Assembly (NCBI GenBank): GCA_947588355.1
Contig: CANPYI010000001.1
Span: 13,771-77,770 of the forward strand
Origin: an uncultured Clostridia bacterium
Lineage (GTDB): Bacteria > Bacillota > Clostridia > Christensenellales > UBA1242
Reading direction: 5' to 3'
Length of the DNA stretch: 64,000 bases
Shown here piece after piece: positions 1 to 64,000 of this stretch; the first letter of the stretch is position 1, and every line of letters begins with the position of its first letter. A program made the translations under genes and the position numbers. Under the pieces are notes generated by a model. The model did no database searches. It had not been told where the DNA came from and saw nothing but the letters and a program-made list of their open reading frames with translations.

Positions 1-1
1 G

Positions 2-346
2 ACTGAAAAAGTGAAGATTATTATGAAAGATATGGTGCTTGACCAACTTCTGGACGCTTTTGCCAAACTTATGACGCGAGAAGAGTTGAAAAAGATTGCA
101 CAAAACGAACAACCTAAAAAGATTGTCAAAGATCGCTTTACTGTTGCCGAAAAGATAATTTCAATCCGAAATTTTGCCAAAGAAAGAAAACGTTTTGAAT
201 TTGACGAGTTGTTTGAAAATGACATGACTAAAAGTGAACTGATCAACACTTTTTTGGCCCTTTTGGAACTTTTAAAACTGCAGACCGTAAAAGTGATACA
301 AAGTGGAGTGTTTGGCAAGATTGTTATCACTGCAAACGAGGTGTAA
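2..346 (+). CDS. scpA: Segregation and condensation protein A, C-terminal part (5' end lies outside the window)
   Basis: Reading frame is open to the window edge. The C-terminal LINTFLALLELLKLQTVKV region is typical of ScpA. scpB follows after 3 nt, as in the conserved scpA-scpB operon. Confidence 0.8.
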   Translation, partial: TEKVKIIMKDMVLDQLLDAFAKLMTREELKKIAQNEQPKKIVKDRFTVAEKIISIRNFAKERKRFEFDELFENDMTKSELINTFLALLELLKLQTVKVIQSGVFGKIVITANEV

Positions 347-349
347 AAA

Positions 350-997
350 ATGGAATTTGATTTGAAAAAAAATTTAAAAGATATTGTTTTGTCGGTGCTT
401 TTTGTTGCAGGGGAAGGCATTGAGAAGTCTTTTATCGCGCAAAAACTTGGCGTTTCTGAAAAAGAGATTGACAAAGTTTTGGACGAACTTCAAAAAGAGT
501 TTTCGGGAGATTGCGGGATTCATCTTATACATTTCAAAAACAAAGTGCAACTTGCTTCAAATCCTGTTTTTGCTGATGCAATTGGCCAAGTGTTGAATCC
601 TATTCGTGAAAAGGCTTTGACGCGTGCGGCGTTGGAAACTTTGGCGATAATTGCCTACAAACAGCCTATCACAAAACTTGAAATTGAGGACATAAGGCGT
701 GTAGGTTGTGATTACGCGATTCAAGTGCTTTCCGAACAGAATATGATTGAGGTTGTTGGTAGAAAAGATGCTGTCGGAAAACCTCTGCTTTTTGGCACAA
801 CAGAAAACTTTTTGAAAAGGTTTAATCTTACTGATTTGGCTCAACTTCCAGACTATGACGGGCTTTTGGAAAGAATAAAAGTGATTGAAGAGGGCGAAGA
901 GGAGCAGAATGACACTCTTTACAGCCATTCACAGTTGCCTGAAGAAGAAATTCCGGACTTTTTGAAAAACGAGGAAAACTTGCAATCTATTTCCTGA
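350..997 (+). CDS. scpB: Segregation and condensation protein B
   Basis: 215 aa. Carries ScpB-type tandem winged-helix motifs (VLFVAGEGI, LTRAALETLAIIAYKQPITKLEIEDIRRV, GRKDAVGKPLLFGTT). Confidence 0.85.
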   Translation: MEFDLKKNLKDIVLSVLFVAGEGIEKSFIAQKLGVSEKEIDKVLDELQKEFSGDCGIHLIHFKNKVQLASNPVFADAIGQVLNPIREKALTRAALETLAIIAYKQPITKLEIEDIRRVGCDYAIQVLSEQNMIEVVGRKDAVGKPLLFGTTENFLKRFNLTDLAQLPDYDGLLERIKVIEEGEEEQNDTLYSHSQLPEEEIPDFLKNEENLQSIS

Positions 998-1007
998 TGT
1001 GGAAGAT

Positions 1008-1034
1008 AAAGACAGACATTTGTCTGTTTTTTTT
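1008..1034 (+). terminator. Rho-independent terminator after scpB
   Basis: ACAGAC/GTCTGT stem followed by a T8 run, 10 nt after the scpB stop. Confidence 0.6.
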
Positions 1035-1214
1035 GTGCTTTATGTAACATTCTTGGCATAAAATAAAGCATGGACAAGCAAAAATCATATGGACAAAATT
1101 ATGTGCAAACAAAACTGAAACACCATTTTTCAGTTAAATTTGCAATACTTACTTTTATTGCCTGCGCTTTTGCAACATCAGTTTTTTGTTTGTTTATGTG
1201 TTTTGGAGGGTGAT

Positions 1215-2063
1215 TTGAAGGCATTCTCAGCAAAAGAGCATAAGTTTTTTATTCACCCGATTGCAATCCTGATTTGGATTTGGCTTGCTTTTGTGTTTGG
1301 CGGAATTTTTGCAATAAACTATTTTGTTGCCATTTTGATTCATGAATTTGGACATTATATCACAGCCAAAAAACAGGGTTATGCCTTGTCCCAATTTTCT
1401 TTTTCACCATATGGGGTGACGCTGTCCTATTTTGGACAAAATTTTGAAGCGACAGATGAAATAAAGATCGCTCTTGCTGGGCCAGTTTTCAATCTTGCTA
1501 GTTGTTTGTTTGTGGTTGGAATTTGGTGGCTGTTTCCCACTGTTTTTGTTTTTACTGACAGTTTTGTGATCATAAGTGTGTGCTTGGCACTTTTGAATCT
1601 TCTTCCTGCATATCCACTTGATGGGGGCAGAGTTTTTGTTTGTGTTGCAAGCAAATTTTTGTCTGAAAAAACATCAAAACGCATGACAATGATTTTTAAT
1701 ATTGTTTTGAGTGTGATTTTTCTTCTTCTATTTTTCTTTTTCTGTTTTATCAATTTCAATCCAACTTACTTTCTGTTTGCATTTTTTCTGATTGTCGGAA
1801 TGTTGGACCTCGAGTTTTCAACTAAATATGAAAAGATAAACATATTCAACAAATGTCAAAAAGATTTTTCAAAGCCACGGTTTGTGCTTGTAAGTTCAAA
1901 CGTTACAATAGGACAAATTATGAGAAAAATCCAATCAAGTGACACCAAGATTTTTTGTTATATTCTTGAAAATGGCAAAATAATCAATTTGAGCGAAAAA
2001 ATGATTTTAAAATTGTCATTAAAATTTCCTTTTAATGAAAAATTAGAAAATATTTTTAAATAA
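1215..2063 (+). CDS. M50 family site-2 metalloprotease (SpoIVFB-like)
   Basis: HEFGH zinc motif and NLLPAYPLDGG motif within a multi-TM protein. Start moved to TTG 1215, which follows GGAGGG (1205-1210). The track start at 1140 has no RBS. Confidence 0.7.
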   Translation: MKAFSAKEHKFFIHPIAILIWIWLAFVFGGIFAINYFVAILIHEFGHYITAKKQGYALSQFSFSPYGVTLSYFGQNFEATDEIKIALAGPVFNLASCLFVVGIWWLFPTVFVFTDSFVIISVCLALLNLLPAYPLDGGRVFVCVASKFLSEKTSKRMTMIFNIVLSVIFLLLFFFFCFINFNPTYFLFAFFLIVGMLDLEFSTKYEKINIFNKCQKDFSKPRFVLVSSNVTIGQIMRKIQSSDTKIFCYILENGKIINLSEKMILKLSLKFPFNEKLENIFK

Positions 2064-2147
2064 TTTTTTATTATTTTTTATCATTTTTTTATAATTTTTT
2101 CTATTTTAAATAATATTTTTAATTTTCTGTTCGATAAATTCTGACAA

Positions 2148-2183
2148 AAAAATATATAAAAAAACATTTTTTTATATATTTTT
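2148..2183. terminator. A/T-only perfect palindrome between convergent genes (weak bidirectional terminator?)
   Basis: AAAAATATATAAAAAAA-ca-TTTTTTTATATATTTTT, a 17-bp perfect inverted repeat inside a 147-bp extremely AT-rich spacer. Confidence 0.35.
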
Positions 2184-2210
2184 CATATTTTTTAATTTTT
2201 TATTTGTTTT

Positions 2211-2660
2211 TTAAACTTCACACAAAAATGGAATAAGTCTGTCTATATTTTTTCTTTCAAATTCATATAATTTGTCCGCTATTTCATCAAGTTCGGCGGA
2301 AATATTTTTGTGGTCGTCTTTATCTTTTATCAAGGTTATTATGCCCATGAAAGTTCCCATAAGCATCATCTCTGCTATGTTGCGACTTGATTTGTCCATC
2401 ATTGTTCCCATGTTGATTGCGCTCCAAAGTTTTGCTTTTTCAATCCAATTGTTGTCTTTTATCCCTTCTATTTTTTCTGCCTTTGCAAGTTGTTCACATT
2501 CTTTTGACAACACATTGTATTCATCTTCTTCGCGAGAAAGTTCTTCTGCCAATGCACTGTTTGTCACTTTGCTTGCAATATCTTCAATAGACTGTATTGC
2601 TGTGCGTGTGTTTTGATAAATTGCATTTATGTATTTTTCCAAATTTTCTTTATTTTCCAT
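2211..2660 (-). CDS. Hypothetical helical protein (about 149 aa)
   Basis: Start taken at the ATG preceded by AGGAGA (MENKENLEKY...). Predicted all-helical. No family recognised with confidence. Confidence 0.5.
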   Translation of the reverse strand: MENKENLEKYINAIYQNTRTAIQSIEDIASKVTNSALAEELSREEDEYNVLSKECEQLAKAEKIEGIKDNNWIEKAKLWSAINMGTMMDKSSRNIAEMMLMGTFMGIITLIKDKDDHKNISAELDEIADKLYEFERKNIDRLIPFLCEV

Positions 2661-2792
2661 TTTTTCTCCTTGTGTGTACTTTGACACTTCAAAGATATTG
2701 TTTCTCGCTTTCGACAATTTATGCTAATTTTTGCAAACTTTTTTGATTTCAGATTATTCTTTTTGCATACAAATTGCTAATTTTCTCAAAAT

Positions 2793-4217
2793 ATGCGTAT
2801 GAGAACTTCTACCAAAATTTTGATTGTTATCGCAATTGCTGTCTCGGTGCCAAGTGCCATTCTTTCGCCTTATCTTTTTCAAGCAATAGTGCCTACGGGC
2901 AATGGATTTGAGTTTAAGTTTACTGCGCTTGCGTGGGTCGGTCTTGCTTTTATGGTTCTGTCAAATATCTTTGGCGGCATTTTGTTTTACAGATTTCTTA
3001 AAACTCAACGTTTGTCAAATATGATTTTCTTTTCGCTTGCACCATTGACACTTGTCTATGCAGCTGGAATGGTTTATATTGTTGGGGTGAAAAATATGAC
3101 CGGAATCACAGCCGAGTCGGTGCGGGCAACTTTAAATATCACAACAGCAGACAAATCATACAACAACTTGCTTTGGGCGGGACTTTTGACTTTGGCATAT
3201 TTGATTATTCTTTTTGTTACTCTGGTTTTTGCATGCAGGCCGCTCTCGAAAGTGCAGAAAGCAACCGAAAAACTTGGTGACGGCAGAATGAAATTTGACA
3301 ACTACAAAGTTGGCGGCGGCAAGCAATTTATGGAGATTGAAAACTCTTTAAACAAAATAAATTACAATTTTAAGGAAAAAGAGAATAAAATCAGGCAAAC
3401 TAATTTGGAAGCGCAAAAATTTATTCCAAAACAATTCTTTAAATTTTTAGGAAAAAATAGCATAGAGGAACTTGAACTTGGAAATCAAGTCAAAAAAAGT
3501 GCCACAACTTTGTTTTGCGACCTTAAAAGTGCGACAAACATAAGCAGAAGTTTGAGTTTGGAGGAAAATTTTAATTATATCAACTCTTATCTTAAAACTG
3601 TCGCTCCTTTGGTGCGAAGATTTGACGGTTTTATCGACAAATACTTAGGTGACGGCGTTTTGGCGGTGTTTTCAAAGCCGCAAGATGCCATTGAGTGTGC
3701 TCATGCAATTTTGCGAGCAATTGATGTGAGAAACAAAAGTCAAAAAGAACTGCCCACAATTGATGCCAGAATTTCCGTAAACAGCGGCGAGATAATCTTT
3801 GGCATTGTTGGAGATGAAGAGCGTAAAAGTCCAACAATAATCAGTGACGTTGTAAATTTGGCGAGCAAGATGCAAGAAATAAATCTTTACATCGGCACAA
3901 AATTGTTGATTGCAAAAAGTTCTCTGAACGAATTGCCGCAAAATTTTGAGTTTGACTACCGCTACACAGGAGTACTTTCGTTGGAAGACGGAACGCAAGT
4001 GCCTTTGTTTGAAAGTTTGAATTATTATCCAAAAAACAAAAAGGAAAAATTGAAAAAGTTGAAGAATCGTTTTGAGGCTGGGGTGCGCGCTTATAATGAA
4101 AAAGACTACGCGCAAGCCAAGGAAGCGTTTGAGTTTGTTTTGCATTACGTTGCTGATGACAAGCCATCTTATATTTACTACAATCGTGCAAATGAAAAAT
4201 TGAAGGAAACCGCGTGA
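2793..4217 (+). CDS. Membrane-bound class III adenylate/guanylate cyclase with HAMP linker and C-terminal TPR-like segment
   Basis: N-terminal multi-TM region, then a HAMP-like RPLSKVQKATEKLGDGRM...FMEIENSLNKI. Cyclase core is TTLFCDLKSAT...DKYLGDGVLAVF...VNSGEIIFGIVGD. Confidence 0.75.
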   Translation: MRMRTSTKILIVIAIAVSVPSAILSPYLFQAIVPTGNGFEFKFTALAWVGLAFMVLSNIFGGILFYRFLKTQRLSNMIFFSLAPLTLVYAAGMVYIVGVKNMTGITAESVRATLNITTADKSYNNLLWAGLLTLAYLIILFVTLVFACRPLSKVQKATEKLGDGRMKFDNYKVGGGKQFMEIENSLNKINYNFKEKENKIRQTNLEAQKFIPKQFFKFLGKNSIEELELGNQVKKSATTLFCDLKSATNISRSLSLEENFNYINSYLKTVAPLVRRFDGFIDKYLGDGVLAVFSKPQDAIECAHAILRAIDVRNKSQKELPTIDARISVNSGEIIFGIVGDEERKSPTIISDVVNLASKMQEINLYIGTKLLIAKSSLNELPQNFEFDYRYTGVLSLEDGTQVPLFESLNYYPKNKKEKLKKLKNRFEAGVRAYNEKDYAQAKEAFEFVLHYVADDKPSYIYYNRANEKLKETA

Positions 4218-4273
4218 CAACAGTTTTGACAAATAACTTGACATTATATAGATTTTGAATATAAAATAGGACT

Positions 4274-4867
4274 ATGAAATTTCAAAAGAAAGAAAATCCA
4301 TACAAAAGATGTCCACGTTGTGGAAACAAGTGCTTGAAAATCCAAGACAAATGTCCTGAGTGCGACTTGATTTTTTCACGCTTGCAACTTGCAACAAACA
4401 AGGCAGCCAAGAAAAAACTTGCTCACTTTGACCGTGATTATGTTATTTTCTCAAAGGATTTGCCAAGTGACGTTCAGTGGTGGAAACTGCTTTTGTACAC
4501 TATTTTTTTGGGTTTCTTTGGCGGACATTATTATTATGTTGGAAAATATATCAAAGGGTTGTTTATGAGCCTGGGATTTGTTTATCTTGTTGTTGGCACA
4601 ATTTTTAATGCTCAAATTGTTGCCGCAAATGCCACGCTTTTATATCTGCCTATCGCAATTTATGCACTTGCATGGGTGGTTAGTTTTTGCTATGTTGTAT
4701 CTAAAAAATTTAAAGTGCCAATTTATGTTGACCAAACAATTGTAGAGCAGAAAGCCATGCAAGCGCGCGAAGATTATGACCGATTGAGCAAAGAAATTGC
4801 CAAGGAAAAGGATAATATCAAAAAGAGTAAAACAACAATGCCTAAAAAATCAGGAGGCAACAAATGA
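4274..4867 (+). CDS. Zinc-ribbon / TM2-domain membrane protein
   Basis: CPRCGNKC...CPECD zinc ribbon, followed by a TM2-like [22 protein letters not shown] overlap with the mnmA start. Confidence 0.6.
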
Positions 4868-5931
4868 GAATTGTCGTTGGAATTTCTGGTGGAGTTGATT
4901 CCTCCGTTGCCGCATATCTTCTCAAACAACAGGGTCATGAAGTGATTGGACTTTTTATGATAAATTGGCAAGATGGCGATGAATGTACTGCCGAAGAAGA
5001 TTTTGAAGATGTGAAAAGGGTTTGTACCGCAATTGATATCCCTTATTTTTCTGTAAACTATGCCAAAGAATATTATGAGCGCGTGTTTCAATATTTTCTT
5101 GATGAGTACAAGGCGGGCAGAACGCCAAATCCCGATGTTTTGTGTAACCGTGAGATAAAATTTGGTCCATTTTTGGAAAAGGCAAGAGCACTTGGAGCAG
5201 ACATGATTGCCACAGGGCACTATGCCAAGACATATCAAAAAGATGGCAAAACTTTTTTGGCAAAAGCAAAAGATTTGAGCAAAGATCAATCATATTTTTT
5301 GAATCAATTAAGCCAAGAGCAGTTGTCCTCCGTAATTTTTCCGCTTTGTGACATTGAAAAACGTGAAGTAAGAGAAATAGCCAAAAAACTAGGGCTTTCT
5401 ACTGCCGAAAAGAAAGATAGCACAGGTATTTGCTTTATTGGCGAAAGAAACTTCCGAAAGTTTTTAAAACAATATCTTCCTGCGCAAGAAGGGAATATCT
5501 GCACACTTGACGGAAAGATTGTTGGACGACATGAGGGGTTGATGTACTATACGATTGGTCAACGCAGAGGGTTGAATATCGGTGGAAAAGCCGACGGAAA
5601 TGGTGAGAGATGGTTTGTTTTGAAAAAGGACCTGAAAAACAATATCTTGTATGTTTCGCAGGGGGAATGTGAAGGATTGTTTTCATCTGGTCTTACTGCC
5701 GACACGTTTAATTGGATACCGGAGAAACCAAAGCACAACGAATTTGATTGCCTAGCAAAATTCAGATATCGTCAGCCTGACCAAAAGGTGCATGTCACAC
5801 TGACGGGTGACAAAACAATAAAAGTTGATTTTGCTGAAAAGCAACGTGCTATCACAGAAGGGCAGTTTGTTGTGCTTTACACAAATGACGGAACATGCCT
5901 TGGCGGAGGAATAATAAATTCCAAGTGGTGA
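4864..5931 (+). CDS. mnmA: tRNA-specific 2-thiouridylase
   Basis: PP-loop [27 protein letters not shown] and DSTGICFIG motifs. 355 aa. Confidence 0.9.
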
Positions 5932-5984
5932 TTGCATACTACACCAGATATTGTGTATTATGACTACATAATACACAATATCTG
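5932..5984. repeat. Palindromic intergenic repeat, locus A
   Basis: TTGCATACTACAC-CAGATATTGTGTATTATG-acta-CATAATACACAATATCTG. Perfect 18-bp inverted repeat (5945-5962 / 5967-5984). Begins 1 nt after the mnmA stop and is followed by TTTTT. Confidence 0.85.
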
Positions 5985-6035
5985 TTTTTGCAATGACTTA
6001 AAATCAAAAAATATCTTTTTTCATAGAATGAAAAT

Positions 6036-7298
6036 ATGGAAACAAAACTTGTATTGACCGGCGGACAAAAATTGGCTGGATTGTTGGATATTGATGCATC
6101 AAAAAATGCTTTTTTGCCAATTCTTGCGGCTTGTGTTTTGTGTGACGGAGAAATTTTTTTTGAAAACTATGTCAATCTTACTGACATCTTTTGTATGCGT
6201 GAAATTTTAAGCACCCTGAATATTGACTCTCAACTTCTTGATGGCGGTCTTTACGTCAACGCAAAAAACGTCAAAAACAATAAAATTACACACGACATGA
6301 CTATGAAAATACGTGCCTCAATTTTTATTTTAGGTGCTTTGCTTTCAAGATTTCGAAGTGCCGTTATTGCCTATCCTGGCGGTTGCAACATAGGATCAAG
6401 GCCGATAGATTTACATATCAAAGGATTGAAAGGTTTGGGGGTCAGAGTTGTTGAAAGACACGGCTATATCTACTGTCACGGCGAAAACATGAAGGCGGGG
6501 GACGTTGTTCTTGATTTTCCTAGTGTTGGAGCAACGGAAAGCCTTGTTATGTGCGCCACATTGCTTAAGGGAAGAACGGTTTTGAAAAATGTCGCAAAAG
6601 AACCGGAGATTGTGAACTTGCAAGATTTTCTTAACAAAATGGGTGCAAAGATAAGTGGGGCTGGAAGTGACACAATTGTCATTGAAGGAGTGGAAAAACT
6701 TCATGGCACACAATTTAAAGTGATGGCAGACAGAATTTGGGCAGGGACGTTTCTTCTTGCCACTGCGACTTGTGGTGGTGATTTGACTTTGAAGGGCTTT
6801 AAACTTCAAGATAACGAAAGTTTGATTTCACTTTTGTCGCAAAGTGCTTGCAAAATCGACATTGATGGTGATATGATAAGACTGAGGGCCAATGGTCGCT
6901 TGCGGGCTGTTCCTGAAATCCAAACTTTGCCTTTTCCATATTTTCCAACTGATTTACAGTCTCAGATGATGGCTTTGCAAACTGTCTGCGATGGTGGGTG
7001 CATCTTGCAAGAAAATGTTTTTGAAAATCGCTTTGGTGTTGTGCCAGAATTGTGTAAGATGGGCGCAAAAATCAGCGTGAAAGGGCGTTCTGCCTATGTG
7101 CAAGGCGTTGAAAGATTGTACGGAGCGCATGTGTTTGCAACAGATCTTAGGGCAGGAGCGGCACTTGTGATTGCCGGTCTTAAGGCAGAGGGCTACACAA
7201 CGGTGCATAACGTGCATTACATAGACCGTGGCTATGATAGAATTGAAGAAAAATTCAAGATTCTTGGCGGAAACATCAAAAGAGTTGTAGAGGAGTAA
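6036..7298 (+). CDS. murA: UDP-N-acetylglucosamine 1-carboxyvinyltransferase
   Basis: 420 aa. Active-site region YPGGCNIGSRPIDLHIKGL, with MurA-type N and C termini. Confidence 0.9.
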   Translation: METKLVLTGGQKLAGLLDIDASKNAFLPILAACVLCDGEIFFENYVNLTDIFCMREILSTLNIDSQLLDGGLYVNAKNVKNNKITHDMTMKIRASIFILGALLSRFRSAVIAYPGGCNIGSRPIDLHIKGLKGLGVRVVERHGYIYCHGENMKAGDVVLDFPSVGATESLVMCATLLKGRTVLKNVAKEPEIVNLQDFLNKMGAKISGAGSDTIVIEGVEKLHGTQFKVMADRIWAGTFLLATATCGGDLTLKGFKLQDNESLISLLSQSACKIDIDGDMIRLRANGRLRAVPEIQTLPFPYFPTDLQSQMMALQTVCDGGCILQENVFENRFGVVPELCKMGAKISVKGRSAYVQGVERLYGAHVFATDLRAGAALVIAGLKAEGYTTVHNVHYIDRGYDRIEEKFKILGGNIKRVVEE

Positions 7299-7299
7299 A

Positions 7300-8259
7300 T
7301 TGAGTAAAAAACTTGTTGTATCACTTGTTTGTGTTTTTGTTGTTGTGGCAGTTGTGCTTATTCTTTTTTGGACTTTGTTTGCACTCTCTTCTGTGACTGT
7401 GAGTTTTCAATCAACGCTATCAAATTTGTCTCTTACAGAAGATGAAATTGTTGAAGCAGGACAATTCCATTATGGCAGTTGTGTGCTGTTTGACAACAAA
7501 AAAACGGCAATTGAAAAAATAAATGACAAGGCCAAAGAAGATGAAAGATTTGCCTACATCAGAGTGGTGAATATTGAAACGGTTTTTCCAAACAAGTATG
7601 TTGTTCATGTCGCGGAGCGCGAAAGACTTTTTGCCGTTCGAAATTCTGAGAATGTGTTTATTTGCGACCGTGATTTTAGAGTTTTGGATGTAAAGCAAGA
7701 TTTTGATGCAACATCTGAAGATTGTGTTTTGCTGAAAGGCTTGCAAATTGAAAATTCTGAAATCTCGGTCGGTGATTTTCTGCAGATAAAACAGACTTAT
7801 ATGTTGAAATTTTTCTCTGCATTTTTGCAAAACAACAGAACTTTGCGAGAGGTTGTTGGAAAATTTTCAGAGGCCATTCTCTCGACATATTCAGATGATT
7901 TTACGGGCGAACAATATCACCAAATTGAAATAAATTCTGCATCTGGGCAAAAGTTTTTGATAAAAAATCCTGATTTTGCTTTTGCAAACAAGGTGGCACT
8001 TTTATATTCTGTTGAAAGTGCTTTGTTTTCACAAAAAACCGACAACGACAACATTTTGGATTCTGACGGAAACCAAATCTTTTTGATTAAAAATGAGCAT
8101 GGCGAGTTTTTGCCATACACTCAGGGAAGCGATGAAGATAAAGTTTCTTTGACATATTCGCTTCTTGAAAAATGCCAGATAGTTGTGGACAACCTTACTT
8201 TGAGTGATTTTGTGGACAGAACTGAGGCAGATATTTTTTACTATTTGAAACAAATCTAA
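7300..8259 (+). CDS. FtsQ/DivIB-like cell division protein
   Basis: TTG start. Single N-terminal TM segment followed by a POTRA-like IRVVNIETVFPNKYVVHVAERERLFAV. Lies directly after murA. Confidence 0.55.
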   Translation: MSKKLVVSLVCVFVVVAVVLILFWTLFALSSVTVSFQSTLSNLSLTEDEIVEAGQFHYGSCVLFDNKKTAIEKINDKAKEDERFAYIRVVNIETVFPNKYVVHVAERERLFAVRNSENVFICDRDFRVLDVKQDFDATSEDCVLLKGLQIENSEISVGDFLQIKQTYMLKFFSAFLQNNRTLREVVGKFSEAILSTYSDDFTGEQYHQIEINSASGQKFLIKNPDFAFANKVALLYSVESALFSQKTDNDNILDSDGNQIFLIKNEHGEFLPYTQGSDEDKVSLTYSLLEKCQIVVDNLTLSDFVDRTEADIFYYLKQI

Positions 8260-8299
8260 GTTTTTGTGTATTTGTTTTTGAATTGGCAATAATTGCCTT

Positions 8300-9604
8300 A
8301 TGAGAAAAAAAGAATATGTAGAAAAAGCAAAAAACACGATTTTGAATCGGGTGAAATTTCATGCTCCAATCGTGTTTGATGACAACATAAACTACAAAGT
8401 TTTGTCATCATATGGCGTGGATATAAAAAAACCTATTTTCAAGTTTGAAAAAACTATGAATTTGTCGCTTTTAAAAGCATTTAAACTTGCTTTGCAAGAA
8501 GCCGATTTTAATCTTGTTGTTTCTTTGAAATCTTTGGGAAAGTTTGTCTCCAAGTTTTCAAAAAAGATTCCTTCTGCCATTTTTTATGACCCAGAGAACA
8601 CCCGAAATGCATTTTTGGAGACCGTCAACAAACTTAATATAAACTACTTTGCCTCCGGCAATTATAATCAAAAATTTCAAGAGAGATTTTTTAAAGTGAA
8701 TGGCCAAATCTTAAACCCCAGCTTTGAAGATTTTTTCCTTCGCTATGTTGGACTGATGAACGAAATTTTTGTTGATTTTAAGGAGTTTGTTTTGAATGGC
8801 TACAATTTTTTGTGTACCATCAAAAACAAAAGTGTATATCAAAAAAGAACGGAAATTGAACTGAACATACCTCTGCCAAAAGGATATTTCTATTTCAAAC
8901 AGATGCCAAAGGCCATTTTGATTGAAAACCTTTTGACGAAAGAAAAATTTTTCTTGAATTATACTTGCAAGAATGCAAAATTTTCTTTTTCGAGTGTAGA
9001 TGGATTGGAAAATTCAACATTTTGCTGTGTGAATGCAAAGGTCTCATTTTGTTTGAAACCAAACGAGCAAACTTTTGTTTTTTTTAATTTTGGCGAAAAT
9101 AAGTTTGCATTCAAAAATCTTAACGAAATAGAAAGATGGAGTAAATTATCTCATCACAAATCTTGCGAAATCTTCAATTTGCAAATAAAAACCAAAAATC
9201 CGCAATTTGATTATTTCTTTAACAAAACTTTGCCACAAAAGATTTGGATAAATTGGCTTAATGGTCAGCAAAATGCTGATTTAGAGCAAAAATATTTGGT
9301 TTACAAACGCTTGTTTGTTAAGGGTGCATTGCAAAACTATAGTTATGAAAAGATAACGAAATCACCATTTTTATTCCAAACAGATTGCAAAGAAAAAGAC
9401 AATGGAGTCAGTTTTGTAAACTTCAAGGAAATCGGGCTTAAAGAAATTGGCATTTTTAATGGAGAGTATTACAAAAAAATCTTTATTGTGAATGGTGAGC
9501 AAAAATTTTTGCGAGTGGGCAAGACATATTTCTACAACATAAATGGCATAACTGACCATTCGCTAAAGTCCAAAGAGCCGATTAGTCTGTGTTTTGGTCA
9601 ATAA
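8300..9604 (+). CDS. Hypothetical protein (434 aa, Asn/Phe/Lys-rich)
   Basis: Long uninterrupted ORF with no recognisable motif, signal peptide or TM segment. Confidence 0.5.
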   Translation: MRKKEYVEKAKNTILNRVKFHAPIVFDDNINYKVLSSYGVDIKKPIFKFEKTMNLSLLKAFKLALQEADFNLVVSLKSLGKFVSKFSKKIPSAIFYDPENTRNAFLETVNKLNINYFASGNYNQKFQERFFKVNGQILNPSFEDFFLRYVGLMNEIFVDFKEFVLNGYNFLCTIKNKSVYQKRTEIELNIPLPKGYFYFKQMPKAILIENLLTKEKFFLNYTCKNAKFSFSSVDGLENSTFCCVNAKVSFCLKPNEQTFVFFNFGENKFAFKNLNEIERWSKLSHHKSCEIFNLQIKTKNPQFDYFFNKTLPQKIWINWLNGQQNADLEQKYLVYKRLFVKGALQNYSYEKITKSPFLFQTDCKEKDNGVSFVNFKEIGLKEIGIFNGEYYKKIFIVNGEQKFLRVGKTYFYNINGITDHSLKSKEPISLCFGQ

Positions 9605-9630
9605 TTTTGTCAAAAAATATCGTGTTTTGA

Positions 9631-9662
9631 TTTGATATCATTTTGCATATCAAATTTTTTTT
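9631..9662 (+). terminator. Rho-independent terminator
   Basis: TTTGATAT-cattttgc-ATATCAAA followed by a T8 run. Confidence 0.55.
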
Positions 9663-9680
9663 GATATAATTTTTTTAGTT

Positions 9681-10964
9681 ATGGACGAGAAACGTATTCC
9701 TCTGGCAGAAAGAATGAGGGCGACAAGCCTTGAAGAATTCGTCGGACAGGAACATATTGTAGGCAAAAACAAATTGTTGTATCGTGCTATTTCCACAGGC
9801 AAAGTGGGAAGTTGTATTTTTTATGGGCCTCCGGGCACCGGAAAAACAACTTTGGCGGGGATTATCGCAAAACTTTTAAACGCAAATATAGAAAAATTGA
9901 ATGCTGTGTCCAGTGGAGTTTCGGACGCCAAAGCCGTTATAGAGCGAGCAAGGTCTCAAAAGCAGATGTTTGGCACGGACACATATTTGCTTCTCGATGA
10001 ATGTCATCGATGGAGTAAGGCGCAAAGTGATTGTGTTTTGCAAGCGATTGAAGAAGGAAGTATATATTTTATCGGCTCAACCACAGAAAATCCTTACACA
10101 AGCATGACACGGGCGATTGTGTCGCGTTGCAGTGTGTTTGAATTTAAAAAGATTTCTGAAAAAGATGTGTTGAAAGTCCTGAAACGTGCTTTGAGTGACA
10201 AAGAAAAAGGTTTGGGGCAGTTTAAAACTGATGTAAGTGAAGATGCTTTAAAATTTTTGGCATTTGCGTGCAACGGAGACGTCCGAACAGCACTCAATGC
10301 TTTGGAACTTGCTGTTCAGTCCACAAAAGTTGGCAAGGACAAAACAACGCATATTGATAAGGAGATTATGGCTGAATGCTTAAACAGAAGGCCTCTTTCC
10401 ATTGATGAAAATATGTATTATGATTATTTGTCGGCTTTTTGCAAAAGTTTGCGCGGAAGTGATACAGAGGCGGCACTTTACTATGCTTTCAGATTGATTA
10501 AAGCGGGGATTGACCCGCAGATTATTGCCAGAAGAATGATCGCTCATGCCTCGGAAGATGTTGGAATGGCAGACAGCAATGCGCTTTTGTTGGCTTGCTG
10601 TGCTTTGACATCATGCGAAAAGATAGGTGCGCCAGAGTGCTATTTGGCAATCTCACACGCGATAATTTATATTTGCGAAGCAGAAAAATCAAACAGTGTT
10701 GTTGTGGCCATGAACAGAGCGATTGAAGACGCAGAAAATGAACGCGAAGATATTGTGCCAAATCATTTGAAAAATCATCCAAGCACAAACAAAGATGGGC
10801 ATGGTGCGTACAAATATCCTCACGATTATGGTGGATATTGTGTACAACAGTACATGCCTGACAGTTTGAAAGACAGGGTGTATTATGAGCCGAGTGAAAA
10901 CGGCAGAGAGAAAAATTTGGTAAGAAAAAAGTTTTCAAAAAACGGATTTAAACCAAAAAAATAA
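9681..10964 (+). CDS. rarA: Replication-associated recombination protein A (AAA+ ATPase)
   Basis: Walker A GPPGTGKTTLA, Walker B LLLDECHRW, and a MgsA-type C-terminal domain (YYDYLSAFCKSLRGSD, HLKN...YKYPHDY). Confidence 0.9.
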   Translation: MDEKRIPLAERMRATSLEEFVGQEHIVGKNKLLYRAISTGKVGSCIFYGPPGTGKTTLAGIIAKLLNANIEKLNAVSSGVSDAKAVIERARSQKQMFGTDTYLLLDECHRWSKAQSDCVLQAIEEGSIYFIGSTTENPYTSMTRAIVSRCSVFEFKKISEKDVLKVLKRALSDKEKGLGQFKTDVSEDALKFLAFACNGDVRTALNALELAVQSTKVGKDKTTHIDKEIMAECLNRRPLSIDENMYYDYLSAFCKSLRGSDTEAALYYAFRLIKAGIDPQIIARRMIAHASEDVGMADSNALLLACCALTSCEKIGAPECYLAISHAIIYICEAEKSNSVVVAMNRAIEDAENEREDIVPNHLKNHPSTNKDGHGAYKYPHDYGGYCVQQYMPDSLKDRVYYEPSENGREKNLVRKKFSKNGFKPKK

Positions 10965-10971
10965 TATTATT

Positions 10972-11027
10972 TACACGATATATAGTGTATTATGCAACAT
11001 ACTACACTAAATATTGCTGTATTATGT
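10972..11027. repeat. Palindromic intergenic repeat, locus B
   Basis: TACACGATATATAGTGTATTATGCAACATACTACACTAAATATTGCTGTATTATG. Three units in alternating orientation. Ends 26 nt before the next start codon. Confidence 0.8.
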
Positions 11028-11053
11028 AAAATTAAATAAAGAAGGGATTAAAA

Positions 11054-12001
11054 ATGTTTGGAAGAAGAGCAGACGGGAAACAAGTGAAAGAATTGGGAAT
11101 TATTGAAAAAGCGACGGCGTACTTTATGCCGATGCGTATAGATGGTGTCAACCTTTATCAAAGTTCAATTGATTGCTCCAATTTGGACCGATTTATTTTG
11201 GAAGAAAAGCAAAAAAGTGGCATTCATTACACGTACACAGAAATTATGATGGCAGCAGCAATCAGAATGATTTATGAAAGACCAAAGACAAATCGTTTCA
11301 TTCAAAACTGCGTGATGTTTCAAAGGAAATATATTTCTCTTTCCATTGCAGTGAAGCAAAAACTCACCGATGATGCAGAAGAAATGACCTTGAAAATGTT
11401 TTTCACTGGCCGCGAAAGTGTGGAACAGATAAAGAAAATTTTCAACGATGAAGTTGCAAAAAATATAAAATCGGGCGCAGAAGAACACTCCACAACAAAA
11501 ACTGCCGGCTTTCTTGGAAAACTTCCAAACTTTGTTTTCAGGTGGGCAGTTGGACTTTTGCGTTGGGGTGACAAACACGGAATGTTGCCACGTTGGCTTT
11601 TGGATATAAGTCCTTTCCACACAAGTATTTTTGTCGCAGATTTGCGCAGTATTCATCTTGATGCGTTGTATCATCATCTTTACAACTTTGGCAACACCAC
11701 AATTTTTGCCACACTTGGAAAGGTGAACTACGTTCCGGTTTCTGACAGAAGTGGCGAGATTAAAATGCAAAAGCAGTTGCAACTCAAGTTTTCACTTGAT
11801 GAGCGCGTGTGCGATGGCCTGTATTACTCAAACAGTTTGAAACTTTTGACTAAGTATTTGGAAAATCCAGAACTTTTGAAAGAGCCGTTGCCAGAGCCAG
11901 AACTTACAGGCAAAGCCCTAAAAAAGAAGCAAAAAGCGGACCGTAAGGCAGAGAAGAAACAAGCAAAAAAGACAAAAAAAGAAGCAAAGAAAAATAAATA
12001 A
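11054..12001 (+). CDS. 2-oxoacid dehydrogenase E2 acyltransferase catalytic-domain-like protein (no lipoyl domain), Lys-rich tail
   Basis: C-terminal SLDERVCDGLYYSNSLKLLTKYLENPELL matches the E2 DHRxxDG...LExP signature except that Glu replaces His. About 35-aa K/A/E-rich tail. Confidence 0.55.
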   Translation: MFGRRADGKQVKELGIIEKATAYFMPMRIDGVNLYQSSIDCSNLDRFILEEKQKSGIHYTYTEIMMAAAIRMIYERPKTNRFIQNCVMFQRKYISLSIAVKQKLTDDAEEMTLKMFFTGRESVEQIKKIFNDEVAKNIKSGAEEHSTTKTAGFLGKLPNFVFRWAVGLLRWGDKHGMLPRWLLDISPFHTSIFVADLRSIHLDALYHHLYNFGNTTIFATLGKVNYVPVSDRSGEIKMQKQLQLKFSLDERVCDGLYYSNSLKLLTKYLENPELLKEPLPEPELTGKALKKKQKADRKAEKKQAKKTKKEAKKNK

Positions 12002-12114
12002 CATTCCTTTTCAAATAGCAAATTCATGATTTTTCCTTGAAAATCGAATATGTTTTTTGCCTTTGCAAACGAGGATTTTGTTTTAAATCAATACATTTAA
12101 TATCAAAAATAAAT

Positions 12115-12146
12115 GAAAGGCGGATTGCCTTTCTTTGTTGTTTTTT
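12115..12146 (+). terminator. Rho-independent terminator
   Basis: GAAAGGC-ggatt-GCCTTTC followed by a T-rich tail. Confidence 0.6.
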
Positions 12147-12227
12147 CGTGTGACGGCAGAGTGACGCCACATTTTGCCGTTTTTGTAAAATATTGTAAAA
12201 AATTTTAAAAAAGTGCGTCATAAAGGT

Positions 12228-12256
12228 TTGACTATAAATTTTTCTGTTTTTATAAT
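12228..12256 (+). promoter_or_regulatory. Sigma-A-type promoter
   Basis: TTGACT, 17 nt spacer, TATAAT. Lies about 57 nt upstream of the 12314 start. Confidence 0.55.
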
Positions 12257-12313
12257 TTTGCGTGGAAATTGAAGAATAAACTTCAAAAGTAATGTTTTAA
12301 AGGAGAAAAATTT

Positions 12314-12841
12314 ATGAAAAACGATTATGTTTGGGCGAGAACTGTTTTGACTGTTTACAGATATTTGGAGCGTATTGCAGGGGCTATTGACAAAATTGTT
12401 TTGCAGAGTGCGTTGTCCTCTGCATATGTTTCAAGTGAAAACTTTTATCAAAATAATGTTTACACTGTGTCGCAAAAACTGATTGACCTTGGTCAGAGAA
12501 AAATTACTTTGATAAACCTTAAACTTTTGATTGAAGATGCCTTGAAATTTGTCTCTGAAAAAGATGCTGAAATTTTGGTTGAAAAATTTTTTGATGGTGT
12601 CAAAAGCAAGGATATAGCACAAAATCATAACATAAGCATGCGCACGGTTTTCAGAAGAATCGATGCGGCAGTCAAAAGTTTTTCAAATGTGCTTTGTATG
12701 AAAGGCTATGGCAACATTGCTTTACAAAAAATGCTTAAGGACGAAAATTGGATTTTGTGCGTGTTTGAAAGATTTTGCACAAAGCCTCAAGAAGAATTTT
12801 CTTTTTCGCAAATTTTTTTGAAAAAAGCCGTTTCTATGTGA
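12314..12841 (+). CDS. Sigma-70 region-4-like HTH protein (phage late-activator-like)
   Basis: LSEKDAEILVEKFFDGVKSKDIAQNHNISMRTVFRRIDAAVKSF resembles sigma region 4 and ArpU/RinA-type regulators. No region-2 motif seen. Confidence 0.45.
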   Translation: MKNDYVWARTVLTVYRYLERIAGAIDKIVLQSALSSAYVSSENFYQNNVYTVSQKLIDLGQRKITLINLKLLIEDALKFVSEKDAEILVEKFFDGVKSKDIAQNHNISMRTVFRRIDAAVKSFSNVLCMKGYGNIALQKMLKDENWILCVFERFCTKPQEEFSFSQIFLKKAVSM

Positions 12842-12859
12842 CGGCTTTTGTCCTAACTT

Positions 12860-13681
12860 TTACAGTTCACTCTCGTCAAACTCAAAATAGTCTCCGTGCG
12901 AGATACGTCGTTTTCCTTTTTTTGCATTTTTCTTGCTTTTGTTGGTTTGCATAAGTTTTGTTGGCTTGATGAGAAAATACAATATCAGCAAACTTGGCAC
13001 ACTTATTGCCACTATCAACATCACTTGTGTGCCGGTGGAAAGTTTGCTGAAGTTTTGAGGTTGCGGCGGAATCAAAACATCGTCACTTATGGTTGGCAGA
13101 GTAAGATCTGGATCGGACAAGTCACGCACCACAAAAGGTTTTTCTGAAACATAATTTGTGTAAATATATCCTTCTTGACGCTGTCCATCTACATATGCAC
13201 TGACAAAATACCACGTCGTGACAAGTTTTTGGTCAACTTTCTGCAAGCCGGCACCTTCTTTTTCGCCATAATAGGTCATGACCACATCATTTGTGATTGT
13301 GATGGGTGTGGACTTGTTTGTGGCCGAAGAATACATGTTTTGCGTGTCAAAAACAGTGATTGTGGCGGAAGGAAACTTAATTTGCGGTGTGCCTTCAACA
13401 AGGCTGGCGTCATTACGCTTTACATATCCTTGCAAATCTTTGTATGTGACAACATAATAATCTTGTTTTATATCACTGACGATTACAAAATAGTTGTTTG
13501 GAATTGAAAAAAGACTTTCCGAATCGATCGTTCGATAAAAACTTACACCATTTTCGCCGGTTGCAGACTCAACTCGCGCGTAGTAATTTTGATTTGCTTT
13601 TGCTGACGTTTGATTTGTTGAAAGGCAAGTTGCCATAATCAAAAAGATAACGCCTAAAATAAAAATTCTTTTCGTTTTCAT
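12860..13681 (-). CDS. Secreted, membrane-anchored protein with two SH3b-like repeats
   Basis: Signal peptide, two SH3b-like segments (YYVVTYKDLQGYVKRND; WYFVSAYVDGQRQEGYIYTNYV), C-terminal TM segment and a basic/acidic tail. No catalytic domain seen. Confidence 0.5.
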   Translation of the reverse strand: MKTKRIFILGVIFLIMATCLSTNQTSAKANQNYYARVESATGENGVSFYRTIDSESLFSIPNNYFVIVSDIKQDYYVVTYKDLQGYVKRNDASLVEGTPQIKFPSATITVFDTQNMYSSATNKSTPITITNDVVMTYYGEKEGAGLQKVDQKLVTTWYFVSAYVDGQRQEGYIYTNYVSEKPFVVRDLSDPDLTLPTISDDVLIPPQPQNFSKLSTGTQVMLIVAISVPSLLILYFLIKPTKLMQTNKSKKNAKKGKRRISHGDYFEFDESEL

Positions 13682-13735
13682 GTCACTAGGATAAATTTTA
13701 AATCACCAAAACTGATAAAAGATATTTGTCCGTTT

Positions 13736-13764
13736 TTGACTTTTTTTTATGCATTTTGTATATT
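13736..13764 (+). promoter_or_regulatory. Sigma-A-type promoter in front of terL
   Basis: TTGACT, 17 nt spacer, TATATT. Ends 11 nt before the terL ATG. Confidence 0.5.
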
Positions 13765-13775
13765 GGAGTGTTGAG

Positions 13776-15200
13776 ATGGATTTGAATATAGTAAAAAATA
13801 TTTTGAAACTTGAAAAAGAAATTGATTTACGCTACAACGCAAACAAACTTAATTTTTACAACAAGAAAAAGGTTCACAAAAAACAAATTAGGTTTCATAA
13901 ATGTAAAAAGCGTAATAGATGGGTTTTTGGAGGTAACCGCTCGGGCAAAACGGAGTGCGGCGCTGTGGAAGTTGTTTATCTTGCGTGCGGGCTTCATCCC
14001 TACAAGAAAAACAAAGTGACTGAAGGCTGGGTTGTCTCTTTGTCAAGACAAGTTCAAAGAGATGTGGCACAACGCAAGATTTTGGAATATTTGCCTGCTT
14101 CATATATCGAAGATATCGTTATGGTCAGTGGCGGCAAGGACAACGCGGAAAATGGTGTTATTGATTTTATTTTGGTCAAAAGTGCGGTTGGCGGAACAAG
14201 TAAAATTGGTTTTCGAAGTTGTGACCAAGGTAGAGAAAAATTTCAGGGTGCTTCGCTTGACTATGTTTGGTTTGATGAAGAGCCGCCTTTTGACATCTAT
14301 CTTGAATGCAAAATGAGGGTGCTTGACAGGTGCGGAGAAATTTTTGGAACAATGACTCCACTTAAAGGTCTGACTTGGGTGTACAACACAATCTATCTCA
14401 ACGACAAAAACGACAGTGAAGTTTGGTACGAAACTATGGAGTGGGCGGACAACCCCTTTTTGTCCAAAAAAGAAATTGATGCTTTAACAAGAACTTTGCC
14501 TGCTGAAGAACTTGAAAGCAGACGTTATGGAAAATTCATGCAGAGCGGGGGAATGGTTTATAGCGAATTTGATGAGAATGTGCATGTGATTGAGCCTTTT
14601 GACATTCCCCAGGATTGGCAAGACACAATATCTATCGACCCCGGTCTTCATAATCCGCTTTCTGCACATTTTTATTGCGTAGATTTTGATGGCAATGTGT
14701 ATGTTGTTGCCGAACATTATGCGGCGGGCGAGACTGTTGATTTTCATTCTCAGAAAATTTGGGAAATTGCCAAAAAACTTGATTGGAAAACAGACAACAG
14801 AGGATTTTTGCATGCCATAATTGACAGTGCTGCCAATCAGCGTACTCTTTCAAGCCCGAAAAACGTTGTCGAACTTTTTTATGAGAATAAAATTTTGACC
14901 AATCCAAAAGTTGACAAGGACCTTTTTTCAGGAATTTCAGTGGTGAAATCCTATCTTAAGACTGCTGATGGCCGTTGCAGGCTTTTTATTTTCAAAAATT
15001 GCGTCAATTTGATACGCGAAATCAAAAGTTACTGGTGGGGTGATGGCGACGCGCCAATAAAAAAAGATGATCATTGCTTGGACGAACTAAGATATTATCT
15101 TATGACAAAACCGCTCAGCAAAGAAAAAATCGAAAAAACTGAAATTCAAAAAGATAAAGAAAAAATGGCAAGAAATTTGAAGTATAAAAAATATTTATAA
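13776..15200 (+). CDS. terL: Phage terminase large subunit
   Basis: Walker A GGNRSGKTECGA, Walker B LDYVWFDEEP, coupling motif GTMTP. C-terminal nuclease-like half (IDPG..., DDHCLDELRY). Start set at ATG 13776, which follows GGAG. Confidence 0.8.
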   Translation: MDLNIVKNILKLEKEIDLRYNANKLNFYNKKKVHKKQIRFHKCKKRNRWVFGGNRSGKTECGAVEVVYLACGLHPYKKNKVTEGWVVSLSRQVQRDVAQRKILEYLPASYIEDIVMVSGGKDNAENGVIDFILVKSAVGGTSKIGFRSCDQGREKFQGASLDYVWFDEEPPFDIYLECKMRVLDRCGEIFGTMTPLKGLTWVYNTIYLNDKNDSEVWYETMEWADNPFLSKKEIDALTRTLPAEELESRRYGKFMQSGGMVYSEFDENVHVIEPFDIPQDWQDTISIDPGLHNPLSAHFYCVDFDGNVYVVAEHYAAGETVDFHSQKIWEIAKKLDWKTDNRGFLHAIIDSAANQRTLSSPKNVVELFYENKILTNPKVDKDLFSGISVVKSYLKTADGRCRLFIFKNCVNLIREIKSYWWGDGDAPIKKDDHCLDELRYYLMTKPLSKEKIEKTEIQKDKEKMARNLKYKKYL

Positions 15201-15310
15201 CTTTTATGGGTTAAATTATATTTTATTTTTATTAAAAAAAATTAAATATTTTGTCAATACATTTGGAAAAATAATAGCAGATTTGATAAAATGTCAAAAA
15301 GAGAGGAAAT

Positions 15311-17779
15311 ATGAAGAAAATTCCATTTTTGATTTTGTTTGCATTTTGTCTCACAACTGTTTTGAGTGGAATTTTTTTATGCTCTCCCGTCACTTTTGCC
15401 GTTGATACTCAACAATCGGAAATTATTTCTATTGGCGATGAAAACACCTTTGCAGATTACATAAACGGGGTAAAAACATTTGAAGATGGTGTGACCGTGC
15501 AACTTACAAAAGACCTCGACATGAGAAACATCACTCTTACATCAACTTTGGGCACGGCTGACAAGCCATTTGTCGGCACCTTTGACGGAAAGGGCTACAA
15601 AATCTCAAATTTGGTGATTGATTTGACCGAAAAAGAAGATGCAACTTTGTTTGCAGGTTTGTTTGGCTTTGTAAGCGGAAGTGTTGATGATTCTGGAAGA
15701 TTTGTCAACTCACAAATAAAAAATGTTAAAATTGAAAATATAACATTCAGACTTGCTTCAAATGTCGGTGTTTCTGTGGGTGCATTGGTGGGCCGAGCAG
15801 AACATACTTCTATCACAAATGTTGAGATTTCAAATTCAGATGTTCTTTTACAGCAAAAACAGACCGACGAAAGTTTTGCAAATTATGACTTTGGCAGTGA
15901 CATTGATTTTGGCGGTGTTGCCGGGGTTTTGAAAGACAGCACAATGAACTTTGTCATTTCACGACCAAAATTCAGACAATGGAAATTTGCAAAAAACAAC
16001 AACAGAGTTTCAAATTTCGGTGGGCTTGTTGGCAGAATTTCAAGCAGTCAGATTTCTTTCTGCGTTGTTGAAACGGACTTTGATGCTGACTTTGAGCAAT
16101 CATATGACGGAACAGCAAGTATTGGTGGAATTGTTGGACAAGCAGAACAAAGTGACAGTTGCATTGTTGATATCGCACTCAAAAGCAATTTTATCATTTC
16201 TGGAACAAACACAAATGGCATTGTGAAATCCGGCCTTGTTGCTGGCAGTGTAAGCAATTCTGCACCGGCTCGTGGCAATATCTCTTTTGTGACTTATCAG
16301 TCAAACATAAATAGAATTTTTGGCGATAACAATTACAAATATTCAGATGAAGTTGACTTTGATTTTATAAGAGTTTCCACTCATTCACTTTCTCCTTTGG
16401 AACGGGAAAATGGACAATATCCTTACTTTTCTGAGCAGGCTTGGCATCCGTTGTATGGTGCTTGGGACTTTGATACTGTTTGGTATGTTGATGAACAGAC
16501 GGGAGAAATAAATTTGCAATATTTCAACAACTCTTTGAGTTTGTCTGCTGTGACCAACACCGATTCAAGCACTGAAAGTTTGATTTTCAAGGGCATAGCA
16601 ATCAAAAATAATGGGGCTGAAGTTTCCAGAAACAATTTTAAATACGGCGATGAAGTGAGAATAAGTTTTGATTTCAACACTTTTTCAGAGGACGATAAAA
16701 CTGTTTCTATGAAAGATTTTACAGAGTTTTCAAATCTCAGTCTCACAAAACAAGGCACAACTACAGACGTTGCAAGAATCATAAATACTGAAAAAGGATA
16801 TGTTATCACCGGAAGTGACCAGTATGCTGTGGAAAGTTCTGCTGACGGAAATGGTTTTGTGGTTGTTGTAAAAAGTTTAAATTTGTCAACTTCGGGAAGA
16901 TACACTGCCACTGCACAAAGAAAGGCATTTCTTGGAAGGATAACTTCCCGTTTGTATGATACTGACGGAAATCAGGTTGAAAACGAAACTCCAGCATATG
17001 TATATCATGCTTCATATGGAAGTTCGCAACCACCAACAACAGAAACTCTTTCTTTGCCGGAAATGTACTACAACAGCGAGTACAGGATTCGCTCAACTGT
17101 AAAATCTGGCAGACCATATTCATTCTCGGGGTGGTATATGGTCAATGAGAATGAGGTCACAAAAATACCAGAACAGTATGTTGACAACAATAACAATCTG
17201 ATCTTCACTTTTGGACACGGAATATTCAAATCAAACTTCAACATATTTGCCAGATATGAAGATGACGCATGCAACATAACTTTCATTTCGGACACCGGGG
17301 TCGCAAGAATTCGCTTGAGTGGAAATGAACTTTATCAAACAAACATAACTTCCCCTGTTTCAAAAAAGGAAAATGCATTAAGGCTGGAAATATTCATTCA
17401 TAAAGGTTTTGAATTTGACACAGACAAATTTATTGATGAACTTTTCTATAAATCTGCCGATCCAACCACACCTTTCTGCAGATTGGTTGCAAGCGACACC
17501 TCGCAAGATGAATATGATTTTTATCAGTTTGAAATCAATATGACAATCTTGAATTGGGGCGATTTTGAAAATGCATTCACCGTCAAAATACAAACCAACG
17601 AAAATAAGCAAGTTGACAATTCGTGGATTTGGTGGGTTTTAGGCTCTGTTATTGGAGTGGTAGTTCTGGTGGCAATAATTGTTTTGATTATATGGCTTGT
17701 GAAGCGTAATGGCTTTGGTGGCGGTTATGGCGGCAAAACAAAAGTAAGCAAAAAAAGTTACAAAAATATGTATTATTAA
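15311..17779 (+). CDS. Large surface protein with GLUG-motif region, signal peptide and C-terminal TM anchor
   Basis: Signal peptide. PFVGTFDGKGYKISNL...FAGLFGFVSG and repeated GGLVG/GGIVG segments typical of GLUG repeats. C-terminal WIWWVLGSVIGVVVLVAIIVLIIWLVKR. Confidence 0.55.
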   Translation: MKKIPFLILFAFCLTTVLSGIFLCSPVTFAVDTQQSEIISIGDENTFADYINGVKTFEDGVTVQLTKDLDMRNITLTSTLGTADKPFVGTFDGKGYKISNLVIDLTEKEDATLFAGLFGFVSGSVDDSGRFVNSQIKNVKIENITFRLASNVGVSVGALVGRAEHTSITNVEISNSDVLLQQKQTDESFANYDFGSDIDFGGVAGVLKDSTMNFVISRPKFRQWKFAKNNNRVSNFGGLVGRISSSQISFCVVETDFDADFEQSYDGTASIGGIVGQAEQSDSCIVDIALKSNFIISGTNTNGIVKSGLVAGSVSNSAPARGNISFVTYQSNINRIFGDNNYKYSDEVDFDFIRVSTHSLSPLERENGQYPYFSEQAWHPLYGAWDFDTVWYVDEQTGEINLQYFNNSLSLSAVTNTDSSTESLIFKGIAIKNNGAEVSRNNFKYGDEVRISFDFNTFSEDDKTVSMKDFTEFSNLSLTKQGTTTDVARIINTEKGYVITGSDQYAVESSADGNGFVVVVKSLNLSTSGRYTATAQRKAFLGRITSRLYDTDGNQVENETPAYVYHASYGSSQPPTTETLSLPEMYYNSEYRIRSTVKSGRPYSFSGWYMVNENEVTKIPEQYVDNNNNLIFTFGHGIFKSNFNIFARYEDDACNITFISDTGVARIRLSGNELYQTNITSPVSKKENALRLEIFIHKGFEFDTDKFIDELFYKSADPTTPFCRLVASDTSQDEYDFYQFEINMTILNWGDFENAFTVKIQTNENKQVDNSWIWWVLGSVIGVVVLVAIIVLIIWLVKRNGFGGGYGGKTKVSKKSYKNMYY

Positions 17780-17808
17780 AAAAAACGAAGGCGCTCTTCG
17801 TTTTTTTT
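17778..17808. terminator. Bidirectional terminator between convergent genes
   Basis: AAAAAAACGAAG-gcgct-CTTCGTTTTTTTT. Confidence 0.7.
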
Positions 17809-18394
17809 ATAACATTTGATTTTCAAGATATTTTTGACCTAGTTTGCGTGCTAGGTTGACGCTTTTTTGATGTGCATCGTCTATTTGATTGGTTCCGTCT
17901 GTGCGCGTGTTTTCGAAATGAAGACAAAAATGACCATTTGTTGCTGTGTTGCCTGTGCAATATCCGTGCGGATACAAAACTAGGCTCGCGGGTGCATACG
18001 CCGTTTCGCTGAGTTTCACAAGCACTGGTCGGCGGTCCCATGAAAAATCTCTTATTTTTTTTATGATTATGCTATTTTCTTTGTCGGAGGGCTCTACGTC
18101 AATATGATTTTTTCCTCCCGTACGCATTACAAAGAATGCTCGCTCACTTTCAAAATCAAAAATTTCAAATTTTGTTCCTATTGGCAAAAGTAAATTTATT
18201 TGTGCAAAAGATAAGTCTGTTATTTTTGGCCTGCTTGCTTCACTTTGCGTAAGTTCCGTCTCGTGAAAGTTGTTTATCAAAAACGCTTGCTCGTTTGAGA
18301 TGTTGGTGTGCCGTGAAAAAATAGGATATGGAAGTATGCTTGAAAAAACTGCCACAGTCAACAAAAATACAAACAAATAAAATGTTTTTTGCAT
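17807..18394 (-). CDS. Hypothetical secreted protein (195 aa)
   Basis: N-terminal signal/TM segment. Conserved-looking YPHGYCTGNTATNGHFCLHF near the C terminus. Family not recognised. Confidence 0.5.
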   Translation of the reverse strand: MQKTFYLFVFLLTVAVFSSILPYPIFSRHTNISNEQAFLINNFHETELTQSEASRPKITDLSFAQINLLLPIGTKFEIFDFESERAFFVMRTGGKNHIDVEPSDKENSIIIKKIRDFSWDRRPVLVKLSETAYAPASLVLYPHGYCTGNTATNGHFCLHFENTRTDGTNQIDDAHQKSVNLARKLGQKYLENQML

Positions 18395-18471
18395 GAAAAT
18401 AGTTTGTTTCGCAAAATTATGTTTAATTCAATTTTCAGCATGAAAAATTTTTAATTTTAATATATATTTTT

Positions 18472-19443
18472 ATGGCAAAAATATTTGTTGTAGTTTTTTT
18501 GATTTTTGGCACTGTTGTCGGCTCAGGTTTTTCTAGTGGCAAAGAAATTATGGTGTTTTTCAGCCGTTTTGGTGAATTGTCATATCTTTTTATTGTGCTT
18601 GCATGTGTTTTGTTTTTTGGTCTTTTCAGTTTTTTTCTTCTTTGCGGAAAAAAACTTTTGTATGTTCTTCAAAAATATAAATTTTTAAATCTTGTTAATG
18701 CTTTTATTTGTATTGTTTTTTGTGCATCAATGTTTGCAGGGATAAAAAATCTGTTTTCCTATTTTCCTGCGTGGGGATATTTTATTGCAGTTACAATTCT
18801 TATTTTATGCACTATTTTTGTCACTTTGAGAGGAATTAAAGGACTTGAAAAAGTCAATTTTTTGCTTATGCCAATCACAAGTGTTTTGTTTTTGTTTGTA
18901 CTTTTTTTTGCAGTCACAAAAACTGCGACTGTGCCTTTGAATACTTCAAACGAATTGGCAGGTATTTTGTACAGCCCTCTTTATGTGGCACTGAACACTT
19001 GTATGAGCGGTATCGTCATTTGCAAAGCGGGTGACAGTTTGACAAAAAAGCAATGCTTATTTGCCAGCGCATTTGCCTCGTGCATGATTGGTGTTTTTTT
19101 GATTTTAGGAAATTTTGTTCTGCAAAAAAACGGCACTTCAATAATTAGTGAAATGCCGTTTTTGACTATTTCTGCTGAAAACAAATTTATGTTTAATCTG
19201 TCATATCTTGTCATTTTGATAGGTTGCTTTACAACCTTAATTTCGGAGTGTTTTACACTGAAAACTTCGATTGAACCTTTGACGAAAAACAACAAACTTT
19301 CCACACTTTTGGCTGTATTTGTGCCTTTTGCCATCAGCAGTTTAGGATTTTCTTGCATTGTTTCCTTTTTGTATCCTATTTGCAGTGTTTTAGGAATTTT
19401 TGTGCTTGTTTTGATGATTTTAAGTCAAGTGGCAAAAACATGA
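18472..19443 (+). CDS. YkvI-like multi-pass membrane protein (putative transporter)
   Basis: N-terminal IFGTVVGSGFSSGKEI resembles the YkvI-family GAGFASGQEI motif. About 9-10 predicted TM segments. Confidence 0.55.
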   Translation: MAKIFVVVFLIFGTVVGSGFSSGKEIMVFFSRFGELSYLFIVLACVLFFGLFSFFLLCGKKLLYVLQKYKFLNLVNAFICIVFCASMFAGIKNLFSYFPAWGYFIAVTILILCTIFVTLRGIKGLEKVNFLLMPITSVLFLFVLFFAVTKTATVPLNTSNELAGILYSPLYVALNTCMSGIVICKAGDSLTKKQCLFASAFASCMIGVFLILGNFVLQKNGTSIISEMPFLTISAENKFMFNLSYLVILIGCFTTLISECFTLKTSIEPLTKNNKLSTLLAVFVPFAISSLGFSCIVSFLYPICSVLGIFVLVLMILSQVAKT

Positions 19444-20274
19444 TTATGCTTTTGTTTTTGGATTGTATTTCTTTTCCAACAAACTGACAAAATAGTACAT
19501 TGCAAACGCCAAAATGCACAAAATCACTGTCGCTGCCATAACCAAATCTATTTTGAATATTTGCCCGCCATATACAATCAAGTAGCCAAGCCCGGCTTTG
19601 CTTGTCAAATATTCTCCCATAATGCTTCCGACCCAACTCATGCCAACGTTTATCTTTAAAACGGAAACAAATTCTGGCATTGCGCTTGGCAAAACAAGTT
19701 TGAAAAATATTTGGAATTTGTTGGCGTTCATGGATTTTAGTAGCAAAATTTTGCCTTCTTCGACCGACAAAAAAGCCGAGAGCATGCTCATTGTAGTTAT
19801 GACTATGCAAATAAGAACGCACATCATGATTATGGCATTTGTGCCTGCACCGACCCACAAAATTATTATTGGCCCGAGTGCGATTTTAGGTAATGAATTC
19901 AGCACAACGATATAAGGCTCAAACACTTTTCTAACTTTTTCATTCCACCACAAAAGCACGGCAATAATGTATCCAAGAACTGTGGCAATAGCAAAGCCTA
20001 TCAATGTTTCATACAAAGTTACCCAAGTGTGATTTAAAAGTGTTCCGTCTTTTGCAAGAGCGACAATTTGTGACATTATTCGTGATGGAGAACTGATAAA
20101 GAAGGGGTCAATTACGTTGGTTGCGGTCAAAAGTTCCCATAGACCGATAAAGGCGACCAGCAAAAATATTCGGAAAAAAATAATTAAAAATTTGTCACGT
20201 CTTAATCTTTTTACATATGCAATATGAGATTTTGAAAAAGTTTTTTCGGTAATTTTATTTTTCTTTGGTTTCAT
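19444..20274 (-). CDS. ABC transporter permease (NitT/TauT-like)
   Basis: Six-TM BPD-type permease with an EAA-like loop (SMLSAFLSVEEGKILLLKSMNA). Start set at MKPKKNK, overlapping the ATPase stop. Confidence 0.75.
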   Translation of the reverse strand: MKPKKNKITEKTFSKSHIAYVKRLRRDKFLIIFFRIFLLVAFIGLWELLTATNVIDPFFISSPSRIMSQIVALAKDGTLLNHTWVTLYETLIGFAIATVLGYIIAVLLWWNEKVRKVFEPYIVVLNSLPKIALGPIIILWVGAGTNAIIMMCVLICIVITTMSMLSAFLSVEEGKILLLKSMNANKFQIFFKLVLPSAMPEFVSVLKINVGMSWVGSIMGEYLTSKAGLGYLIVYGGQIFKIDLVMAATVILCILAFAMYYFVSLLEKKYNPKTKA

Positions 20275-21028
20275 CGTTGATAAGTTGCCTCCATAAGTGG
20301 TCAAAAAGTTCGCCAGATTGTTGATTTTCGCGGCGTTTTAAAGGCGTTTTGCCAGGAAGATTTATTGGCAAAATTTCTTTCACCGTTGCCGGACGACCAG
20401 AAAGCACAACTATTTTGTCAGACATTGAAAGTGCCTCAGATATATCGTGCGTGACAAGTATGGCGGTCTTTTTTTCACTTTTTATTATTGAATGCACATC
20501 ATCGCAAAGTGTCAGGCGTGTTTGATAATCAAGTGCCGAAAAAGGCTCGTCAAGCAAAAGAAGTTTTGGTTCCAAAGCCAAAGTGCGAATGAGTGCCACT
20601 CTTTGACGCATTCCGCCAGAAAGTGAACGTGGCTTTTGATCCTTGAATGAAAAAAGGTCATATTTTTTTAAGAGTTCTTCTGCTAAAGCCAACTTTTCGT
20701 CTATGTTTTTTGGTTTTTGGATTTCCAAGCCAAGAGTGATATTTTTCCATACACTTCGCCACTCAAAAAGAAAGTCTTTTTGAAACATATAGCCAATTTT
20801 TTTGCTGTCTATCTGCTTTTCGCCGTCAAGTGTAATTTCACCAGAGGAGGGTTTCAAAAGTCCGGCAGCAAGCGAGAGTATGGTTGTTTTTCCACAGCCG
20901 CTTGGACCAATGATGGACATAAAAGATTGCTCCGATGTGTCAAATGTTACGTTGTTTAGTGCAAAAATTTCATCATTTTTTGTTTGATAAAAATAATTGA
21001 CATTTTTGAAAGATAATAAGTTTCCCAT
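20255..21028 (-). CDS. ABC transporter ATP-binding protein (NitT/TauT-like)
   Basis: Walker A GPSGCGKTT, signature LSGGMRQRV, Walker B LLLLDEPFSALD. Confidence 0.85.
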   Translation of the reverse strand: MGNLLSFKNVNYFYQTKNDEIFALNNVTFDTSEQSFMSIIGPSGCGKTTILSLAAGLLKPSSGEITLDGEKQIDSKKIGYMFQKDFLFEWRSVWKNITLGLEIQKPKNIDEKLALAEELLKKYDLFSFKDQKPRSLSGGMRQRVALIRTLALEPKLLLLDEPFSALDYQTRLTLCDDVHSIIKSEKKTAILVTHDISEALSMSDKIVVLSGRPATVKEILPINLPGKTPLKRRENQQSGELFDHLWRQLINDETKEK

Positions 21029-21100
21029 AGTAAGTCCTCTTACAATAACATCTTATTTTTGCTGACAATTTTTGTTAATTTAAATTTTTGACACAAAACC

Positions 21101-21129
21101 TTGCATAGCATTTTTTCTTGTTTTATCAT
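21101..21129 (+). promoter_or_regulatory. Possible promoter of the terS-like/portal operon
   Basis: TTGCAT, 17 nt spacer, TATCAT. Lies about 30 nt upstream of the TTG start at 21160. Confidence 0.35.
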
Positions 21130-21159
21130 TTCGCAAAGTCAATCAAAAGGAGTTTAAAG

Positions 21160-21450
21160 TTGGACGAACAAGAAATTTTGCATGCTCTTGAAAAGAAAGC
21201 GCTTGGATTTTCTTTTGACGAAGTCGTGGAGGAGTACTGCCAAGACGAAAATGGCAAGCCTGTGCTTTCAAAACGCAAAATTACAAAAAAAATCAATCCT
21301 CCAGATATTTCGGCTCTCAAATTTTTGCTTGAAAGAGAGCATTTGTCTGAGGACATGATTTCAAACATGTCTGACAAACAACTTTTGGAGGAGAAAAAAA
21401 GACTTTTAAAAATTTTAAAGGAGAATGAAGATGAAAATGGAAATTTGTAA
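21160..21450 (+). CDS. Terminase-small-subunit-like / HTH protein
   Basis: TTG start 7 nt after AAAGGAG. LEKKALGFSFDEVVEEY...KKINPPDISALKFLLERE resembles small terminase N-terminal regions. Sits directly upstream of the portal gene. Weak call. Confidence 0.35.
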   Translation: MDEQEILHALEKKALGFSFDEVVEEYCQDENGKPVLSKRKITKKINPPDISALKFLLEREHLSEDMISNMSDKQLLEEKKRLLKILKENEDENGNL

Positions 21451-21640
21451 ACATGACTTAAAGTGCAATTTCTATGGATGCAAAAATCTGGCAAAATATT
21501 CGTTTTCAATGAATGGCTTTCTTAAAAAAGACCTAGTGTTTTGTGAAGATTGCATGAAAGAAATGTACACACTTTTTGGTCAAGTGCTAGTTCCGAAACC
21601 AGTGGAATCGGTGTTTAAAGGGAGAAAGAAAAAAGAATGA
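21431..21640 (+). CDS. Small Cys-rich protein (about 69 aa)
   Basis: CKHDLKCNFYGC...FCEDC pattern suggests zinc binding. ATG lies 7 nt after AAGGAG. Overlaps both neighbouring genes. Confidence 0.4.
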   Translation: MKMEICKHDLKCNFYGCKNLAKYSFSMNGFLKKDLVFCEDCMKEMYTLFGQVLVPKPVESVFKGRKKKE

Positions 21641-23496
21641 AAAAAGAAAATAATCTTGTAAAAGAAACTTTGGAAGATTTTGAAAATCGTGTGCGCCAAA
21701 GAAAAAGTTTTGACAGCCAGTGGCAACTTAATATGAATTTTTATATGGGAAATCAGTTTGTTGAACTTGGCTACGGCGGAGCAGTCCGAGAACTTGACAA
21801 ACAATATTTCTGGCAAGAAAGAGAAGTTTTTAATCATATCGCGCCAATCATTGATGTCAGACTTTCAAAACTTTCCAAGATAAAACCTAAAATGCACATC
21901 ATGCCAGCCACAGATGACGAACATGATGTGTACACAGCAAAGGTTGGAAAGAAAATCCTTGATGTTGTTGAAAGCAAAATGAATATGCGAGCAAAGATAA
22001 ATCAAGCGACAAAATGGAGCGAAATTTGTGGCACAAGTTTTTACAAAATTTCTTGGAATTCAAACTTGGGTCAGGTGGTCGCACTCGAAGAAAATGGCAA
22101 GAAAATAATGTCGGGCGATGTGGAAGTTTCTGTTTGCAGTCCTTTTGAAATTTATCCAGATTCGTCAACACATGAAACTTTGGAGGATTGTCAAAGCATA
22201 ATTCATGCACGAGTTTATTCCGCTTCTCAGGTCAAACAAATGTATGGTGTTGACCTTCAAGGCAAGGATATCAATGTGTATTCTTTGGACGGAGTCTCTT
22301 CCTCTCTTGGCGGACTTGGTTACAACGGTCATGCTACGAAGTTGATCGAAACAACAAAACACGACAGCGTGCTTGTGCTTGAAAAATACGTAAAGCCATA
22401 TGATGAATTTCCAAATGGAAGACTTATTATAATTGCCGGCGACAAACTTGTTTTTGACGGAGAAATGCCTTATATAAACGGTGTTGATGGGAAAAGAGAA
22501 TTTCCATTTGTTCGTCAAATTTGCAATGAGGAAGTTGGAAACTTTTGGGGCGTTTCAATGATCACTCGTCTGATACCAATTCAGCGTGCATTCAATGCCG
22601 TGAAAAACAGAAAGCATGAGTACCTCAACAGGCTTACACTTGGCGTTCTTTCTGTCGAGGACGGAAGCGTGGATATTGACAATTTGGAAGAAGAAGGTTT
22701 GGCACCTGGCAAAATTTTAGTTTACCGTCAAGGCTCAAATGCACCAAAATTTTTGGGCGGCGAGCAAGTGCCTTCTGATTTTGACAAAGAAGAAGAACGC
22801 CTTTTGGACGAATTCCAAAAACTTTCTGGCACAAGTGAAGTTGGAAACATGGACAACATCTCCAATTCGATTTCGGGTGTGGCACTTGAACTTTTGATAG
22901 ATGAAAACGAAACACGTTTGATTTTCACGACCGACAGTATAAAATCTGCAATCAAAACTGTTGCAAAACATATCCTCAGACTTTACAAGCAGTTTGCCAG
23001 CCTTCCAAGACTTTTGAGAGTGGCTGGTGAAGATGGCGGCCTGGAGATAATGTACTTTAAAGACAGTGACATAACAAGCGATGATGTGCGATTTGACACC
23101 GACAATGACAACAACGACACAATTTCTCAAAGAAGAGATATGATTTTCAAACTATTGGACAAAGGATTGCTTTGCGATGAAAATGGACAAATTTCCAGTG
23201 CCATGAAAACAAAGATTTTGGAAAATATTGGCTTTGGTGTTTGGGATAATTCGATTGACCTTAACGAACTGCATATCAAAAATGCAGACCTTGAAAATAC
23301 ATGGCTATGTGAGGGGCAAAGTGTGAATGTGAAAGAAATAGATGATGACAATTTGCACATAAATCAACACACAGCCTTTATGCTTAAAAATTTGTATTCA
23401 AATAGTGATATTGACAAGAAAATTGAAAGTAAATTTTTGGAACATTTGAAACAACACAAACAATCTTATGAAAGAAAACACAACCAAAACGTTTAA
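21637..23496 (+). CDS. Phage portal protein
   Basis: 619 aa. N-terminal SFDSQWQLNMNFYMGNQ is typical of portal proteins. Size and position (before scaffold and capsid) fit. ATGA overlap with the upstream ORF. Confidence 0.7.
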   Translation: MKKENNLVKETLEDFENRVRQRKSFDSQWQLNMNFYMGNQFVELGYGGAVRELDKQYFWQEREVFNHIAPIIDVRLSKLSKIKPKMHIMPATDDEHDVYTAKVGKKILDVVESKMNMRAKINQATKWSEICGTSFYKISWNSNLGQVVALEENGKKIMSGDVEVSVCSPFEIYPDSSTHETLEDCQSIIHARVYSASQVKQMYGVDLQGKDINVYSLDGVSSSLGGLGYNGHATKLIETTKHDSVLVLEKYVKPYDEFPNGRLIIIAGDKLVFDGEMPYINGVDGKREFPFVRQICNEEVGNFWGVSMITRLIPIQRAFNAVKNRKHEYLNRLTLGVLSVEDGSVDIDNLEEEGLAPGKILVYRQGSNAPKFLGGEQVPSDFDKEEERLLDEFQKLSGTSEVGNMDNISNSISGVALELLIDENETRLIFTTDSIKSAIKTVAKHILRLYKQFASLPRLLRVAGEDGGLEIMYFKDSDITSDDVRFDTDNDNNDTISQRRDMIFKLLDKGLLCDENGQISSAMKTKILENIGFGVWDNSIDLNELHIKNADLENTWLCEGQSVNVKEIDDDNLHINQHTAFMLKNLYSNSDIDKKIESKFLEHLKQHKQSYERKHNQNV

Positions 23497-23507
23497 TGGA
23501 GGATAAA

Positions 23508-24131
23508 ATGGACGAAGAAAAATTATTTGAGGAACAACCACAAAACATCCAACCTTCCGTCGAAGAAGATGATTTGGGCTCCTCTTGTGAAGGGCAAGAA
23601 GATATTGAGGCTGAAAAAGTTGAAGCAGAAGGAGGCGTAACCCTTGGAAAATTTAAAAATACAGAAGAACTTTTGAAGGCCTACAACAATCTTCAAGCAC
23701 AATTCACAAAAAAAAGTCAAAAACTTGCCGAAGTTATGAAAGATAAAACGCCAGAGCCTGCCACATCTGAACAGGTTTTAAAAACGTTCCTTTCAAACAA
23801 TCAGGAAGCGGTTTTGTACGCCGACGAACTGAAATCCCGTGTAGGCGATTCGCAAAGTTGTGACGAAGGCGATTTCAGGCGTGCTTGGGCGGATATATTG
23901 TATGAAAAACTGTCCTCAAAGCATAAAGCCGAAGAACCTATTGTACAAAATTTTGTTAAAGATGACGAAATACAAGAAATGGTCATCAAAAACTACGTAA
24001 AACAACTGTCAGAGCAAAAAACACCTGTGGTTATATCTTCAAATTCTGGCGAAAGGTTGACAAGAACTGCCACAGCAAAGCCTGATTCTTTTGAAGACGC
24101 CAAACGTGTTGTGCTTGATATGTTTTCTTAA
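23508..24131 (+). CDS. Capsid scaffolding-like protein
   Basis: Acidic N terminus, then GKFKNTEELLKAYNNLQAQFTKKSQ, a common scaffold motif in Firmicutes phages. Start chosen 5 nt after GGAGG. Confidence 0.55.
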   Translation: MDEEKLFEEQPQNIQPSVEEDDLGSSCEGQEDIEAEKVEAEGGVTLGKFKNTEELLKAYNNLQAQFTKKSQKLAEVMKDKTPEPATSEQVLKTFLSNNQEAVLYADELKSRVGDSQSCDEGDFRRAWADILYEKLSSKHKAEEPIVQNFVKDDEIQEMVIKNYVKQLSEQKTPVVISSNSGERLTRTATAKPDSFEDAKRVVLDMFS

Positions 24132-24146
24132 AAAGGAGAATGAAAT

Positions 24147-25316
24147 ATGATTACATTACAAAGTGCAGAAAATGTGCTTAAAGACGTTTATCTTGGTGTT
24201 ATTGCTGACCAAATAAACACAAAAACAAACCCTTTGTTTTCTCGTATAAAAAGAAGTACAAGAAACATTGTTGGAAAGGAAGTTCGAGTTGTTGCACCTA
24301 TCGGAATCAACGGTGGCATTATGGCAGCAGCAGAAGATTCAGAACTTCCAACAGGAGTGGACACGCCATACATTTCGTTTGTTGCTCCACTTAAAAACCT
24401 TTATGGAAGATTTGAGATCAGTGACAAAGCAGTTCGCTGTTCTTCAAGTGACGTAAATTCATTTGTTAATCTTTTGCAAGATGGAATGGACAGTCTTCTT
24501 AAAGCAAGTATTTTCAATCTTTCAAGAATGATTTACGGTGATGGAAGCGGGCTTTTGACAAAAGTTACAGATGCAGAAGGCTTTAAAATTGACAATGCCG
24601 AAGCGGTTGCTCCGGGCATGTATGTTGATGTTTATGCAACAGGAACAGAATCTCCAAAAGCCAATGGCACAAAAGTGTATGTTGAAGCAGTTGACAAAGT
24701 CAACAAAACAATAAAGCTGACCGGAAGTGTTGAACTTGCAAAGGATGATGAAATTTATGTTCATGGTTCAAGAAAAAATGACATTATTGGTCTTAAAGGC
24801 ATTGTAAACAACAGCACTCTGTACGGAGTTGATAGACAGTCAAAACCTATTATGAACGCAACAAAGTACACTGCAAGTGGCACAGATGCATTTGATGAAG
24901 ATTATGTTCAAAAAATCATTGACGATTTGGAAATGAACGGAACAACTGTCAACTTTATAAACTGCTCTTATGCACTTAAAAGAGTTTATCAAAAATATTT
25001 GACATTGTACAACAAAAACATTGCTTACACAACTCTTGAAGATGGCATGAAAGTTCTTACACACTTTGGAACTCCAATTGTTCCTACAAACCATGTTGCA
25101 GATGGCGAAGCATATTTCCTTAATACTGATGATTTCACTTTCTTTGAACTTGGTGATTGGAAATGGCTTGAAGACGAGAGTGGCAGAATCTTGAAACAAC
25201 ATGCAAGCAAACCTGCCTACAGTGCAACACTTGTGAAATACACTGAACTTCTTTGTCAAAAACCATCTGGCGTTGGCTTTGTAAGCGGGCTTTCAACAAC
25301 AGTTAAAGAGGCATAA
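24147..25316 (+). CDS. Putative major capsid protein
   Basis: 389 aa, directly after the scaffold-like ORF, with a strong RBS (AAGGAG). N terminus resembles podovirus-type capsid proteins. The call is partly positional. Confidence 0.6.
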   Translation: MITLQSAENVLKDVYLGVIADQINTKTNPLFSRIKRSTRNIVGKEVRVVAPIGINGGIMAAAEDSELPTGVDTPYISFVAPLKNLYGRFEISDKAVRCSSSDVNSFVNLLQDGMDSLLKASIFNLSRMIYGDGSGLLTKVTDAEGFKIDNAEAVAPGMYVDVYATGTESPKANGTKVYVEAVDKVNKTIKLTGSVELAKDDEIYVHGSRKNDIIGLKGIVNNSTLYGVDRQSKPIMNATKYTASGTDAFDEDYVQKIIDDLEMNGTTVNFINCSYALKRVYQKYLTLYNKNIAYTTLEDGMKVLTHFGTPIVPTNHVADGEAYFLNTDDFTFFELGDWKWLEDESGRILKQHASKPAYSATLVKYTELLCQKPSGVGFVSGLSTTVKEA

Positions 25317-25320
25317 ATAT

Positions 25321-25641
25321 ATGAAACAGTCATTTGAGATCGAAAGCGATTGTCTGGATATCGTAGGTCGTATAAAAGCAATAGACAAAGATTATTTTGT
25401 TGTTTTTGACTTGCCAACAAAAATGTTTCAACTTCACAATCACGGACAAGGAAGGTGTACATACTGTCTTACTTTTCCGTTTGATTGCTTGGACGAGCGT
25501 GCAGTGGACTTTACTTTGAAAACTCGTGTGCAAAACAGTGATGCTCTTTTTGAAGAGATGGAAGCCGAAAATAAACGCTTGCAGCTGGCAAAAGCAAAAG
25601 AGATTTTGAATGACTTCAAGGAGAAACTTTATGACAGTTAA
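25321..25641 (+). CDS. Hypothetical protein (106 aa)
   Basis: Tightly packed after the capsid-sized gene. No motif recognised. Confidence 0.5.
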   Translation: MKQSFEIESDCLDIVGRIKAIDKDYFVVFDLPTKMFQLHNHGQGRCTYCLTFPFDCLDERAVDFTLKTRVQNSDALFEEMEAENKRLQLAKAKEILNDFKEKLYDS

Positions 25642-26188
25642 GGAAATTTTAAGTTTGGTTTGTGAATTTGTGGGTGAAAGGGAAATTGCAGAAAAATTTT
25701 CTACCGAGGGAGAACTTACGACTGCTGAAAAAGCAAAGGTTCAACTTATGACGCGGTGTTTCAATTTGGTCAATCAAGAGATTGCAAGTGATTACTTACC
25801 TTTTTTGATAAAAGAGGAGATTGATGTGCAAGATTCTGTGCTTAATTACTCCAATTTAAAGAAAAAGGTTGTACACATTTATGAGGTCAAAAACAGATTT
25901 GGAATGAATTTGAAATTCAGGTGCTTTCCAAATTATGTGCAAATTTTTGGACATGCAAAATCGATTGTATACAGTTATTTGCCAGAAGAACTTGACCTTG
26001 AGAATGAAGTTGATATGCCTTGCGCACTAAGTGCACGCGTTTATGCCTATGGCATTGCTAGTGAATATCTTTTGATTGACGGACTTTCAGATGATGCGGA
26101 AATTTGGGAAAACCGCTTTAAAGATAGCCTTTTTATGCTTTCAAGAAAACATGGCGAACATGTTTTGCCACGCAGAGGTTGGTTTTGA
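25631..26188 (+). CDS. Hypothetical protein (185 aa), possibly a head-completion or adaptor protein by position
   Basis: ATG lies 7 nt after AAGGAG. Overlaps the upstream stop by 11 nt. No motif recognised. Confidence 0.45.
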   Translation: MTVKEILSLVCEFVGEREIAEKFSTEGELTTAEKAKVQLMTRCFNLVNQEIASDYLPFLIKEEIDVQDSVLNYSNLKKKVVHIYEVKNRFGMNLKFRCFPNYVQIFGHAKSIVYSYLPEELDLENEVDMPCALSARVYAYGIASEYLLIDGLSDDAEIWENRFKDSLFMLSRKHGEHVLPRRGWF

Positions 26189-27678
26189 TTTTTTATAAAA
26201 ACAAAAAAAAGTACAAGCCCGTTGAACAAAAAAATTTGATTTTTTCTGTTTTTGAAAATGGGCTTGTGTCCAACAAAGATGATTCGGTGGCCTCTCCAAC
26301 TCAGTGCAAAACATTCTACAATCTTTCGTTCACAGATGGAGCACTGAAAACGGGACTTGGATTTAAAGATTTTCAAGTGCCGTCTTCGATAGATGACCTT
26401 AAAAACTGCCATAGTTATAATTTTGCAGAATGCATAGATGAAATTGATGGCATTTGGCTGGACAGATTCTTTTCCGATAGCATTGAAGCATATTATTATC
26501 AATTGCTTTTGATGGACTCGAAATTTAATGTCTGGTGTGTGCCTTTGATTGACGATGATGACGGATTTATATTAAAGAAAAGTCAAAGAGTGAAAAGTTT
26601 TCCAACTTATCAGTGTGCTTACAGAATAGATAACAAGGATTGCTGTCTGTTTTTCACGGAGCAGGGCATGATCTTTTTGACAGGATATTCAGAAGGATCA
26701 TATCCTGATGTTCCGCCAATCATCTCTTGTGTTGTGCATTATGACAACTTTTTTGGTGTGACAAACACAAACCGAAACACACTAATTTACACCACAAATT
26801 TAAACTTGAAAGAGTGGTCAGAAAGTGACAGATCTACAATAGAATTTTTGGATAATCGTGGCTCTTTCAATAAATTGGTGGGCTTTAACGATTATGTATA
26901 TTTATTCAGAGAATATGGTATTACAAGAATTTCTTTGTACACTTCTTCAAAAGATTTTGCTTTTACACATCTTTTCACTTCATCTTCAAAAATTTTTGAA
27001 AATTCTGTATGCGTTTGCGACGATCAAATTTTGTTTGTAACGCGTGATGGCCTTTTCAGTTTCAACGGAAATTCTGTCACAAAGGTGGCAAAAAATCTTG
27101 ATAAATTTTTGAAAAAACTTGACAACGCCAATTGCACTTGTGCTTGCCTTGACGGAAAATACTATCTTGCCACATATTGTGATTTTGATGATGGAGAAAA
27201 AATTGGTTGTGAAAATGAACAATGTGTCAACAATGTGCTTTTTGAGATTGACATTCATGATTTCACCTTCAATATGATTCGGGGTGTTGATATAAAAAAA
27301 GTTTTGACAATCGATACACCTTTCATGAACAAACTTTTGGCTTGCTTTAATGGGCAAAACAAGCAGAGGGTGGGCGAACTTGACCATTCTGGCTCTGTTT
27401 TTGAAAGTAAAAATAAAAAAAGTTGGAGTTCTTTTCAAACTGACTTTGGTTTTACCGGAAAGGTGAAGAAAATCAAAGAGATTGTTTTAACAACCTTATA
27501 CGATCTTTCTGTTGAAATAAAAAGTGACATTGAAAGCACTATTTTAAAATTTTCTGGCAGCAAAACTGAACAACGTATGCGATTAAACGTAAAAGGAAAA
27601 GTTTTTCAAATAAATTTCACTACCTCAGAAAGTTGTGATGTAAAAAAGCCGATGATTGTCTTTGATGTTGAAAAATGA
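26185..27678 (+). CDS. Hypothetical protein (about 497 aa), candidate structural or tail protein by position
   Basis: Long ORF with no in-frame ATG near the 5' end. TTG 26185 lies 6 nt after AGAGG and overlaps the upstream TGA. Repetitive beta-rich-looking segments. Confidence 0.45.
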   Translation: MIFYKNKKKYKPVEQKNLIFSVFENGLVSNKDDSVASPTQCKTFYNLSFTDGALKTGLGFKDFQVPSSIDDLKNCHSYNFAECIDEIDGIWLDRFFSDSIEAYYYQLLLMDSKFNVWCVPLIDDDDGFILKKSQRVKSFPTYQCAYRIDNKDCCLFFTEQGMIFLTGYSEGSYPDVPPIISCVVHYDNFFGVTNTNRNTLIYTTNLNLKEWSESDRSTIEFLDNRGSFNKLVGFNDYVYLFREYGITRISLYTSSKDFAFTHLFTSSSKIFENSVCVCDDQILFVTRDGLFSFNGNSVTKVAKNLDKFLKKLDNANCTCACLDGKYYLATYCDFDDGEKIGCENEQCVNNVLFEIDIHDFTFNMIRGVDIKKVLTIDTPFMNKLLACFNGQNKQRVGELDHSGSVFESKNKKSWSSFQTDFGFTGKVKKIKEIVLTTLYDLSVEIKSDIESTILKFSGSKTEQRMRLNVKGKVFQINFTTSESCDVKKPMIVFDVEK

Positions 27679-27777
27679 AAATCAAATTTGTTGATTTGAT
27701 ATGTTTTTGCAAAAAGTTGTCTTATTTGAAAAAGAGTGACTTAAAGGCAATTAAAAAACTTTTTTGTGAGGATTGCG

Positions 27778-27996
27778 ATGGAAATTTGGAATGAAATTGT
27801 CAGCATTGTTGTCAGCAATGGTGTGTTTGCAATTTTGTTTGTTTGGCTGTTTTTGTATATGTTGAAAGACAGCAGAAACAGAGAAACAAAATATCAGCAA
27901 ACAATAGAGCAGTTGACAACTCACTTGCAAACTTTGGAAGAGGTGAAAGATGATTTGACTGAAATCAAAGGTTTGCTTAAAGGGGACGACAAATGA
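27778..27996 (+). CDS. BhlA/UviB-family holin-like peptide
   Basis: MEIWNEIVSIVVSNGVFAILFVWLFLYMLKDSRNRETKY... closely follows the BhlA pattern: one TM segment, a K-S/D-R-E-K segment, then a coiled C terminus. Confidence 0.75.
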   Translation: MEIWNEIVSIVVSNGVFAILFVWLFLYMLKDSRNRETKYQQTIEQLTTHLQTLEEVKDDLTEIKGLLKGDDK

Positions 27997-28250
27997 AAAA
28001 CTTTTTTAAAAAAATTCGTTCGTACAGTTTTTGGGTAAGTCTTTCATCTGCCGTGATTATTCTTTTGAACGCACTTGGAAAGGCCTTTGGGTTTTCGATA
28101 CAAAATCAAGTAGTGGAGGATTGTATCATGGCAGTTGCTGGAGTTTTGGTTGTGCTTGGAATTGTGAGTATGAACAAGAAAGAATCCGACAAAAGCAATC
28201 AAGAAGATGTGCCAAATGAGGAAGAGAAAAAAGACAATCCAAATAAATAA
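27993..28250 (+). CDS. Phage holin (phi-LC3 / Phage_holin_1-like)
   Basis: SYSFWVSLSSAVIILLNALGKAFGF...AVAGVLVVLGIVS gives two TM segments with a charged tail. ATGA overlap with the bhlA-like gene. Confidence 0.65.
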   Translation: MKNFFKKIRSYSFWVSLSSAVIILLNALGKAFGFSIQNQVVEDCIMAVAGVLVVLGIVSMNKKESDKSNQEDVPNEEEKKDNPNK

Positions 28251-28285
28251 AAATACTAAAAAATGCATAAATATACACAATATAA

Positions 28286-28321
28286 TAGAACCGTGAAAAT
28301 TTTTGCGGTTCTATTTTTTTA
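28286..28321 (+). terminator. Rho-independent terminator closing the phage-like operon
   Basis: TAGAACCG-12 nt-CGGTTCTA followed by a T8 run. Confidence 0.7.
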
Positions 28322-28418
28322 TTGTTTTTTGAGTGATTGTCTTGAAAGTTGAGAAAAAATCAATATTTTTAGTTGAAATTTGATTTGTTTTATGTTATGA
28401 TAGTTATATGGAGGAAAT

Positions 28419-28766
28419 ATGAAAAAAGTTTTATACACAATTTTGTCTGTGCTTTCAATAATCTACATAGCCTTTTTGATAGTTCATGTTGTTGAAGCAA
28501 ACACAGATTGGGCGCCAGATATGGGTTGGTTCAGGCAATGGTTTGATATCATTGTAAATTTTGGTGGAGTGGCAATTATATTTGCATTTGCACTCGTCAA
28601 TTTTGCTGGAAGTCCGCTGAAAACTGTTTTCTTTATTTTGCTTATATTGGCGATTGTATGTTATATAATTGTTATGATTGTGCCAGACTTCTTTTATGAC
28701 ATTTTCAGCAAAAAAGAGCCTGTTGAAGGCGCAATTTACGTTGCAAAAACAATTATGAGATTGTAA
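28419..28766 (+). CDS. Small membrane protein (115 aa, 3 TM segments)
   Basis: RBS GGAGGAAAT precedes the ATG. Hydrophobic segments throughout. Confidence 0.5.
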   Translation: MKKVLYTILSVLSIIYIAFLIVHVVEANTDWAPDMGWFRQWFDIIVNFGGVAIIFAFALVNFAGSPLKTVFFILLILAIVCYIIVMIVPDFFYDIFSKKEPVEGAIYVAKTIMRL

Positions 28767-28798
28767 AAATTTTGTGATCAACTTGTTGCGGTGAGTTT

Positions 28799-31300
28799 GT
28801 GGAAAAATTTGTTATCATTGATGGCAATAGTCTGGCAAATAGGGCGTTTTATGCGATGCCCTATTTATCTAATCGCAACAAACAACCATCGGGGGCTGTT
28901 TTTGGCTTTGCCAATCTTTTGATGAAACTTATTTCGGAGCAAAAGCCGACCTATCTTGCTGTGGCTTTTGACCACGCACGAAAAACATTTCGCAATGACA
29001 TTTTTTATGCCTACAAAGCAAAACGAAAAGAAACGCCACCTGACCTTTTGGCTCAATTTCCTGTTATAAAACAGATGTTGCAAATTATGGGAATAAAAAC
29101 GTTTGAAATTGCAGGAATTGAAGCAGACGATATTATTGGCACATTGGCAAAAAATTCAGGCACACAAAATATTCTTGTTTCAGGGGACCGAGATTTGTTG
29201 CAATTGATTGACAGTCACACGAATGTTTGGCTGACAAAAAAAGGCGTGACTGACATTGAAAAATATGACACACAAGCCCTTTTTGAAAAATTTGGTTTGG
29301 CACCTGAGGGGATAATTGAACTGAAGAGTCTTATGGGCGACCAAAGTGATAATATCCCCGGTGTTGCGGGTGTGGGTGAGAAAACTGCATTGACACTTTT
29401 GCATCAATATGGTGATCTTGACGGTGTGTATCAAAATATCGAAAATATTTCTGGAAAACTTAAGGAAAAATTGCTTGAGGGTCGTGAAAATGCTTTTATG
29501 TCGCGCACTCTTGCCACAATCAAAACTGATTGTCAGTTTGAGTGGTCGTTGGAAGACTGCAAATTTGTTTTTCCTTTGTCACAAAGTTCGCGAGATTTTT
29601 TTGAAGAATGGGATTTTAGAAGCCTTGTTGCAAGAAAAGATTTGTTTGCTGAGGGTGTTCGAGCAAAGACAACACAAGTAAAACGGACTTGTCTTGAAAG
29701 TCTTGCACAGGTTGAAACTATGGCAAAGATGGTTGGAAATTACTTTTGTTATGACTTAACCAATTTGGAATTTTCAACCACATGTGATGAAGTGTTTTAT
29801 ATAAAAAAGGAAATCGATTTTTTTTCGAATACTATTGATGTTGACGAAGCACTCAAAATTTTAAAGCCGGTTTTTGAAGATGAGAGAGTTGAAAAGATAA
29901 CAAATTCTTCCAAAAGTGATATAAAACATCTTAAATATTTAAACATTAAACTTAACAATTTTTTTGATATCGAAATTGCAAGATATGTTTTGTTTGCCGG
30001 TCTGCCGAAATTGGCACCAGCCAGCGTGCAAGACTTCATAGGAATAAAAAATGAATTAGAAGAAAAGATGTCAACTCAACAAGTTTCTTCAATATACAAA
30101 AATCTTGAAATCCCACTCGTCACTGTGCTTGCTGACATGGAAAATGAGGGCTTTAGGCTTGATGAGGAAGTTTTGAATGAACTTGAGGAAAAATTTGCTA
30201 GCCAACTTATGCAACTCACCTCACAAATTTACAGTCTTGCAGGGGAGGAATTCAATATAAACTCTCCAAAGCAGGTTGCCACCATTTTGTTTGATAAAAT
30301 GGGCTTGAAGAGTTTTAACAACAAAAAACAATCAACCAATTTTGCTGTACTTGATGATATTCGTTGGCAACACGAAATAGTTGAACTTATTATTTCCTAT
30401 CGAAAAGTGAGCAAAATTGTCAGCACCTATATCAATGTGTATAAAAAAATATGTCAGACAAGCGGAGCGGTTGTTCACACAACGTTAAATCAAACACTTA
30501 CTTCAACGGGCAGATTGTCAAGCAGTGAGCCAAATATGCAAAACATTCCAACTCGAGATGAAGAGGGGCGTGTTTTGCGCAAGATTTTTATTTCAAAATA
30601 TCCCGACGGAAAGATTATTTCGGCGGATTATAACCAAATTGAATTGAGGCTGCTTGCCAATCTTGCACAAGAAGACAGCATGATTGATGCCTATCGTCAC
30701 GGGGTGGACATACACACCAAAACGGCAAGTGAAATTTTTGACGTGCCTGTTGAAAAGGTCACTTCTTCTCAGCGTCGCGATGCCAAAGCGGTCAATTTTG
30801 GCATCATATATGGCATAAGTGATTTTGGACTGTCTCAAAACATAAAAACATCTCGTGTGAATGCAAAAAAGTATATAGACAACTACTTTTCACGCTATCC
30901 AAAAATAAAAACTTTTATGGACAAAAACATAAATTTTGCCAAAGAAAATGGCTTTGTTAGGTCTTATTTTGGCCGAATTAGACATATTCCTGAAATGAAT
31001 TCTTCAAATTATCAAGTACGAAAATTTGGTGAACGTGTTGCAATGAATATGCCTTTGCAAGGCACTGCGAGCGATATAATAAAAATGGCAATGATTGATG
31101 TTTACAAAAAATTGCAGCAAAACAACCTGAAAAGTCACATAATCCTTCAAATACATGACGAACTTATTGTCGATTCTCCTGCCGAAGAGGTTGACAAGGT
31201 TAAACAAATTCTCAAAGATTGTATGGAAAATGTTTGTGATTTTCCGTTGCCGCTTATAGTTTCTGTAGGAGAAGGCAAAAATCTGTTTGAGTGCAAATAA
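28799..31300 (+). CDS. polA: DNA polymerase I
   Basis: GTG start. 5' nuclease domain (DGNSLANRAFYA, GDRDLLQL), polymerase motif A (DYNQIELRLLA) and motif C (QIHDELIV). Confidence 0.9.
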   Translation: MEKFVIIDGNSLANRAFYAMPYLSNRNKQPSGAVFGFANLLMKLISEQKPTYLAVAFDHARKTFRNDIFYAYKAKRKETPPDLLAQFPVIKQMLQIMGIKTFEIAGIEADDIIGTLAKNSGTQNILVSGDRDLLQLIDSHTNVWLTKKGVTDIEKYDTQALFEKFGLAPEGIIELKSLMGDQSDNIPGVAGVGEKTALTLLHQYGDLDGVYQNIENISGKLKEKLLEGRENAFMSRTLATIKTDCQFEWSLEDCKFVFPLSQSSRDFFEEWDFRSLVARKDLFAEGVRAKTTQVKRTCLESLAQVETMAKMVGNYFCYDLTNLEFSTTCDEVFYIKKEIDFFSNTIDVDEALKILKPVFEDERVEKITNSSKSDIKHLKYLNIKLNNFFDIEIARYVLFAGLPKLAPASVQDFIGIKNELEEKMSTQQVSSIYKNLEIPLVTVLADMENEGFRLDEEVLNELEEKFASQLMQLTSQIYSLAGEEFNINSPKQVATILFDKMGLKSFNNKKQSTNFAVLDDIRWQHEIVELIISYRKVSKIVSTYINVYKKICQTSGAVVHTTLNQTLTSTGRLSSSEPNMQNIPTRDEEGRVLRKIFISKYPDGKIISADYNQIELRLLANLAQEDSMIDAYRHGVDIHTKTASEIFDVPVEKVTSSQRRDAKAVNFGIIYGISDFGLSQNIKTSRVNAKKYIDNYFSRYPKIKTFMDKNINFAKENGFVRSYFGRIRHIPEMNSSNYQVRKFGERVAMNMPLQGTASDIIKMAMIDVYKKLQQNNLKSHIILQIHDELIVDSPAEEVDKVKQILKDCMENVCDFPLPLIVSVGEGKNLFECK

Positions 31301-31379
31301 AAATTTTTAAGAAAATTTACTTTTTTTGTAAAATGTTTGACTATTTTAAAGTATTTAGATAAAATAATTATGGTGAGAA

Positions 31380-31802
31380 ATGCAGAACAATAGAAAAATG
31401 GGCTTGGATTTTGGCAAGGCGAGAATTGGTGTGGCGTTTTCGGACATCTCTGGCACAATTTCAAGCGCTGACCATATTTACAAGTCACAAAGTGAGGAAA
31501 AGGACTTACAATATTTTGCCAATTTGATATCTGAAAAATCGGTTACACTTACTGTTTTGGGCTTGCCACTCAATGCAGATGGGACAGAAAGTGAAATGTC
31601 GATGCAAGTCAGACAATTTGGTGACAAACTCTTCAAATTGTCCGGAGTTGAAGTTGTCTATCAAGACGAAAGATACACTTCTTTTGAGGCAGAAGAAATT
31701 TTGAAAGAAGCGCATATCAAATGGGAAAAACGTAAAGAGATTTTGGATAAAGTTTCTGCACAAATCATTTTGCAAAATTATCTTGATGAGCATCAAAAAT
31801 AA
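31380..31802 (+). CDS. ruvX: Putative pre-16S rRNA nuclease / Holliday junction resolvase-like YqgF
   Basis: MGLDFGKARIGVAFSD N terminus, GLPLNADGTES, DERYTSFEAEE. Confidence 0.85.
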   Translation: MQNNRKMGLDFGKARIGVAFSDISGTISSADHIYKSQSEEKDLQYFANLISEKSVTLTVLGLPLNADGTESEMSMQVRQFGDKLFKLSGVEVVYQDERYTSFEAEEILKEAHIKWEKRKEILDKVSAQIILQNYLDEHQK

Positions 31803-31813
31803 AGGAGATTATT

Positions 31814-32212
31814 ATGGATAAGAAAAAAGTACAAAAAATTGAGGAAGCATCAAAAAAAGTACAAGAGCAAGAGGAACAACTTGACATTATTGATGTGCTT
31901 TTGGACGAAAACAACAAAGCACCAATTGTTTTGGTTGACGGAAATGGCAGAAAATTGTCATTTGAGCAAATTGCTGTGATTCCTCACAACGACAAACTTT
32001 ACTGTGTTTTGAAGCCTATTGACAAAATCGAAGGGGTTGCTGATGATGAGGCAATTGTCTTCTTTGTTCAAGAGGAAGAAGGCAAAGCACCAGTTTTGAT
32101 GGTTGAAACTGATGAAAAAGTTGCTATGGACGTTTTTGATGAATATTACAACTTGCTTGATGAACAGAAACCAGAAAAACCAAAAGCAAAGAAAAAGCCA
32201 AGCAAAAAGTAA
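31814..32212 (+). CDS. DUF1292-family protein
   Basis: VLVDGNGRKLSFEQIAVIPHNDKLYCVLKPID...DEAIVF pattern. Conserved position after ruvX in Firmicutes. Confidence 0.7.
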   Translation: MDKKKVQKIEEASKKVQEQEEQLDIIDVLLDENNKAPIVLVDGNGRKLSFEQIAVIPHNDKLYCVLKPIDKIEGVADDEAIVFFVQEEEGKAPVLMVETDEKVAMDVFDEYYNLLDEQKPEKPKAKKKPSKK

Positions 32213-32233
32213 GATATTTTGCAAGTGTAATTT

Positions 32234-32260
32234 AGGCGAACTTTAGTTTTCGCCTTTTTT
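32234..32260 (+). terminator. Rho-independent terminator
   Basis: AGGCGAA-ctttagtt-TTCGCCT followed by TTTTT. Confidence 0.7.
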
Positions 32261-32334
32261 CGTGTATATTTTCTACCAAAATTACCAAAATATAATTACA
32301 AGGTGACTCACCTTGAATCTTAAGGAGGGAAACT

Positions 32335-32496
32335 ATGTTCGGTAGAAAGAAAGCTGTAAAGATGGAGGCTGGTGCCGAAGCAATGTCTTCAAAATCCAGT
32401 GCAAAAGCATCTTGCGGAAAATCTAAATCTTCCATGAAAGGAAGTTGCAAGGGTTGCAGCGGGAAGAAGTCTTCTTCAACAAAGGCCAGCAAATAG
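32335..32496 (+). CDS. Unannotated small ORF: 53-aa Lys/Ser/Cys-rich basic peptide
   Basis: Below the ORF-track size cutoff. AAGGAGG lies 6 nt before the ATG. Translation is MFGRKKAVKMEAGAEAMSSKSSAKASCGKSKSSMKGSCKGCSGKKSSSTKASK. Bracketed by terminators at 32234-32260 and 32511-32546. Confidence 0.5.
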   Translation: MFGRKKAVKMEAGAEAMSSKSSAKASCGKSKSSMKGSCKGCSGKKSSSTKASK

Positions 32497-32510
32497 TTGA
32501 GCCTCAAACA

Positions 32511-32546
32511 AAAAACTCGCCGTTTTGACGAGTTTTTGTTTTTTTT
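32511..32546. terminator. Bidirectional terminator (sORF on +, rluA-family gene on -)
   Basis: AAAACTCG-ccgttttga-CGAGTTTT, with a T run on the + strand and an A run (T run on the - strand) upstream. Confidence 0.65.
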
Positions 32547-33438
32547 AAGCATTTGTATCTAAGAATGTTTGCCAATCATCTGGAAAATTAACTTGCAATT
32601 CAACTGAATTCAAGGTGGGCAAATTTGTCAGTTTCACATTTTTTAAAAGAAGCATTGTGTGACAAGCATCATCATCTTTTTCACCATACAATTTGTCACC
32701 GATAAGGGGGTGACCGATAGATGAAAGATGAACTCGTATTTGATGTGTTCTGCCAGTTTTCAATTTCAGTTTTATGTGACAATAATCTTTGTAGTTTTTC
32801 ACAACCTCAACATACGTTGTTGCTTGTTTGCCGTTTTCGGAAATTTCACGCTTAATTTGATTGTAGCCATTTTCATTTTTTGTGAGAATAGGCTTGTCTA
32901 TAGTTATGTTTTTATAAATATTTCCTTTTGCTAAGGCATGATATTCTTTTTCCAATTTAACATTGTTGTACGCAATTGGATTTTTTGCAACAACAACTAT
33001 TCCTGCAGTGTCCAAATCAAGCCGATTTAAAATCCTTAGGACAAAGTTTGGATCTTTTGGCAACATATATTTGCAAATTTGACCGCCCAAATTCATATCA
33101 AAGTGAGAACGCGTTGGAGTGCAGGCAAGACCGGAAGGCTTGTTAACAATCAAAAAATCCTCATCTTCAAACAAAATTTCAAGTTTTCCGTCACAAAGTT
33201 TTGTTTTGGTGGCACAGTTTGGACTTTTCAGTATTTCCAAAACATCCGCCATGCAAAGTTTTGTTCGAGTTGTGGCGAACCTGCCGTTCACTAGGATTGA
33301 AGATGAATTTTTTCGTAAATTCTTTATGTGATTTTCAGAAATGCCTATTGACTTAAGAAAATAGTACACGTTTGTTTGCTTTAAATTCAAGAAAATCGTC
33401 TTATATTGCTGTATTTGATACTTTTGATAAATTTCCAT
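32545..33438 (-). CDS. RluA-family pseudouridine synthase
   Basis: S4-like N terminus, catalytic LNRLDLDTAGIVVVAK, KTGRTHQIRVHL. Confidence 0.85.
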   Translation of the reverse strand: MEIYQKYQIQQYKTIFLNLKQTNVYYFLKSIGISENHIKNLRKNSSSILVNGRFATTRTKLCMADVLEILKSPNCATKTKLCDGKLEILFEDEDFLIVNKPSGLACTPTRSHFDMNLGGQICKYMLPKDPNFVLRILNRLDLDTAGIVVVAKNPIAYNNVKLEKEYHALAKGNIYKNITIDKPILTKNENGYNQIKREISENGKQATTYVEVVKNYKDYCHIKLKLKTGRTHQIRVHLSSIGHPLIGDKLYGEKDDDACHTMLLLKNVKLTNLPTLNSVELQVNFPDDWQTFLDTNA

Positions 33439-33478
33439 GACAAAATGTTATCATAAAATAAAAAGTTGTGCAAATTGA

Positions 33479-33507
33479 TTGACAAAAAAAATGTTTTTGG
33501 ATATAAT
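33479..33507 (+). promoter_or_regulatory. Consensus sigma-A promoter of the pheST leader
   Basis: TTGACA, 17 nt spacer, TATAAT. Confidence 0.75.
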
Positions 33508-33514
33508 TTTGCTA

Positions 33515-33740
33515 ACGACAATGACGGAAGAACATGGTTTTGGCTGTTTCACACAGAGAGTTTGGGGTGCTGAAATCCAAATTGAAACGCAAAACGAATT
33601 CGCTTCCAACAGTTGCGATTCTGAAGATTTTTTGTGTAGGAATTGCCGTGATGCTGCGTAAATGTGTCAATGAGGTGCGTTTTGCACGAAGTTAGGTGGT
33701 ATCACGAGTTAAATCGTCCTAATGTTTGGACGATTTTTTA
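33515..33740 (+). promoter_or_regulatory. T-box riboswitch leader (Phe)
   Basis: Stem I AGAGAG...GGTGC. UUC codon at 33599-33601 in GAAUUCG. T-box sequence GTTAGGTGGTATCACGAG (33690-33707). Terminator ATCGTCC-8 nt-GGACGAT followed by T6. Confidence 0.8.
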
Positions 33741-33774
33741 GTTTGTGGCACACTGAAAGTAAAAAGGAGTGAAC

Positions 33775-34794
33775 ATGAAAATACAACTTGAAGACATCTT
33801 GAAAAATGGTGTTGCAGAAATTGAAAGTGCAGATGATTTGAAGACGCTGGACGACTTGCGCATAAAATATCTTGGAAAATCGGGCGCTTTGACAACAATT
33901 TTGCGTGGTATGAAAGATGTTGCACCAGAACAACGTCGGGAGATAGGTAGTCTTGCAAATTCTGTTCGAGAAAATATCGAAAATGCGCTTTCACAAAAAC
34001 TTGCCGACCTTGAAAATGCCAAACTTTTGGCTGACATGGAAAAAGAAAAGGTGGATATTACTGAGCCGAGCAAGGGTGTCAAGCGAGGGGCATTGCATCC
34101 TTTAACGCGATTTAATAACAAATTTATGGAAATTTGCGTAGAGATGGGCTTTACTGTCATTCAAGGGCCAGAAGTTGAAACAGATTATTACAATTTTGAG
34201 GCATTGAATGTTCCAAAAAATCACCCTGCACGTGATATGCAAGACAGTTTTTACATCACAGATAATATTTTGATGCGTACTCAGACATCAAATATGCAGA
34301 TTCGTGCTATGGAAAAAATGAAGCCGCCATTTAAAGTTGTATGCCCGGGCAGAGTTTATCGCAACGATAGTGACAGTTCACATTCTCCAATATTTAATCA
34401 ATTTGAGGCACTTGTTGTTGATGAAAACATTGGTCTGAAAGATTTGATGATGATGATTAAAGAGATTTTGAAAAGACTTTATGGTGAAAATATTAAAATA
34501 AGAGTCAGACCATCATACTTTCCTTTCACTGAGCCGTCTATCGAGATTGATGCGACTTGTCAGATGTGTCACGGAAAAGGTTGCAATTTGTGCAAGGGGA
34601 CAGGCTTTTCAGAATTTTTCGCTGCGGGAGTTGTCAATCCAAAAGTTTTGGAAATGAGTGGAATAGACAGCAAAAAATACTCTGGTTTTGCTTTTGGGCC
34701 TGGCATTGATCGAAGTGTGATGGTTACAAACAAAATTCCAAACATAAAGTATTTGTTTAAAAATGATTTAAGATTTTTGAAGCAAATGAGATGA
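33775..34794 (+). CDS. pheS: Phenylalanine--tRNA ligase alpha subunit
   Basis: HPLTRF, NHPARDMQDSFY, FRxxxDxTHSPxF-type FNQFEALVVD, GFAFGPGIDR. ATG lies 6 nt after AAGGAG. Confidence 0.9.
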   Translation: MKIQLEDILKNGVAEIESADDLKTLDDLRIKYLGKSGALTTILRGMKDVAPEQRREIGSLANSVRENIENALSQKLADLENAKLLADMEKEKVDITEPSKGVKRGALHPLTRFNNKFMEICVEMGFTVIQGPEVETDYYNFEALNVPKNHPARDMQDSFYITDNILMRTQTSNMQIRAMEKMKPPFKVVCPGRVYRNDSDSSHSPIFNQFEALVVDENIGLKDLMMMIKEILKRLYGENIKIRVRPSYFPFTEPSIEIDATCQMCHGKGCNLCKGTGFSEFFAAGVVNPKVLEMSGIDSKKYSGFAFGPGIDRSVMVTNKIPNIKYLFKNDLRFLKQMR

Positions 34795-34851
34795 TACACC
34801 AAATAATGTGTAGTATTCAGCATAATACACCAAATATTGCGGTGATATGCA
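34795..34851. repeat. Palindromic intergenic repeat, locus C (fills the pheS-pheT spacer)
   Basis: TACACCAAATAATGTGTAGTATTCAGCATAATACACCAAATATTGCGGTGATATGCA. Begins 1 nt after the pheS stop and ends 18 nt before the pheT ATG. Confidence 0.85.
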
Positions 34852-34869
34852 AAAAAAGAGGAGTTTATT

Positions 34870-37278
34870 ATGAAAGTTTCATACAATTGGCTTTGTGATT
34901 TTGTCGATTTGAAAAATATCTCTCCAAAGGAAATAGCAGAAAAATTGACTGTTTCAGGTTTTGAGGTTGAAGATGTTTTGTATATGAACGAGCATCTTCA
35001 TGATGTTTTTGTTGGTCATATTGACAAAATTGAAAAACATCCGCAGGCGGATAGGCTTGTTGTTTGTCAAGTTGATGTTGGATTTAAGAAAGTGCAAATT
35101 GTCACTTCTGCCACAAACGTTTTTGAGGGTGCAAATGTGCCGGTTTCTCTTGATGGCGCCGACCTTTGCAACGGTGTGAAAATAAAACCTTCAAACTTTC
35201 GTGGTGTGGAAAGTGATGGAATGTTTTGCTCTGGCGAAGAACTTGGAATTGATGACAACTACTTTGACGGTGCAGGGGTGAACGGGATTCTTATTTTGCC
35301 GAACGAATTTAAGCCTGGCACAAAAATTGAAGATGCTTTGATGCTTAACGATGTTGCTTTTGATATAAATGTCACTCCAAATCGTTCGGATTGCAACAGT
35401 GTGATTGGCATTGCACACGAGATTTGTGCTATGTTTGGCAAAAAATTTAAGGATTTTGATGTTTCCTATTCCACTGTTTCTGGAGATGTCAACGATTTTG
35501 TCAAAGTTTCGGTGGAAACTGAAAATTGCCCTAGATACATGGCGTCTTATGTAAAAAATATCAAACTTTCGCGTTCTCCTTTATGGCTTCGAAGTCGTCT
35601 TTTTGCTGTCGGCATCAAGCCAATAAACACCATGGTTGACATAACAAATTATATTTTGGTTGAGCAAGGACAACCTATGCACGCATTTGACTACAAATAT
35701 CTTGACGGCAAAAAAATCAACGTCAGACAAGCCAAAGAGGGAGAAAAAATATCTGTGCTTAACGGAAATACTTACAATCTTGACAAAGACGTTATGGTTA
35801 TTGCTGATCAAAACAAACCGGTTGTTATTGCAGGTGTGATCGGTGGGGTGAACTCTTGCATAAACCAAAACACAACTGAAAGTGTTTTTGAATGTGCAGT
35901 GTTTGACCTTAAGAGTGTCAGACTGACAGCCAAAAAATTTGGTCTTCGAACAGACAGTTCTGCAAGATACGAAAAAGGTGTCAACATAAATAGTCCAACA
36001 CTTGCCATGAGGCGCGCACTTCATCTTGTTGATAAACTTGGCTGTGGCCAAATTGTTGGCGGAATTATTGATATTTGCTCCGAAAAAATTGGAATTAAGC
36101 AAAAATTAACTCTTTCGTACAGCAAAATTATCAAAATACTTGGCGTGGATATTCCAAAAGAAAAAGTTGTTGAAATTTTGTCAGGTCTTGGCGTTGAAAC
36201 GTCTGTTTCTGGCGACACATTGACATGTGTGCCTCCACTTTTGAGAGAAGATTTGCAAAACGAAAACGACATTGCAGAAGAAGTTATTCGTATTTATGGA
36301 TATGATGTTTACAACGATTTGGACGGGGGTTTGTTTGAAAATTCTTCTATCACCATCGGTCAGTTTGAGCCTCGTCTTTCCATGGAAAACAATCTTAAAA
36401 ACATTTTGGTTGACAAAGGCTTTTATGAGACGCTTAATTATTCTTTGTACACTGCCTCTGCTTGTGACAAACTTTTGCTTTCCAAAGATGACGAGCGCCG
36501 AAAAGTGATTACTATTGCAAATCCTATCAGTGAGGATATGTCAACAGTCAGAACTGTTATGGCTCATGCACTTTTGCTTGATATATCTTCCAATTTGTCA
36601 GTCGGAAACAAAGATATGAGATTTTTTGAGGTTGGCAGAGTTTATCAGCCAAAATCTTTGCCTCTTACAGAACTTCCAACAGAAAACAACAGATTATCAT
36701 TTGCTGTGTGCGAAAAGGATTATGACTTTTTCCAGATGAAAGGATTGGTTGAAGACTTGCTTGTTGGCTTTCAAATATCCTACACTCTCAAACGTAGCGA
36801 ACAACCATTTTTGCACAGCGGGGTCAGTGCGGACCTTGTGGCAAATGATGGACGCGTGATTGGTTGGTTTGGCAAGGTGCATAAAAGTGTGTTGAAAAAT
36901 TATGATATATCACAAGATGTTTATTATGGCGAACTTGACACCGACTTTTTGGCAAGTCTTCCTGAAAAGAAGTACGAAACAAAGGAAATTTCAAAATTTC
37001 CACCAGTTGAACGTGATCTTGCCATTGTTGTGGATGAAAATGTCACAAATGAAGAACTTGTGCAAGCCATAAAATCTGCTTGCGGAAAAACTTGCTTTGA
37101 TGTGCAACTGTTTGATATCTATAGAAACAATACTCTTGGCGAGGGCAAAAAAAGTATGGCATATAAGATTGTTTTGTCAAGCGACGACAAAACTTTGACG
37201 GGTGATGAAATCGCAAATATTATGAAAAGAGTTTTGAAAGGTTTGCAGTTCCGCTTTGGTGCAAAACTTCGTGATTGA
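34870..37278 (+). CDS. pheT: Phenylalanine--tRNA ligase beta subunit
   Basis: 802 aa. MKVSYNWL N terminus, tRNA-binding domain (HPQADRLVVCQVD), B3/4, B5 and FDX-ACB domains. Confidence 0.9.
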   Translation: MKVSYNWLCDFVDLKNISPKEIAEKLTVSGFEVEDVLYMNEHLHDVFVGHIDKIEKHPQADRLVVCQVDVGFKKVQIVTSATNVFEGANVPVSLDGADLCNGVKIKPSNFRGVESDGMFCSGEELGIDDNYFDGAGVNGILILPNEFKPGTKIEDALMLNDVAFDINVTPNRSDCNSVIGIAHEICAMFGKKFKDFDVSYSTVSGDVNDFVKVSVETENCPRYMASYVKNIKLSRSPLWLRSRLFAVGIKPINTMVDITNYILVEQGQPMHAFDYKYLDGKKINVRQAKEGEKISVLNGNTYNLDKDVMVIADQNKPVVIAGVIGGVNSCINQNTTESVFECAVFDLKSVRLTAKKFGLRTDSSARYEKGVNINSPTLAMRRALHLVDKLGCGQIVGGIIDICSEKIGIKQKLTLSYSKIIKILGVDIPKEKVVEILSGLGVETSVSGDTLTCVPPLLREDLQNENDIAEEVIRIYGYDVYNDLDGGLFENSSITIGQFEPRLSMENNLKNILVDKGFYETLNYSLYTASACDKLLLSKDDERRKVITIANPISEDMSTVRTVMAHALLLDISSNLSVGNKDMRFFEVGRVYQPKSLPLTELPTENNRLSFAVCEKDYDFFQMKGLVEDLLVGFQISYTLKRSEQPFLHSGVSADLVANDGRVIGWFGKVHKSVLKNYDISQDVYYGELDTDFLASLPEKKYETKEISKFPPVERDLAIVVDENVTNEELVQAIKSACGKTCFDVQLFDIYRNNTLGEGKKSMAYKIVLSSDDKTLTGDEIANIMKRVLKGLQFRFGAKLRD

Positions 37279-37296
37279 CAAAAGTTGAGGTTGTAG

Positions 37297-38460
37297 ATGA
37301 TTTATCTTGACAATGCAAGTACGACAAAAATGTTTGAAGAATGCTTGGAAGTGTGCAAGGAATTTTCTTGCAATCGTTTTTTCAATCCTTCGGCACTTTC
37401 GTCGGGTGCGTTGGAGGTTTCACGCCTTTTGGCCAAAGCGGAAAACTATATCTTAAGTCGTTTGGGGGCAAAGGAAGGAAATATCCTCTTCACCGGCTGT
37501 GCAACCGAAAGCAACAATCTTGCGATACGCGGAAGTTTACGAACGGGAGATTGGGAGTATGTTTTTTCTGTTGGTGAACATCCGTCTGTCTTTAATCTTG
37601 CAAAAAAACTTCAACTTGAGGGTTTTAAAGTGCATTTTATTCCGCTTTTGAAAAATGGGCAAGTTGACTATGAAAAATTGCAAGAGGTTTTGAATGAACG
37701 CACAAGGCTTGTAAGTGTTATGCATGTCAGCAATGAAACAGGCGCTGTGAACGACCTACAAAAAATTTCGACATTAAAAAAAGCAAAATGTCCAAAAGCA
37801 ATCTTGCATGTTGATGGTGTGCAAGGATTTATGAAGATACCTTTTTCACTTCGTGACACGCAAGTTGATCTGTATTCTTTCAGCGGCCATAAGTTCCATG
37901 GTCCTAAGGGTGTTGGCGGTCTTTATGTCAAAAACAAGGCAGGGCTCAAGAATTTATTTGAAGGCGGCGGACAACAGTACGGTTTGCGTTCCGGCACTGA
38001 AAATGTTTCCGCAATCATGCAAATGTGCAAGGCAATACAACTTATTGATGAAAAGTCAAACTATCAAAAGACGTTGCACATAAAGGACTTTTTCAATCAA
38101 CAACTTGTGTCGAGCGGCTGTGCAAGGTTTGGCGATGTTGATGCTTTAAGCGACGACAAAATGATTGTCATAAATGATTTTCACGGCTCGCCTTACATAG
38201 AAAATCTTGTTTTTCAGGGTGTTAAGGGCGAGACGATTTTACATGCATTAGATGAAAAGGGTATAATTGTCGGGCTTGGCAGCGCTTGCTCTTCGAAAAA
38301 AGCCGGCAACAGAGTGCTTCAGGAAATTGGATTTGAGAAAGAAAATATCATTTCGAGCGTGCGCATAAGTTTTAATGCTTATCTTTCAGACGATGAGTTG
38401 AAAATAGCGGCGAAAGTGATTGCTGAAGTTTTTGAGAATATTAAAGAAAGGGTTTTGTAA
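37297..38460 (+). CDS. Cysteine desulfurase (IscS/NifZ-type, ThiI partner)
   Basis: IYLDNASTT, PLP lysine in SFSGHKFHGPKGVGGLYV, active-site GSACSS. Overlaps the thiI start. Confidence 0.85.
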   Translation: MIYLDNASTTKMFEECLEVCKEFSCNRFFNPSALSSGALEVSRLLAKAENYILSRLGAKEGNILFTGCATESNNLAIRGSLRTGDWEYVFSVGEHPSVFNLAKKLQLEGFKVHFIPLLKNGQVDYEKLQEVLNERTRLVSVMHVSNETGAVNDLQKISTLKKAKCPKAILHVDGVQGFMKIPFSLRDTQVDLYSFSGHKFHGPKGVGGLYVKNKAGLKNLFEGGGQQYGLRSGTENVSAIMQMCKAIQLIDEKSNYQKTLHIKDFFNQQLVSSGCARFGDVDALSDDKMIVINDFHGSPYIENLVFQGVKGETILHALDEKGIIVGLGSACSSKKAGNRVLQEIGFEKENIISSVRISFNAYLSDDELKIAAKVIAEVFENIKERVL

Positions 38461-39626
38461 TGAAAAGAAAAGTTTTGCTTTTAAAGTTTGGAGAGTTGTT
38501 TTTAAAGGGTCGCAATCGACATGATTTTATCAATCTTCTTAAAAGCAATATTTTGAACAAACTTAAGGACCTTTCTTGCAAGTTGCAGGAGACTCAAGGC
38601 AGGCTTGTGCTGACTGATTATGACCAAAGCCAAGAATCTGTTATAATCGAAAAACTTCAAACCGTTTTTGGGTTAATCGGAGTTGCAGACGCTGTTGAAA
38701 TCGACACGTCTCTTGAAGAGATTAAGTCCGAATTATTGAATATTGACTTGTTTGGTGTAACGTCGTTTAAGATAGAATCTAAACGTGCCGACAAAACTTT
38801 TCCACTCACATCTATGGAACTTGACAAGTTGCTTGGTGGTGTTGTTTTGGACAAAGAGCCAAATCTTAAGGTGGATTTGTACAATCCGCAACTAAAAATT
38901 TTTGTTGAGGTGCGTACAAACGGCAAAACCTATATTTACAAAAATTTACATGCCTGTGCAGGTGGGCTTCCGCTTTCAAGCGGCGGCAAAGGATTGCTGC
39001 TGCTTTCTGGAGGGATTGACAGTCCTGTTGCAGGATATTTGATGGCAAAACGCGGGCTTGAAATTGAAGCGATTCATTTTCATTCTTATCCTTACACAAG
39101 TTTGCAGGCAAAGGAAAAAGTGATAAATCTTGCCAAGGAAATATCCACATATTGCGGCAAAATAAGGCTGCATATTGTGTCTTTCACTGAAATTCAAGAG
39201 CAAATTCACAAAAATTGTGATGCCGAGTATATGATCACAATAATGCGAAGAATTATGATGCGAATCGCACAGAAAATTGCCATAAAAAACAATTTGGGTG
39301 CAATCATCACCGGTGAGAGTTTGGGACAGGTTGCAAGTCAAACAATGCAAAGCATAAACGTGACGAATTCAGTTGTTGATTTGCCGGTGTTTAGGCCTGT
39401 AATAGCGTTTGATAAGGAACAAATCATGGATTTGGCAAGAAAGATTGGCACATATGAAACATCAATTTTGCCTTACGAAGATTGTTGTACGGTGTTTTTG
39501 CCAAAAAATCCTGTCATAAAGCCAACAATCAAACGGGCGGAACTTTTGGAGAAGAATTTGGATATTGAGTCGCTTGTGAATGAGGCGGTTGCAAATGAAG
39601 AAATCATGGAGATAAACCAATATTAA
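38460..39626 (+). CDS. thiI: tRNA 4-thiouridine synthase / sulfur carrier protein ThiS adenylyltransferase-type ThiI
   Basis: LKFGELFLKGRNR, THUMP region, PP-loop LLLSGGIDSPVA. Confidence 0.9.
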   Translation: MKRKVLLLKFGELFLKGRNRHDFINLLKSNILNKLKDLSCKLQETQGRLVLTDYDQSQESVIIEKLQTVFGLIGVADAVEIDTSLEEIKSELLNIDLFGVTSFKIESKRADKTFPLTSMELDKLLGGVVLDKEPNLKVDLYNPQLKIFVEVRTNGKTYIYKNLHACAGGLPLSSGGKGLLLLSGGIDSPVAGYLMAKRGLEIEAIHFHSYPYTSLQAKEKVINLAKEISTYCGKIRLHIVSFTEIQEQIHKNCDAEYMITIMRRIMMRIAQKIAIKNNLGAIITGESLGQVASQTMQSINVTNSVVDLPVFRPVIAFDKEQIMDLARKIGTYETSILPYEDCCTVFLPKNPVIKPTIKRAELLEKNLDIESLVNEAVANEEIMEINQY

Positions 39627-39653
39627 AAAAACTACGTTTCGGTAGTTTTTTTT
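39625..39653 (+). terminator. Rho-independent terminator after thiI
   Basis: AAAAAACTAC-gtttcg-GTAGTTTTTTTT. Confidence 0.6.
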
Positions 39654-39925
39654 AATTTGTCTGTCTAAGAAATTGAACACTGAAATAGGTCCAGTCTTTT
39701 GGACTCTTTTTTTGTTGCTTTAAAATTGTTGGGCGGGGTGGCAAAAAAAATGACATAAATTGTTGATAGGTCCTAAATAGGTGTGATAAATTTGTTGATG
39801 CAGGGGCAGATTGTTTGTGTTTGTTTGAAAATGTATAAAGGTTTATATTTATAAATTCAGTTTTTATAAATTTTCACAAAGCCGAATTTTCATAAAAAAA
39901 TTGTGAATAAATATACAAAAATCCC

Positions 39926-39954
39926 TTGCATTTTTATAAATTTTGTTGTATAAT
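39926..39954 (+). promoter_or_regulatory. argR promoter
   Basis: TTGCAT, 17 nt spacer, TATAAT. Confidence 0.6.
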
Positions 39955-39965
39955 TATCAAAATTA

Positions 39966-39995
39966 CATGAATATTCATGAATTCATATTTATGCA
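39966..39995 (+). promoter_or_regulatory. Tandem ARG boxes (ArgR autoregulation)
   Basis: CATGAATATTCATGAATTCATATTTATGCA matches the TGAAT-A/T-ATTCA ARG-box pattern, just downstream of the -10. A further box-like GTGAATAAATATACAAAA is at 39903-39920. Confidence 0.6.
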
Positions 39996-40049
39996 AAAAT
40001 CGCTACATCGCAGTAATTTAGGCACATGTAGGCTTCAAGGAGTATGCAA

Positions 40050-40505
40050 ATGGCAAGGAGTTCAAGACAATCAAAAATTTTGGAACTTATCTCAACCAAA
40101 GAGATTGAAACTCAGGAAGAATTGGCACGAGAACTGAAAAATGCCAACTTTGAAATCACTCAAGCAACCATTTCAAGAGATATAAAAGAGTTGGGCTTGA
40201 CAAAGATTTTGTGTCCAAGCGGAAAATACAAGTACGCCATTTTGGGCAACGACCAACAACAAGTTGTCTCAAACAAGTACATAGGTATTTTTCGTGAATG
40301 CGTGATTTCTGTCAAACCTGCACTCAACTTGGCTGTTGTCCGAACTATCAAAGGCATGGCTCCGGGAGTTTGCTCTTTTATTGACAAACTTAATTTGACC
40401 GAACTTTTGGGTGCAACTTATGGAGATGACACCGTTTTACTTATTTTTCCAACCACAACTTGTGCTTCCGATGCCGTTGCAACCTTAAGTCAGATGATGA
40501 ACTAA
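40050..40505 (+). CDS. argR: Arginine repressor
   Basis: SRQSKILELISTKEIETQEELARELKNANFEITQATISRDIKELGL winged helix. C-terminal GDDTVLLI. ATG 40050 lies 7 nt after AAGGAG. Confidence 0.9.
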   Translation: MARSSRQSKILELISTKEIETQEELARELKNANFEITQATISRDIKELGLTKILCPSGKYKYAILGNDQQQVVSNKYIGIFRECVISVKPALNLAVVRTIKGMAPGVCSFIDKLNLTELLGATYGDDTVLLIFPTTTCASDAVATLSQMMN

Positions 40506-40512
40506 AAAATAG

Positions 40513-40545
40513 GCAAGACAATTTTTTAAGTCTTGCTTTTTTTTT
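40513..40545 (+). terminator. Rho-independent terminator after argR
   Basis: GCAAGAC-10 nt-GTCTTGC followed by a T9 run. Confidence 0.7.
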
Positions 40546-40594
40546 GTTGCTTTCAATTTAAAAGCGATGTATAATAAGTCCAAGTGAGGATTTG

Positions 40595-42253
40595 ATGCTT
40601 TCTTCTTTAACATTAAACAATTTTGCTCTTTTTAAAAAACAAACTGTCGAGTTTTCAAAAGGCTTCAATTGTCTTTTGGGACAGTCTGGTGCCGGCAAAA
40701 GCATTTTGATTGATGCTTTTTCTTTTGTTTTGGGTGCGAAGTCCGACAAAAGTTTTTTAAGGTCCGGCGAAAACACGATGCGTGTTGATGGCGTTTTTAA
40801 TCAGATTTCAGATGAATGCAAACAAATCCTATCCGATTGGGACATCGAATGTGACGACGAAATAATTATCTCACGCACTCTCAGTCAAGATGGCAAAAAT
40901 GCGATAAAAGTTAATGGGGTGCCTGTGACATTGAAGATGCTTGTTTCACTTACAAGCAAAATGGCAGATTTTTGTGGCCAGCACGAAAGTGTTGGGCTTT
41001 TGAATGTTGCAAATCATCTTTCACTTTTGGACAAGTATGCCGGCGAGGAAGTTGAAATTGAAAAAGAAGTTGTTTCTCAACTTTTTGGTGGTGCAAAAGA
41101 GGTTAAGTCCAAAATTTCTTCACTTGGGGGCAGTGAAAGTGAGCGTGCTCGTGAAAAAGACCTCTTGTCATTTCAAGTGAATGAGATAGAAAATGCTCAT
41201 CTGGATGTTTCAGAAGTTGAAACTTTGAAACAGAGGTTTGATTTTATCTCTTCTTCTGAAAAGATTTTTGAAAAATTGAGTGAAGTTTTGCAGAAAATTT
41301 CTGAAAATCGTGACAGTGTGACATCTTTGTTGTATGATGCAAAGTCAGAATTGTCGGGCTTTTCAAACTTTAAAGAGATTGACGAATGTCGTGAAAGAAT
41401 AGAAAACAGTTACTATGAAATGCAAGATGTTGCAGAAAATTTGCAAGCAATAAAGCAAAGCACGGATTTTGACCCAAATGAGTTGGACAGAATCGACAGA
41501 CGACTTGATTTGATCAAAAGTTTGTCAAAGAAATATGGCGGCACTGTGGAGCAAATATTGGACTATCAAGAAAAATGTCAACAGCGTCTTGAACAGTTGG
41601 AACAAAGCGAGCAAATTTTGGACAAATTGCAGGCAGAATTGCAACAGATAGAAACTCAACTTGATTTTGAGTGCCAGAAGTTGTCAAACATGCGAAAAAA
41701 ATACGCAAGCCAGTTTGAAAAAGAAATCACAAATCAACTTGAAGATCTTGAAATGCATGGCACAATTTTCAAGATACAGTTTGAAAGGTGCGATCATAGT
41801 AGCAAGGGCTGTGACAATGTGAAATTTATGTTTTCTGCCAATCAGGGTCAGAATGTTGTTGATTTACATAAAACCGCTTCTGGCGGAGAACTTTCAAGGT
41901 TGCTTCTTGCATTTAAAAATATCATGCTTGACAAGGAAAAGGTTCAGACTGTTGTTTTTGACGAAATTGACAGTGGAATAAGCGGTGTGACAGCAGGAAA
42001 AGTTGCAGAAAAATTGGTCAATATATCAAAATTTACTCAAATTATTTGCATCACTCACACGCCGGTTGTTGCTTCAAAGGGCGATGAATTTATTTTGGTC
42101 GAAAAAGCGGTTACAGACGGTCAAACGATCTCAACTGCAGCCAATTTGTCCTCAAATCAAGCAGTTTATGAGGTTGCCCGACTTATTGACGAAAGCAAAG
42201 AGGTTTCCGAAACGGCTTTGTTGCACGCAAGCAAGTTGTTTGGCAAAAAATGA
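40595..42253 (+). CDS. recN: DNA repair protein RecN
   Basis: LTLNNFALF..., Walker A GQSGAGKSILIDA, long coiled coil, signature ASGGELSRLLLA, Walker B VVFDEIDSGISG. Conserved argR-recN pairing. Confidence 0.9.
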   Translation: MLSSLTLNNFALFKKQTVEFSKGFNCLLGQSGAGKSILIDAFSFVLGAKSDKSFLRSGENTMRVDGVFNQISDECKQILSDWDIECDDEIIISRTLSQDGKNAIKVNGVPVTLKMLVSLTSKMADFCGQHESVGLLNVANHLSLLDKYAGEEVEIEKEVVSQLFGGAKEVKSKISSLGGSESERAREKDLLSFQVNEIENAHLDVSEVETLKQRFDFISSSEKIFEKLSEVLQKISENRDSVTSLLYDAKSELSGFSNFKEIDECRERIENSYYEMQDVAENLQAIKQSTDFDPNELDRIDRRLDLIKSLSKKYGGTVEQILDYQEKCQQRLEQLEQSEQILDKLQAELQQIETQLDFECQKLSNMRKKYASQFEKEITNQLEDLEMHGTIFKIQFERCDHSSKGCDNVKFMFSANQGQNVVDLHKTASGGELSRLLLAFKNIMLDKEKVQTVVFDEIDSGISGVTAGKVAEKLVNISKFTQIICITHTPVVASKGDEFILVEKAVTDGQTISTAANLSSNQAVYEVARLIDESKEVSETALLHASKLFGKK

Positions 42254-42303
42254 CATTCTAAACAAACTTAACTAATCATAGGATAATGTAAGAGGTTTGT
42301 CCT

Positions 42304-42909
42304 ATGATAGATTTTTTTGCAGATAATTTTGCCAACTGTGTGGCTTTGGCAGTCCTTCTTGTGGCAATGATACCAACTTTGGAAAGCAAAATCGCCATTC
42401 CGTTTGGCATGTCAATGGCAATTTGGGGTGAACAAGTCCTGTCGCCACTTGCTGCCTTTTTTGTCTCGTTTGCTGGTTGCATGATTCCATCAATTTTTGT
42501 GATATTGTTTGCAAGATTTGTCAAAAGTAAAACAAGCGGTTTTATTCAAGAAAAATTTATGACAAGATACAAATCTGGGGTGGAGAAGGCAAACTCCAAA
42601 GCAAGTGTTTTCGGAAAATGCGCTTGGGTGACACTTTTTGTGGCGATACCACTGCCGCTTACAGGAACATATTCTGGAAGTTTTATTGCTGGACTTTTGA
42701 ATATAAAAATTTGGCAAGCATTTCTTGCGGTTGCCGTTGGTGCAGCAATCTCTTGTGGCATTGTGCTTGCACTTTGTCTGCTGTTTGTAAACTCCACTTT
42801 TTATATTTTTATAGTTTCTCTTGTTCTTGTTGCTGTTTGGCTTGTTGTAAGTTTTGTTCTTTGGCTTTGCAAACGTATCAAAGCAAACAAGCAAGCAAAT
42901 TTGTTGTAA
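42304..42909 (+). CDS. Small multidrug-export-like membrane protein (COG2426-like)
   Basis: Five TM segments. LESKIAIPFGM N-terminal motif and LPLTGTYSGS motif. Confidence 0.5.
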   Translation: MIDFFADNFANCVALAVLLVAMIPTLESKIAIPFGMSMAIWGEQVLSPLAAFFVSFAGCMIPSIFVILFARFVKSKTSGFIQEKFMTRYKSGVEKANSKASVFGKCAWVTLFVAIPLPLTGTYSGSFIAGLLNIKIWQAFLAVAVGAAISCGIVLALCLLFVNSTFYIFIVSLVLVAVWLVVSFVLWLCKRIKANKQANLL

Positions 42910-42915
42910 AAAAAA

Positions 42916-42957
42916 GAAAAGAGATACAATTTGTTTTTCAAAAACTTATCTCTTTTC
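42916..42957. terminator. Bidirectional terminator between convergent genes
   Basis: GAAAAGAGATA-20 nt-TATCTCTTTTC, with an A8 run upstream and GTTTTT downstream. Confidence 0.6.
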
Positions 42958-43060
42958 GTTTTTAAGTTAAGTGGTCTGCCGTGATGGCAACTGCTTAACT
43001 TACTACTAATTTGTGTTGAAATTTGAATAATATTCACAAAATTTAATTTTTTTTAATTAC

Positions 43061-44701
43061 TTATTTTGCATAGCGTTTAAACAGAAACTTTTTGATGTAG
43101 TAGTTCACCGGAAAGGCGAGCAGCACGGCGTACACAGGAACAAGAATTGATGAAAGAAAACTTTTGATTATTTCGTACTGCATTCCACAACAAATGTTTA
43201 TCACAACAATCACAACTGTTGACAAAACGAAGACAGCCCAGTTTACTACTGCATTGTACATAAGTGAGGCTTTTTTGCTGACAAAAAGTTTGTGTCGTGC
43301 ATATGCCACAATTGTGTACAGCAAAAACAACAGTGGCACAGTGTAGAAAACAAAATTTGTGTTGGTGTTCAGCACTTTTGCCCATGCCAAAATTCCGCAC
43401 AGCACAGCACTGCCAACTCCGGCGAGTAACAAAAGCACCACAGAACTGATAAACACAAGGAAATTGGTGTTATGCACACGTTCCACGCCGGTTTTTTTGT
43501 ATTCTTTAAATTCGATTCCATGACCTTGATAATATTGTTTCAAAGTTGGATAGTCAACAAAACTTTGTGTGTCGCTGTAGTTGGTGCTTTCAACAATTTG
43601 AGTTTGCTTTGGTGCAGGTGCAACTTTCTGTTTTTCTTTTTTATGCTCAAAAATCTTTGACATCATATCCTTGTAAGTTGGCTCAAGGTTTGTGTCGCGT
43701 TTTGGAGCAGGAAGATTTTCAGCGGTAACGCTTATTTCGATATTAGGCGGGGTGATTTTGCGTTGAACAGGAATTTCGTTTTCTTGATATCTTGAAGTGA
43801 TAAATACGGCGTCATCAACCGGCGCACTTTCTTGCGTTTCTTCTTTTGCAACTTCCTCAATTTTGTTGAAGTTTTGTTGCTTGATCTGATTTGTGTCTTC
43901 TTGATAGTAATTTTGTCTGGCGTCAAGCATAGACTTTTTGAGTTGCTCTATGCGTTCCTTTTGAATCTCACGATCTTCGTCATTTTCGTATTCGACCGCC
44001 ATTTCAATCTGATTTTCTGCAAAACTCTTGCGTTTGCGGTATTTTTTTAAATCATTTGATGTGTCATACAAACGCTTGTTTTGTTCTTCTTGAGCGGCAG
44101 TCAAACGGTCTGTTTCGCTCAACAACACTGCATCATCAGATTTTTCTGAGGCAGGTTGTTGTTCCAGAATAGACTGATAATATTCCATTTTTTCGTTTTC
44201 AACCGGCTGTGTTTCAGTTTCCTCTTGCAAAGGCATGGAAAAGATATCCAACTGATTTTCTGCAACGTCATTTTCTTTTTGAGAAGTATCTTCGGTCTTT
44301 TGAAGCTTTGGCTCTTCCACAAGGTTGAACAAACTGTCTTGCCAACCCACAACTGCGCTTTCAGTTTTTTCCTCCTCTTTTGATGGAGAGGTTTCTGTCT
44401 CCAAATCATCAAAGGTGGCATCTTTAAATTCAGTCTCCAATGTTTCCAACTCTTTTCGGCCTTGATTGGTAATGGTGTAGTAGTGACGTTTTCCACCTAA
44501 ATCACTTGTTTCCCAATAAGATGAGGAGACAAGCCCTTTCTTCTCCATTCGGGTGAGTGCCGAATAAAGAGTAGGCTTTTTTAAGATGTAATTTCCGCCT
44601 GTACGGGTGGAGATATGCTCTATGATTTCCAAACCATACTTTGAGCCGCTTGAAAGACTGTCCAAAATCAGATAAGAGACTATATTTGTGCTGTTTGCCA
44701 T
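43061..44701 (-). CDS. PadR-family winged-helix regulator fused to a long acidic linker and a 4-TM membrane domain
   Basis: N terminus YLILDSLSSGSKYGLEIIEHIS...LKKPTLYSALTRMEKKGLV...KRHYYTITNQGRKEL is PadR-like. An E/Q/K-rich linker of about 300 aa follows. Four C-terminal hydrophobic helices. Confidence 0.65.
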   Translation of the reverse strand: MANSTNIVSYLILDSLSSGSKYGLEIIEHISTRTGGNYILKKPTLYSALTRMEKKGLVSSSYWETSDLGGKRHYYTITNQGRKELETLETEFKDATFDDLETETSPSKEEEKTESAVVGWQDSLFNLVEEPKLQKTEDTSQKENDVAENQLDIFSMPLQEETETQPVENEKMEYYQSILEQQPASEKSDDAVLLSETDRLTAAQEEQNKRLYDTSNDLKKYRKRKSFAENQIEMAVEYENDEDREIQKERIEQLKKSMLDARQNYYQEDTNQIKQQNFNKIEEVAKEETQESAPVDDAVFITSRYQENEIPVQRKITPPNIEISVTAENLPAPKRDTNLEPTYKDMMSKIFEHKKEKQKVAPAPKQTQIVESTNYSDTQSFVDYPTLKQYYQGHGIEFKEYKKTGVERVHNTNFLVFISSVVLLLLAGVGSAVLCGILAWAKVLNTNTNFVFYTVPLLFLLYTIVAYARHKLFVSKKASLMYNAVVNWAVFVLSTVVIVVINICCGMQYEIIKSFLSSILVPVYAVLLAFPVNYYIKKFLFKRYAK

Positions 44702-44762
44702 ACAAAACTCCTATATTCTGAAAATATTTTATATAACAAAAAAAGATTTGTCAAACAAAATG

Positions 44763-44847
44763 AAGTATTATGCAAAAAAATTGCATAATACACCAATTTT
44801 TGTGGTGATACGCACGCAAAATACACTATATATTGTGGTGTTATGCA
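44763..44847. repeat. Palindromic intergenic repeat, locus D (five units)
   Basis: AAGTATTATGCAAAAAAATTGCATAATACACCAATTTTTGTGGTGATACGCACGCAAAATACACTATATATTGTGGTGTTATGCA. Lies in the divergent spacer between the PadR-like gene and the DUF45 gene. Confidence 0.85.
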
Positions 44848-44901
44848 TAAAAATTAAATGATGCTTGTTTTGTTTGAAAAAAGAAGTGAATGTGATATAC
44901 T

Positions 44902-45537
44902 TTGAACATGAAAATAGAAGTCATTAAATCTCGCAGAAAGACCATTTGTTTGAAGATTAAGGACAGTGAACATGCTGTTTTGAGTGTGCCACTGCGATTG
45001 TCTGACAAACAAATTGACAAGTTTTTGCAGTCCAAAAAGGCGTGGCTTGAGAAAAACATAAAAAAACTGAAAGCATATGAACAGTTTGAACATCAGTTTG
45101 ATTTTGAAAATTTCATTTATTTTGACGGAAAGCCGGTTTATCCCACAAACAAACTTGCGATTGATTTCTCTTCGTTAAGCGGTGACAAAAAGAATAGGCT
45201 TATAAAGCAAGCCTACTTGTCCTATTTTGCAGAGATAGAAAATATGGCAAAGGAATTATCACTAAAAACAGGACTTATTTACAAACAAATAAAACCTACA
45301 AGTTCAGTTCGCGTTTGGGGGAGTTACAACGCAGAAAAGGTCATGAAAATAAATTGGAAACTTTTGATTTTGCCAAAAGCACTTTGGCAGTATGTCATTT
45401 GCCATGAGTTGTGCCATTCTTTACATATGAATCATCAACCGAAATTTTGGAAAAGTGTGGAAAGCATTTGTCCCAATTACAGAGAATGCAAAAAGCAACT
45501 CAATAAATATTCCTTTGTCCTGAAAAACAATCTTTGA
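44902..45537 (+). CDS. YgjP/DUF45-family (M48-like) metal-dependent hydrolase
   Basis: ICHELCHSLHMNHQPKFW carries the HExxH motif in the DUF45 context. 211 aa. Confidence 0.7.
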   Translation: MNMKIEVIKSRRKTICLKIKDSEHAVLSVPLRLSDKQIDKFLQSKKAWLEKNIKKLKAYEQFEHQFDFENFIYFDGKPVYPTNKLAIDFSSLSGDKKNRLIKQAYLSYFAEIENMAKELSLKTGLIYKQIKPTSSVRVWGSYNAEKVMKINWKLLILPKALWQYVICHELCHSLHMNHQPKFWKSVESICPNYRECKKQLNKYSFVLKNNL

Positions 45538-46745
45538 TGCATAAAAAGACACTATTTACAGAAAATAAAAGGGTCATGAAAAACAGATATTTCAAGATTG
45601 TTTCTTTTGTTTTTATATTCTTGTTTTGTCTTTCAATAATTGTTCCTATCGGACAGATTATGCAACTTCAAGATGGCTTTTTGGCAAGTTTTGAAGATGT
45701 TGAGTATGCCAACAATTCTCGCAAGTTTGGAAGTTTTATTCAAGCACATATTGATGAGGGCGAAAAGGTTGTTGGAGGGCAAGTTTCTCGTCAAGATGAA
45801 ATCGTTTTCAAACTTTTTGGCTTTCTTCCTATAAAGCGCGTTGGAATTGTCCTTTCTGGCAAAGACGAGTTTTATGTTGGTGGGGTGCCTATTGGACTTT
45901 CTTTGGCAACAGACGGAGCAGTTGTTGTAAGCAATGACGGAACTTCGGTTCTTAAGGAGGGTGACATCTTGACCGAAATAAACGGGCAAGAGATAGAAAG
46001 TTTGGACGATATAGAAGGCTTGATTGAAAACAGACCGGAAGAAGCAGAGGTGGAGTACCTTCGCAAAAACAAAAAAGTGAAGGCGCTTGTCAAAACCCTT
46101 CATGACAAGGAAAGTGGAAAGCAAAGGCTTGGACTTTGGGTCAAAGACGATGTCACAGGCATAGGAACGCTTACTTTTGTCAACAAAAACACTCACAGAT
46201 ATGGTGCTTTGGGACATCCTATTGTGGAGTCCAACAGTGGAAATGTTGTGCCGGTTTGCGGCGGAAATGTGTATTCTTGCAATCTTATAGGCATAACTAA
46301 AGGAAAGAAAAATTCACCCGGCGAACTTCGTTGTCTGTTTTTGCAGACTGCAAAGCCAAAAGGAACAATAGAAAACAACGGTAAATTTGGCATAAATGGA
46401 GTTTTGAGTGACACATCGGGACTTGTAGACGAAAATTTGACAGCAAAATTAGGTGGAAGGCTGGGCGTCAAACTTGGCACAGCAAAAATAGTTTCGACCA
46501 TAAGCGGAATAAGAGAAGAATATGATATAGAAATCATAAAGGCCAACTATCAAAAATCTGCAAATGACAAAAGTTTGGTCTTCCGTGTGAAAGACAAACG
46601 TCTTTTGGATATGACGGGAGGAATTGTGCAAGGAATGAGTGGCTCACCAATCATTCAAGACGGCAAAATTATTGGTGCAGTGACGCACGTGTTCTTGAAC
46701 GACCCTACAAAAGGATATGGCGTTTATTCTGACTGGATGATGTAA
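45537..46745 (+). CDS. spoIVB: SpoIVB peptidase (S55)
   Basis: PDZ-like region, then GIGTLTFVNKNTHRYGALGHPI and the catalytic region GIVQGMSGSPIIQDGKIIGAVTHVF. TGATG overlap with the upstream gene. Confidence 0.85.
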   Translation: MHKKTLFTENKRVMKNRYFKIVSFVFIFLFCLSIIVPIGQIMQLQDGFLASFEDVEYANNSRKFGSFIQAHIDEGEKVVGGQVSRQDEIVFKLFGFLPIKRVGIVLSGKDEFYVGGVPIGLSLATDGAVVVSNDGTSVLKEGDILTEINGQEIESLDDIEGLIENRPEEAEVEYLRKNKKVKALVKTLHDKESGKQRLGLWVKDDVTGIGTLTFVNKNTHRYGALGHPIVESNSGNVVPVCGGNVYSCNLIGITKGKKNSPGELRCLFLQTAKPKGTIENNGKFGINGVLSDTSGLVDENLTAKLGGRLGVKLGTAKIVSTISGIREEYDIEIIKANYQKSANDKSLVFRVKDKRLLDMTGGIVQGMSGSPIIQDGKIIGAVTHVFLNDPTKGYGVYSDWMM

Positions 46746-46772
46746 AAAATCCGCTTTGTGGCGGATTTTTTT
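46744..46772. terminator. Bidirectional terminator
   Basis: AAAAAATCCGC-tttgtg-GCGGATTTTTTT between convergent spoIVB and the recombinase gene. Confidence 0.75.
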
Positions 46773-47802
46773 AATGCAAATGTACTTTTCCTGCAACAGC
46801 CTTTCGCATATCTTCGTTGATTGCGGCGTAATGTTTTTTTGTGGTGTTCACATCTTTGTGGCCAAGCACATCTGCCACGATATATATGTCATGTGTTTCT
46901 CGATACAAATTTGTGCCAAAAGTTGAGCGCAGTTTGTGAGGAGAAATTTTTTTTAGGGGTGCACTTTCTTTGGCAAACTTTTTTACAAGATTTTCCACAG
47001 CGCGAACGCATATTCTTTTGTTTTGCAAGGAGACAAACATGGCGTGTTCATTTGGGTCGAGTCCTAGAGTTTTGCGTTTTTCCAGCCATTGTTCAAGTGC
47101 TGTTTTCACTTCGAGTGGAAAGTACAAAATAGTTTGATTTCCACCTTTTCTGGTCACTTTGAATGCATTTTGCGAAAAGTCAAAATCTTCGACATTCAAG
47201 CCTACAAGTTCTGAAATACGAATTCCTGTGCCAAGAAACAGTGTGACTATGGCATTGTCACGGATTTGTGTGTTTTTGTTGTAGTTTTTTTGTCTTTGCG
47301 TGAAGGTTGCAGGGGACTGAACTGCGTCCAGCATGCGCTCCACTTCATCTTTTTCCAAACGTATAATTTCTTTGTTGTGCTGTTTTGGAGTTTTCACTTT
47401 GCTTGCAACATTGCTTGAAATCATGTCATGATTGAACAAATACTTAAAAAAACTTCTCACGCTGGCAAGTTTTCGGGCTTTGCCACGCTCATCGTTGCGC
47501 TCTTGATGTCCATTGATATCATAAAAGGAAAGATAAGAAAGATAGTTTTCTATGTGACGTGCTTGCAGGCTGTCAAGGTCTTGAAGCGTAATATCAATTT
47601 TTGGCTTTTTGACAACAAACCTTTCCAGATAATCAAAAAAAACTGAAAGGTCCATGGCATAGTTTACTCTTGTGAGTGACGACGTGTTGTTTTCTATTCC
47701 CGTGAAAAAATCAAAGCAATATTCTGGCAAACTTTCCAGATAAGAGCCAATTTTTTTCATATTTTTGAAATCTCGTTGTTTATAATAAGACATGTTCTCC
47801 AT
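46771..47802 (-). CDS. Tyrosine recombinase (XerC/XerD family)
   Basis: TGIRISELVGL, HKLRSTFGTNLY, LGHKDVNTTKKHY (R..HxxR..Y catalytic set). Start could be the 4th codon. Confidence 0.8.
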   Translation of the reverse strand: MENMSYYKQRDFKNMKKIGSYLESLPEYCFDFFTGIENNTSSLTRVNYAMDLSVFFDYLERFVVKKPKIDITLQDLDSLQARHIENYLSYLSFYDINGHQERNDERGKARKLASVRSFFKYLFNHDMISSNVASKVKTPKQHNKEIIRLEKDEVERMLDAVQSPATFTQRQKNYNKNTQIRDNAIVTLFLGTGIRISELVGLNVEDFDFSQNAFKVTRKGGNQTILYFPLEVKTALEQWLEKRKTLGLDPNEHAMFVSLQNKRICVRAVENLVKKFAKESAPLKKISPHKLRSTFGTNLYRETHDIYIVADVLGHKDVNTTKKHYAAINEDMRKAVAGKVHLH

Positions 47803-48017
47803 ATTAAAATTATATCAGTTCTTGTTTGATTTTCCAAGTATTTTGCGAATAAATGCCAAAAAAGTTTTTATATGAGGACAAAATAGTAAAATTCGACAAA
47901 ATAAGACATTGAATTGTGTCAAATATTGTTGCAATTTGATGTCAAATGTGTTAAAATCAAATGAATTTTGGTCGGAGTACTTTCGACAGTGTTCGACAAT
48001 ATACAATGGAGGTTTTT

Positions 48018-49271
48018 ATGTATTCGTTAAACAAAAATGGCACAAAAGTTGAGATAGAACTGACTATCGGTGCCAAAGAGTGGGAAGATGGTGTTGAAAA
48101 AACATATGAATCCACAAAAAACAAATTTAATGTTGTAGGTTTCCGCAAAGGCCATGCACCACGAAAAGTGATTGAAAAAACTTATGGTGACAGCGTGTTT
48201 TTTGAGGACACTGTGGACTTTTTTGTCAACAAAACACTCAATGATGTTTTGGAGCAAAATCCACAACTTGAGCCTGTGGCAATGCCAACAACTCAGTTTG
48301 AAAGTTACACAGCAGAGAATGGTTTGAAGATGAAAATCATGTTTGAAATTGTTCCTGACTTCAAATTGTGTAAATACACAGGCAACAAGATTGAGGTCCA
48401 CTCGGCAGAAGTGACAGAAGATGAAATACAACATCAAATCCATCATCTTCTTGATGACAACGCCAAGTTTGAAACTGTTGACCGTAAAATCCAAAATGGC
48501 GATGTTGCAGTGATTGACTTTATGGGCTTTATTGACAATGTGGAATTTGCGGGCGGCTCAGCAAAAGACTATTCTTTGGAAATTGGCTCACACAGTTTTA
48601 TTGACAATTTTGAAGAACAGTTGATTGGCCACACAAAAGGCGAAAGTGTTGATGTTCAGGTGACTTTCCCGACAAACTATGGTGCAGCGGAATTTCAAGG
48701 CAAAAAGGCAACATTCAAAGTTGATATCAAAGAGGTCAAGGAAAAGCATCTTCCAACTCTTGACGACAAATTTATTGCTGATGCGACAGAATTTGAAACT
48801 GTTGACGAGTATAGAAAAGATGTTTCTGCTCATATTCAAGATATGAAGAAGAATGACCAAGACCAAGAGTATGAGTACAATATCCGTGAATATCTTCTTG
48901 CAAACACAAACATAGAAATACCCGAGATCATGGTCGAAAATTCTGTTGACCAAGATATTCACAGAATGCGTGAAATGCTGAAGGCATATGGCTTGACGCT
49001 TGAACAATACATCATTCAAAGTGGTGGCTCAACTTTGGAAGATTACGTAAATAGTTTGAAAACCAGAACTTTGAAAACTATCAAAACAAGATATATTTAC
49101 AGAAAAATAATCGAAGAACAAAAACTTGAGCCTACTGCAAAAGAACTTGAAGAAGCAACAAAGGGAATTACAGAACATGAAGAAAAAATTCGTAAAGAAA
49201 ACGAATTGACACTGGAAAAACTTCACAAATACTTGAAAGAAAACAATACAATGGTTGTCGTTAAAGAATAA
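48018..49271 (+). CDS. tig: Trigger factor
   Basis: VGFRKGHAPRKVIEK ribosome-binding signature and a central FKBP-like domain. ATG lies 5 nt after GGAGG. Conserved tig-clpP-clpX order. Confidence 0.9.
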   Translation: MYSLNKNGTKVEIELTIGAKEWEDGVEKTYESTKNKFNVVGFRKGHAPRKVIEKTYGDSVFFEDTVDFFVNKTLNDVLEQNPQLEPVAMPTTQFESYTAENGLKMKIMFEIVPDFKLCKYTGNKIEVHSAEVTEDEIQHQIHHLLDDNAKFETVDRKIQNGDVAVIDFMGFIDNVEFAGGSAKDYSLEIGSHSFIDNFEEQLIGHTKGESVDVQVTFPTNYGAAEFQGKKATFKVDIKEVKEKHLPTLDDKFIADATEFETVDEYRKDVSAHIQDMKKNDQDQEYEYNIREYLLANTNIEIPEIMVENSVDQDIHRMREMLKAYGLTLEQYIIQSGGSTLEDYVNSLKTRTLKTIKTRYIYRKIIEEQKLEPTAKELEEATKGITEHEEKIRKENELTLEKLHKYLKENNTMVVVKE

Positions 49272-49289
49272 TATAAGGAGGTTACATTT

Positions 49290-49892
49290 ATGGCACTTAT
49301 TCCTATGGTCATTGACCAAACAGGCGGAAATGAAAGGTCGTACGACATTTATTCCAGACTTTTGGAAGACAGAATTATATTTTTGACGGGTGAAATAAAT
49401 GATGTGACTGCAAACGTTGTGATTGCACAACTTATTTATCTTGAGGGCAAAAATCCAGACAAAGACATATATCTTTATATCAACAGTCCGGGCGGCTCTG
49501 TAAGTGCAGGCATTGCAATTTACGATACAATGAATTACATCAAATGTGATGTTTCGACAATTTGTATCGGACTTGCGGCATCTATGGGGGCATTTTTGCT
49601 TTCCAGCGGGACAAAAGGCAAAAGATATGCTTTGCCAAACAGCGAAATTATGATACATCAACCACTTGGCGGGGCACAAGGTCAAGCAAGCGATATTGAA
49701 ATTCAGGCAAAACACATTCAAAAGACCAAACAAATGCTCAACAAAATACTCAGTGAAAACACCGGAAAAAGTTTGTCCGTGATTGAAAAAGATACTGACC
49801 GAGATAATTATATGACTGCTGAAGAAGCAAAAAAATATGGTTTGATAGACAACATCTTTGTAACTCGAAAGACAAAGAAAGAAGAAAAATAG
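49290..49892 (+). CDS. clpP: ATP-dependent Clp protease proteolytic subunit
   Basis: [18 protein letters not shown], active site [19 protein letters not shown]. Confidence 0.95.
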
Positions 49893-49894
49893 TC

Positions 49895-49947
49895 GATATT
49901 TTGTGTATTATGTTGCATACTACACACATTATGTTGTGTATTATGCA
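49895..49947. repeat. Palindromic intergenic repeat, locus E
   Basis: GATATTTTGTGTATTATGTTGCATACTACACACATTATGTTGTGTATTATGCA. Lies between the clpP stop and the clpX RBS, ending 14 nt before the ATG. Confidence 0.85.
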
Positions 49948-49961
49948 ACTTAGAGGTGAGA

Positions 49962-51260
49962 ATGAAAGAGATTGATTTGTGCTGTTGCACTTTTTGTGGC
50001 AGACCTCAAAAAGCGGCAAAGAAACTTATTGCAAGTCCCAATGGAGATGCCTTTATTTGTGATGATTGCATAAGAATTTGTGCTGATATTTTGCGAGAAG
50101 AAAACACAAAAGTAAAGGTCTTTAAGGATCTTGTTCTTCCAACACCAAAAGCAATAAAAAAAGCACTTGACGAGTATGTTATTGGTCAGGAACAGGCCAA
50201 AAAGGTGCTTTCTGTTGCTGTTTTTAATCATTACAAACGCATCAACTTCAACTATCACAACATTCAAAATGCCAAAAAAAGCAAAGATGACCTTTCTCAA
50301 GACAAAAATGTTACAGAACTTGAAAAGAGTAATGTGCTGATGATTGGCCCGACTGGTTCTGGAAAAACTTTGCTTGTAAAAACTTTGGCAAAAATTTTGG
50401 ACGTTCCTTTTGCTTGTGCCGATGCCACAACACTCACTGAGGCGGGTTATGTTGGAGAAGATGTTGAGAACGTGCTTTTAAAATTGATTCAAAATGCCGA
50501 TTTTGATATTGAGAAGGCTCAGCGCGGAATCATCTATATCGATGAAATCGACAAACTTGCCAGAAAGAGTGAAAATCGCTCTTTGACGCGAGATGTTGGA
50601 GGAGAAGGCGTTCAACAAGCACTTTTGAAAATCATTGAGAGCACAGTTGCAAGCGTTCCTCCACAAGGTGGAAGAAAACACCCTCATCAAGAGATGCTTC
50701 AAATCGACACAACAAACATACTTTTTATTTGTGGTGGCGCTTTTGTCGGACTTGACGATATCATTCACAAACGTTTGTCTGCGTCTTCAATCGGCTTTAA
50801 TGCCAATGTAAAAAATTCTGACGAAAAAGCAAAAGTGGACTATTCCAAAGATGTGCAACCAGATGACCTTATCAAATTTGGCTTAATTCCGGAATTTGTC
50901 GGACGTTTGCCAATCGTGACCGGGCTTGATAATCTTGATGAAAAGGCACTTGAACGTATCTTGGTTGAACCAAAAAATTCGCTCATCAAACAGTATAAAC
51001 AAATGTTTAAGATTGACGGCTTTGACATCAAGTTTGACGACGATGCCGTTTCTTATGTTGCAAAAAAAGCCATACAACTTAAAACAGGTGCAAGAGGGAT
51101 ACGCACAATAATGGAATCACGCATGTTGGAACTTATGTTTGACCTGCCTGACCCAAACGTGTATGACAAAATCATCATTACACGTGATTTTATTGAAAAT
51201 GGTGCCCAGCCTATTTTGGTGAAAAAAGAACAAAAATCTGACGAACAGAAAGCAGTTTGA
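49962..51260 (+). CDS. clpX: ATP-dependent Clp protease ATP-binding subunit ClpX
   Basis: Zinc-binding CTFCGR...CDDC, Walker [30 protein letters not shown]. Confidence 0.95.
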
Positions 51261-51294
51261 AATAATTTTCTTTAATTTGTTTGACTTATATTCA

Positions 51295-51338
51295 AAAAAA
51301 AGGTAAACTTAATTGTGTTAAGAGTTTGCCTTTTTTTT
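51295..51338 (+). terminator. Rho-independent terminator after clpX
   Basis: AGGTAAACT-13 nt-AGTTTGCCT (one wobble pair) followed by a T8 run. Confidence 0.55.
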
Positions 51339-51373
51339 CGTCGTTAGGCAAATCTTAAAAAAGGAGAGGAAAT

Positions 51374-52957
51374 ATGAAATTTATGTTGAACGATGTCTCT
51401 CCTGCTATCGTATCCGTGATTGCAATAGTCCTTTTTATTGTTGGACTTGCGCTTGGATTTTTGATTTTTAAACTATACAGCAACAAAAAATTGCAAAAAA
51501 ACAAATCTAATGCCATTAAAATCATTGAAGATGCGTACGCAGAGGCAAAGACAATAAAAAAAGAAGCAATTATTGAAAGTAAAGAGCAGTCTCAAAAACT
51601 TAAGGACGATGTTGAGCGTGAAATAAGAGACCGTCGTGCAGAAGTGACAAAACTTGAAGAAAGATTGAATCAACGCGAAGAATACATCGAGAAGAAAGAA
51701 CAGTCTGTTGACAAAAAGAACGAACAACTTGATGAAGAAAAGAAAAATCTGCAAGAGGCTCGCGATGATGTTGAAAAAATAAAAAAGGAGCAAGAAGACT
51801 TGCGTGCTCAAATTGTTGAGCAACTTGAAAAAACATCAAAACTGTCAAAGCAAGAAGCAAAAGACATGCTGATTGCAAACATGCGCAATGATGCACAAAA
51901 AGAGGCAGCAGTTATCGTCAAAAAGATTGAAGACGATGCTCGAGAAGAAGGCGAAAACAAGGCTAGAGAGATTATTGGTCAGGCCTTGCAACGTTGTGCA
52001 ACAGAAACCACAAGCGAAATGACCGTGTCCGTTGTTTCACTTCCTAATGACGAAATGAAAGGAAGAATCATTGGACGTGAAGGTCGAAATATTCGCGCTA
52101 TTGAGGCGGCAACCGGTGTTGAACTTATTGTTGATGACACTCCAGAAACAATAACAATTTCTGGATTTGACCCTATCAGACGAGAAGTCGCAAGATTGAG
52201 CCTTGAAAAGTTGATTTCCGACGGACGTATTCATCCAACGCGCGTTGAAGAAATCGTGGAGAAAATGCAACGCGAAGTTGACAAAACAATAAAGCAGGCT
52301 GCAGACGAGGCTTGCAACGAAGCGGGAATTTTTAATCTTAGTCCAGAACTTTCAAAAACTCTTGGCAGACTGAAATATCGCACAAGTTACGGACAAAATG
52401 TTTTGAAACATTCAGTTGAAACATCTATTATTGCTGGGCTTTTGGCAAGCGAAATGGGGGCAAATGTAAAGGTTGCAAAACGTGGCGGACTTTTGCATGA
52501 TATTGGAAAGGCTCTTGACCATGAACAAGAAGGCACACATGTTCAAATCGGTGTTGAACTTGCAAGAAAGTGTGGCGAAAGCGAAGAAGTTGTCCATTGT
52601 ATCGAAGCACACCACTTTAATGTTGAATTCAAAACGATTGAAGCAGTTATCGTTCAAGTTGCCGATGCTATATCTTCATCAAGACCGGGTGCAAGACGTG
52701 ATAGTTTTGAAAATTATATCAAACGTCTTCAACAGTTGGAAGAAATTGCCAACGGCTTTAAGGGTGTGGACAAGTCCTATGCTGTTCAGGCAGGACGTGA
52801 AGTTAGAATTATTGTGAAACCGACCGAAGTTTCTGACAGCGAGGCTATGTTTATGGCAAAAGAAATTGCTCAGAAAATTGAAAACGAGATGCAATATCCA
52901 GGACAGATCAAAGTTAATGTGATACGCGAGAGCAGATATTCGGAGACTGCGAAATAA
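51374..52957 (+). CDS. rny: Ribonuclease Y
   Basis: N-terminal TM segment, coiled coil, KH domain (GRIIGREGRNIRA), HD domain (LLHDIGKA). Confidence 0.95.
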   Translation: MKFMLNDVSPAIVSVIAIVLFIVGLALGFLIFKLYSNKKLQKNKSNAIKIIEDAYAEAKTIKKEAIIESKEQSQKLKDDVEREIRDRRAEVTKLEERLNQREEYIEKKEQSVDKKNEQLDEEKKNLQEARDDVEKIKKEQEDLRAQIVEQLEKTSKLSKQEAKDMLIANMRNDAQKEAAVIVKKIEDDAREEGENKAREIIGQALQRCATETTSEMTVSVVSLPNDEMKGRIIGREGRNIRAIEAATGVELIVDDTPETITISGFDPIRREVARLSLEKLISDGRIHPTRVEEIVEKMQREVDKTIKQAADEACNEAGIFNLSPELSKTLGRLKYRTSYGQNVLKHSVETSIIAGLLASEMGANVKVAKRGGLLHDIGKALDHEQEGTHVQIGVELARKCGESEEVVHCIEAHHFNVEFKTIEAVIVQVADAISSSRPGARRDSFENYIKRLQQLEEIANGFKGVDKSYAVQAGREVRIIVKPTEVSDSEAMFMAKEIAQKIENEMQYPGQIKVNVIRESRYSETAK

Positions 52958-53006
52958 TCAAAGTCAAAAAATATAAAAAAAACATATTAAAAAAAGGAGA
53001 AAAATC

Positions 53007-53339
53007 ATGGCAGAAAAAGAAAAGAAAGAGAAAAAACAACGTACACCAAGAACTTGGTCAAGCACAAAAGTTTTGGATTGTGTGGCCTACTTTGCAATCA
53101 TGTTTATTGCTATAGCATTGATTTTTAGATTGGCATTCAAGCAAAACACTCCAGATGTTGCCAATGCTTTTGGGTCTATTGGTGAGTGTCTTTCCTATAT
53201 CATTTGCATTTGGCTTGGACTTTACTGGACACTCAGAAAACGTGGCACCGGCTGGAACAAACGCAATATTTGGTGGCTTATTATGTGGCTTGTTGCAACA
53301 GTTGCAATCGTTGTGATTTACATCTTTGCAGTCATTTAA
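53007..53339 (+). CDS. Small membrane protein (110 aa)
   Basis: Lys-rich N terminus followed by three hydrophobic helices. RBS AGGAGAAAAATC precedes the ATG. Confidence 0.5.
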   Translation: MAEKEKKEKKQRTPRTWSSTKVLDCVAYFAIMFIAIALIFRLAFKQNTPDVANAFGSIGECLSYIICIWLGLYWTLRKRGTGWNKRNIWWLIMWLVATVAIVVIYIFAVI

Positions 53340-53354
53340 ACATTAGAGGAAAAA

Positions 53355-53732
53355 ATGAAAAATTTGCCATATATTGTCACAGCGATACTTGTAGTTTTGA
53401 CAGCCTTGTTTGCTATCCTAAACAGAGTTTGGGCGGGGTTTGTGTATTTTGCACTTTCAGCCTTGCTTGTGCTTTCATTGTTTTGGGGTGTTTGGCTGAT
53501 TTACATGTATTTTACCGATTTCAAACTGCAACTTGCACAGCAATACAAATATTTCCGTGCAAAAAAGATTGGTGAAGGTCAAACAACCGAAAGCGTGTTC
53601 AATCAAAACGAGGCATCATTCAAAAAAGAATTCAACAAATCTGTTTTGAAAGACAAAATAGCAAGGTGGGGAATTATCATTTTCTGTTTCGGCGTTGCGC
53701 TGGCATTTATCTTGGGCATGGTTTGGTATTAA
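53355..53732 (+). CDS. Small membrane protein (125 aa)
   Basis: Three hydrophobic helices. RBS GAGGAAAAA precedes the ATG. Confidence 0.5.
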   Translation: MKNLPYIVTAILVVLTALFAILNRVWAGFVYFALSALLVLSLFWGVWLIYMYFTDFKLQLAQQYKYFRAKKIGEGQTTESVFNQNEASFKKEFNKSVLKDKIARWGIIIFCFGVALAFILGMVWY

Positions 53733-53743
53733 ATTTTCAAAAA

Positions 53744-53772
53744 GCAAGACAAAAGTTTGTCTTGTTTTTTTT
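53744..53772 (+). terminator. Rho-independent terminator
   Basis: CAAGAC-aaaagttt-GTCTTG followed by a T8 run. Confidence 0.65.
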
Positions 53773-53845
53773 GTTTGACTTGTCTTAAAATTGCTTTGAA
53801 TATTTGCATATATTTGATATACTTATTTGGTATTTTGAGGTGAAA

Positions 53846-55387
53846 ATGTTATCAAAAGTTTTGAGTTTTGGATTGATTGGGATTGAGGGCTTTTTGGTGC
53901 AGATAGAAACGGATATGATTGGCGGCATTCCAAACATAGATATCGTTGGATTGGGGGACACAGCAGTCAAAGAGTCCAAAGAGCGTGTCAAGTCCGCAAT
54001 ACGCAATTCGGGATTGGAGTATCCAGTAAAGCATTACACAATAAATCTTGCACCTGCAGATATCAAAAAAGAAGGTCCGATTTATGACCTTGGAATAGCA
54101 GTTGGCATTCTTGCTGCATCAGGGCAAATCAAACAAAAAAATTATAAAGATTACATATATATTGGTGAATTGTCCTTAGACGGTTCTATCAAAAAAGTAC
54201 GTGGACTGTTGCCTATGTTGATTTCCGCACGTTCTATGGGCTACAAAAAAGTGATATTACCAAAGGAAAATGAAGAAGAGGCTCGATTTATAGACGGCAT
54301 GGACATGTGGGCGATTTCTTCGTTGAAAGAAGTTTTGGATTTTCTGAATGGCGAAACAGAAACTCCTATTCAAAAAGTTGAAATAAAATCGTTTGACGAG
54401 GTTGTGAAATCAAGCGCAAACAAACTTGATTTTGAAAATGTGAAAGGGCAGGCACAAGCAAAACGAGCGTTGGAAATTGCCGCCGCGGGAGGGCATAACG
54501 TTCTTATGATTGGACCTCCGGGAAGTGGAAAAAGCATGCTTGCAAAGTGCTTTTCTGGAATTTTGCCTGACTTAACTTTTGAAGAAGCATTGGAGGTTAC
54601 CAAAATTCATTCAGTGGCAGGGGAATTGGACTTGAAAGAAGGAATCATAACACAGCGACCTTTCAGAACACCTCATCACACGGCAACAACTATAAGTTTG
54701 GCGGGCGGTGGAATTCACAGCAAGCCAGGTGAAATAAGCATGGCACACAATGGTGTGTTGTTTTTGGACGAATTTCCAGAATACTCAAAGCAGATGATTG
54801 AGACTTTACGTCAACCGCTTGAAGACGGCCAAATCACTGTTGCCAGAGCAAATCAAACTGTCACATATCCAAGCAATTTTATTTTGGTTGCAAGCATGAA
54901 CCCTTGTCCGTGTGGTTACTACGGTTCTCATGATAGGGAATGTAAATGTAGTCCTATTCAGATTCATAAATATCTTTCTCGAGTTTCAGGGCCAATTATG
55001 GACAGAATTGACATTCAAGTTGAAGTTGATAACATCACTTACAAAGAATTAAACAGTACAGAAAAAGAGGAAAGTTCAGCAAGTATAAAACAGCGTGTGG
55101 ACAAGGCTCGAAAGATCCAGTTGGAACGTTTTAAGAATATGAAAACGTTTTCAAATGCAAAAATGACTGTGCCACAAATGAAAAAATTTTGCCATTTGTC
55201 ACCAGAATGTTTGACACTTATGGAACAAGCATTCAATAATCTCAAACTTTCTGCCCGAGCACATGACAGAATTTTGAAAGTTGCACGTACTATTGCTGAC
55301 CTTGAGGGTGAGGCAGAAATCCTTCCTGCTCATATCGCCGAAGCAATTTCTTATCGAGGACTTGATAGAAAATATTGGAGCATATAA
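53846..55387 (+). CDS. YifB/ComM-family Mg-chelatase-like AAA+ ATPase
   Basis: N-terminal Lon-protease-like domain, Walker A GPPGSGKSMLA, GVLFLDEFPE, C-terminal RAHDRILKVARTIADLEG. ATG lies after GAGGTG. Confidence 0.85.
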   Translation: MLSKVLSFGLIGIEGFLVQIETDMIGGIPNIDIVGLGDTAVKESKERVKSAIRNSGLEYPVKHYTINLAPADIKKEGPIYDLGIAVGILAASGQIKQKNYKDYIYIGELSLDGSIKKVRGLLPMLISARSMGYKKVILPKENEEEARFIDGMDMWAISSLKEVLDFLNGETETPIQKVEIKSFDEVVKSSANKLDFENVKGQAQAKRALEIAAAGGHNVLMIGPPGSGKSMLAKCFSGILPDLTFEEALEVTKIHSVAGELDLKEGIITQRPFRTPHHTATTISLAGGGIHSKPGEISMAHNGVLFLDEFPEYSKQMIETLRQPLEDGQITVARANQTVTYPSNFILVASMNPCPCGYYGSHDRECKCSPIQIHKYLSRVSGPIMDRIDIQVEVDNITYKELNSTEKEESSASIKQRVDKARKIQLERFKNMKTFSNAKMTVPQMKKFCHLSPECLTLMEQAFNNLKLSARAHDRILKVARTIADLEGEAEILPAHIAEAISYRGLDRKYWSI

Positions 55388-55390
55388 TCA

Positions 55391-55431
55391 ACATCTTGTA
55401 GGTATTATGCAACATAATACACCAAATAGTG
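55391..55431. repeat. Palindromic intergenic repeat, locus F
   Basis: ACATCTTGTAGGTATTATGCAACATAATACACCAAATAGTG. Begins 3 nt after the yifB-like stop. Confidence 0.8.
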
Positions 55432-55451
55432 ATTTAAGGAGTTGAAAGGTT

Positions 55452-56528
55452 TTGATTTCTATAAAAGATAAGTTTTTGATATTTATGTCTATGTATGAAA
55501 TTCCAAACAAAAAGCAAGAAATCTTACTTGAACAGTTGGATAATTTTTCTATAGACAATGTTCTTTGCAATCCAATAACTTATCTAACCTTGTCTGCGGA
55601 AGAAATAAAAAGATTGAAAGATGGATATGATGCTTTTCAATTTGAAAATATGATTGAAAATATGTTCAAATCTGACATAAAGATTGTCACAGTGTTTTCT
55701 GATGAATATCCTTCAAGTTTGATAAATCTTCCTGACAGACCGCTTATCCTTTACACAAAAGGTGACTTGACGCTTTTAAACAAACACTGTTTTGCAGTTG
55801 TTGGCACACGAATGCCGTCAAGTTATGGAAAAATAGTTACTGAAAAATTTGCCAAAAAACTTGCTGAAAGTGGTCTTGTGATTGTCAGTGGATTGTGCTA
55901 TGGTGTTGACCAGATTGCGCACAAGGCCACTCTTGACGCTGGTGGCAAAACTGTGGCAATTATTGCAAGTGGATTGAGCCGAATTTATCCTTCTGTAAAC
56001 TTGAACCTTGCAAACGAAATTGTTGAGAAAGGGGGATTGTTGATGAGCGAGTATCCTCCGTCTTTTGAGGCAAAAAAGTACACTTTTCCGCGCAGAAACA
56101 GAATCGTTGCAGGTGTATGTGACGGCATTCTTATCACGGAGGCAGGAATGAAAAGTGGGACACTTCACACAAAGGAATTTGCGTTGGAATATGGCAAGGA
56201 TATCTTTGCAGTGCCAGGAAATATCAACAGCAGCAAAAGTGAACTTACAAACCATCTTATCAAAACCGGCCAAGCAGAATGCACAACGTCTGCAGACGAA
56301 ATTGTGGAGTTTTATGGCTTGAAAAAATCTCGTGAATCTTCTCAACTTGTGACATTGAATTTTGAGGAGCAACAGATTGTAGATTTGTTGAAAGAAGAAC
56401 AGCAAAGTTTTGACTTTCTTGCAGAAAAAACAAAAATTCCTATCAATATTTTGAACAGTTGTTTGACAACTTTGGAAATTCGTGGTTTAATAAGAAAGTT
56501 GCCAGCACAAATGTACTGTCTTGCTTAG
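55452..56528 (+). CDS. dprA: DNA processing protein DprA (Smf)
   Basis: VVGTRMPSSYG, GLCYGVDQIAHKA, FPRRNRIVAG, AVPGNINS. Non-ATG start is uncertain. Confidence 0.85.
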   Translation: MISIKDKFLIFMSMYEIPNKKQEILLEQLDNFSIDNVLCNPITYLTLSAEEIKRLKDGYDAFQFENMIENMFKSDIKIVTVFSDEYPSSLINLPDRPLILYTKGDLTLLNKHCFAVVGTRMPSSYGKIVTEKFAKKLAESGLVIVSGLCYGVDQIAHKATLDAGGKTVAIIASGLSRIYPSVNLNLANEIVEKGGLLMSEYPPSFEAKKYTFPRRNRIVAGVCDGILITEAGMKSGTLHTKEFALEYGKDIFAVPGNINSSKSELTNHLIKTGQAECTTSADEIVEFYGLKKSRESSQLVTLNFEEQQIVDLLKEEQQSFDFLAEKTKIPINILNSCLTTLEIRGLIRKLPAQMYCLA

Positions 56529-56560
56529 GCAACAGAAAAAAGAAATTTAGGAGATTTATT

Positions 56561-58657
56561 TTGAAACTTGTCGTAATAGAAGCGCCTGCAAAAAGGGACA
56601 CTTTAAAAAAATATTTGGGAAGTGGATATGAAGTGTTTGCCACAAAGGGACATATTCGTGATCTTCCTGCAAAAAGTTTTGCCATTGATTTGTCCAACAA
56701 TTATGAGCCACATTACGAGATAAATCCTGACAAAAAAGCCTTGATACAAGAACTTAAAAACAAAGCAAAGTCTGCCGAAGAAGTTTTGATTGCCACCGAC
56801 CCGGACCGAGAAGGTGAGGCTATTTCATGGCATGTTGCATATGTTTTGGGGCTCAATCCAAACACAAAATGTCGTATTCAATTTAACGAAATTTCCAAAA
56901 AAGCAGTTTTGAAGGCACTGGACGAGCCGCGTGCCATTGACATTAATCTTGTCAATGCTCAGCAGGCACGCCGGGTACTTGACCGAATTGTTGGCTACAA
57001 ACTTTCTCCAATTCTGTCACGAAAAATTGCTCCAAAGTTGTCTGCGGGCAGGGTGCAGTCTGTTGCACTGAAACTTGTTGTCGAGCGAGAAAAGGAAATC
57101 GAAAACTTTAAACCAGAGGAGTTTTGGACAATCACTGCTTTGCACGAAAAGGACAAGGTTAAATTTAAGTCCACTCTTGCCACATTTAAAGGCAAAAAAA
57201 TCAAGCCTCAAAACAAAAAAGAGGTTGATGATGTGCTGTCTGTTGTTGATGGCAATGATTTCAAAGTTACAGAAATAAAAAAATCCAAGACGAAATCTCA
57301 CGCACCTGCACCATTCACCACCAGCACAATGCAACAAGATGCATTAAACAAACTTGGCATGAGCCTTCGAAAAACAACAATGTGTGCGCAAGAACTTTAT
57401 GAGGGCGTCGAAGTTAAGGGTGAGGGTAAAATCGCGCTCATTACTTATATCCGAACGGACAGTACACGTGTTTCTGTTGATGCACAGATGGCGTGCCGGG
57501 AGTTTATTGCTCAAAAATATGGAAAAAATTATATTCCAGACAAACCAAATATTTACGCAAGCAAAAAGAATGCTCAAGATGCACACGAAGCAATTCGACC
57601 AATAAACATGCATATGACACCAGAGATGGTTCAGGACAGTTTGACGCACGACAATTTCAAACTTTACAAGTTGATCTATGAGCGCTTTATGGCAAGTCAG
57701 ATGAGTGAAGCGGAATATTCAAATGTCAATGTTTCGTTGGAATGTCAGGGCTATGGCTTTAAATCCTCAGGGCGTACACAAGATTTTGCCGGATATACGG
57801 CAGTTTACAAAGAATATGTCGAAGAAGAAAAAGACGATTCTGCAGAAAAGACAAAAAACAAAAAAGATGCAGTGGAAAAACTTCCAACACTTTGTGAGGG
57901 AGAATTGCTTAAAGCAATTGACATAAAGTCCGAACAAAAGTTTACAAAGCCACCAGCGCGATTCACTGAAGCAAGCCTTGTCAAAGCAATGGAAGAGAAG
58001 GGGATTGGCAGGCCTGCAACTTATGCTGCAACAATCTCTATTTTGACCGAGCGAAATTACTGCTCAAAAGACGGTAAAGCACTTGTGCCAACCGAACTTG
58101 GTCGCAAGATGATTGAATATCTTGAAAAGTTTTTCAACAGCGTGATAAATGTCAAATTCACCGCTCATATGGAAAGCAGATTGGACGATATTGCAGAAAA
58201 CAAAGACGAGTGGCACAGTGTTGTTGACAGTTTTTGGAACGGATTTAAGGATTTGTTAAGCAAAGCCGACGCAAGTGGACTGAGCATGAAAGCCGAGCCT
58301 GTTGAAACAGATATTGTTTGTGAAAAATGCGGTCACAAAATGTTGATCCGAGAAGGAAGATATGGCAAATTTTTGGGTTGTTCAAACTTTCCAAAATGCA
58401 AAAACATAAAGCCGTTGGAAGAAAACGAAAGAAAACCTGTCTCAAAATGTCCTGCTTGTGGAAAAAATGTTTTTGCGCTACGTTCCAAAAGAGGTAAGGT
58501 TTTTTATGCATGTGAAGACAGAAATGGTTGCAACTTTATGAGTTGGGACAGACCGACAGGCGAGGTTTGTCCAAAATGCGGCAAACATTTGATTTTAAAG
58601 GGCAAGAAAGTTAAATGTTCGGCATGTGATTATGTCAAAGAAAATCCTGCAGAATAG
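56561..58657 (+). CDS. topA: DNA topoisomerase I
   Basis: TTG start 7 nt after AGGAG (LKLVVIEAPAKR). Toprim DPDREGEAISWH, active-site region ITYIRTDS. Three C-terminal zinc ribbons. Confidence 0.9.
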   Translation: MKLVVIEAPAKRDTLKKYLGSGYEVFATKGHIRDLPAKSFAIDLSNNYEPHYEINPDKKALIQELKNKAKSAEEVLIATDPDREGEAISWHVAYVLGLNPNTKCRIQFNEISKKAVLKALDEPRAIDINLVNAQQARRVLDRIVGYKLSPILSRKIAPKLSAGRVQSVALKLVVEREKEIENFKPEEFWTITALHEKDKVKFKSTLATFKGKKIKPQNKKEVDDVLSVVDGNDFKVTEIKKSKTKSHAPAPFTTSTMQQDALNKLGMSLRKTTMCAQELYEGVEVKGEGKIALITYIRTDSTRVSVDAQMACREFIAQKYGKNYIPDKPNIYASKKNAQDAHEAIRPINMHMTPEMVQDSLTHDNFKLYKLIYERFMASQMSEAEYSNVNVSLECQGYGFKSSGRTQDFAGYTAVYKEYVEEEKDDSAEKTKNKKDAVEKLPTLCEGELLKAIDIKSEQKFTKPPARFTEASLVKAMEEKGIGRPATYAATISILTERNYCSKDGKALVPTELGRKMIEYLEKFFNSVINVKFTAHMESRLDDIAENKDEWHSVVDSFWNGFKDLLSKADASGLSMKAEPVETDIVCEKCGHKMLIREGRYGKFLGCSNFPKCKNIKPLEENERKPVSKCPACGKNVFALRSKRGKVFYACEDRNGCNFMSWDRPTGEVCPKCGKHLILKGKKVKCSACDYVKENPAE

Positions 58658-58658
58658 T

Positions 58659-58686
58659 TTGACTTTGTGCATTTTGATGATATAAT
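58659..58686 (+). promoter_or_regulatory. Sigma-A-type promoter of hslVU
   Basis: TTGACT, 16 nt spacer, TATAAT. Confidence 0.6.
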
Positions 58687-58703
58687 TGAAAAAGGAGACT
58701 TAC

Positions 58704-59243
58704 ATGGAAAATCTTTTCAGAGGCACAACTATTTGTGCAGTAAAACGTGACGGAAAAATTGCTGTGGCAGGTGATGGGCAAGTTACGATGCAAAACAGCA
58801 TTATATTCAAAAACAACGCGCGTAAAGTTCGCAGAATTTACAACAACAGTGTTGTGGTCGGTTTTGCAGGCTCTGTTGCCGACGCTTTTTCGCTTTCAGA
58901 ACGTTTTGAAGGTATGCTCAACAAATATGCCGGCAATCTTATGAGAAGTGCTGTCGAACTTGCTCAAACTTGGCGAGAAGACAAAGTTGGCAGACAACTT
59001 GATGCCATGATGATTGTTGCTGACAAGGAACAAATTCTTATTTTGGACGGGGCAGGAAATGTTATCGAGCCTCAAGACGGAATTTGTGCGATAGGCTCTG
59101 GCGGAAACTATGCTCTTGCTGCAGCACGAGCGTTAATTCAAAACACAAAATACTCAGCAAAGGATATTGCCTTCAAAGCACTTAAGATTGCAAGTGAAAT
59201 TTGTGTGTTTACAAATGAAAATATTATTGTAGAACAACTTTAA
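58704..59243 (+). CDS. hslV: ATP-dependent protease subunit HslV (ClpQ)
   Basis: [18 protein letters not shown] with N-terminal Thr nucleophile context, [27 protein letters not shown] lies after AAAGGAG. Confidence 0.9.
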
Positions 59244-59261
59244 TCGGTTTAAGGAGAAAGT

Positions 59262-60557
59262 ATGAACTATACACCAAAACAAATCGTAACTGAACTTGAT
59301 AAATATATTGTTGGGCAAGCCAAAGCAAAACGTGCAGTCGCTATTGCGTTGCGCAACAGATATCGTCGCAGTCAACTGCCAGCAGATTCGCGTGAAGAAA
59401 TCACACCGAAAAACATTGTTATGAGCGGTCCAACGGGTGTTGGAAAAACGGAAATTGCCAGAAGACTTGCCAAACTTGTTGGCTCGCCATTTGTCAAGGT
59501 TGAGGCCACAAAATACACCGAAGTAGGCTATGTTGGACGCGATGTTGAAAGCATGGTGCGTGACCTTGTTGAAGTTGCAGTACGCATGGTCAAAGACAAA
59601 AAGAAAAAAGAAGTGGAAAACAAAGTTATGCCTATCGTTGAGGCGAAACTTGTTGACGCACTCTTCCAAAATCGTCGCGTAACAGAAGTGGAAGTGAACA
59701 GAGATGCACTTTTGGAAGAACTTCGCAGCGGAAAGTGTGAAGAAGAAAATGTTGAGGTTGTTGTGCTTGAAGCAGCAAAACCTATGATGGCTTTTGGCGG
59801 AAATGAGATCAGTCTCGGCTCTATGTTTGAAGGTCTCACACCTCCAAAACACAAGAAAAAGAAATTGAGTGTTCGTCATGCCAGAGAAGCACTTTTGCAA
59901 GAAGAAAGTGACAAGATAATTGATATGGACAATGTCAATGAGGAGGCTATCACTCTTGCGGAAGAACAGGGCATAATCTTTATTGACGAAATAGACAAGA
60001 TTATTGGAAAAAGCCAAGCAACAAACAGTGCAGACGTTTCCCGTGAAGGTGTTCAACGCGATATTTTGCCTATTGTGGAAGGAAGTACTGTTCCAACAAA
60101 ATACGGCAATGTGAAAACCGACTTTATTCTTTTTATTGCAGCAGGGGCATTCCACGTTGCAAAGATGGAAGATATGATTCCGGAACTGCAAGGTCGTTTT
60201 CCTATCAGGGTTGAACTTGAAAGTTTGACCAAAGAAGACTTTAAGAAAATTTTGAGTACACCAAAAAATGCTGTGACAGTTCAGTATTCAAATTTGCTTA
60301 AAGTTGACAATATAAATTTGATTTTCAAAGATGACGCACTTGATGAAATTGCTGAAATGGCTGCACGCGAAAATGAAACTAGCGAGGATTTGGGTGCAAG
60401 ACGTTTGCATACAATCATGGAAAGCGTTTTGGAAGATGTTTCGTTCAATGCCACGGGGCAACATCCTATGCTTGATGTTGTGATTGACAAAACTTATGTG
60501 CAAAATGTCTTTAAAGATAAAACCGAAAAATTTGATTTGAAAAAGTATGTGCTGTAA
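59262..60557 (+). CDS. hslU: ATP-dependent protease ATPase subunit HslU (ClpY)
   Basis: TPKQIVTELDKYIVGQ, Walker A GPTGVGKTEIARRLA, IIFIDEIDKI, GARRLHTIME. Confidence 0.95.
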   Translation: MNYTPKQIVTELDKYIVGQAKAKRAVAIALRNRYRRSQLPADSREEITPKNIVMSGPTGVGKTEIARRLAKLVGSPFVKVEATKYTEVGYVGRDVESMVRDLVEVAVRMVKDKKKKEVENKVMPIVEAKLVDALFQNRRVTEVEVNRDALLEELRSGKCEEENVEVVVLEAAKPMMAFGGNEISLGSMFEGLTPPKHKKKKLSVRHAREALLQEESDKIIDMDNVNEEAITLAEEQGIIFIDEIDKIIGKSQATNSADVSREGVQRDILPIVEGSTVPTKYGNVKTDFILFIAAGAFHVAKMEDMIPELQGRFPIRVELESLTKEDFKKILSTPKNAVTVQYSNLLKVDNINLIFKDDALDEIAEMAARENETSEDLGARRLHTIMESVLEDVSFNATGQHPMLDVVIDKTYVQNVFKDKTEKFDLKKYVL

Positions 60558-60558
60558 T

Positions 60559-60622
60559 CAATATATTGTTGGTGATATGCAAACTTTATATATGCATAAT
60601 ACCATATATTGTGTAGTATGCA
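60559..60622. repeat. Palindromic intergenic repeat, locus G
   Basis: CAATATATTGTTGGTGATATGCAAACTTTATATATGCATAATACCATATATTGTGTAGTATGCA. Begins 1 nt after the hslU stop and ends 12 nt before the next ATG. Confidence 0.85.
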
Positions 60623-60634
60623 AATGAGAAAATT

Positions 60635-61339
60635 ATGTGGAATGACAGAACAAAACTTTTGATTGGAAAAGATGGCGTGCAAACCTTGTCAAAAAGTAAG
60701 GTTGCAGTTGTTGGCGTTGGCGGAGTTGGCGGATATGTTGCTTATTTGCTTTGTCGTGCCGGTGTTGAAAATCTGACGCTTGTTGATTGTGACAAAGTTG
60801 ACACTACAAACATCAACAGACAAATAGTTGCCAATCAAAACACTGTAGGGCAACTTAAAGTTGATGTTTTGAAAAAAATGCTGTTTGAAATAAATCCAGA
60901 TTGCAAAGTTTGTACAGTTCCTGAGCGTTTGTGTCAGGCAAATATATCAAAAATCATCAATAAAGATTTTGACTATGTTGTCGATGCTATTGACAGTTTG
61001 CAAGACAAAATTGATTTGATTTGCTTTTGCAAACAGAATTCCATTCCTGTTGTTTCAGCCATGGGAGCAGGAAATCGCATAAATGTGCCAAACTTTTTTG
61101 TGACAGATATATACAAAACTTCACACGATGGACTAGCAAAAGTTTTGCGTAAAAAGTTGAAAGAACGTGACGTGAAAAGTTTGGACGTTGTGACAACCGA
61201 TGTGCAAGTTATGAAAATTGAGAAAAATCAAACAGAAAATGTTGGCAAACGCACGGTTGGAAGCATTTCATATTTTCCGGCGATGTGCGGTTGCGTTATT
61301 GCAGGTTTTGTGATTGAAAAGTTATTAAAACGTATTTAA
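60635..61339 (+). CDS. tcdA: tRNA threonylcarbamoyladenosine dehydratase (ThiF/E1-like)
   Basis: VAVVGVGGVGGYVAYLLCRAGVENLTLVDCDKVDTTNINRQ. About 234 aa, typical for TcdA/CsdL. Confidence 0.75.
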   Translation: MWNDRTKLLIGKDGVQTLSKSKVAVVGVGGVGGYVAYLLCRAGVENLTLVDCDKVDTTNINRQIVANQNTVGQLKVDVLKKMLFEINPDCKVCTVPERLCQANISKIINKDFDYVVDAIDSLQDKIDLICFCKQNSIPVVSAMGAGNRINVPNFFVTDIYKTSHDGLAKVLRKKLKERDVKSLDVVTTDVQVMKIEKNQTENVGKRTVGSISYFPAMCGCVIAGFVIEKLLKRI

Positions 61340-61352
61340 ATAGGAGGAAAAG

Positions 61353-61661
61353 ATGGAAATAATAACTGAAAAACAATTCAAAGAAAAAACAAAAAGTGGA
61401 GTTGTGCTTGTGGACTTTTTTGCAACTTGGTGCGGGCCTTGCAAGATGCAGGCTCCAGTTTTGGAAAAAGTGCAAGAGGAGTTGGGAAAGCAGGTGCAAA
61501 TTTTCAAAGTTGATGTTGATGAAGACGAAAAACTTGCTCGCAGTTTTGGTGTTATGAGCATTCCAACAATGATTTTGTTTGTTGATGGCCAGCAAAAAGA
61601 AAAACACGTTGGACTTTGGTCAAAAGATGATGTTTCTGATACTATCAAAAAATATCTCTAA
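61353..61661 (+). CDS. trxA: Thioredoxin
   Basis: VDFFATWCGPCKM active site, SIPTMILF. Confidence 0.95.
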   Translation: MEIITEKQFKEKTKSGVVLVDFFATWCGPCKMQAPVLEKVQEELGKQVQIFKVDVDEDEKLARSFGVMSIPTMILFVDGQQKEKHVGLWSKDDVSDTIKKYL

Positions 61662-61714
61662 AATATGTCAGATGATATTTTGCGAATAGATATTTTTCTT
61701 ATATTATCAATATT

Positions 61715-61752
61715 AAAAAAAACAGGTTATAATAAACTTGTTTTTATTTTTT
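61715..61752 (+). terminator. Rho-independent terminator after trxA
   Basis: AAACAGGTT-ataata-AACTTGTTT (one G-U pair) followed by a T-rich tail. Confidence 0.5.
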
Positions 61753-61754
61753 TA

Positions 61755-61783
61755 TTGACAACGCTTGTTTTTGGTGATAAAAT
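61755..61783 (+). promoter_or_regulatory. nifSU promoter with extended -10
   Basis: TTGACA, 17 nt spacer, TAAAAT, with TGA immediately upstream of the -10. Confidence 0.65.
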
Positions 61784-61810
61784 ATAGACGAAGTGTTAAA
61801 AGGAAGGTTT

Positions 61811-63004
61811 ATGGAACGAAAAATATATCTTGACAATGCATCAACAACATATGTTTCAAACGAAGTTTTAAACGAAATGTTGCCTTGTTTCAACTCTCTT
61901 TATGGAAATGCCGGCTCTTTGCATAGTTTCGGACGTGATGCAGTTGCAATTCTTGATCGTGCACGCGACCGCGTTAAAACTGCCATAAATGCTGCCAAAG
62001 CAAATGAAATTTACTTCACTAGCGGCGGAACAGAGGCTGACAACTGGGCACTTATCGGTGTTGCTCATGCCAATGCCAACAAAGGAAAACACATCATCAC
62101 AAGCAAAATAGAGCATCATGCGGTGCTTCATGCTTGTGAGCAACTTGAAAAAGAGGGCTTTGAAATCACTTATTTGCCGGTGGACAAGCACGGGCTTGTG
62201 GACATGGCAGAACTTTTGCATGCCATTCGCAAAGACACTATATTGATTTCTATTATGACTGTCAATAATGAGGTTGGCACAATTCAAAATGTCAAAGCAA
62301 TTGCAAAAATTGCACATGATTACAAAATTCTGTTCCATACAGATGCCGTTCAAGCAATAGGTCACGTGCATATAGATGTTCAGGACATGGAAATTGATCT
62401 TATGTCAATGTCGGCTCACAAAATCCACGGGCCAAAGGGCGTTGGCGCTTTGTATATCAAAAATGGCGTCAGAATTGATCCAATCACTTATGGCGGAATC
62501 AGTCAGGAACGTGGCAAGCGTTCTGGAACAGAGAATATTCCTGGAATCGCAGGTTTTGGAAAAGCAATGGAAATTGCCACACGAAACATCGCAGTAAACG
62601 AGAAAAAACTCAAAACAATTCGTGATTACTTCTTGGAAAAACTTGCAGAGAAAGTGCAATATTTTCAAGTGAACGGCCATCCTCAACAAAAATCAAATGC
62701 CATTGCAAATGTTTCTTTTTATGGCGTTGAAGGCGAAAGCATCTTGATGCTTTTGGACCTTGCGGGGATTTGCGTTTCAACGGCCTCTGCTTGCACATCA
62801 AAGTCGCTTTTGCCATCTCACGTGCTTCAAGCAATGGGTGTTCCGGACGAAATCGCACAAGGCTCGATAAGATTTTCTTTTGGAACAAATATTTCAAAAT
62901 CGGATATTGATTATGTGACGGACGAAGTGCAAAAAGTTGTTGCAAGACTTCGAGAAATATCACCAATTCAACCAGAAAAGGAGGGTAAAAAAAATGTACA
63001 GTAA
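61811..63004 (+). CDS. nifS: Cysteine desulfurase NifS
   Basis: IYLDNASTT, SMSAHKIHGPKGVGALYI (PLP Lys), SASACTS active-site Cys. ATG lies after GGAAGG. Confidence 0.9.
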   Translation: MERKIYLDNASTTYVSNEVLNEMLPCFNSLYGNAGSLHSFGRDAVAILDRARDRVKTAINAAKANEIYFTSGGTEADNWALIGVAHANANKGKHIITSKIEHHAVLHACEQLEKEGFEITYLPVDKHGLVDMAELLHAIRKDTILISIMTVNNEVGTIQNVKAIAKIAHDYKILFHTDAVQAIGHVHIDVQDMEIDLMSMSAHKIHGPKGVGALYIKNGVRIDPITYGGISQERGKRSGTENIPGIAGFGKAMEIATRNIAVNEKKLKTIRDYFLEKLAEKVQYFQVNGHPQQKSNAIANVSFYGVEGESILMLLDLAGICVSTASACTSKSLLPSHVLQAMGVPDEIAQGSIRFSFGTNISKSDIDYVTDEVQKVVARLREISPIQPEKEGKKNVQ

Positions 63005-63407
63005 AACAGTGATCGACAGATTTCAAAATCCACATAATGCTGGCACTTTGCGTGGCGCAAATGCTGTTGGCGAAGTTGGAAATGCTGCTTGTGGCGACAT
63101 CATGAAAATGTATCTTAAAATCAACGACAACGGCATTATCGAAAGTGCCAAATTTAAGACTTTTGGTTGCTGCGCTGCAATTGCTTCAACAGATATGGCT
63201 TGTGACCTTATAAAAGGCAAAACAATTGATGAAGCATTGAAAGTGACCAACAAACAAGTGTTGGATTTGCTTGGCGAACTTCCGCCACACAAGATACATT
63301 GCAGTATTTTGGCAGAAGAAAGCATTAAAGCCGCAATCGAAGATTACTACAAAAAGAAAGAAAAAGAAATCAAAAAGTCTGTCAAAAAACCAATCAAATA
63401 TGTGTAA
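62994..63407 (+). CDS. nifU: Fe-S cluster assembly scaffold NifU/IscU-like
   Basis: MYSKTVIDRFQNPHNAG, GNAACGD, FKTFGCCAAIAS, HCSIL. ATG lies after GGAGGG. 11-nt overlap with nifS. Confidence 0.9.
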   Translation: MYSKTVIDRFQNPHNAGTLRGANAVGEVGNAACGDIMKMYLKINDNGIIESAKFKTFGCCAAIASTDMACDLIKGKTIDEALKVTNKQVLDLLGELPPHKIHCSILAEESIKAAIEDYYKKKEKEIKKSVKKPIKYV

Positions 63408-63430
63408 ACACAAGATTTGAGATTGAATTA

Positions 63431-63468
63431 AAAAAATCTTATCAAATAAAAAGGATAAGATTTTTTTT
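63431..63468 (+). terminator. Rho-independent terminator after nifU
   Basis: AAAAAATCTTATC-10 nt-GATAAGATTTTTTTT. Confidence 0.7.
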
Positions 63469-63538
63469 ATAATTAAGTAGTATGCAAACTTTTAAAAACA
63501 AATGAGAAAACTTTCAATTTTTGAAAGATTGTGAAAAA

Positions 63539-63571
63539 TTGCATAATACAACATTTTGTAAGTATTATGCA
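63539..63571. repeat. Palindromic intergenic repeat, locus H (convergent spacer)
   Basis: TTGCATAATACAACATTTTGTAAGTATTATGCA, plus a half unit AAGTAGTATGCA at 63475-63486. Lies between the 3' ends of nifU (+) and tgt (-). Confidence 0.8.
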
Positions 63572-63756
63572 GTTTTTAATACAAAATATAGTATATCTAT
63601 GCGTAAAACCTGTCTTTTGCGAATAGATATGGATTGTGAAATAACGCAAAAAATCGATGCCCTCCCAATCAAATTTTGTGGTAAATCAATTTTTTACAAT
63701 TCAAAATTCTATTTGTTTTTACTACGCCTTATTTTGCTGTTGGATTTCAAATCTAT

Positions 63757-64000
<244 letters not shown>

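Follow-up and report, generated by a model that had tools for sequence, protein, structure and literature searches.

The window, the whole 64,000-nucleotide stretch of DNA analysed here from an uncultured Clostridia bacterium, contains eight arrays of a short palindromic repeat in the spacers between genes, all present at the coordinates given in a preliminary description of this DNA. They are listed here together with one further candidate copy; > and < denote units on the plus and minus strand.

Array A, 5932..5986 (strand.): between mnmA and murA; pattern < > < (units 5933-5954 -, 5943-5964 +, 5965-5986 -).
Array B, 10972..11027 (strand.): 3' of rarA; partial <, > 10975-10996, < 10996-11017, long-variant > ending at 11027.
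Degenerate unit, 28264..28283 (strand.): single poor copy, 5 mismatches.
Array C, 34792..34851 (strand.): between pheS and pheT; partial <, > 34798-34819, < 34819-34840, long-variant > 34830-34851.
Array D, 44753..44847 (strand.): between a divergent PadR-like gene (-) and ygjP-like gene (+); five units > < > < >.
Array E, 49893..49947 (strand.): between clpP and clpX; pattern > < >.
Array F, 55390..55432 (strand.): between yifB and dprA; pattern > <.
Array G, 60560..60622 (strand.): between hslU and tcdA; long-variant > unit, 11-nt gap, < >.
Array H, 63470..63571 (strand.): between convergent nifU (+) and a tgt-like gene (-); lone > unit 63470-63486 and tail-to-tail palindrome 63540-63571.

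The perfect 18-bp stem described earlier at array A is real; it consists of the last two units and is followed by TTTTT. Array B has two NrdR-like cores, 31 bp apart. The partial < unit of array C overlaps the pheS stop codon, and a degenerate third unit of array F extends into the dprA ribosome-binding site. Array E is identical across six contigs of the same species, save for one base in L005. Array H, correctly placed between two convergent 3' ends, is situated 3' of a canonical terminator of nifU that is distinct from it (about 63430-63470), and its palindrome has A5 and T5 on its flanks. The supposed degenerate copy at 28264-28283 does contain one unit, but a poor one, which may be a relic and whose membership of the family is uncertain.

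The building block of the family is about 21 nt long, CAwTATATkGTGTAKTATGCA. Iterative construction on the window and on related genomes gave a 22-nt matrix with the consensus ACAATATATGGTGTATTATGCA; at a cut-off of at least 12 bits it detects 28 units in the window, whereas shuffles yield 0.8, an excess over chance that bears out the earlier view of a dispersed family. When up to 3 mismatches are allowed, the 17-mer ATATTGTGTATTATGCA has 13 matches in the window where 0.30 are expected, a count reached by 0 of 100 shuffles, and all 12 occurrences of the 10-mer core GTAKTATGCA fall within the eight loci. High-scoring matrix units in the window are all intergenic, as are 100% of multi-unit arrays, every one at those eight loci; a few single intragenic matches, at 13-17 bits, look like chance. 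The arrays consist of 2-5 units each, alternating in orientation; over all arrays the matrix recognises about 23 units and about 4 more are long-variant or partial, close to the roughly 26 counted previously. The distances to genes are also about as described, 0-10 nt from the upstream stop and 8-54 nt to the next start. Among spacers of at least 40 nt in the gene calls of the window, 7 of 34 carry an array; array H is missing from this list because a probably spurious open reading frame was called over it. In the clade about one quarter of the longer gene spacers carry an array. Rfam contains no family matching the arrays.

Two units placed tail to tail form a palindrome, TGCATAMTACAC..GTGTAKTATGCA, spanning 30-35 bp (mostly 32-33), with a 10-bp AT-rich palindromic core common to both units. 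Head-to-head units abut at TATGCA/TGCATA with a gap of mostly -1 to +1. This variation of +/-1 bp in head-to-head and tail-to-tail spacing is easier to reconcile with hairpin loops than with a rigid dimer on duplex DNA, and it counts against reading the arrays as protein sites.

The family exists well beyond the window; it is strictly intergenic and clade-wide, and many arrays lie at orthologous sites. Arrays recur in dozens of related metagenome-assembled genomes of uncultured gut Clostridia near Candidatus Caccovivens. Relatives collected with the PheS protein as sole criterion, and thus sampled without reference to the repeat, have 13 intergenic multi-unit arrays in 142 kb, or about 1 per 11 kb; 272 kb around distant PheS loci has 0. 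An array occupies the pheS-pheT spacer in 17 species, among them 11 of the 11 close relatives that were picked up through their protein only, the array 5' of the PadR-like gene is found in six other species, and that of the hslU-tcdA spacer is found in L093. Sites held in common with relatives comprise the PadR/ygjP, mnmA-downstream, hslU-tcdA, obg-downstream and fabG-like-upstream spacers. The clpP-clpX spacer has no array in two related species (L049 and L054), and relatives have an array 3' of pheT that is absent from the window; since some sites have been gained or lost, not every array can be essential. The collection as a whole is ancient and largely static. By spacer type, 46 classified arrays divide into 32 co-directional, 8 convergent and 6 divergent, with no type excluded.

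Comparison of the pheS-pheT arrays across species gives a pairwise identity of 0.83 in the head-to-head core; the flanking spacer reaches 0.45-0.49 and the four-fold sites of pheS 0.47, where saturation would mean 0.34. At the level of sequence these identities show the units to be under purifying selection; cross-copy gene conversion, rather than per-site selection, could in principle be the source of the conservation. The hairpins proposed in the preliminary description are possible, and arrays A, D and H fold well (z = -3.8 to -5.9 versus shuffles). However, folding is no better than in shuffles at two of the eight loci, F and G (z = -0.3 and -0.7), and folding energies are about equal on both strands. 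In the 17 orthologous pheS-pheT arrays there is no compensatory change or covariation for either hairpin: 78% and 74% of cells are paired in the two hairpins against 80% and 75% in shuffles, and pairing fails at the K/M position of the stem in 11 of 17 sequences for the head-to-head and 13 of 17 for the tail-to-tail hairpin. Paired arms in non-orthologous arrays are no more alike than random unit pairs. As these alignments show it, the conserved feature is the sequence of each unit and not hairpin pairing. The lack of compensatory change, together with the two loci that fold like shuffles, shifts the weight from RNA hairpins acting on mRNA towards a protein-recognition site.

We favor a model in which these are old, vertically inherited, clade-specific intergenic palindromic arrays of a REP/BIME-like kind, whose primary sequence is kept as a putative protein-recognition site on DNA, and we put its probability at about one half. 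The location of array D between two predicted divergent promoters and the occurrence of arrays in all spacer types argue for a role at the level of DNA rather than of the transcript. The earlier assignment to a REP/BIME-type family, based on alternating inverted copies restricted to spacers, holds. The REP/BIME elements of Enterobacteria and the RAYT-associated REPINs of Pseudomonas are likewise short imperfect palindromes of ~32-35 bp, strictly extragenic and clustered in alternating orientation, often directly past stop codons, with long vertical persistence, and in them too the primary sequence is conserved while a stem mismatch persists. They differ in being discrete palindromes with linkers, whereas the units described here interlock through ATAT and TGCA junctions, have AT-rich stems, belong to an uncultured Clostridia host and do not avoid divergent spacers.

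The alternative that fares best, although we consider it unlikely, places the function in RNA: the arrays would be cotranscribed with flanking genes and their hairpins would act on mRNA by stabilising its 3' end, by serving as sites of RNase processing, by terminating transcription in part or by stalling ribosomes just 3' of stop codons. Such effects on mRNA have been reported for the REPs of E. coli. Most co-directional arrays do begin 0-3 nt past a stop codon inside likely operons (pheST, clpPX), and the strong folding at A, D and H, the T run after the hairpin at A and the A5/T5 around the palindrome at H would fit as well. Against this stand the 17 orthologous arrays, with their persistent internal mismatch and no compensatory change, the shuffle-like folding of F and G, the near-equal energies of the two strands and the position of array D between predicted divergent promoters. 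In addition, array H and the array in L093 each follow a canonical terminator that is distinct from the array, and a strong terminator inside pheS-pheT would be harmful.

It is improbable, in our view, that the arrays are REPIN- or MITE-type elements still mobile today, whose copies are made by a transposase, RAYT-like or other, with its gene at another place in the genome, and whose conservation reflects continual replacement or homogenisation and not host function. The REP/BIME-like anatomy and the varying presence at clpP-clpX and after pheT would agree with this, and passages of the REPIN papers describe REPIN-RAYT systems as themselves vertically inherited and persistent over millions of years. 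However, there are no near-identical copies: the longest exact word common to two window arrays is 17 nt, usually 10-14, and copies are degenerate around the consensus, whereas known families have highly abundant identical 16-mers, occurring 57-140 times per replicon in the REP families of RAYT groups 2 and 3 (PMC5581495). The same sites are occupied in species with near-saturated silent sites, and inspection by eye of isolated palindromes in related genomes showed no consistent target-site duplication. A RAYT/IS200-type (Y1-transposase) gene, envisaged earlier as a possible partner, was not found in ~0.5 Mb of clade DNA from some 40 genomes, a weak test made with approximate queries. The small MITEs of Firmicutes and Neisseria (RUP, BOX, Correia/NEMIS) are similarly dispersed and intergenic, have inverted 5'-TG...CA-3' termini and may sit within operons, whereas the present palindromes are far shorter (32-33 bp versus >100 bp), without internal sequence, recognisable target-site duplication or near-identical copies, and their sites are conserved across species.

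The centre of the 32-bp palindromes, ACACnATATATwGTGT (n = 25), provides an unexpected lead in that it matches the NrdR-box consensus; in box spacing and gene context the arrays fit NrdR operators poorly. The arrays might then be operators for NrdR or a protein of NrdR-like specificity, which we regard as doubtful: the 16-bp centre of each tail-to-tail palindrome would be a box, boxes would lie about three helical turns apart, and a nucleotide-sensing repressor with so many sites would have a much enlarged regulon or titration sites. All six highly conserved box positions, C4, A6, A8, T9, T11 and G13 (PMC13584703), are present in 17 of 25 palindrome centres. In the 17-species pheS-pheT alignment C4, A6, A8 and G13 are invariant and positions 5, 7 and 10 variable, the same division as in known operators, and L127 and L131 keep the box core despite a lost arm of the third unit. 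The published box-pair regular expression matches arrays B, C, D, E and H; the window has 14 such pairs and shuffles have 6.7. The cores of array G are 43 bp apart, in keeping with the reported alternative linker of 26-27 bp (PMC13584703). However, the commonest distance from core to core is 33-34 bp (13 cases); only 5 cases fall at 31-32 bp, the spacing of the 15-16 bp linkers that the NrdR literature stresses. About half of the arrays have a single regex core, whereas NrdR requires two boxes (PMC13584703), and their most conserved part is the TATGCA/TGCATA linker, a stretch that shows no conservation in known NrdR sites. The sites number dozens to hundreds, not one per nrd operon, and no ribonucleotide reductase gene adjoins any array, the neighbours being unrelated housekeeping genes. 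The expression is also very permissive in AT-rich DNA (412 single matches in the window), and the clade DNA searched yielded no nrdR gene. The former suggestion of regulator operators gains, within a REP/BIME-like frame, from the shift of weight toward a protein-recognition site.

Portable promoters, also proposed before, for sigma-A (TTGCAT-N18-TAKTAT per tail-to-tail palindrome) or a sporulation sigma (CATA-type -10 in TGCATAMTAC), are very improbable: the last unit of most window arrays does face the downstream gene, ending 8-54 nt before its start, and TAKTAT agrees with a -10 hexamer in its T, its A and its last T, with TTGCAT 18-19 bp upstream in tail-to-tail pairs, but that spacer is suboptimal and varies, only three weak matches (9/12 sigma-70 positions) overlap arrays in 20 kb, canonical TTGACA-17-TATAAT promoters are used elsewhere by the organism and predicted beside array D on both sides rather than inside it, a palindrome would also drive antisense transcription of the upstream gene, convergent spacers hold arrays in 8 of 46 classified cases, H included, and the conserved part of pheS-pheT is the head-to-head pair, where L127 and L131 have no -35/-10 pair. 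The arrays resemble neither canonical promoters nor canonical terminators. Like the core sites of tyrosine recombinases (dif, loxP/FRT type), the palindromes have two inverted arms of ~13 bp on either side of an AT-rich centre of 6-8 bp and measure 32-33 bp in total, but the present arms lack the dif arrangement of ATAA/TTAT beside a 6-bp centre and hundreds of recombining palindromic sites would scramble the chromosome; a dif/Xer site, of which a hint had been noted, was rejected for the wrong arm spacing already suspected then. The window does contain an Xer-type recombinase gene (46771-47802), with which its arrays are not associated.

In the favored model of inherited REP/BIME-like arrays, we envision that a sequence-specific protein recognises the arrays at the DNA level and binds them on a lattice of roughly 32 bp, or three helical turns. 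This putative binding would resemble that of IHF, gyrase or the cognate RAYT transposase to REP/BIME elements. The family probably spread in the distant past through a mobilising enzyme, its present copies being static, and effects on transcripts, such as hairpins past stop codons and occasional use as terminators at A and H, would be secondary and locus-dependent. The retention of arrays at the same sites among species whose silent sites are near saturation argues for a conserved protein-recognition sequence, and not for junk, promoters or simple RNA hairpins.

Eight loci in the window carry short arrays of a palindromic repeat, each lying where the preliminary description had placed it and organized as it described. 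The arrays, lettered A to H, are made of two to five units of about 21 nt in alternating orientation (written > or <), and they sit beside ordinary housekeeping genes.

Repeat arrays in the window and the spacers that they occupy
5932-5986, array A, spacer between mnmA and murA
10972-11027, array B, spacer between rarA and an unknown gene
34792-34851, array C, spacer between pheS and pheT
44753-44847, array D, divergent spacer between a PadR-like and a ygjP-like gene
49893-49947, array E, spacer between clpP and clpX
55390-55432, array F, spacer between yifB and dprA
60560-60622, array G, spacer between hslU and tcdA
63470-63571, array H, convergent spacer between nifU and a tgt-like gene

The proposal that these loci form one dispersed family is borne out by counts: the 17-mer first used to define it occurs 13 times with up to three mismatches, against 0.30 expected, and a 22-nt weight matrix (consensus ACAATATATGGTGTATTATGCA), built iteratively from the window and related genomes, identifies 28 window units at 12 bits or more against 0.8 in block-shuffled sequence, and the motif is thus commoner than base composition would yield. 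The core GTAKTATGCA is found 12 times in the window (G+C 35-41%), and all 12 copies fall within the eight loci. As had been claimed, every high-scoring unit lies between genes. Among the 34 spacers of at least 40 nt in our gene calls, seven hold an array and the remainder none, save for one lone weak match; array H is missing from this set because of a probably spurious ORF called across it. That ORF, of 79 codons at 63521-63760 (+), is almost certainly spurious and shows that arrays are able to seed false small-gene calls. The degenerate copy reported at 28264-28283 does exist, but as one poor unit on its own. Just upstream of it is an 85-aa ORF (27993-28250, +) that weakly matches phage-holin families in Pfam; a strong hairpin resembling a terminator, at 28290-28320, is also downstream of this ORF.

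The arrays follow the patterns ><>, <><, <>, >< and ><><>, with 44 tail-to-tail, 36 head-to-head and 5 same-orientation neighbours. Tail-to-tail units overlap at an AT-rich centre to give palindromes of 30-35 bp, mostly 32-33 (TGCATAMTACAC..GTGTAKTATGCA), and head-to-head units are separated by -1 to +1 nt in 25 of 36 pairs. In the matrix, conservation is strongest in the unit head (G-T-x-x-T-A-T-G-C), of which a second, longer variant, GGTGWTATGCA, also occurs. No window array is a recent copy of another, since none shares an exact word of more than 17 bases. The head variant TATTCA/TGAATA, in place of TATGCA/TGCATA, recurs at window positions 34803-34819 and in loci from related genomes (L039 1236-1290, L129, L131 and L025); it predominates in the arrays shown for one Caccovivens genome, a hint that the motif drifts in a lineage-specific way.

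The family extends well beyond the window, where its density is eight arrays in 64 kb. When one genome per species was scanned with the pattern, the matches listed included many by chance in unrelated phyla and also dozens of Clostridia loci with clear arrays, from rabbit, ruminant, mouse and human gut assemblies. Retrieval from metagenomes by PheS protein, which is blind to the repeat, gave 11 close (78-91% identity) and 26 distant (39-46%) relatives. The nine close relatives scanned contain 13 intergenic multi-unit arrays in 142 kb, and the distant PheS loci contain none in 272 kb. The family thus spans the clade, and sampling of distant relatives did not find it there. Multi-unit arrays lie outside called ORFs throughout the first set of loci and in 13 of 14 cases in the PheS-retrieved relatives, judged by crude longest-ORF calls. 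The closest named PheS, from Candidatus Caccovivens, is 88% identical to that of the window; exact matches to the ClpP protein are confined to short conspecific metagenome contigs, whose clpP-clpX spacers are identical bar one base in one contig (L005). A BLAST search of phage and plasmid sequences with a consensus array returned chance-level AT-rich matches alone (E at least 0.03).

Arrays persist at orthologous sites. The pheS-pheT array is present in 17 species, including each of the 11 close relatives retrieved solely by protein, and its layout is constant: a unit, an inverted unit and usually a third unit. Upstream of pheS the window has a T-box leader (33512-33724, +; Rfam RF00230, 93.5 bits), so the pheST operon has a standard tRNA-sensing leader besides its internal array. 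Seven species have arrays upstream of the PadR-like gene, the largest seen among them, and the PadR-like proteins of distant members are 47-50% identical. In the window this protein (43061-44701, -; 546 aa) has a PadR winged-helix domain at its N terminus, then a long linker that is acidic and of low complexity, and at its C terminus hydrophobic segments resembling membrane spans; read from its sequence, it would be a membrane-anchored PadR-type regulator, and it is conserved clade-wide. Arrays also recur downstream of mnmA and obg, between hslU and tcdA, and upstream of a fabG-like gene. In six further loci (L041, L045, L092, L118, L124 and L083) from different species they lie in a common conserved region with a tRNA gene cluster or the ribosomal protein L10 leader, which is another orthologous site of the family. 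The clpP-clpX spacer of two species is 10-25 nt long and without an array. A second array lies just after pheT in several relatives (L126 13520-13573, L129 8884-8938, L132 9029-9081, L025 4508-4539 and L085 4550-4613) and the 18-nt spacer downstream of pheT in the window (37279-37296) lacks one, an example of array gain or loss. At the sites compared, presence and absence differ only between distant species.

What is conserved at these sites is sequence. Among 15 species, four-fold sites of pheS are 47% identical, where saturation would give 34%, and identity in the spacer beside the pheS-pheT array is 45-49%; inside the array itself, identity is 83% for the head-to-head core, 73% for tail plus centre and 63% for the third head. 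In the 17-species alignment the two hairpins have 78% and 74% paired cells, slightly under the shuffled means, at most two cells show changes on both sides of a pair, and the variable stem position (K/M) is unpaired in 11 and 13 of 17 sequences, respectively. In non-orthologous arrays, the likeness of paired arms does not exceed that of randomly paired units. Arrays A, D and H are predicted to fold strongly, F and G no better than shuffles, and the two strands give similar results. Taken together, the pairing, identity and folding data indicate that the unit sequences themselves are constrained and that base pairing is not. At the K position, head-to-head partners match in 15% of cases against 42% expected; several of our comparisons take in orthologous, hence non-independent, arrays. 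An alternation of two sub-types (Y and Z), as in REP elements, is not relied on, because orthologous pheS-pheT arrays supplied 7 of the 27 pairs and the effect is absent from the window by itself. A strand asymmetry at unit position 9 (T in gene sense, G in antisense; Fisher p = 0.04, uncorrected for shared ancestry) is likewise unproven.

On the basis of its organization and the comparative data, we class the family as REP/BIME-like in its probable mode of action. Its elements are short imperfect palindromes (the size for such elements being about 20-40 nt) in many dispersed copies, extragenic, clustered in alternation, often right after stop codons, vertically persistent and with a stem mismatch that persists. 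The original assignment to the REP/BIME type holds for the palindromic, extragenic and alternating arrangement, but the abundant identical 16-mers of such families were not seen: words shared by window arrays are at most 17 nt and usually 10-14 nt long, whereas the 16-mers of REP families with RAYT groups 2 and 3 occur 57-140 times per replicon (PMC5581495). REP/BIME families are defined by a cognate single-copy RAYT (Y1 transposase) gene that the repeats flank. A phmmer search with IS200 TnpA and E. coli RAYT queries found no such transposase in about 1 Mb of loci, to which this clade (some 40 genomes) contributes just 0.3 Mb or so. We say "like", short of formal membership, because this search was weak and abundant identical 16-mers were not seen. 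By the comparative data, the units also behave like sites that a protein recognizes on DNA.

An unexpected candidate for such recognition is NrdR, the nucleotide-sensing ribonucleotide reductase repressor. The 16-bp centre of the 32-bp palindromes is ACACnATATATwGTGT (n = 25), which we take to be the NrdR-box consensus. Positions C4, A6, A8, T9, T11 and G13 of that box are highly conserved (PMC13584703); all six are present in 17 of the 25 palindromes of 32-bp span, and C4, A6, A8 and G13 are invariant in the pheS-pheT alignment, where positions 5, 7 and 10 vary. A regular expression for box pairs (from PMC13584703) matches five of the eight window arrays. The arrays could then form a lattice of NrdR-type boxes across the genome, spaced by about three helical turns and with a conserved palindromic linker between them. 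We regard this as improbable. We applied the NrdR-operator criterion of two boxes with a linker of 15-16 bp (or 26-27 bp), but core-to-core spacing peaks at 33-34 bp and not at 31-32 bp (31 bp, n = 4; 32, n = 1; 33, n = 8; 34, n = 5; 43, n = 3), half of the arrays are single-core (one core in 29 of 64, none in 3 of 64), and the linker is the most conserved part. NrdR operators belong to the promoters of ribonucleotide reductase operons, and here no nrd gene is nearby: none of the flanking genes (mnmA, murA, rarA, pheST, clpPX, yifB, dprA, hslU, tcdA, nifU, obg and proS) encodes a ribonucleotide reductase, and no ORF resembling one was found in the loci examined. Their sole nrdR gene is on an unrelated Gastranaerophilales contig (L116), about 1.1 kb from a pattern match that is for this reason put down to chance. 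Were the lattice real, NrdR or a protein of like specificity would bind a couple of hundred intergenic sites, be it as a much expanded regulon, as a buffer that titrates the repressor or as a nucleoid-organizing use of it, and a REP-like family would have arisen from, or converged on, a transcription-factor operator. If the likeness is functional, it would link the family to nucleotide-pool sensing.

Readings of the arrays as promoters, terminators or structured RNA fare worse than the REP/BIME-like one. Sigma-70 promoters have -35 and -10 hexamers with a 16-18 bp spacer and lie upstream of transcription units. The idea of portable promoters is not supported: arrays rarely reach 9 of 12 sigma-70 consensus positions and also occur between convergent genes. 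Across 20 kb with five arrays, consensus prediction places good canonical promoters elsewhere, and only three weak (9/12) matches overlap arrays. Array D is bracketed by the predicted promoters of the PadR-like gene (TTGACA-17-TAAAAT) and the ygjP-like gene (TTGAAA-16-TATACT with an upstream TG), so that its DNA is probably untranscribed from either gene; despite this position, six other species have arrays upstream of the PadR-like gene. Array-bearing spacers are co-directional, convergent and divergent in the ratio 32:8:6, and thus no spacer type is excluded. Intrinsic terminators have a G+C-rich stem followed by a T run, which most arrays lack, and the 20 kb yielded a single flagged array hairpin, the first in array D. 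A canonical bidirectional terminator (an A run, an atcttatc...gataagat stem and a T run) lies directly after nifU at 63430-63470, separate from array H, and the hslU array of one relative (L093) is also preceded by its own separate terminator. A conserved hairpin-forming sequence (ttcgcaaaagacaggttttgcgaa-like) adjoining array H (63598-63630), common to three species (L067 about 6421-6450 and L078 about 5795-5825), may terminate transcription of the convergent tgt-like gene. An Rfam scan (gathering score, and E up to 5) gives no above-threshold match at the arrays; the sole overlap at E up to 5 is a Bacilli-1 match of 22 bits, well under its gathering score of 55.6, on the 3' edge of array G. 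Sporulation sigma promoters (sigE-like ATATT-N14-CATAC, sigG/sigK-like CATA motifs) match only in part, and the palindromic arrangement is not accounted for.

MITEs combine terminal inverted repeats with a target-site duplication and are polymorphic for insertion between close relatives; the arrays have inverted termini, and by eye isolated palindromes show no consistent direct repeat. A dif site consists of two 11-bp arms (..ATAA / TTAT..) around a 6-bp centre, normally once per replicon; the suggested resemblance to Xer arms breaks down, with ATAA and TTAT separated by 18-19 bp in tail-to-tail pairs and wrongly ordered in head-to-head ones, and with eight loci in 64 kb. The window does encode a 343-aa Xer-type tyrosine recombinase between spoIVB and tig (46771-47802, -), with best matches to XerS, XerC and XerA, all under curated cut-offs; in one relative (L054 3852-4877, +) the gene is flipped relative to the same neighbours and an array directly follows it. 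The arginine repressor encoded at 40044-40505 was rejected as the binder because the units do not form an ARG box, which requires TGAAT-N4-ATTCA. The PadR-like neighbour of the largest array is unlikely at chromosome-wide sites, given its acidic linker and membrane segments, and the units do not match the PadR operator (ATGT-N8-ACAT). The units are absent from coding DNA, for which reason we reject a reading as DNA uptake sequences.

REP-type repeats are well studied mainly in Proteobacteria, and here a comparable family is present in a clade of uncultured gut Clostridia. The motif could serve as a compact metagenome marker for this clade, in which the arrays probably cause breaks in assemblies or false calls of small ORFs. 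The comparative evidence is unusually clear: species with nearly saturated silent sites still have arrays in the same spacers. Constraint on primary sequence predicts a putative sequence-specific binding protein, and the family thus offers a tractable system in which to ask, as has long been asked, why REP-type repeats are kept.

Follow-up and report, generated by a model that had tools for sequence, protein, structure and literature searches.

The window, that is, the whole 64-kb stretch of DNA that was analysed, contains between rarA (identified by Pfam) and polA (identified by Pfam on a syntenic orthologue) a terminase large subunit (TerL), a TerS-like protein, a P22-type portal, a scaffolding protein, a podovirus-type major capsid protein (MCP), two holins and a terminator. 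Upon scanning with Pfam, PHROG and NCBIfam profiles, the genes proposed in an earlier note proved to be real, each lying where that note had placed it or a few codons away. The GC content of the element does not differ from that of its flanks. The features are the following.

12314..12841, plus strand: sigma-70 region-4-like regulator, 175 aa (Sigma70_r4_2, 1e-5; phrog_36, 8e-10)
12860..13681, minus strand: membrane-anchored extracytoplasmic protein, 273 aa, companion of terL (sequence features; homologues upstream of terL)
13733..13764, plus strand: promoter-like region 5' of terL (TTGACT-17-TATATT)
13776..15200, plus strand: TerL (PF03237, 7e-16; phrog_2, 6.5e-29)
15311..21028, mixed strands: non-phage insert (Pfam/NCBIfam scans and sequence features)
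21085..21159, plus strand: head-operon promoter and leader (promoter boxes and RBS)
21160..21450, plus strand: short TerS-like protein, 96 aa (phrog_309, 1.3e-5)
21431..21640, plus strand: conserved 69-aa protein (present in all loci; dN/dS 0.03)
21637..23496, plus strand: portal, P22 type (PF16510, P22_portal, 2.7e-23; phrog_156, 4.7e-38)
23496..24131, plus strand: acidic scaffolding protein (assigned by position and composition)
24147..25316, plus strand: MCP, podovirus type (phrog_14242, 4.5e-42; NF033394, 187 bits)
25321..25641, plus strand: conserved 106-aa protein (conservation; position)
25631..26188, plus strand: probable head-to-tail adaptor, 185 aa (position directly 5' of the nozzle gene)
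26185..27678, plus strand: predicted tail nozzle/hub, 499 aa, P22 gp10 and T7 gp12 class (AlphaFold2 and Foldseek)
27675..27794, plus strand: conserved basic ORF of ~40 aa (39 aa in the window) bridging the nozzle and holin genes (positional conservation)
27778..27996, plus strand: BhlA-family holin (PF10960, 1.7e-16)
27993..28250, plus strand: Phage_holin_1/phi-LC3-type holin (PF04531, 6e-5; phrog_297, 5.8e-12)
28284..28321, plus strand: intrinsic terminator closing the operon (14-bp stem, then T run)

The whole of 12314-28321 had been taken as one phage-derived block. This description holds for the terL and head-operon parts, but not for 15311-21028, which consists of non-phage genes. These encode a hypervariable surface protein (15311-17779), a secreted His/Asp/Cys-rich protein (17807-18394, minus), a YkvI-like multi-TM protein (18472-19443), a TauC/SaoP-like ABC permease (19444-20304, minus) and an ABC ATPase (20255-21028, minus). 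In every locus of two clades, the multi-TM protein and the ABC pair are linked with the head operon, whereas they are absent from the relatives with a contiguous layout; the insert splits an ancestrally contiguous operon between terL and terS.

Terminase, regulator and promoters

The motifs GGNRSGKT and DYVWFDEEP were confirmed in TerL, whose Walker A and B motifs are invariant throughout the family. No other protein of the set is as conserved (81-85% identity among homologues of the close clade); to the terminase of phage Shocker, TerL is 27% identical (E=2e-45). The TerS-like protein is also conserved (dN/dS 0.05); it matched phrog_309 weakly and only over the C-terminal part of the profile (positions 183-244 of 319), with neither a recognisable DNA-binding domain nor a sequence match in the PDB.

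The regulator and the SH3/TM protein encoded next to terL belong to the element. The former, a putative late activator, matches a transcriptional regulator family (phrog_36) and, weakly, ECF/BotR-type NCBIfam models; it accompanies terL in relatives (58% identity in L090, 45% in the contiguous locus L101), and a promoter-like TTGACT-17-TATAAT lies near its gene, at 12228. The 273-aa protein has a signal peptide and a C-terminal TM segment according to its sequence features. Its homologues lie directly 5' of terL in L090, L095, L101 and L107. In relatives the protein is SH3-like, the counterpart in L099 giving a weak SH3_3 match.

The string TTTTTGAC-N9-TGCAT is common to the terL and terS promoter regions. 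Since it is not conserved in other species, it argues only weakly for co-regulation of the two genes. The head-operon promoter comprises a TGACA box (21089-21093), a -35 TTGCAT (21101-21106) and a -10 TATCAT (21124-21129), and the leader contains a GCAAAGTC box and the RBS AAAGGAG, all within 21085-21159. Of 89 distinct regions upstream of terS, 71 contain a TG(G/T/A)CA box together with TTGAAA-17/18-TATAAT; among random windows the share is 2.8%.

Head, nozzle and holin genes

The MCP reached 187 bits with NCBIfam NF033394 (capsid_maj_Podo), for which the cut-off is 80, and its homologues fill more than 4800 clusters at 90% identity. The acidic ORF at 23496-24131, which contains the peptide quoted in the earlier note, matched no family in Pfam, PHROG or NCBIfam and was assigned as scaffold by position; it is conserved yet faster evolving (dN/dS 0.26).

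Three ORFs downstream of the MCP gene had been described as unknown. Of these, the 106-aa protein is by position a candidate head completion or connector protein. In the case of the 499-aa ORF, an AlphaFold2 model (pLDDT 89.7, pTM 0.88) searched with Foldseek matched the tail of phage Pa223 (9nwi_Y, E=1.6e-20, TM 0.69) and, further, 8zkk_O, 8jov_A, T7 gp12 and SU10. Matches in BFVD include proteins annotated 'P22 Gp10', and the sequence profile matched SU10 7z47_G with E=0.013. On this modelled fold, the protein is identified as a podovirus tail nozzle. The 185-aa protein encoded just upstream is the probable head-to-tail adaptor; its profile match to the Pa223 head-to-tail adapter (9nwi_A) was non-significant (E=1.6), the PDB entry being the one that also gave the best nozzle match. 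The spacer of about 100 nt reported in front of the holins is in fact coding: it carries the 39-aa ORF (27675-27794), kept in position in 85 of 87 loci. The strong terminator noted after the holins was confirmed at 28284-28315 as a 14-bp stem followed by a T run.

When every ORF between rarA and polA was scanned with Pfam, PHROG and NCBIfam, no integrase, repressor, replication, tape-measure, tube, sheath or lysin gene was found, and a repeat search gave no att-like direct repeats; the earlier note had listed the same absences. It had also described a head and packaging set lacking tail-tube genes. However, as the nozzle is present, a minimal tail exists and the element is not head-only. In the window, and up to 10 kb away in the two ABC-linked clades, no tail fibre or receptor-binding protein (RBP), needle or endolysin turned up, which makes DNA delivery to recipients doubtful. 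Remoter relatives possess tail and fibre genes.

Conservation and position in related genomes

The loci were gathered through the MCP, relatives of which turned up at as many as 495 places across species-representative genomes. Among the 80 matches listed, all lie in MAGs of uncultured gut Clostridia (Christensenellales-type), with one locus per assembly; all genomes compared were MAGs or metagenome contigs. In about 80 species-level loci, the gene order is identical and nearly all ORFs are intact. Median dN/dS values were 0.04 for the portal, 0.05 for MCP and TerS, 0.03 for the 69-aa protein, 0.07 for the nozzle and 0.09 for the 106-aa protein, compared with 0.05 for both polA and ruvX. For most element genes dN/dS was 0.03-0.12, portal and MCP equalling polA.

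The element has diverged along with its host genes. Between the window and L003, amino-acid identity is 75% for the portal and 74% for MCP, as against 71% for polA and 76% for ruvX, and pairwise distances correlate with those of the adjacent ABC genes (portal r=0.94, nozzle 0.92, MCP 0.85; Mantel p=0.001). The position next to polA is retained in L055, at 55% polA identity. L126 (polA 67% identical) lacks the block upstream of polA, where a 16S rRNA gene and other genes are found. One relative carries the terL locus and the head operon on a single scaffold, but separated by ~145 kb and oppositely oriented, so that the element cannot propagate as a virus there. Remoter relatives show the contiguous ancestral layout, one of them with host-gene flanks. 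No complete phage genome was among the IMG/VR relatives that were looked at closely, and a long one of them is host-flanked. TerL, portal and MCP have a common set of distant phage relatives at 24-27% identity and so go back to one ancestral phage type.

Besides the L126 site and the missing fibre, needle and endolysin genes, further observations were counted against a host-maintained element. Low dN/dS by itself is likewise the rule for structural genes of active phages. The lineage of Ca. Caccovivens faecavium has had its MCP and scaffold cassette replaced, which shows some lateral exchange. Finally, the regulator is encoded by the element itself.

Interpretation and comparison with known systems

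The earlier note had left the choice between a reduced prophage remnant and a host-retained particle-forming system. The comparison across relatives that it had proposed, for conservation in place with intact ORFs under purifying selection, falls on the host-retained side: ~80 species-level loci share the gene order with intact ORFs, and dN/dS of portal, MCP, TerS and nozzle (0.04-0.07) is like that of polA and ruvX. Co-divergence, polA-adjacency and the ~145-kb split point the same way. With moderate confidence, we read the element as a host-maintained (domesticated), podovirus-derived, GTA-like particle system and not as a prophage remnant.

A functional host-kept particle serving a purpose other than gene transfer, with DNA packaging incidental, would draw on the same conservation and selection; examples are programmed lysis releasing encapsidated or free DNA (biofilm, nutrients), a decoy for related phages or a PBSX-like killer particle. 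Injection into recipients is unsupported when neither fibre/RBP nor needle is found, and PBSX shows that a domesticated particle may package DNA and yet not transfer it (PMC12946183). However, a podovirus head with a nozzle alone is no obvious killing device, the top conservation of TerL and its invariant ATPase motifs argue that DNA packaging itself is under selection, and cassette exchange among lineages is compatible with gene flow. We consider this explanation unlikely.

More improbable is a capsid-forming phage satellite (cf-PICI-like) or other mobile island that forms its own small capsids and borrows helper-phage functions. Such satellites are likewise small elements with an activator, TerS, TerL, portal, scaffold, MCP and connectors but no tail fibres; IMG/VR classes relatives as viral, and a mouse-gut preprint casts a similar 12.7-kb Butyricicoccaceae cluster as a satellite. 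On the other hand, satellites have an integrase, replication genes and att sites and are strain-variable and dependent on helper tails, whereas integrase, primase/replicase and att repeats are absent here and the element encodes a podovirus nozzle and holins of its own, keeps a fixed chromosomal position with co-divergence across deep distances, is interrupted by host genes and has its parts ~145 kb apart in one relative.

An unconventional autonomous temperate or chronic podophage, its replication and lysogeny functions unrecognisable or host-supplied, would also be expected to show purifying selection, and several small ORFs (69, 106 and ~40 aa) are unannotated. We hold it to be very improbable: the ~10 kb of recognisable coding capacity is nearly all structural, packaging and lysis genes, host transport genes lie within the block, the loci are split in one relative, the position is syntenic across genomes at 55-75% polA identity, and the closest deposited phages are only 24-27% identical. 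An ordinary decaying, functionless prophage remnant would account for the many missing phage modules, but is contradicted by the intact ORFs, the low dN/dS of head, packaging and nozzle genes and the conserved promoter, and has next to no likelihood.

The earlier note regarded GTA-like systems as undescribed in Clostridia-like Bacillota; this is out of date since the paper on FpGTA, a system of Faecalibacterium (Borodovich et al., Nat Commun 2026, PMC12946183). The element is not the first GTA-like system in Clostridia, but the FpGTA capsid belongs to another family. For Christensenellales MAGs, orphan GTA-like packaging was described, with fragments of 4.1 kb and 6.3 kb (PMC12946183). Like the element, FpGTA is a chromosomal podovirus-type head/packaging operon of ~10 kb in strictly anaerobic gut Clostridia, with a TerS without obvious DNA-binding domain, TerL, portal, MCP and conserved hypotheticals; it has no genes for integration or replication, and its parts are spread over more than one locus (PMC12946183). 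In contrast, its MCP is annotated as N4-gp56 family and adjoins a Prp-like protease, whereas the MCP here matches NF033394 capsid_maj_Podo only and the scaffold is protease-less. FpGTA has a second operon (baseplate, fibre, RBP, endolysin), nothing like which was found here, its host order is Oscillospirales rather than Christensenellales-type, and EM, proteomic and packaged-DNA evidence exists for it, while the element is known from genome sequences. Annotation and the HMM result suggest that the two are non-orthologous.

RcGTA of Alphaproteobacteria is inherited vertically over a large clade under purifying selection; its genes lie at several scattered loci, its TerS has no DNA-binding domain, its dedicated activator GafA has sigma-like domains, and its own full gene set cannot be packaged. 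The element resembles it in inheritance, selection, scattered loci, TerS and sigma-like activator. However, CtrA and quorum sensing control RcGTA, whose siphovirus-like gene set includes tail tube, tape measure and head protease, whereas the particle here would be of podovirus type with adaptor and nozzle only, and the two have no sequence relationship. The PBSX-like defective prophages of Bacillus likewise have a host among the Bacillota; the late activator of PBSX (Xpf) is sigma-like, and its holin genes are small. Encoded in the chromosome and unable to replicate, the PBSX particle takes up random host DNA (PMC12946183); unlike the element, PBSX is a single contiguous ~28 kb cluster with a contractile myovirus tail, an Xre repressor and tailocin action.

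Among phages, the podophages P22, Pa223, VP1, GP4, T7 and SU10 have portal-tail machines that resemble the element in the P22-type portal and the nozzle fold (TM ~0.6-0.7), but sequence identity is ~10% and their needle, tailspike/fibre, ejection proteins, replication and lysogeny modules were not detected here. TerL, portal and MCP all have their closest deposited phage relatives in the actinophages Shocker (Microbacterium), Jasmine, Adat and Brad (Arthrobacter) and DS1 (Cellulosimicrobium). The head-gene order of these phages matches, but they are complete phages of 45-47 kb at only 24-27% identity, and pairwise comparison of their tail genes with the 185-aa and 499-aa proteins gave no similarity.

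For the GTA-like particle system, we infer the following course of regulation, non-specific packaging, release and DNA transfer. An ancestral operon of ~10.5 kb would have become fixed in the chromosome of a bacterium from which a large group of uncultured gut Clostridia descends (Christensenellales-type, including Ca. Caccovivens). Its genes would have followed the order sigma-like activator, SH3/TM protein, terL, terS, 69-aa gene, portal, scaffold, MCP, 106-aa gene, adaptor, nozzle, ~40-aa ORF and two holins; in the lineage of the window, membrane and ABC-transport genes would later have been inserted between terL and terS. The sigma-like protein may turn on terL and the head operon, the latter using its own conserved sigma-A-type promoter with an upstream TGGCA-like box. 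Procapsids would be assembled from portal, scaffold and MCP, and TerL with the short TerS, which has no recognisable DNA-binding domain, would load headfuls of any DNA present, that is, host DNA. The portal would then be sealed by adaptor and nozzle, and the particles released by the two holins and a wall hydrolase encoded elsewhere.

What has been retained is equipment for building and filling a small, short-tailed capsid. Since it is intact, strongly selected and often in the same place in dozens of the uncultured gut Clostridia species examined, and possibly in hundreds, the bacteria probably use this gene set themselves, most likely for the export of DNA.

Gene content of the element

HMM scans of the interval between rarA and polA bore out the phage genes that the earlier note had listed there (those for TerL, a TerS-like protein, portal, major capsid protein (MCP) and two holins), and the acidic scaffold-like protein and the strong terminator were likewise present as claimed. 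All these genes do lie between rarA and polA, but the block is not contiguous, being broken by an insert at 15311-21028. The features, with strand where it matters, are the following:

12314-12841: sigma-70 region-4-like regulator, 175 aa, belonging to the element
Opposite strand: membrane-anchored 273-aa protein, belonging to the element
13776-15200: TerL (PF03237, 7e-16; phrog_2, 6.5e-29), with the motifs GGNRSGKT and DYVWFDEEP
15311-17779 (insert): hypervariable surface protein of 822 aa, with signal peptide and C-terminal membrane anchor
17807-18394, minus strand (insert): secreted 195-aa protein
18472-21028 (insert): YkvI-like multi-TM protein, then a TauC/SaoP-like ABC permease and its ATPase
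Head operon: TerS-like protein, 96 aa (phrog_309, 1.3e-5, match limited to the C-terminal part of the profile)
Head operon: portal of the P22 type (2.7e-23; phrog_156, 4.7e-38)
Head operon: scaffold-like acidic protein, without any family match
Head operon: MCP (phrog_14242, 4.5e-42; NCBIfam NF033394 'capsid_maj_Podo', 187 bits, cut-off 80)
Head operon: BhlA holin and Phage_holin_1 holin (HMM matches)
28284-28315: terminator with a 14-bp stem

NF033394 was the sole NCBIfam match of the MCP at E<=0.1. Against PDB sequences, the TerS profile found no match and the 175-aa regulator gave non-significant matches only. When every ORF between rarA and polA was scanned, no integrase, repressor, replication, tape-measure, tube, sheath or lysin family was matched, which agrees with the absences claimed before; the claimed lack of flanking direct repeats also held, as a search for att-like repeats returned chance-level matches only. 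The GC content of the block equals that of its flanks, and host genes both flank it on the two sides and sit inside it.

The spacer of about 100 nt that had been placed ahead of the holins turned out to code for a basic 39-aa ORF, which overlaps the stop codon of the nozzle gene and the start codon of the holin gene; an ORF was found at this position in 85 of 87 loci. The 69-aa and 106-aa proteins obtained no assignment from the family scans, and the 106-aa protein was also without a PDB profile match. The 499-aa protein, which had been described as unknown, could be assigned; its AlphaFold2 model (46-sequence alignment, pLDDT 89.7, pTM 0.88) was searched with Foldseek. The best match was the Pa223 tail protein 9nwi_Y (E=1.6e-20, TM 0.69/0.67), and further matches were VP1, GP4, T7 gp12 and SU10; BFVD matches included entries annotated 'P22 Gp10', and the sequence profile itself reached the SU10 tail protein (E=0.013). 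The predicted structure has the beta-propeller-based nozzle fold, and the gene follows that of the probable adaptor, downstream of the MCP gene. On the basis of this model, the 499-aa protein is assigned to the podovirus tail nozzles of the T7 gp12 / P22 gp10 class.

The 185-aa protein encoded just upstream is probably the adaptor, as judged from its position and from a non-significant profile match (E=1.6) to the Pa223 head-to-tail adapter, which is part of the PDB entry that also gave the best nozzle match. A single-sequence AlphaFold2 run on this protein gave an unusable model (pLDDT 36). In pairwise BLASTP, neither the 185-aa nor the 499-aa protein showed similarity to the phage Shocker tail genes at the equivalent positions. 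With a nozzle and a probable adaptor, the element specifies a head and a minimal short tail. No needle, fibre/receptor-binding protein (RBP) or endolysin was found for it, and the lack of a fibre/RBP gene weakens the case for DNA delivery to recipients.

Several neighbouring genes deserve mention. The 822-aa surface protein, which is encoded next after terL both here and in L090 (the terL locus of a related genome), carries what look like GLUG-type repeats; its identity is a mere 28-39% between species that share about 75% in the MCP, and the protein is therefore fast-evolving. That it could serve as a particle receptor is pure speculation. The secreted 195-aa protein has invariant His, Asp and Cys residues, from which a cell-wall metallo-hydrolase might be guessed; it had no family match, and its profile no PDB match. 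The only recombinase of the window is a tyrosine recombinase (46771-47802, minus strand; Phage_integrase, 2.7e-35) located 18.5 kb from the holins among the core genes clpX, rny, comM and topA; it is probably of the Xer type and unrelated to the element. In an Rfam scan, nothing was detected besides a T-box leader (RF00230, 93.5 bits; 33512-33724, plus strand) upstream of ORF 33769-34794, which is pheS by synteny with L003, the head locus of the same related genome. An unusually long 546-aa protein with an N-terminal PadR domain is encoded at 43061-44701 on the minus strand.

Conservation and layout in related genomes

MCP homologues formed more than 4800 clusters at 90% identity, many of them on contigs of 100-450 kb, and 3147 representative clusters at 50% identity (E<=1e-3). 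When one genome per GTDB species was scanned, 495 places encoding an MCP relative were found. The 80 listed among them are all MAGs of uncultured Clostridia, recovered from the guts of animals and humans, each from a separate assembly, with submitter labels including Ca. Caccovivens (placed by GTDB in the family UBA1242 of the Christensenellales), 'Christensenella sp.' and 'Catabacter sp.'. The loci compared here were ascertained through the MCP, and all data are MAGs and metagenome contigs.

A single gene order was observed in every ABC-linked locus with enough flank, from the multi-TM protein to the second holin: multi-TM protein, ABC permease and ATPase (divergent), TerS, 69-aa protein, portal, scaffold, MCP, 106-aa protein, adaptor, nozzle, small ORF, BhlA holin and second holin. 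The ORF lengths are kept in nearly all loci. In the close clade (MCP 69-84% identical), the upstream 195-aa gene is kept as well, and so are, on the downstream side, the 115-aa gene, polA, ruvX and DUF1292; this synteny holds in locus L055 despite a polA identity of only 55%. In the distant clade (MCP 45-49% identical), the outer flanks differ and the same block, including the ABC genes, is present.

The YkvI-like protein and the ABC pair adjoin the head operon in all loci of the two clades (L003-L089), even where the outer flanks are different, with the ABC pair divergent from terS. No substrate-binding protein gene lies close to the ABC pair; an NMT1-type one adjoins the terL locus L090.

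A polA-anchored metagenome scan yielded three close relatives with enough upstream sequence. In one of these, L126 (polA 67% identical), a solitary 16S rRNA gene, spo0A and a gene for an aquaporin occupy the place of the block; the block either sits elsewhere in this genome or was lost. The synteny of the 115-aa gene, polA and ruvX is visible in L126. The 16S rRNA gene, which has a terminator behind it (7915-9435), stands where the window has the ABC genes and the head block, with the aquaporin gene, surface-protein genes and spo0A upstream of it.

The median Nei-Gojobori dN/dS over close genome pairs was 0.03 for the 69-aa protein, 0.04 for the portal, 0.05 for the MCP and TerS, 0.07 for the nozzle and the BhlA holin, 0.09 for the 106-aa protein, 0.12 for the adaptor, 0.22 for the second holin and 0.26 for the scaffold, as compared with 0.05 for polA and ruvX and 0.04 for the ABC genes. 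Protein distances followed those of the adjacent ABC genes (portal, r = 0.94; nozzle, 0.92; MCP, 0.85; Mantel p = 0.001, 67 sequences), a correlation that the division into two clades partly explains. No other protein is conserved as strongly as TerL (81-85% identity for the 120 homologues listed), and its ATPase motifs are invariant throughout the wider family.

In many genome pairs, the synonymous divergence of the MCP and scaffold genes was about half that of the portal, nozzle and ABC genes; codon bias linked to high expression or recent gene conversion are possible explanations. In the Ca. Caccovivens faecavium lineage (loci L058, L081 and L082), the MCP and scaffold are nearest to the distant clade (about 62%), whereas the portal, nozzle, ABC genes and polA are nearest to the close clade. 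Judging from these affinities, which point to a replacement of the MCP and scaffold cassette by recombination within the operon, some lateral exchange occurs.

In remoter relatives from IMG/VR (MCP 39-47% identical), the genes form one contiguous operon of about 10.5 kb, as in L101: regulator, SH3/TM protein (minus strand), terL, terS, portal and so on to the nozzle and the holins. One long contig of this type has host flanks (serA-like, serC-like and RNase J genes), and this copy is therefore chromosomal too. Additional genes stand between the nozzle and the holins in some of these relatives, namely those for a DUF7934-type protein of about 300 aa, or for a tail protein of about 800 aa (phrog_5302) and a fibre-like protein (phrog_4176); neither the window nor the ABC-linked clades have a counterpart of any of them. 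In L111, another contiguous-type relative, a serine recombinase ORF (510 aa, Pfam) and an adjoining 536-aa ORF, together at 3376-6515, lie directly upstream of a truncated terL match, and terL may have been disrupted there by a mobile-element insertion.

The comparison of these layouts indicates that, in the lineage of the window, the insert of surface-protein and ABC genes separated terL from terS and so split the operon. The genome that carries L003 and L090 has its terL and head halves about 145 kb apart, in opposite orientation, on a single 449-kb scaffold. With the packaging enzyme that far from the capsid genes, self-transmission in a capsid of this class is impossible.

The nearest deposited phages are the same for TerL, portal and MCP, namely the actinophages Shocker, Jasmine/Adat/Brad and DS1, at only 24-27% identity; since they coincide, the three proteins derive from one phage type. 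Among deposited phages, no close free-living relative is on record.

Predicted promoter region of the head operon

Between the ABC ATPase gene and terS lie 131 bp that hold, one after the other, a TG(G/T/A)CA box, a sigma-A-type promoter, a GCAAAGTTGC-like box and an RBS. The promoter (TTGAAA-17/18-TATAAT) starts 5-6 nt downstream of the TG(G/T/A)CA box, and this architecture was found in 71 of 89 distinct terS upstream regions, compared with 2.8% of random windows. A sigma-54 promoter was rejected, as the spacing of the TGGCA box and the -12 element do not fit.

The palindromic GCAAAGTTGC-like box lies at 21133-21145, between the -10 element and the RBS of terS; it is conserved in relatives, where it occupies the corresponding site, and might act as an operator or belong to the leader. 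The window has exactly two copies of the string TTTTTGAC-N9-TGCAT, one ahead of terL and the other ahead of terS; since other species do not conserve it, it was dropped as a regulon motif, and the broader promoter architecture was preferred. The element-encoded 175-aa protein is the only regulator identified for a head operon that has this conserved promoter and extra boxes, and we hypothesize that it acts at the terL and terS promoter sites.

Relation to prophages and gene transfer agents

The earlier note had weighed a domesticated, GTA-like system against a podovirus-like prophage remnant. The conservation test that it proposed (conservation in place, intact ORFs and purifying selection) supports the former, and the remnant is rejected by conserved ORFs under purifying selection. 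Three known kinds of element also differ from this one: temperate tailed prophages carry an integrase, a repressor/Cro switch, replication genes and att sites, none of which was encountered in the block; capsid-forming PICI satellites have an integrase, a primase-replicase, att sites and a strain-variable location, unlike the present case; and PBSX-like prophages or tailocins have a contractile tail (sheath, tube, baseplate) and an Xre-type repressor, again unlike it. As in GTAs, phage-derived structural and packaging genes are found here in a host chromosome, and no replication, integration or lysogeny module accompanies them. They are inherited vertically across the clade under purifying selection, as seen in loci collected via the MCP and with L126 lacking the block at polA. 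Taken from genome comparison, these properties support a candidate domesticated GTA-like system that is chromosomal, non-self-propagating and vertically conserved.

GTA-like systems had been thought undescribed in Clostridia-like Bacillota, which is not the case: FpGTA of Faecalibacterium (Borodovich et al.) comprises a 10.5-kb podovirus-type operon and a 5.5-kb tail/lysis operon, and forms capsids of about 40 nm with 8.4-8.9 kb of packaged DNA (PMC12946183). A 2026 mouse-gut preprint describes a 12.7-kb candidate of similar organisation in Butyricicoccaceae. In FpGTA, the MCP carries an N4-gp56-family annotation and a Prp-like protease is encoded beside it, whereas here the MCP matches NF033394 only and no protease is present. 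The second FpGTA operon, with baseplate, tail fibre/RBP, holin and endolysin, has no equivalent in the 64-kb window, and the holins are attached to the head operon instead. Because the MCP family differs and the protease is absent, the element is placed outside the FpGTA family; it is treated as a different lineage, by FpGTA annotation as against our HMM results, and was probably domesticated independently.

In the human gut, GTA-like packaging is reported by the FpGTA study as the commonest route of bacterial DNA into virus-like particles, and Faecalibacterium is the only case in which a gene cluster has been tied to it (PMC12946183). It also reports, for two genera of the Christensenellales (HGM11616 and QANA01), that fragments of 4.1 kb and 6.3 kb are packaged in GTA fashion, with the gene cluster unassigned (PMC12946183); the literature gave no placement of these two genera relative to the genomes compared here. 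For this orphan packaging signal, the locus provides a concrete candidate that is widely conserved.

A far-reaching reading can be offered tentatively, and we regard it with some doubt: an ancient, independent podovirus domestication would have given rise to a family- or order-wide GTA in the uncultured Christensenellales of the gut (Ca. Caccovivens/UBA1242 with its relatives, at most some 500 species). The orphan GTA-type signals of 4-6 kb in human gut viromes would then stem from its minimal particles, which lack fibres, and nutrient-dependent control of their production would account for the invariable ABC-importer linkage. The MCP, portal, TerL and nozzle genes, together with the conserved promoter, are offered as markers usable on existing virome, metaproteome and metatranscriptome data. 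The main interest is that candidate genes can be named for a packaging signal that had been an orphan, in a gut lineage that is widespread and uncultured. If the candidate locus is confirmed, gut Clostridia would have a second podovirus-type GTA, domesticated independently of the first, which would point to gene exchange through domesticated capsids as a general trait of this uncultured part of the microbiome.
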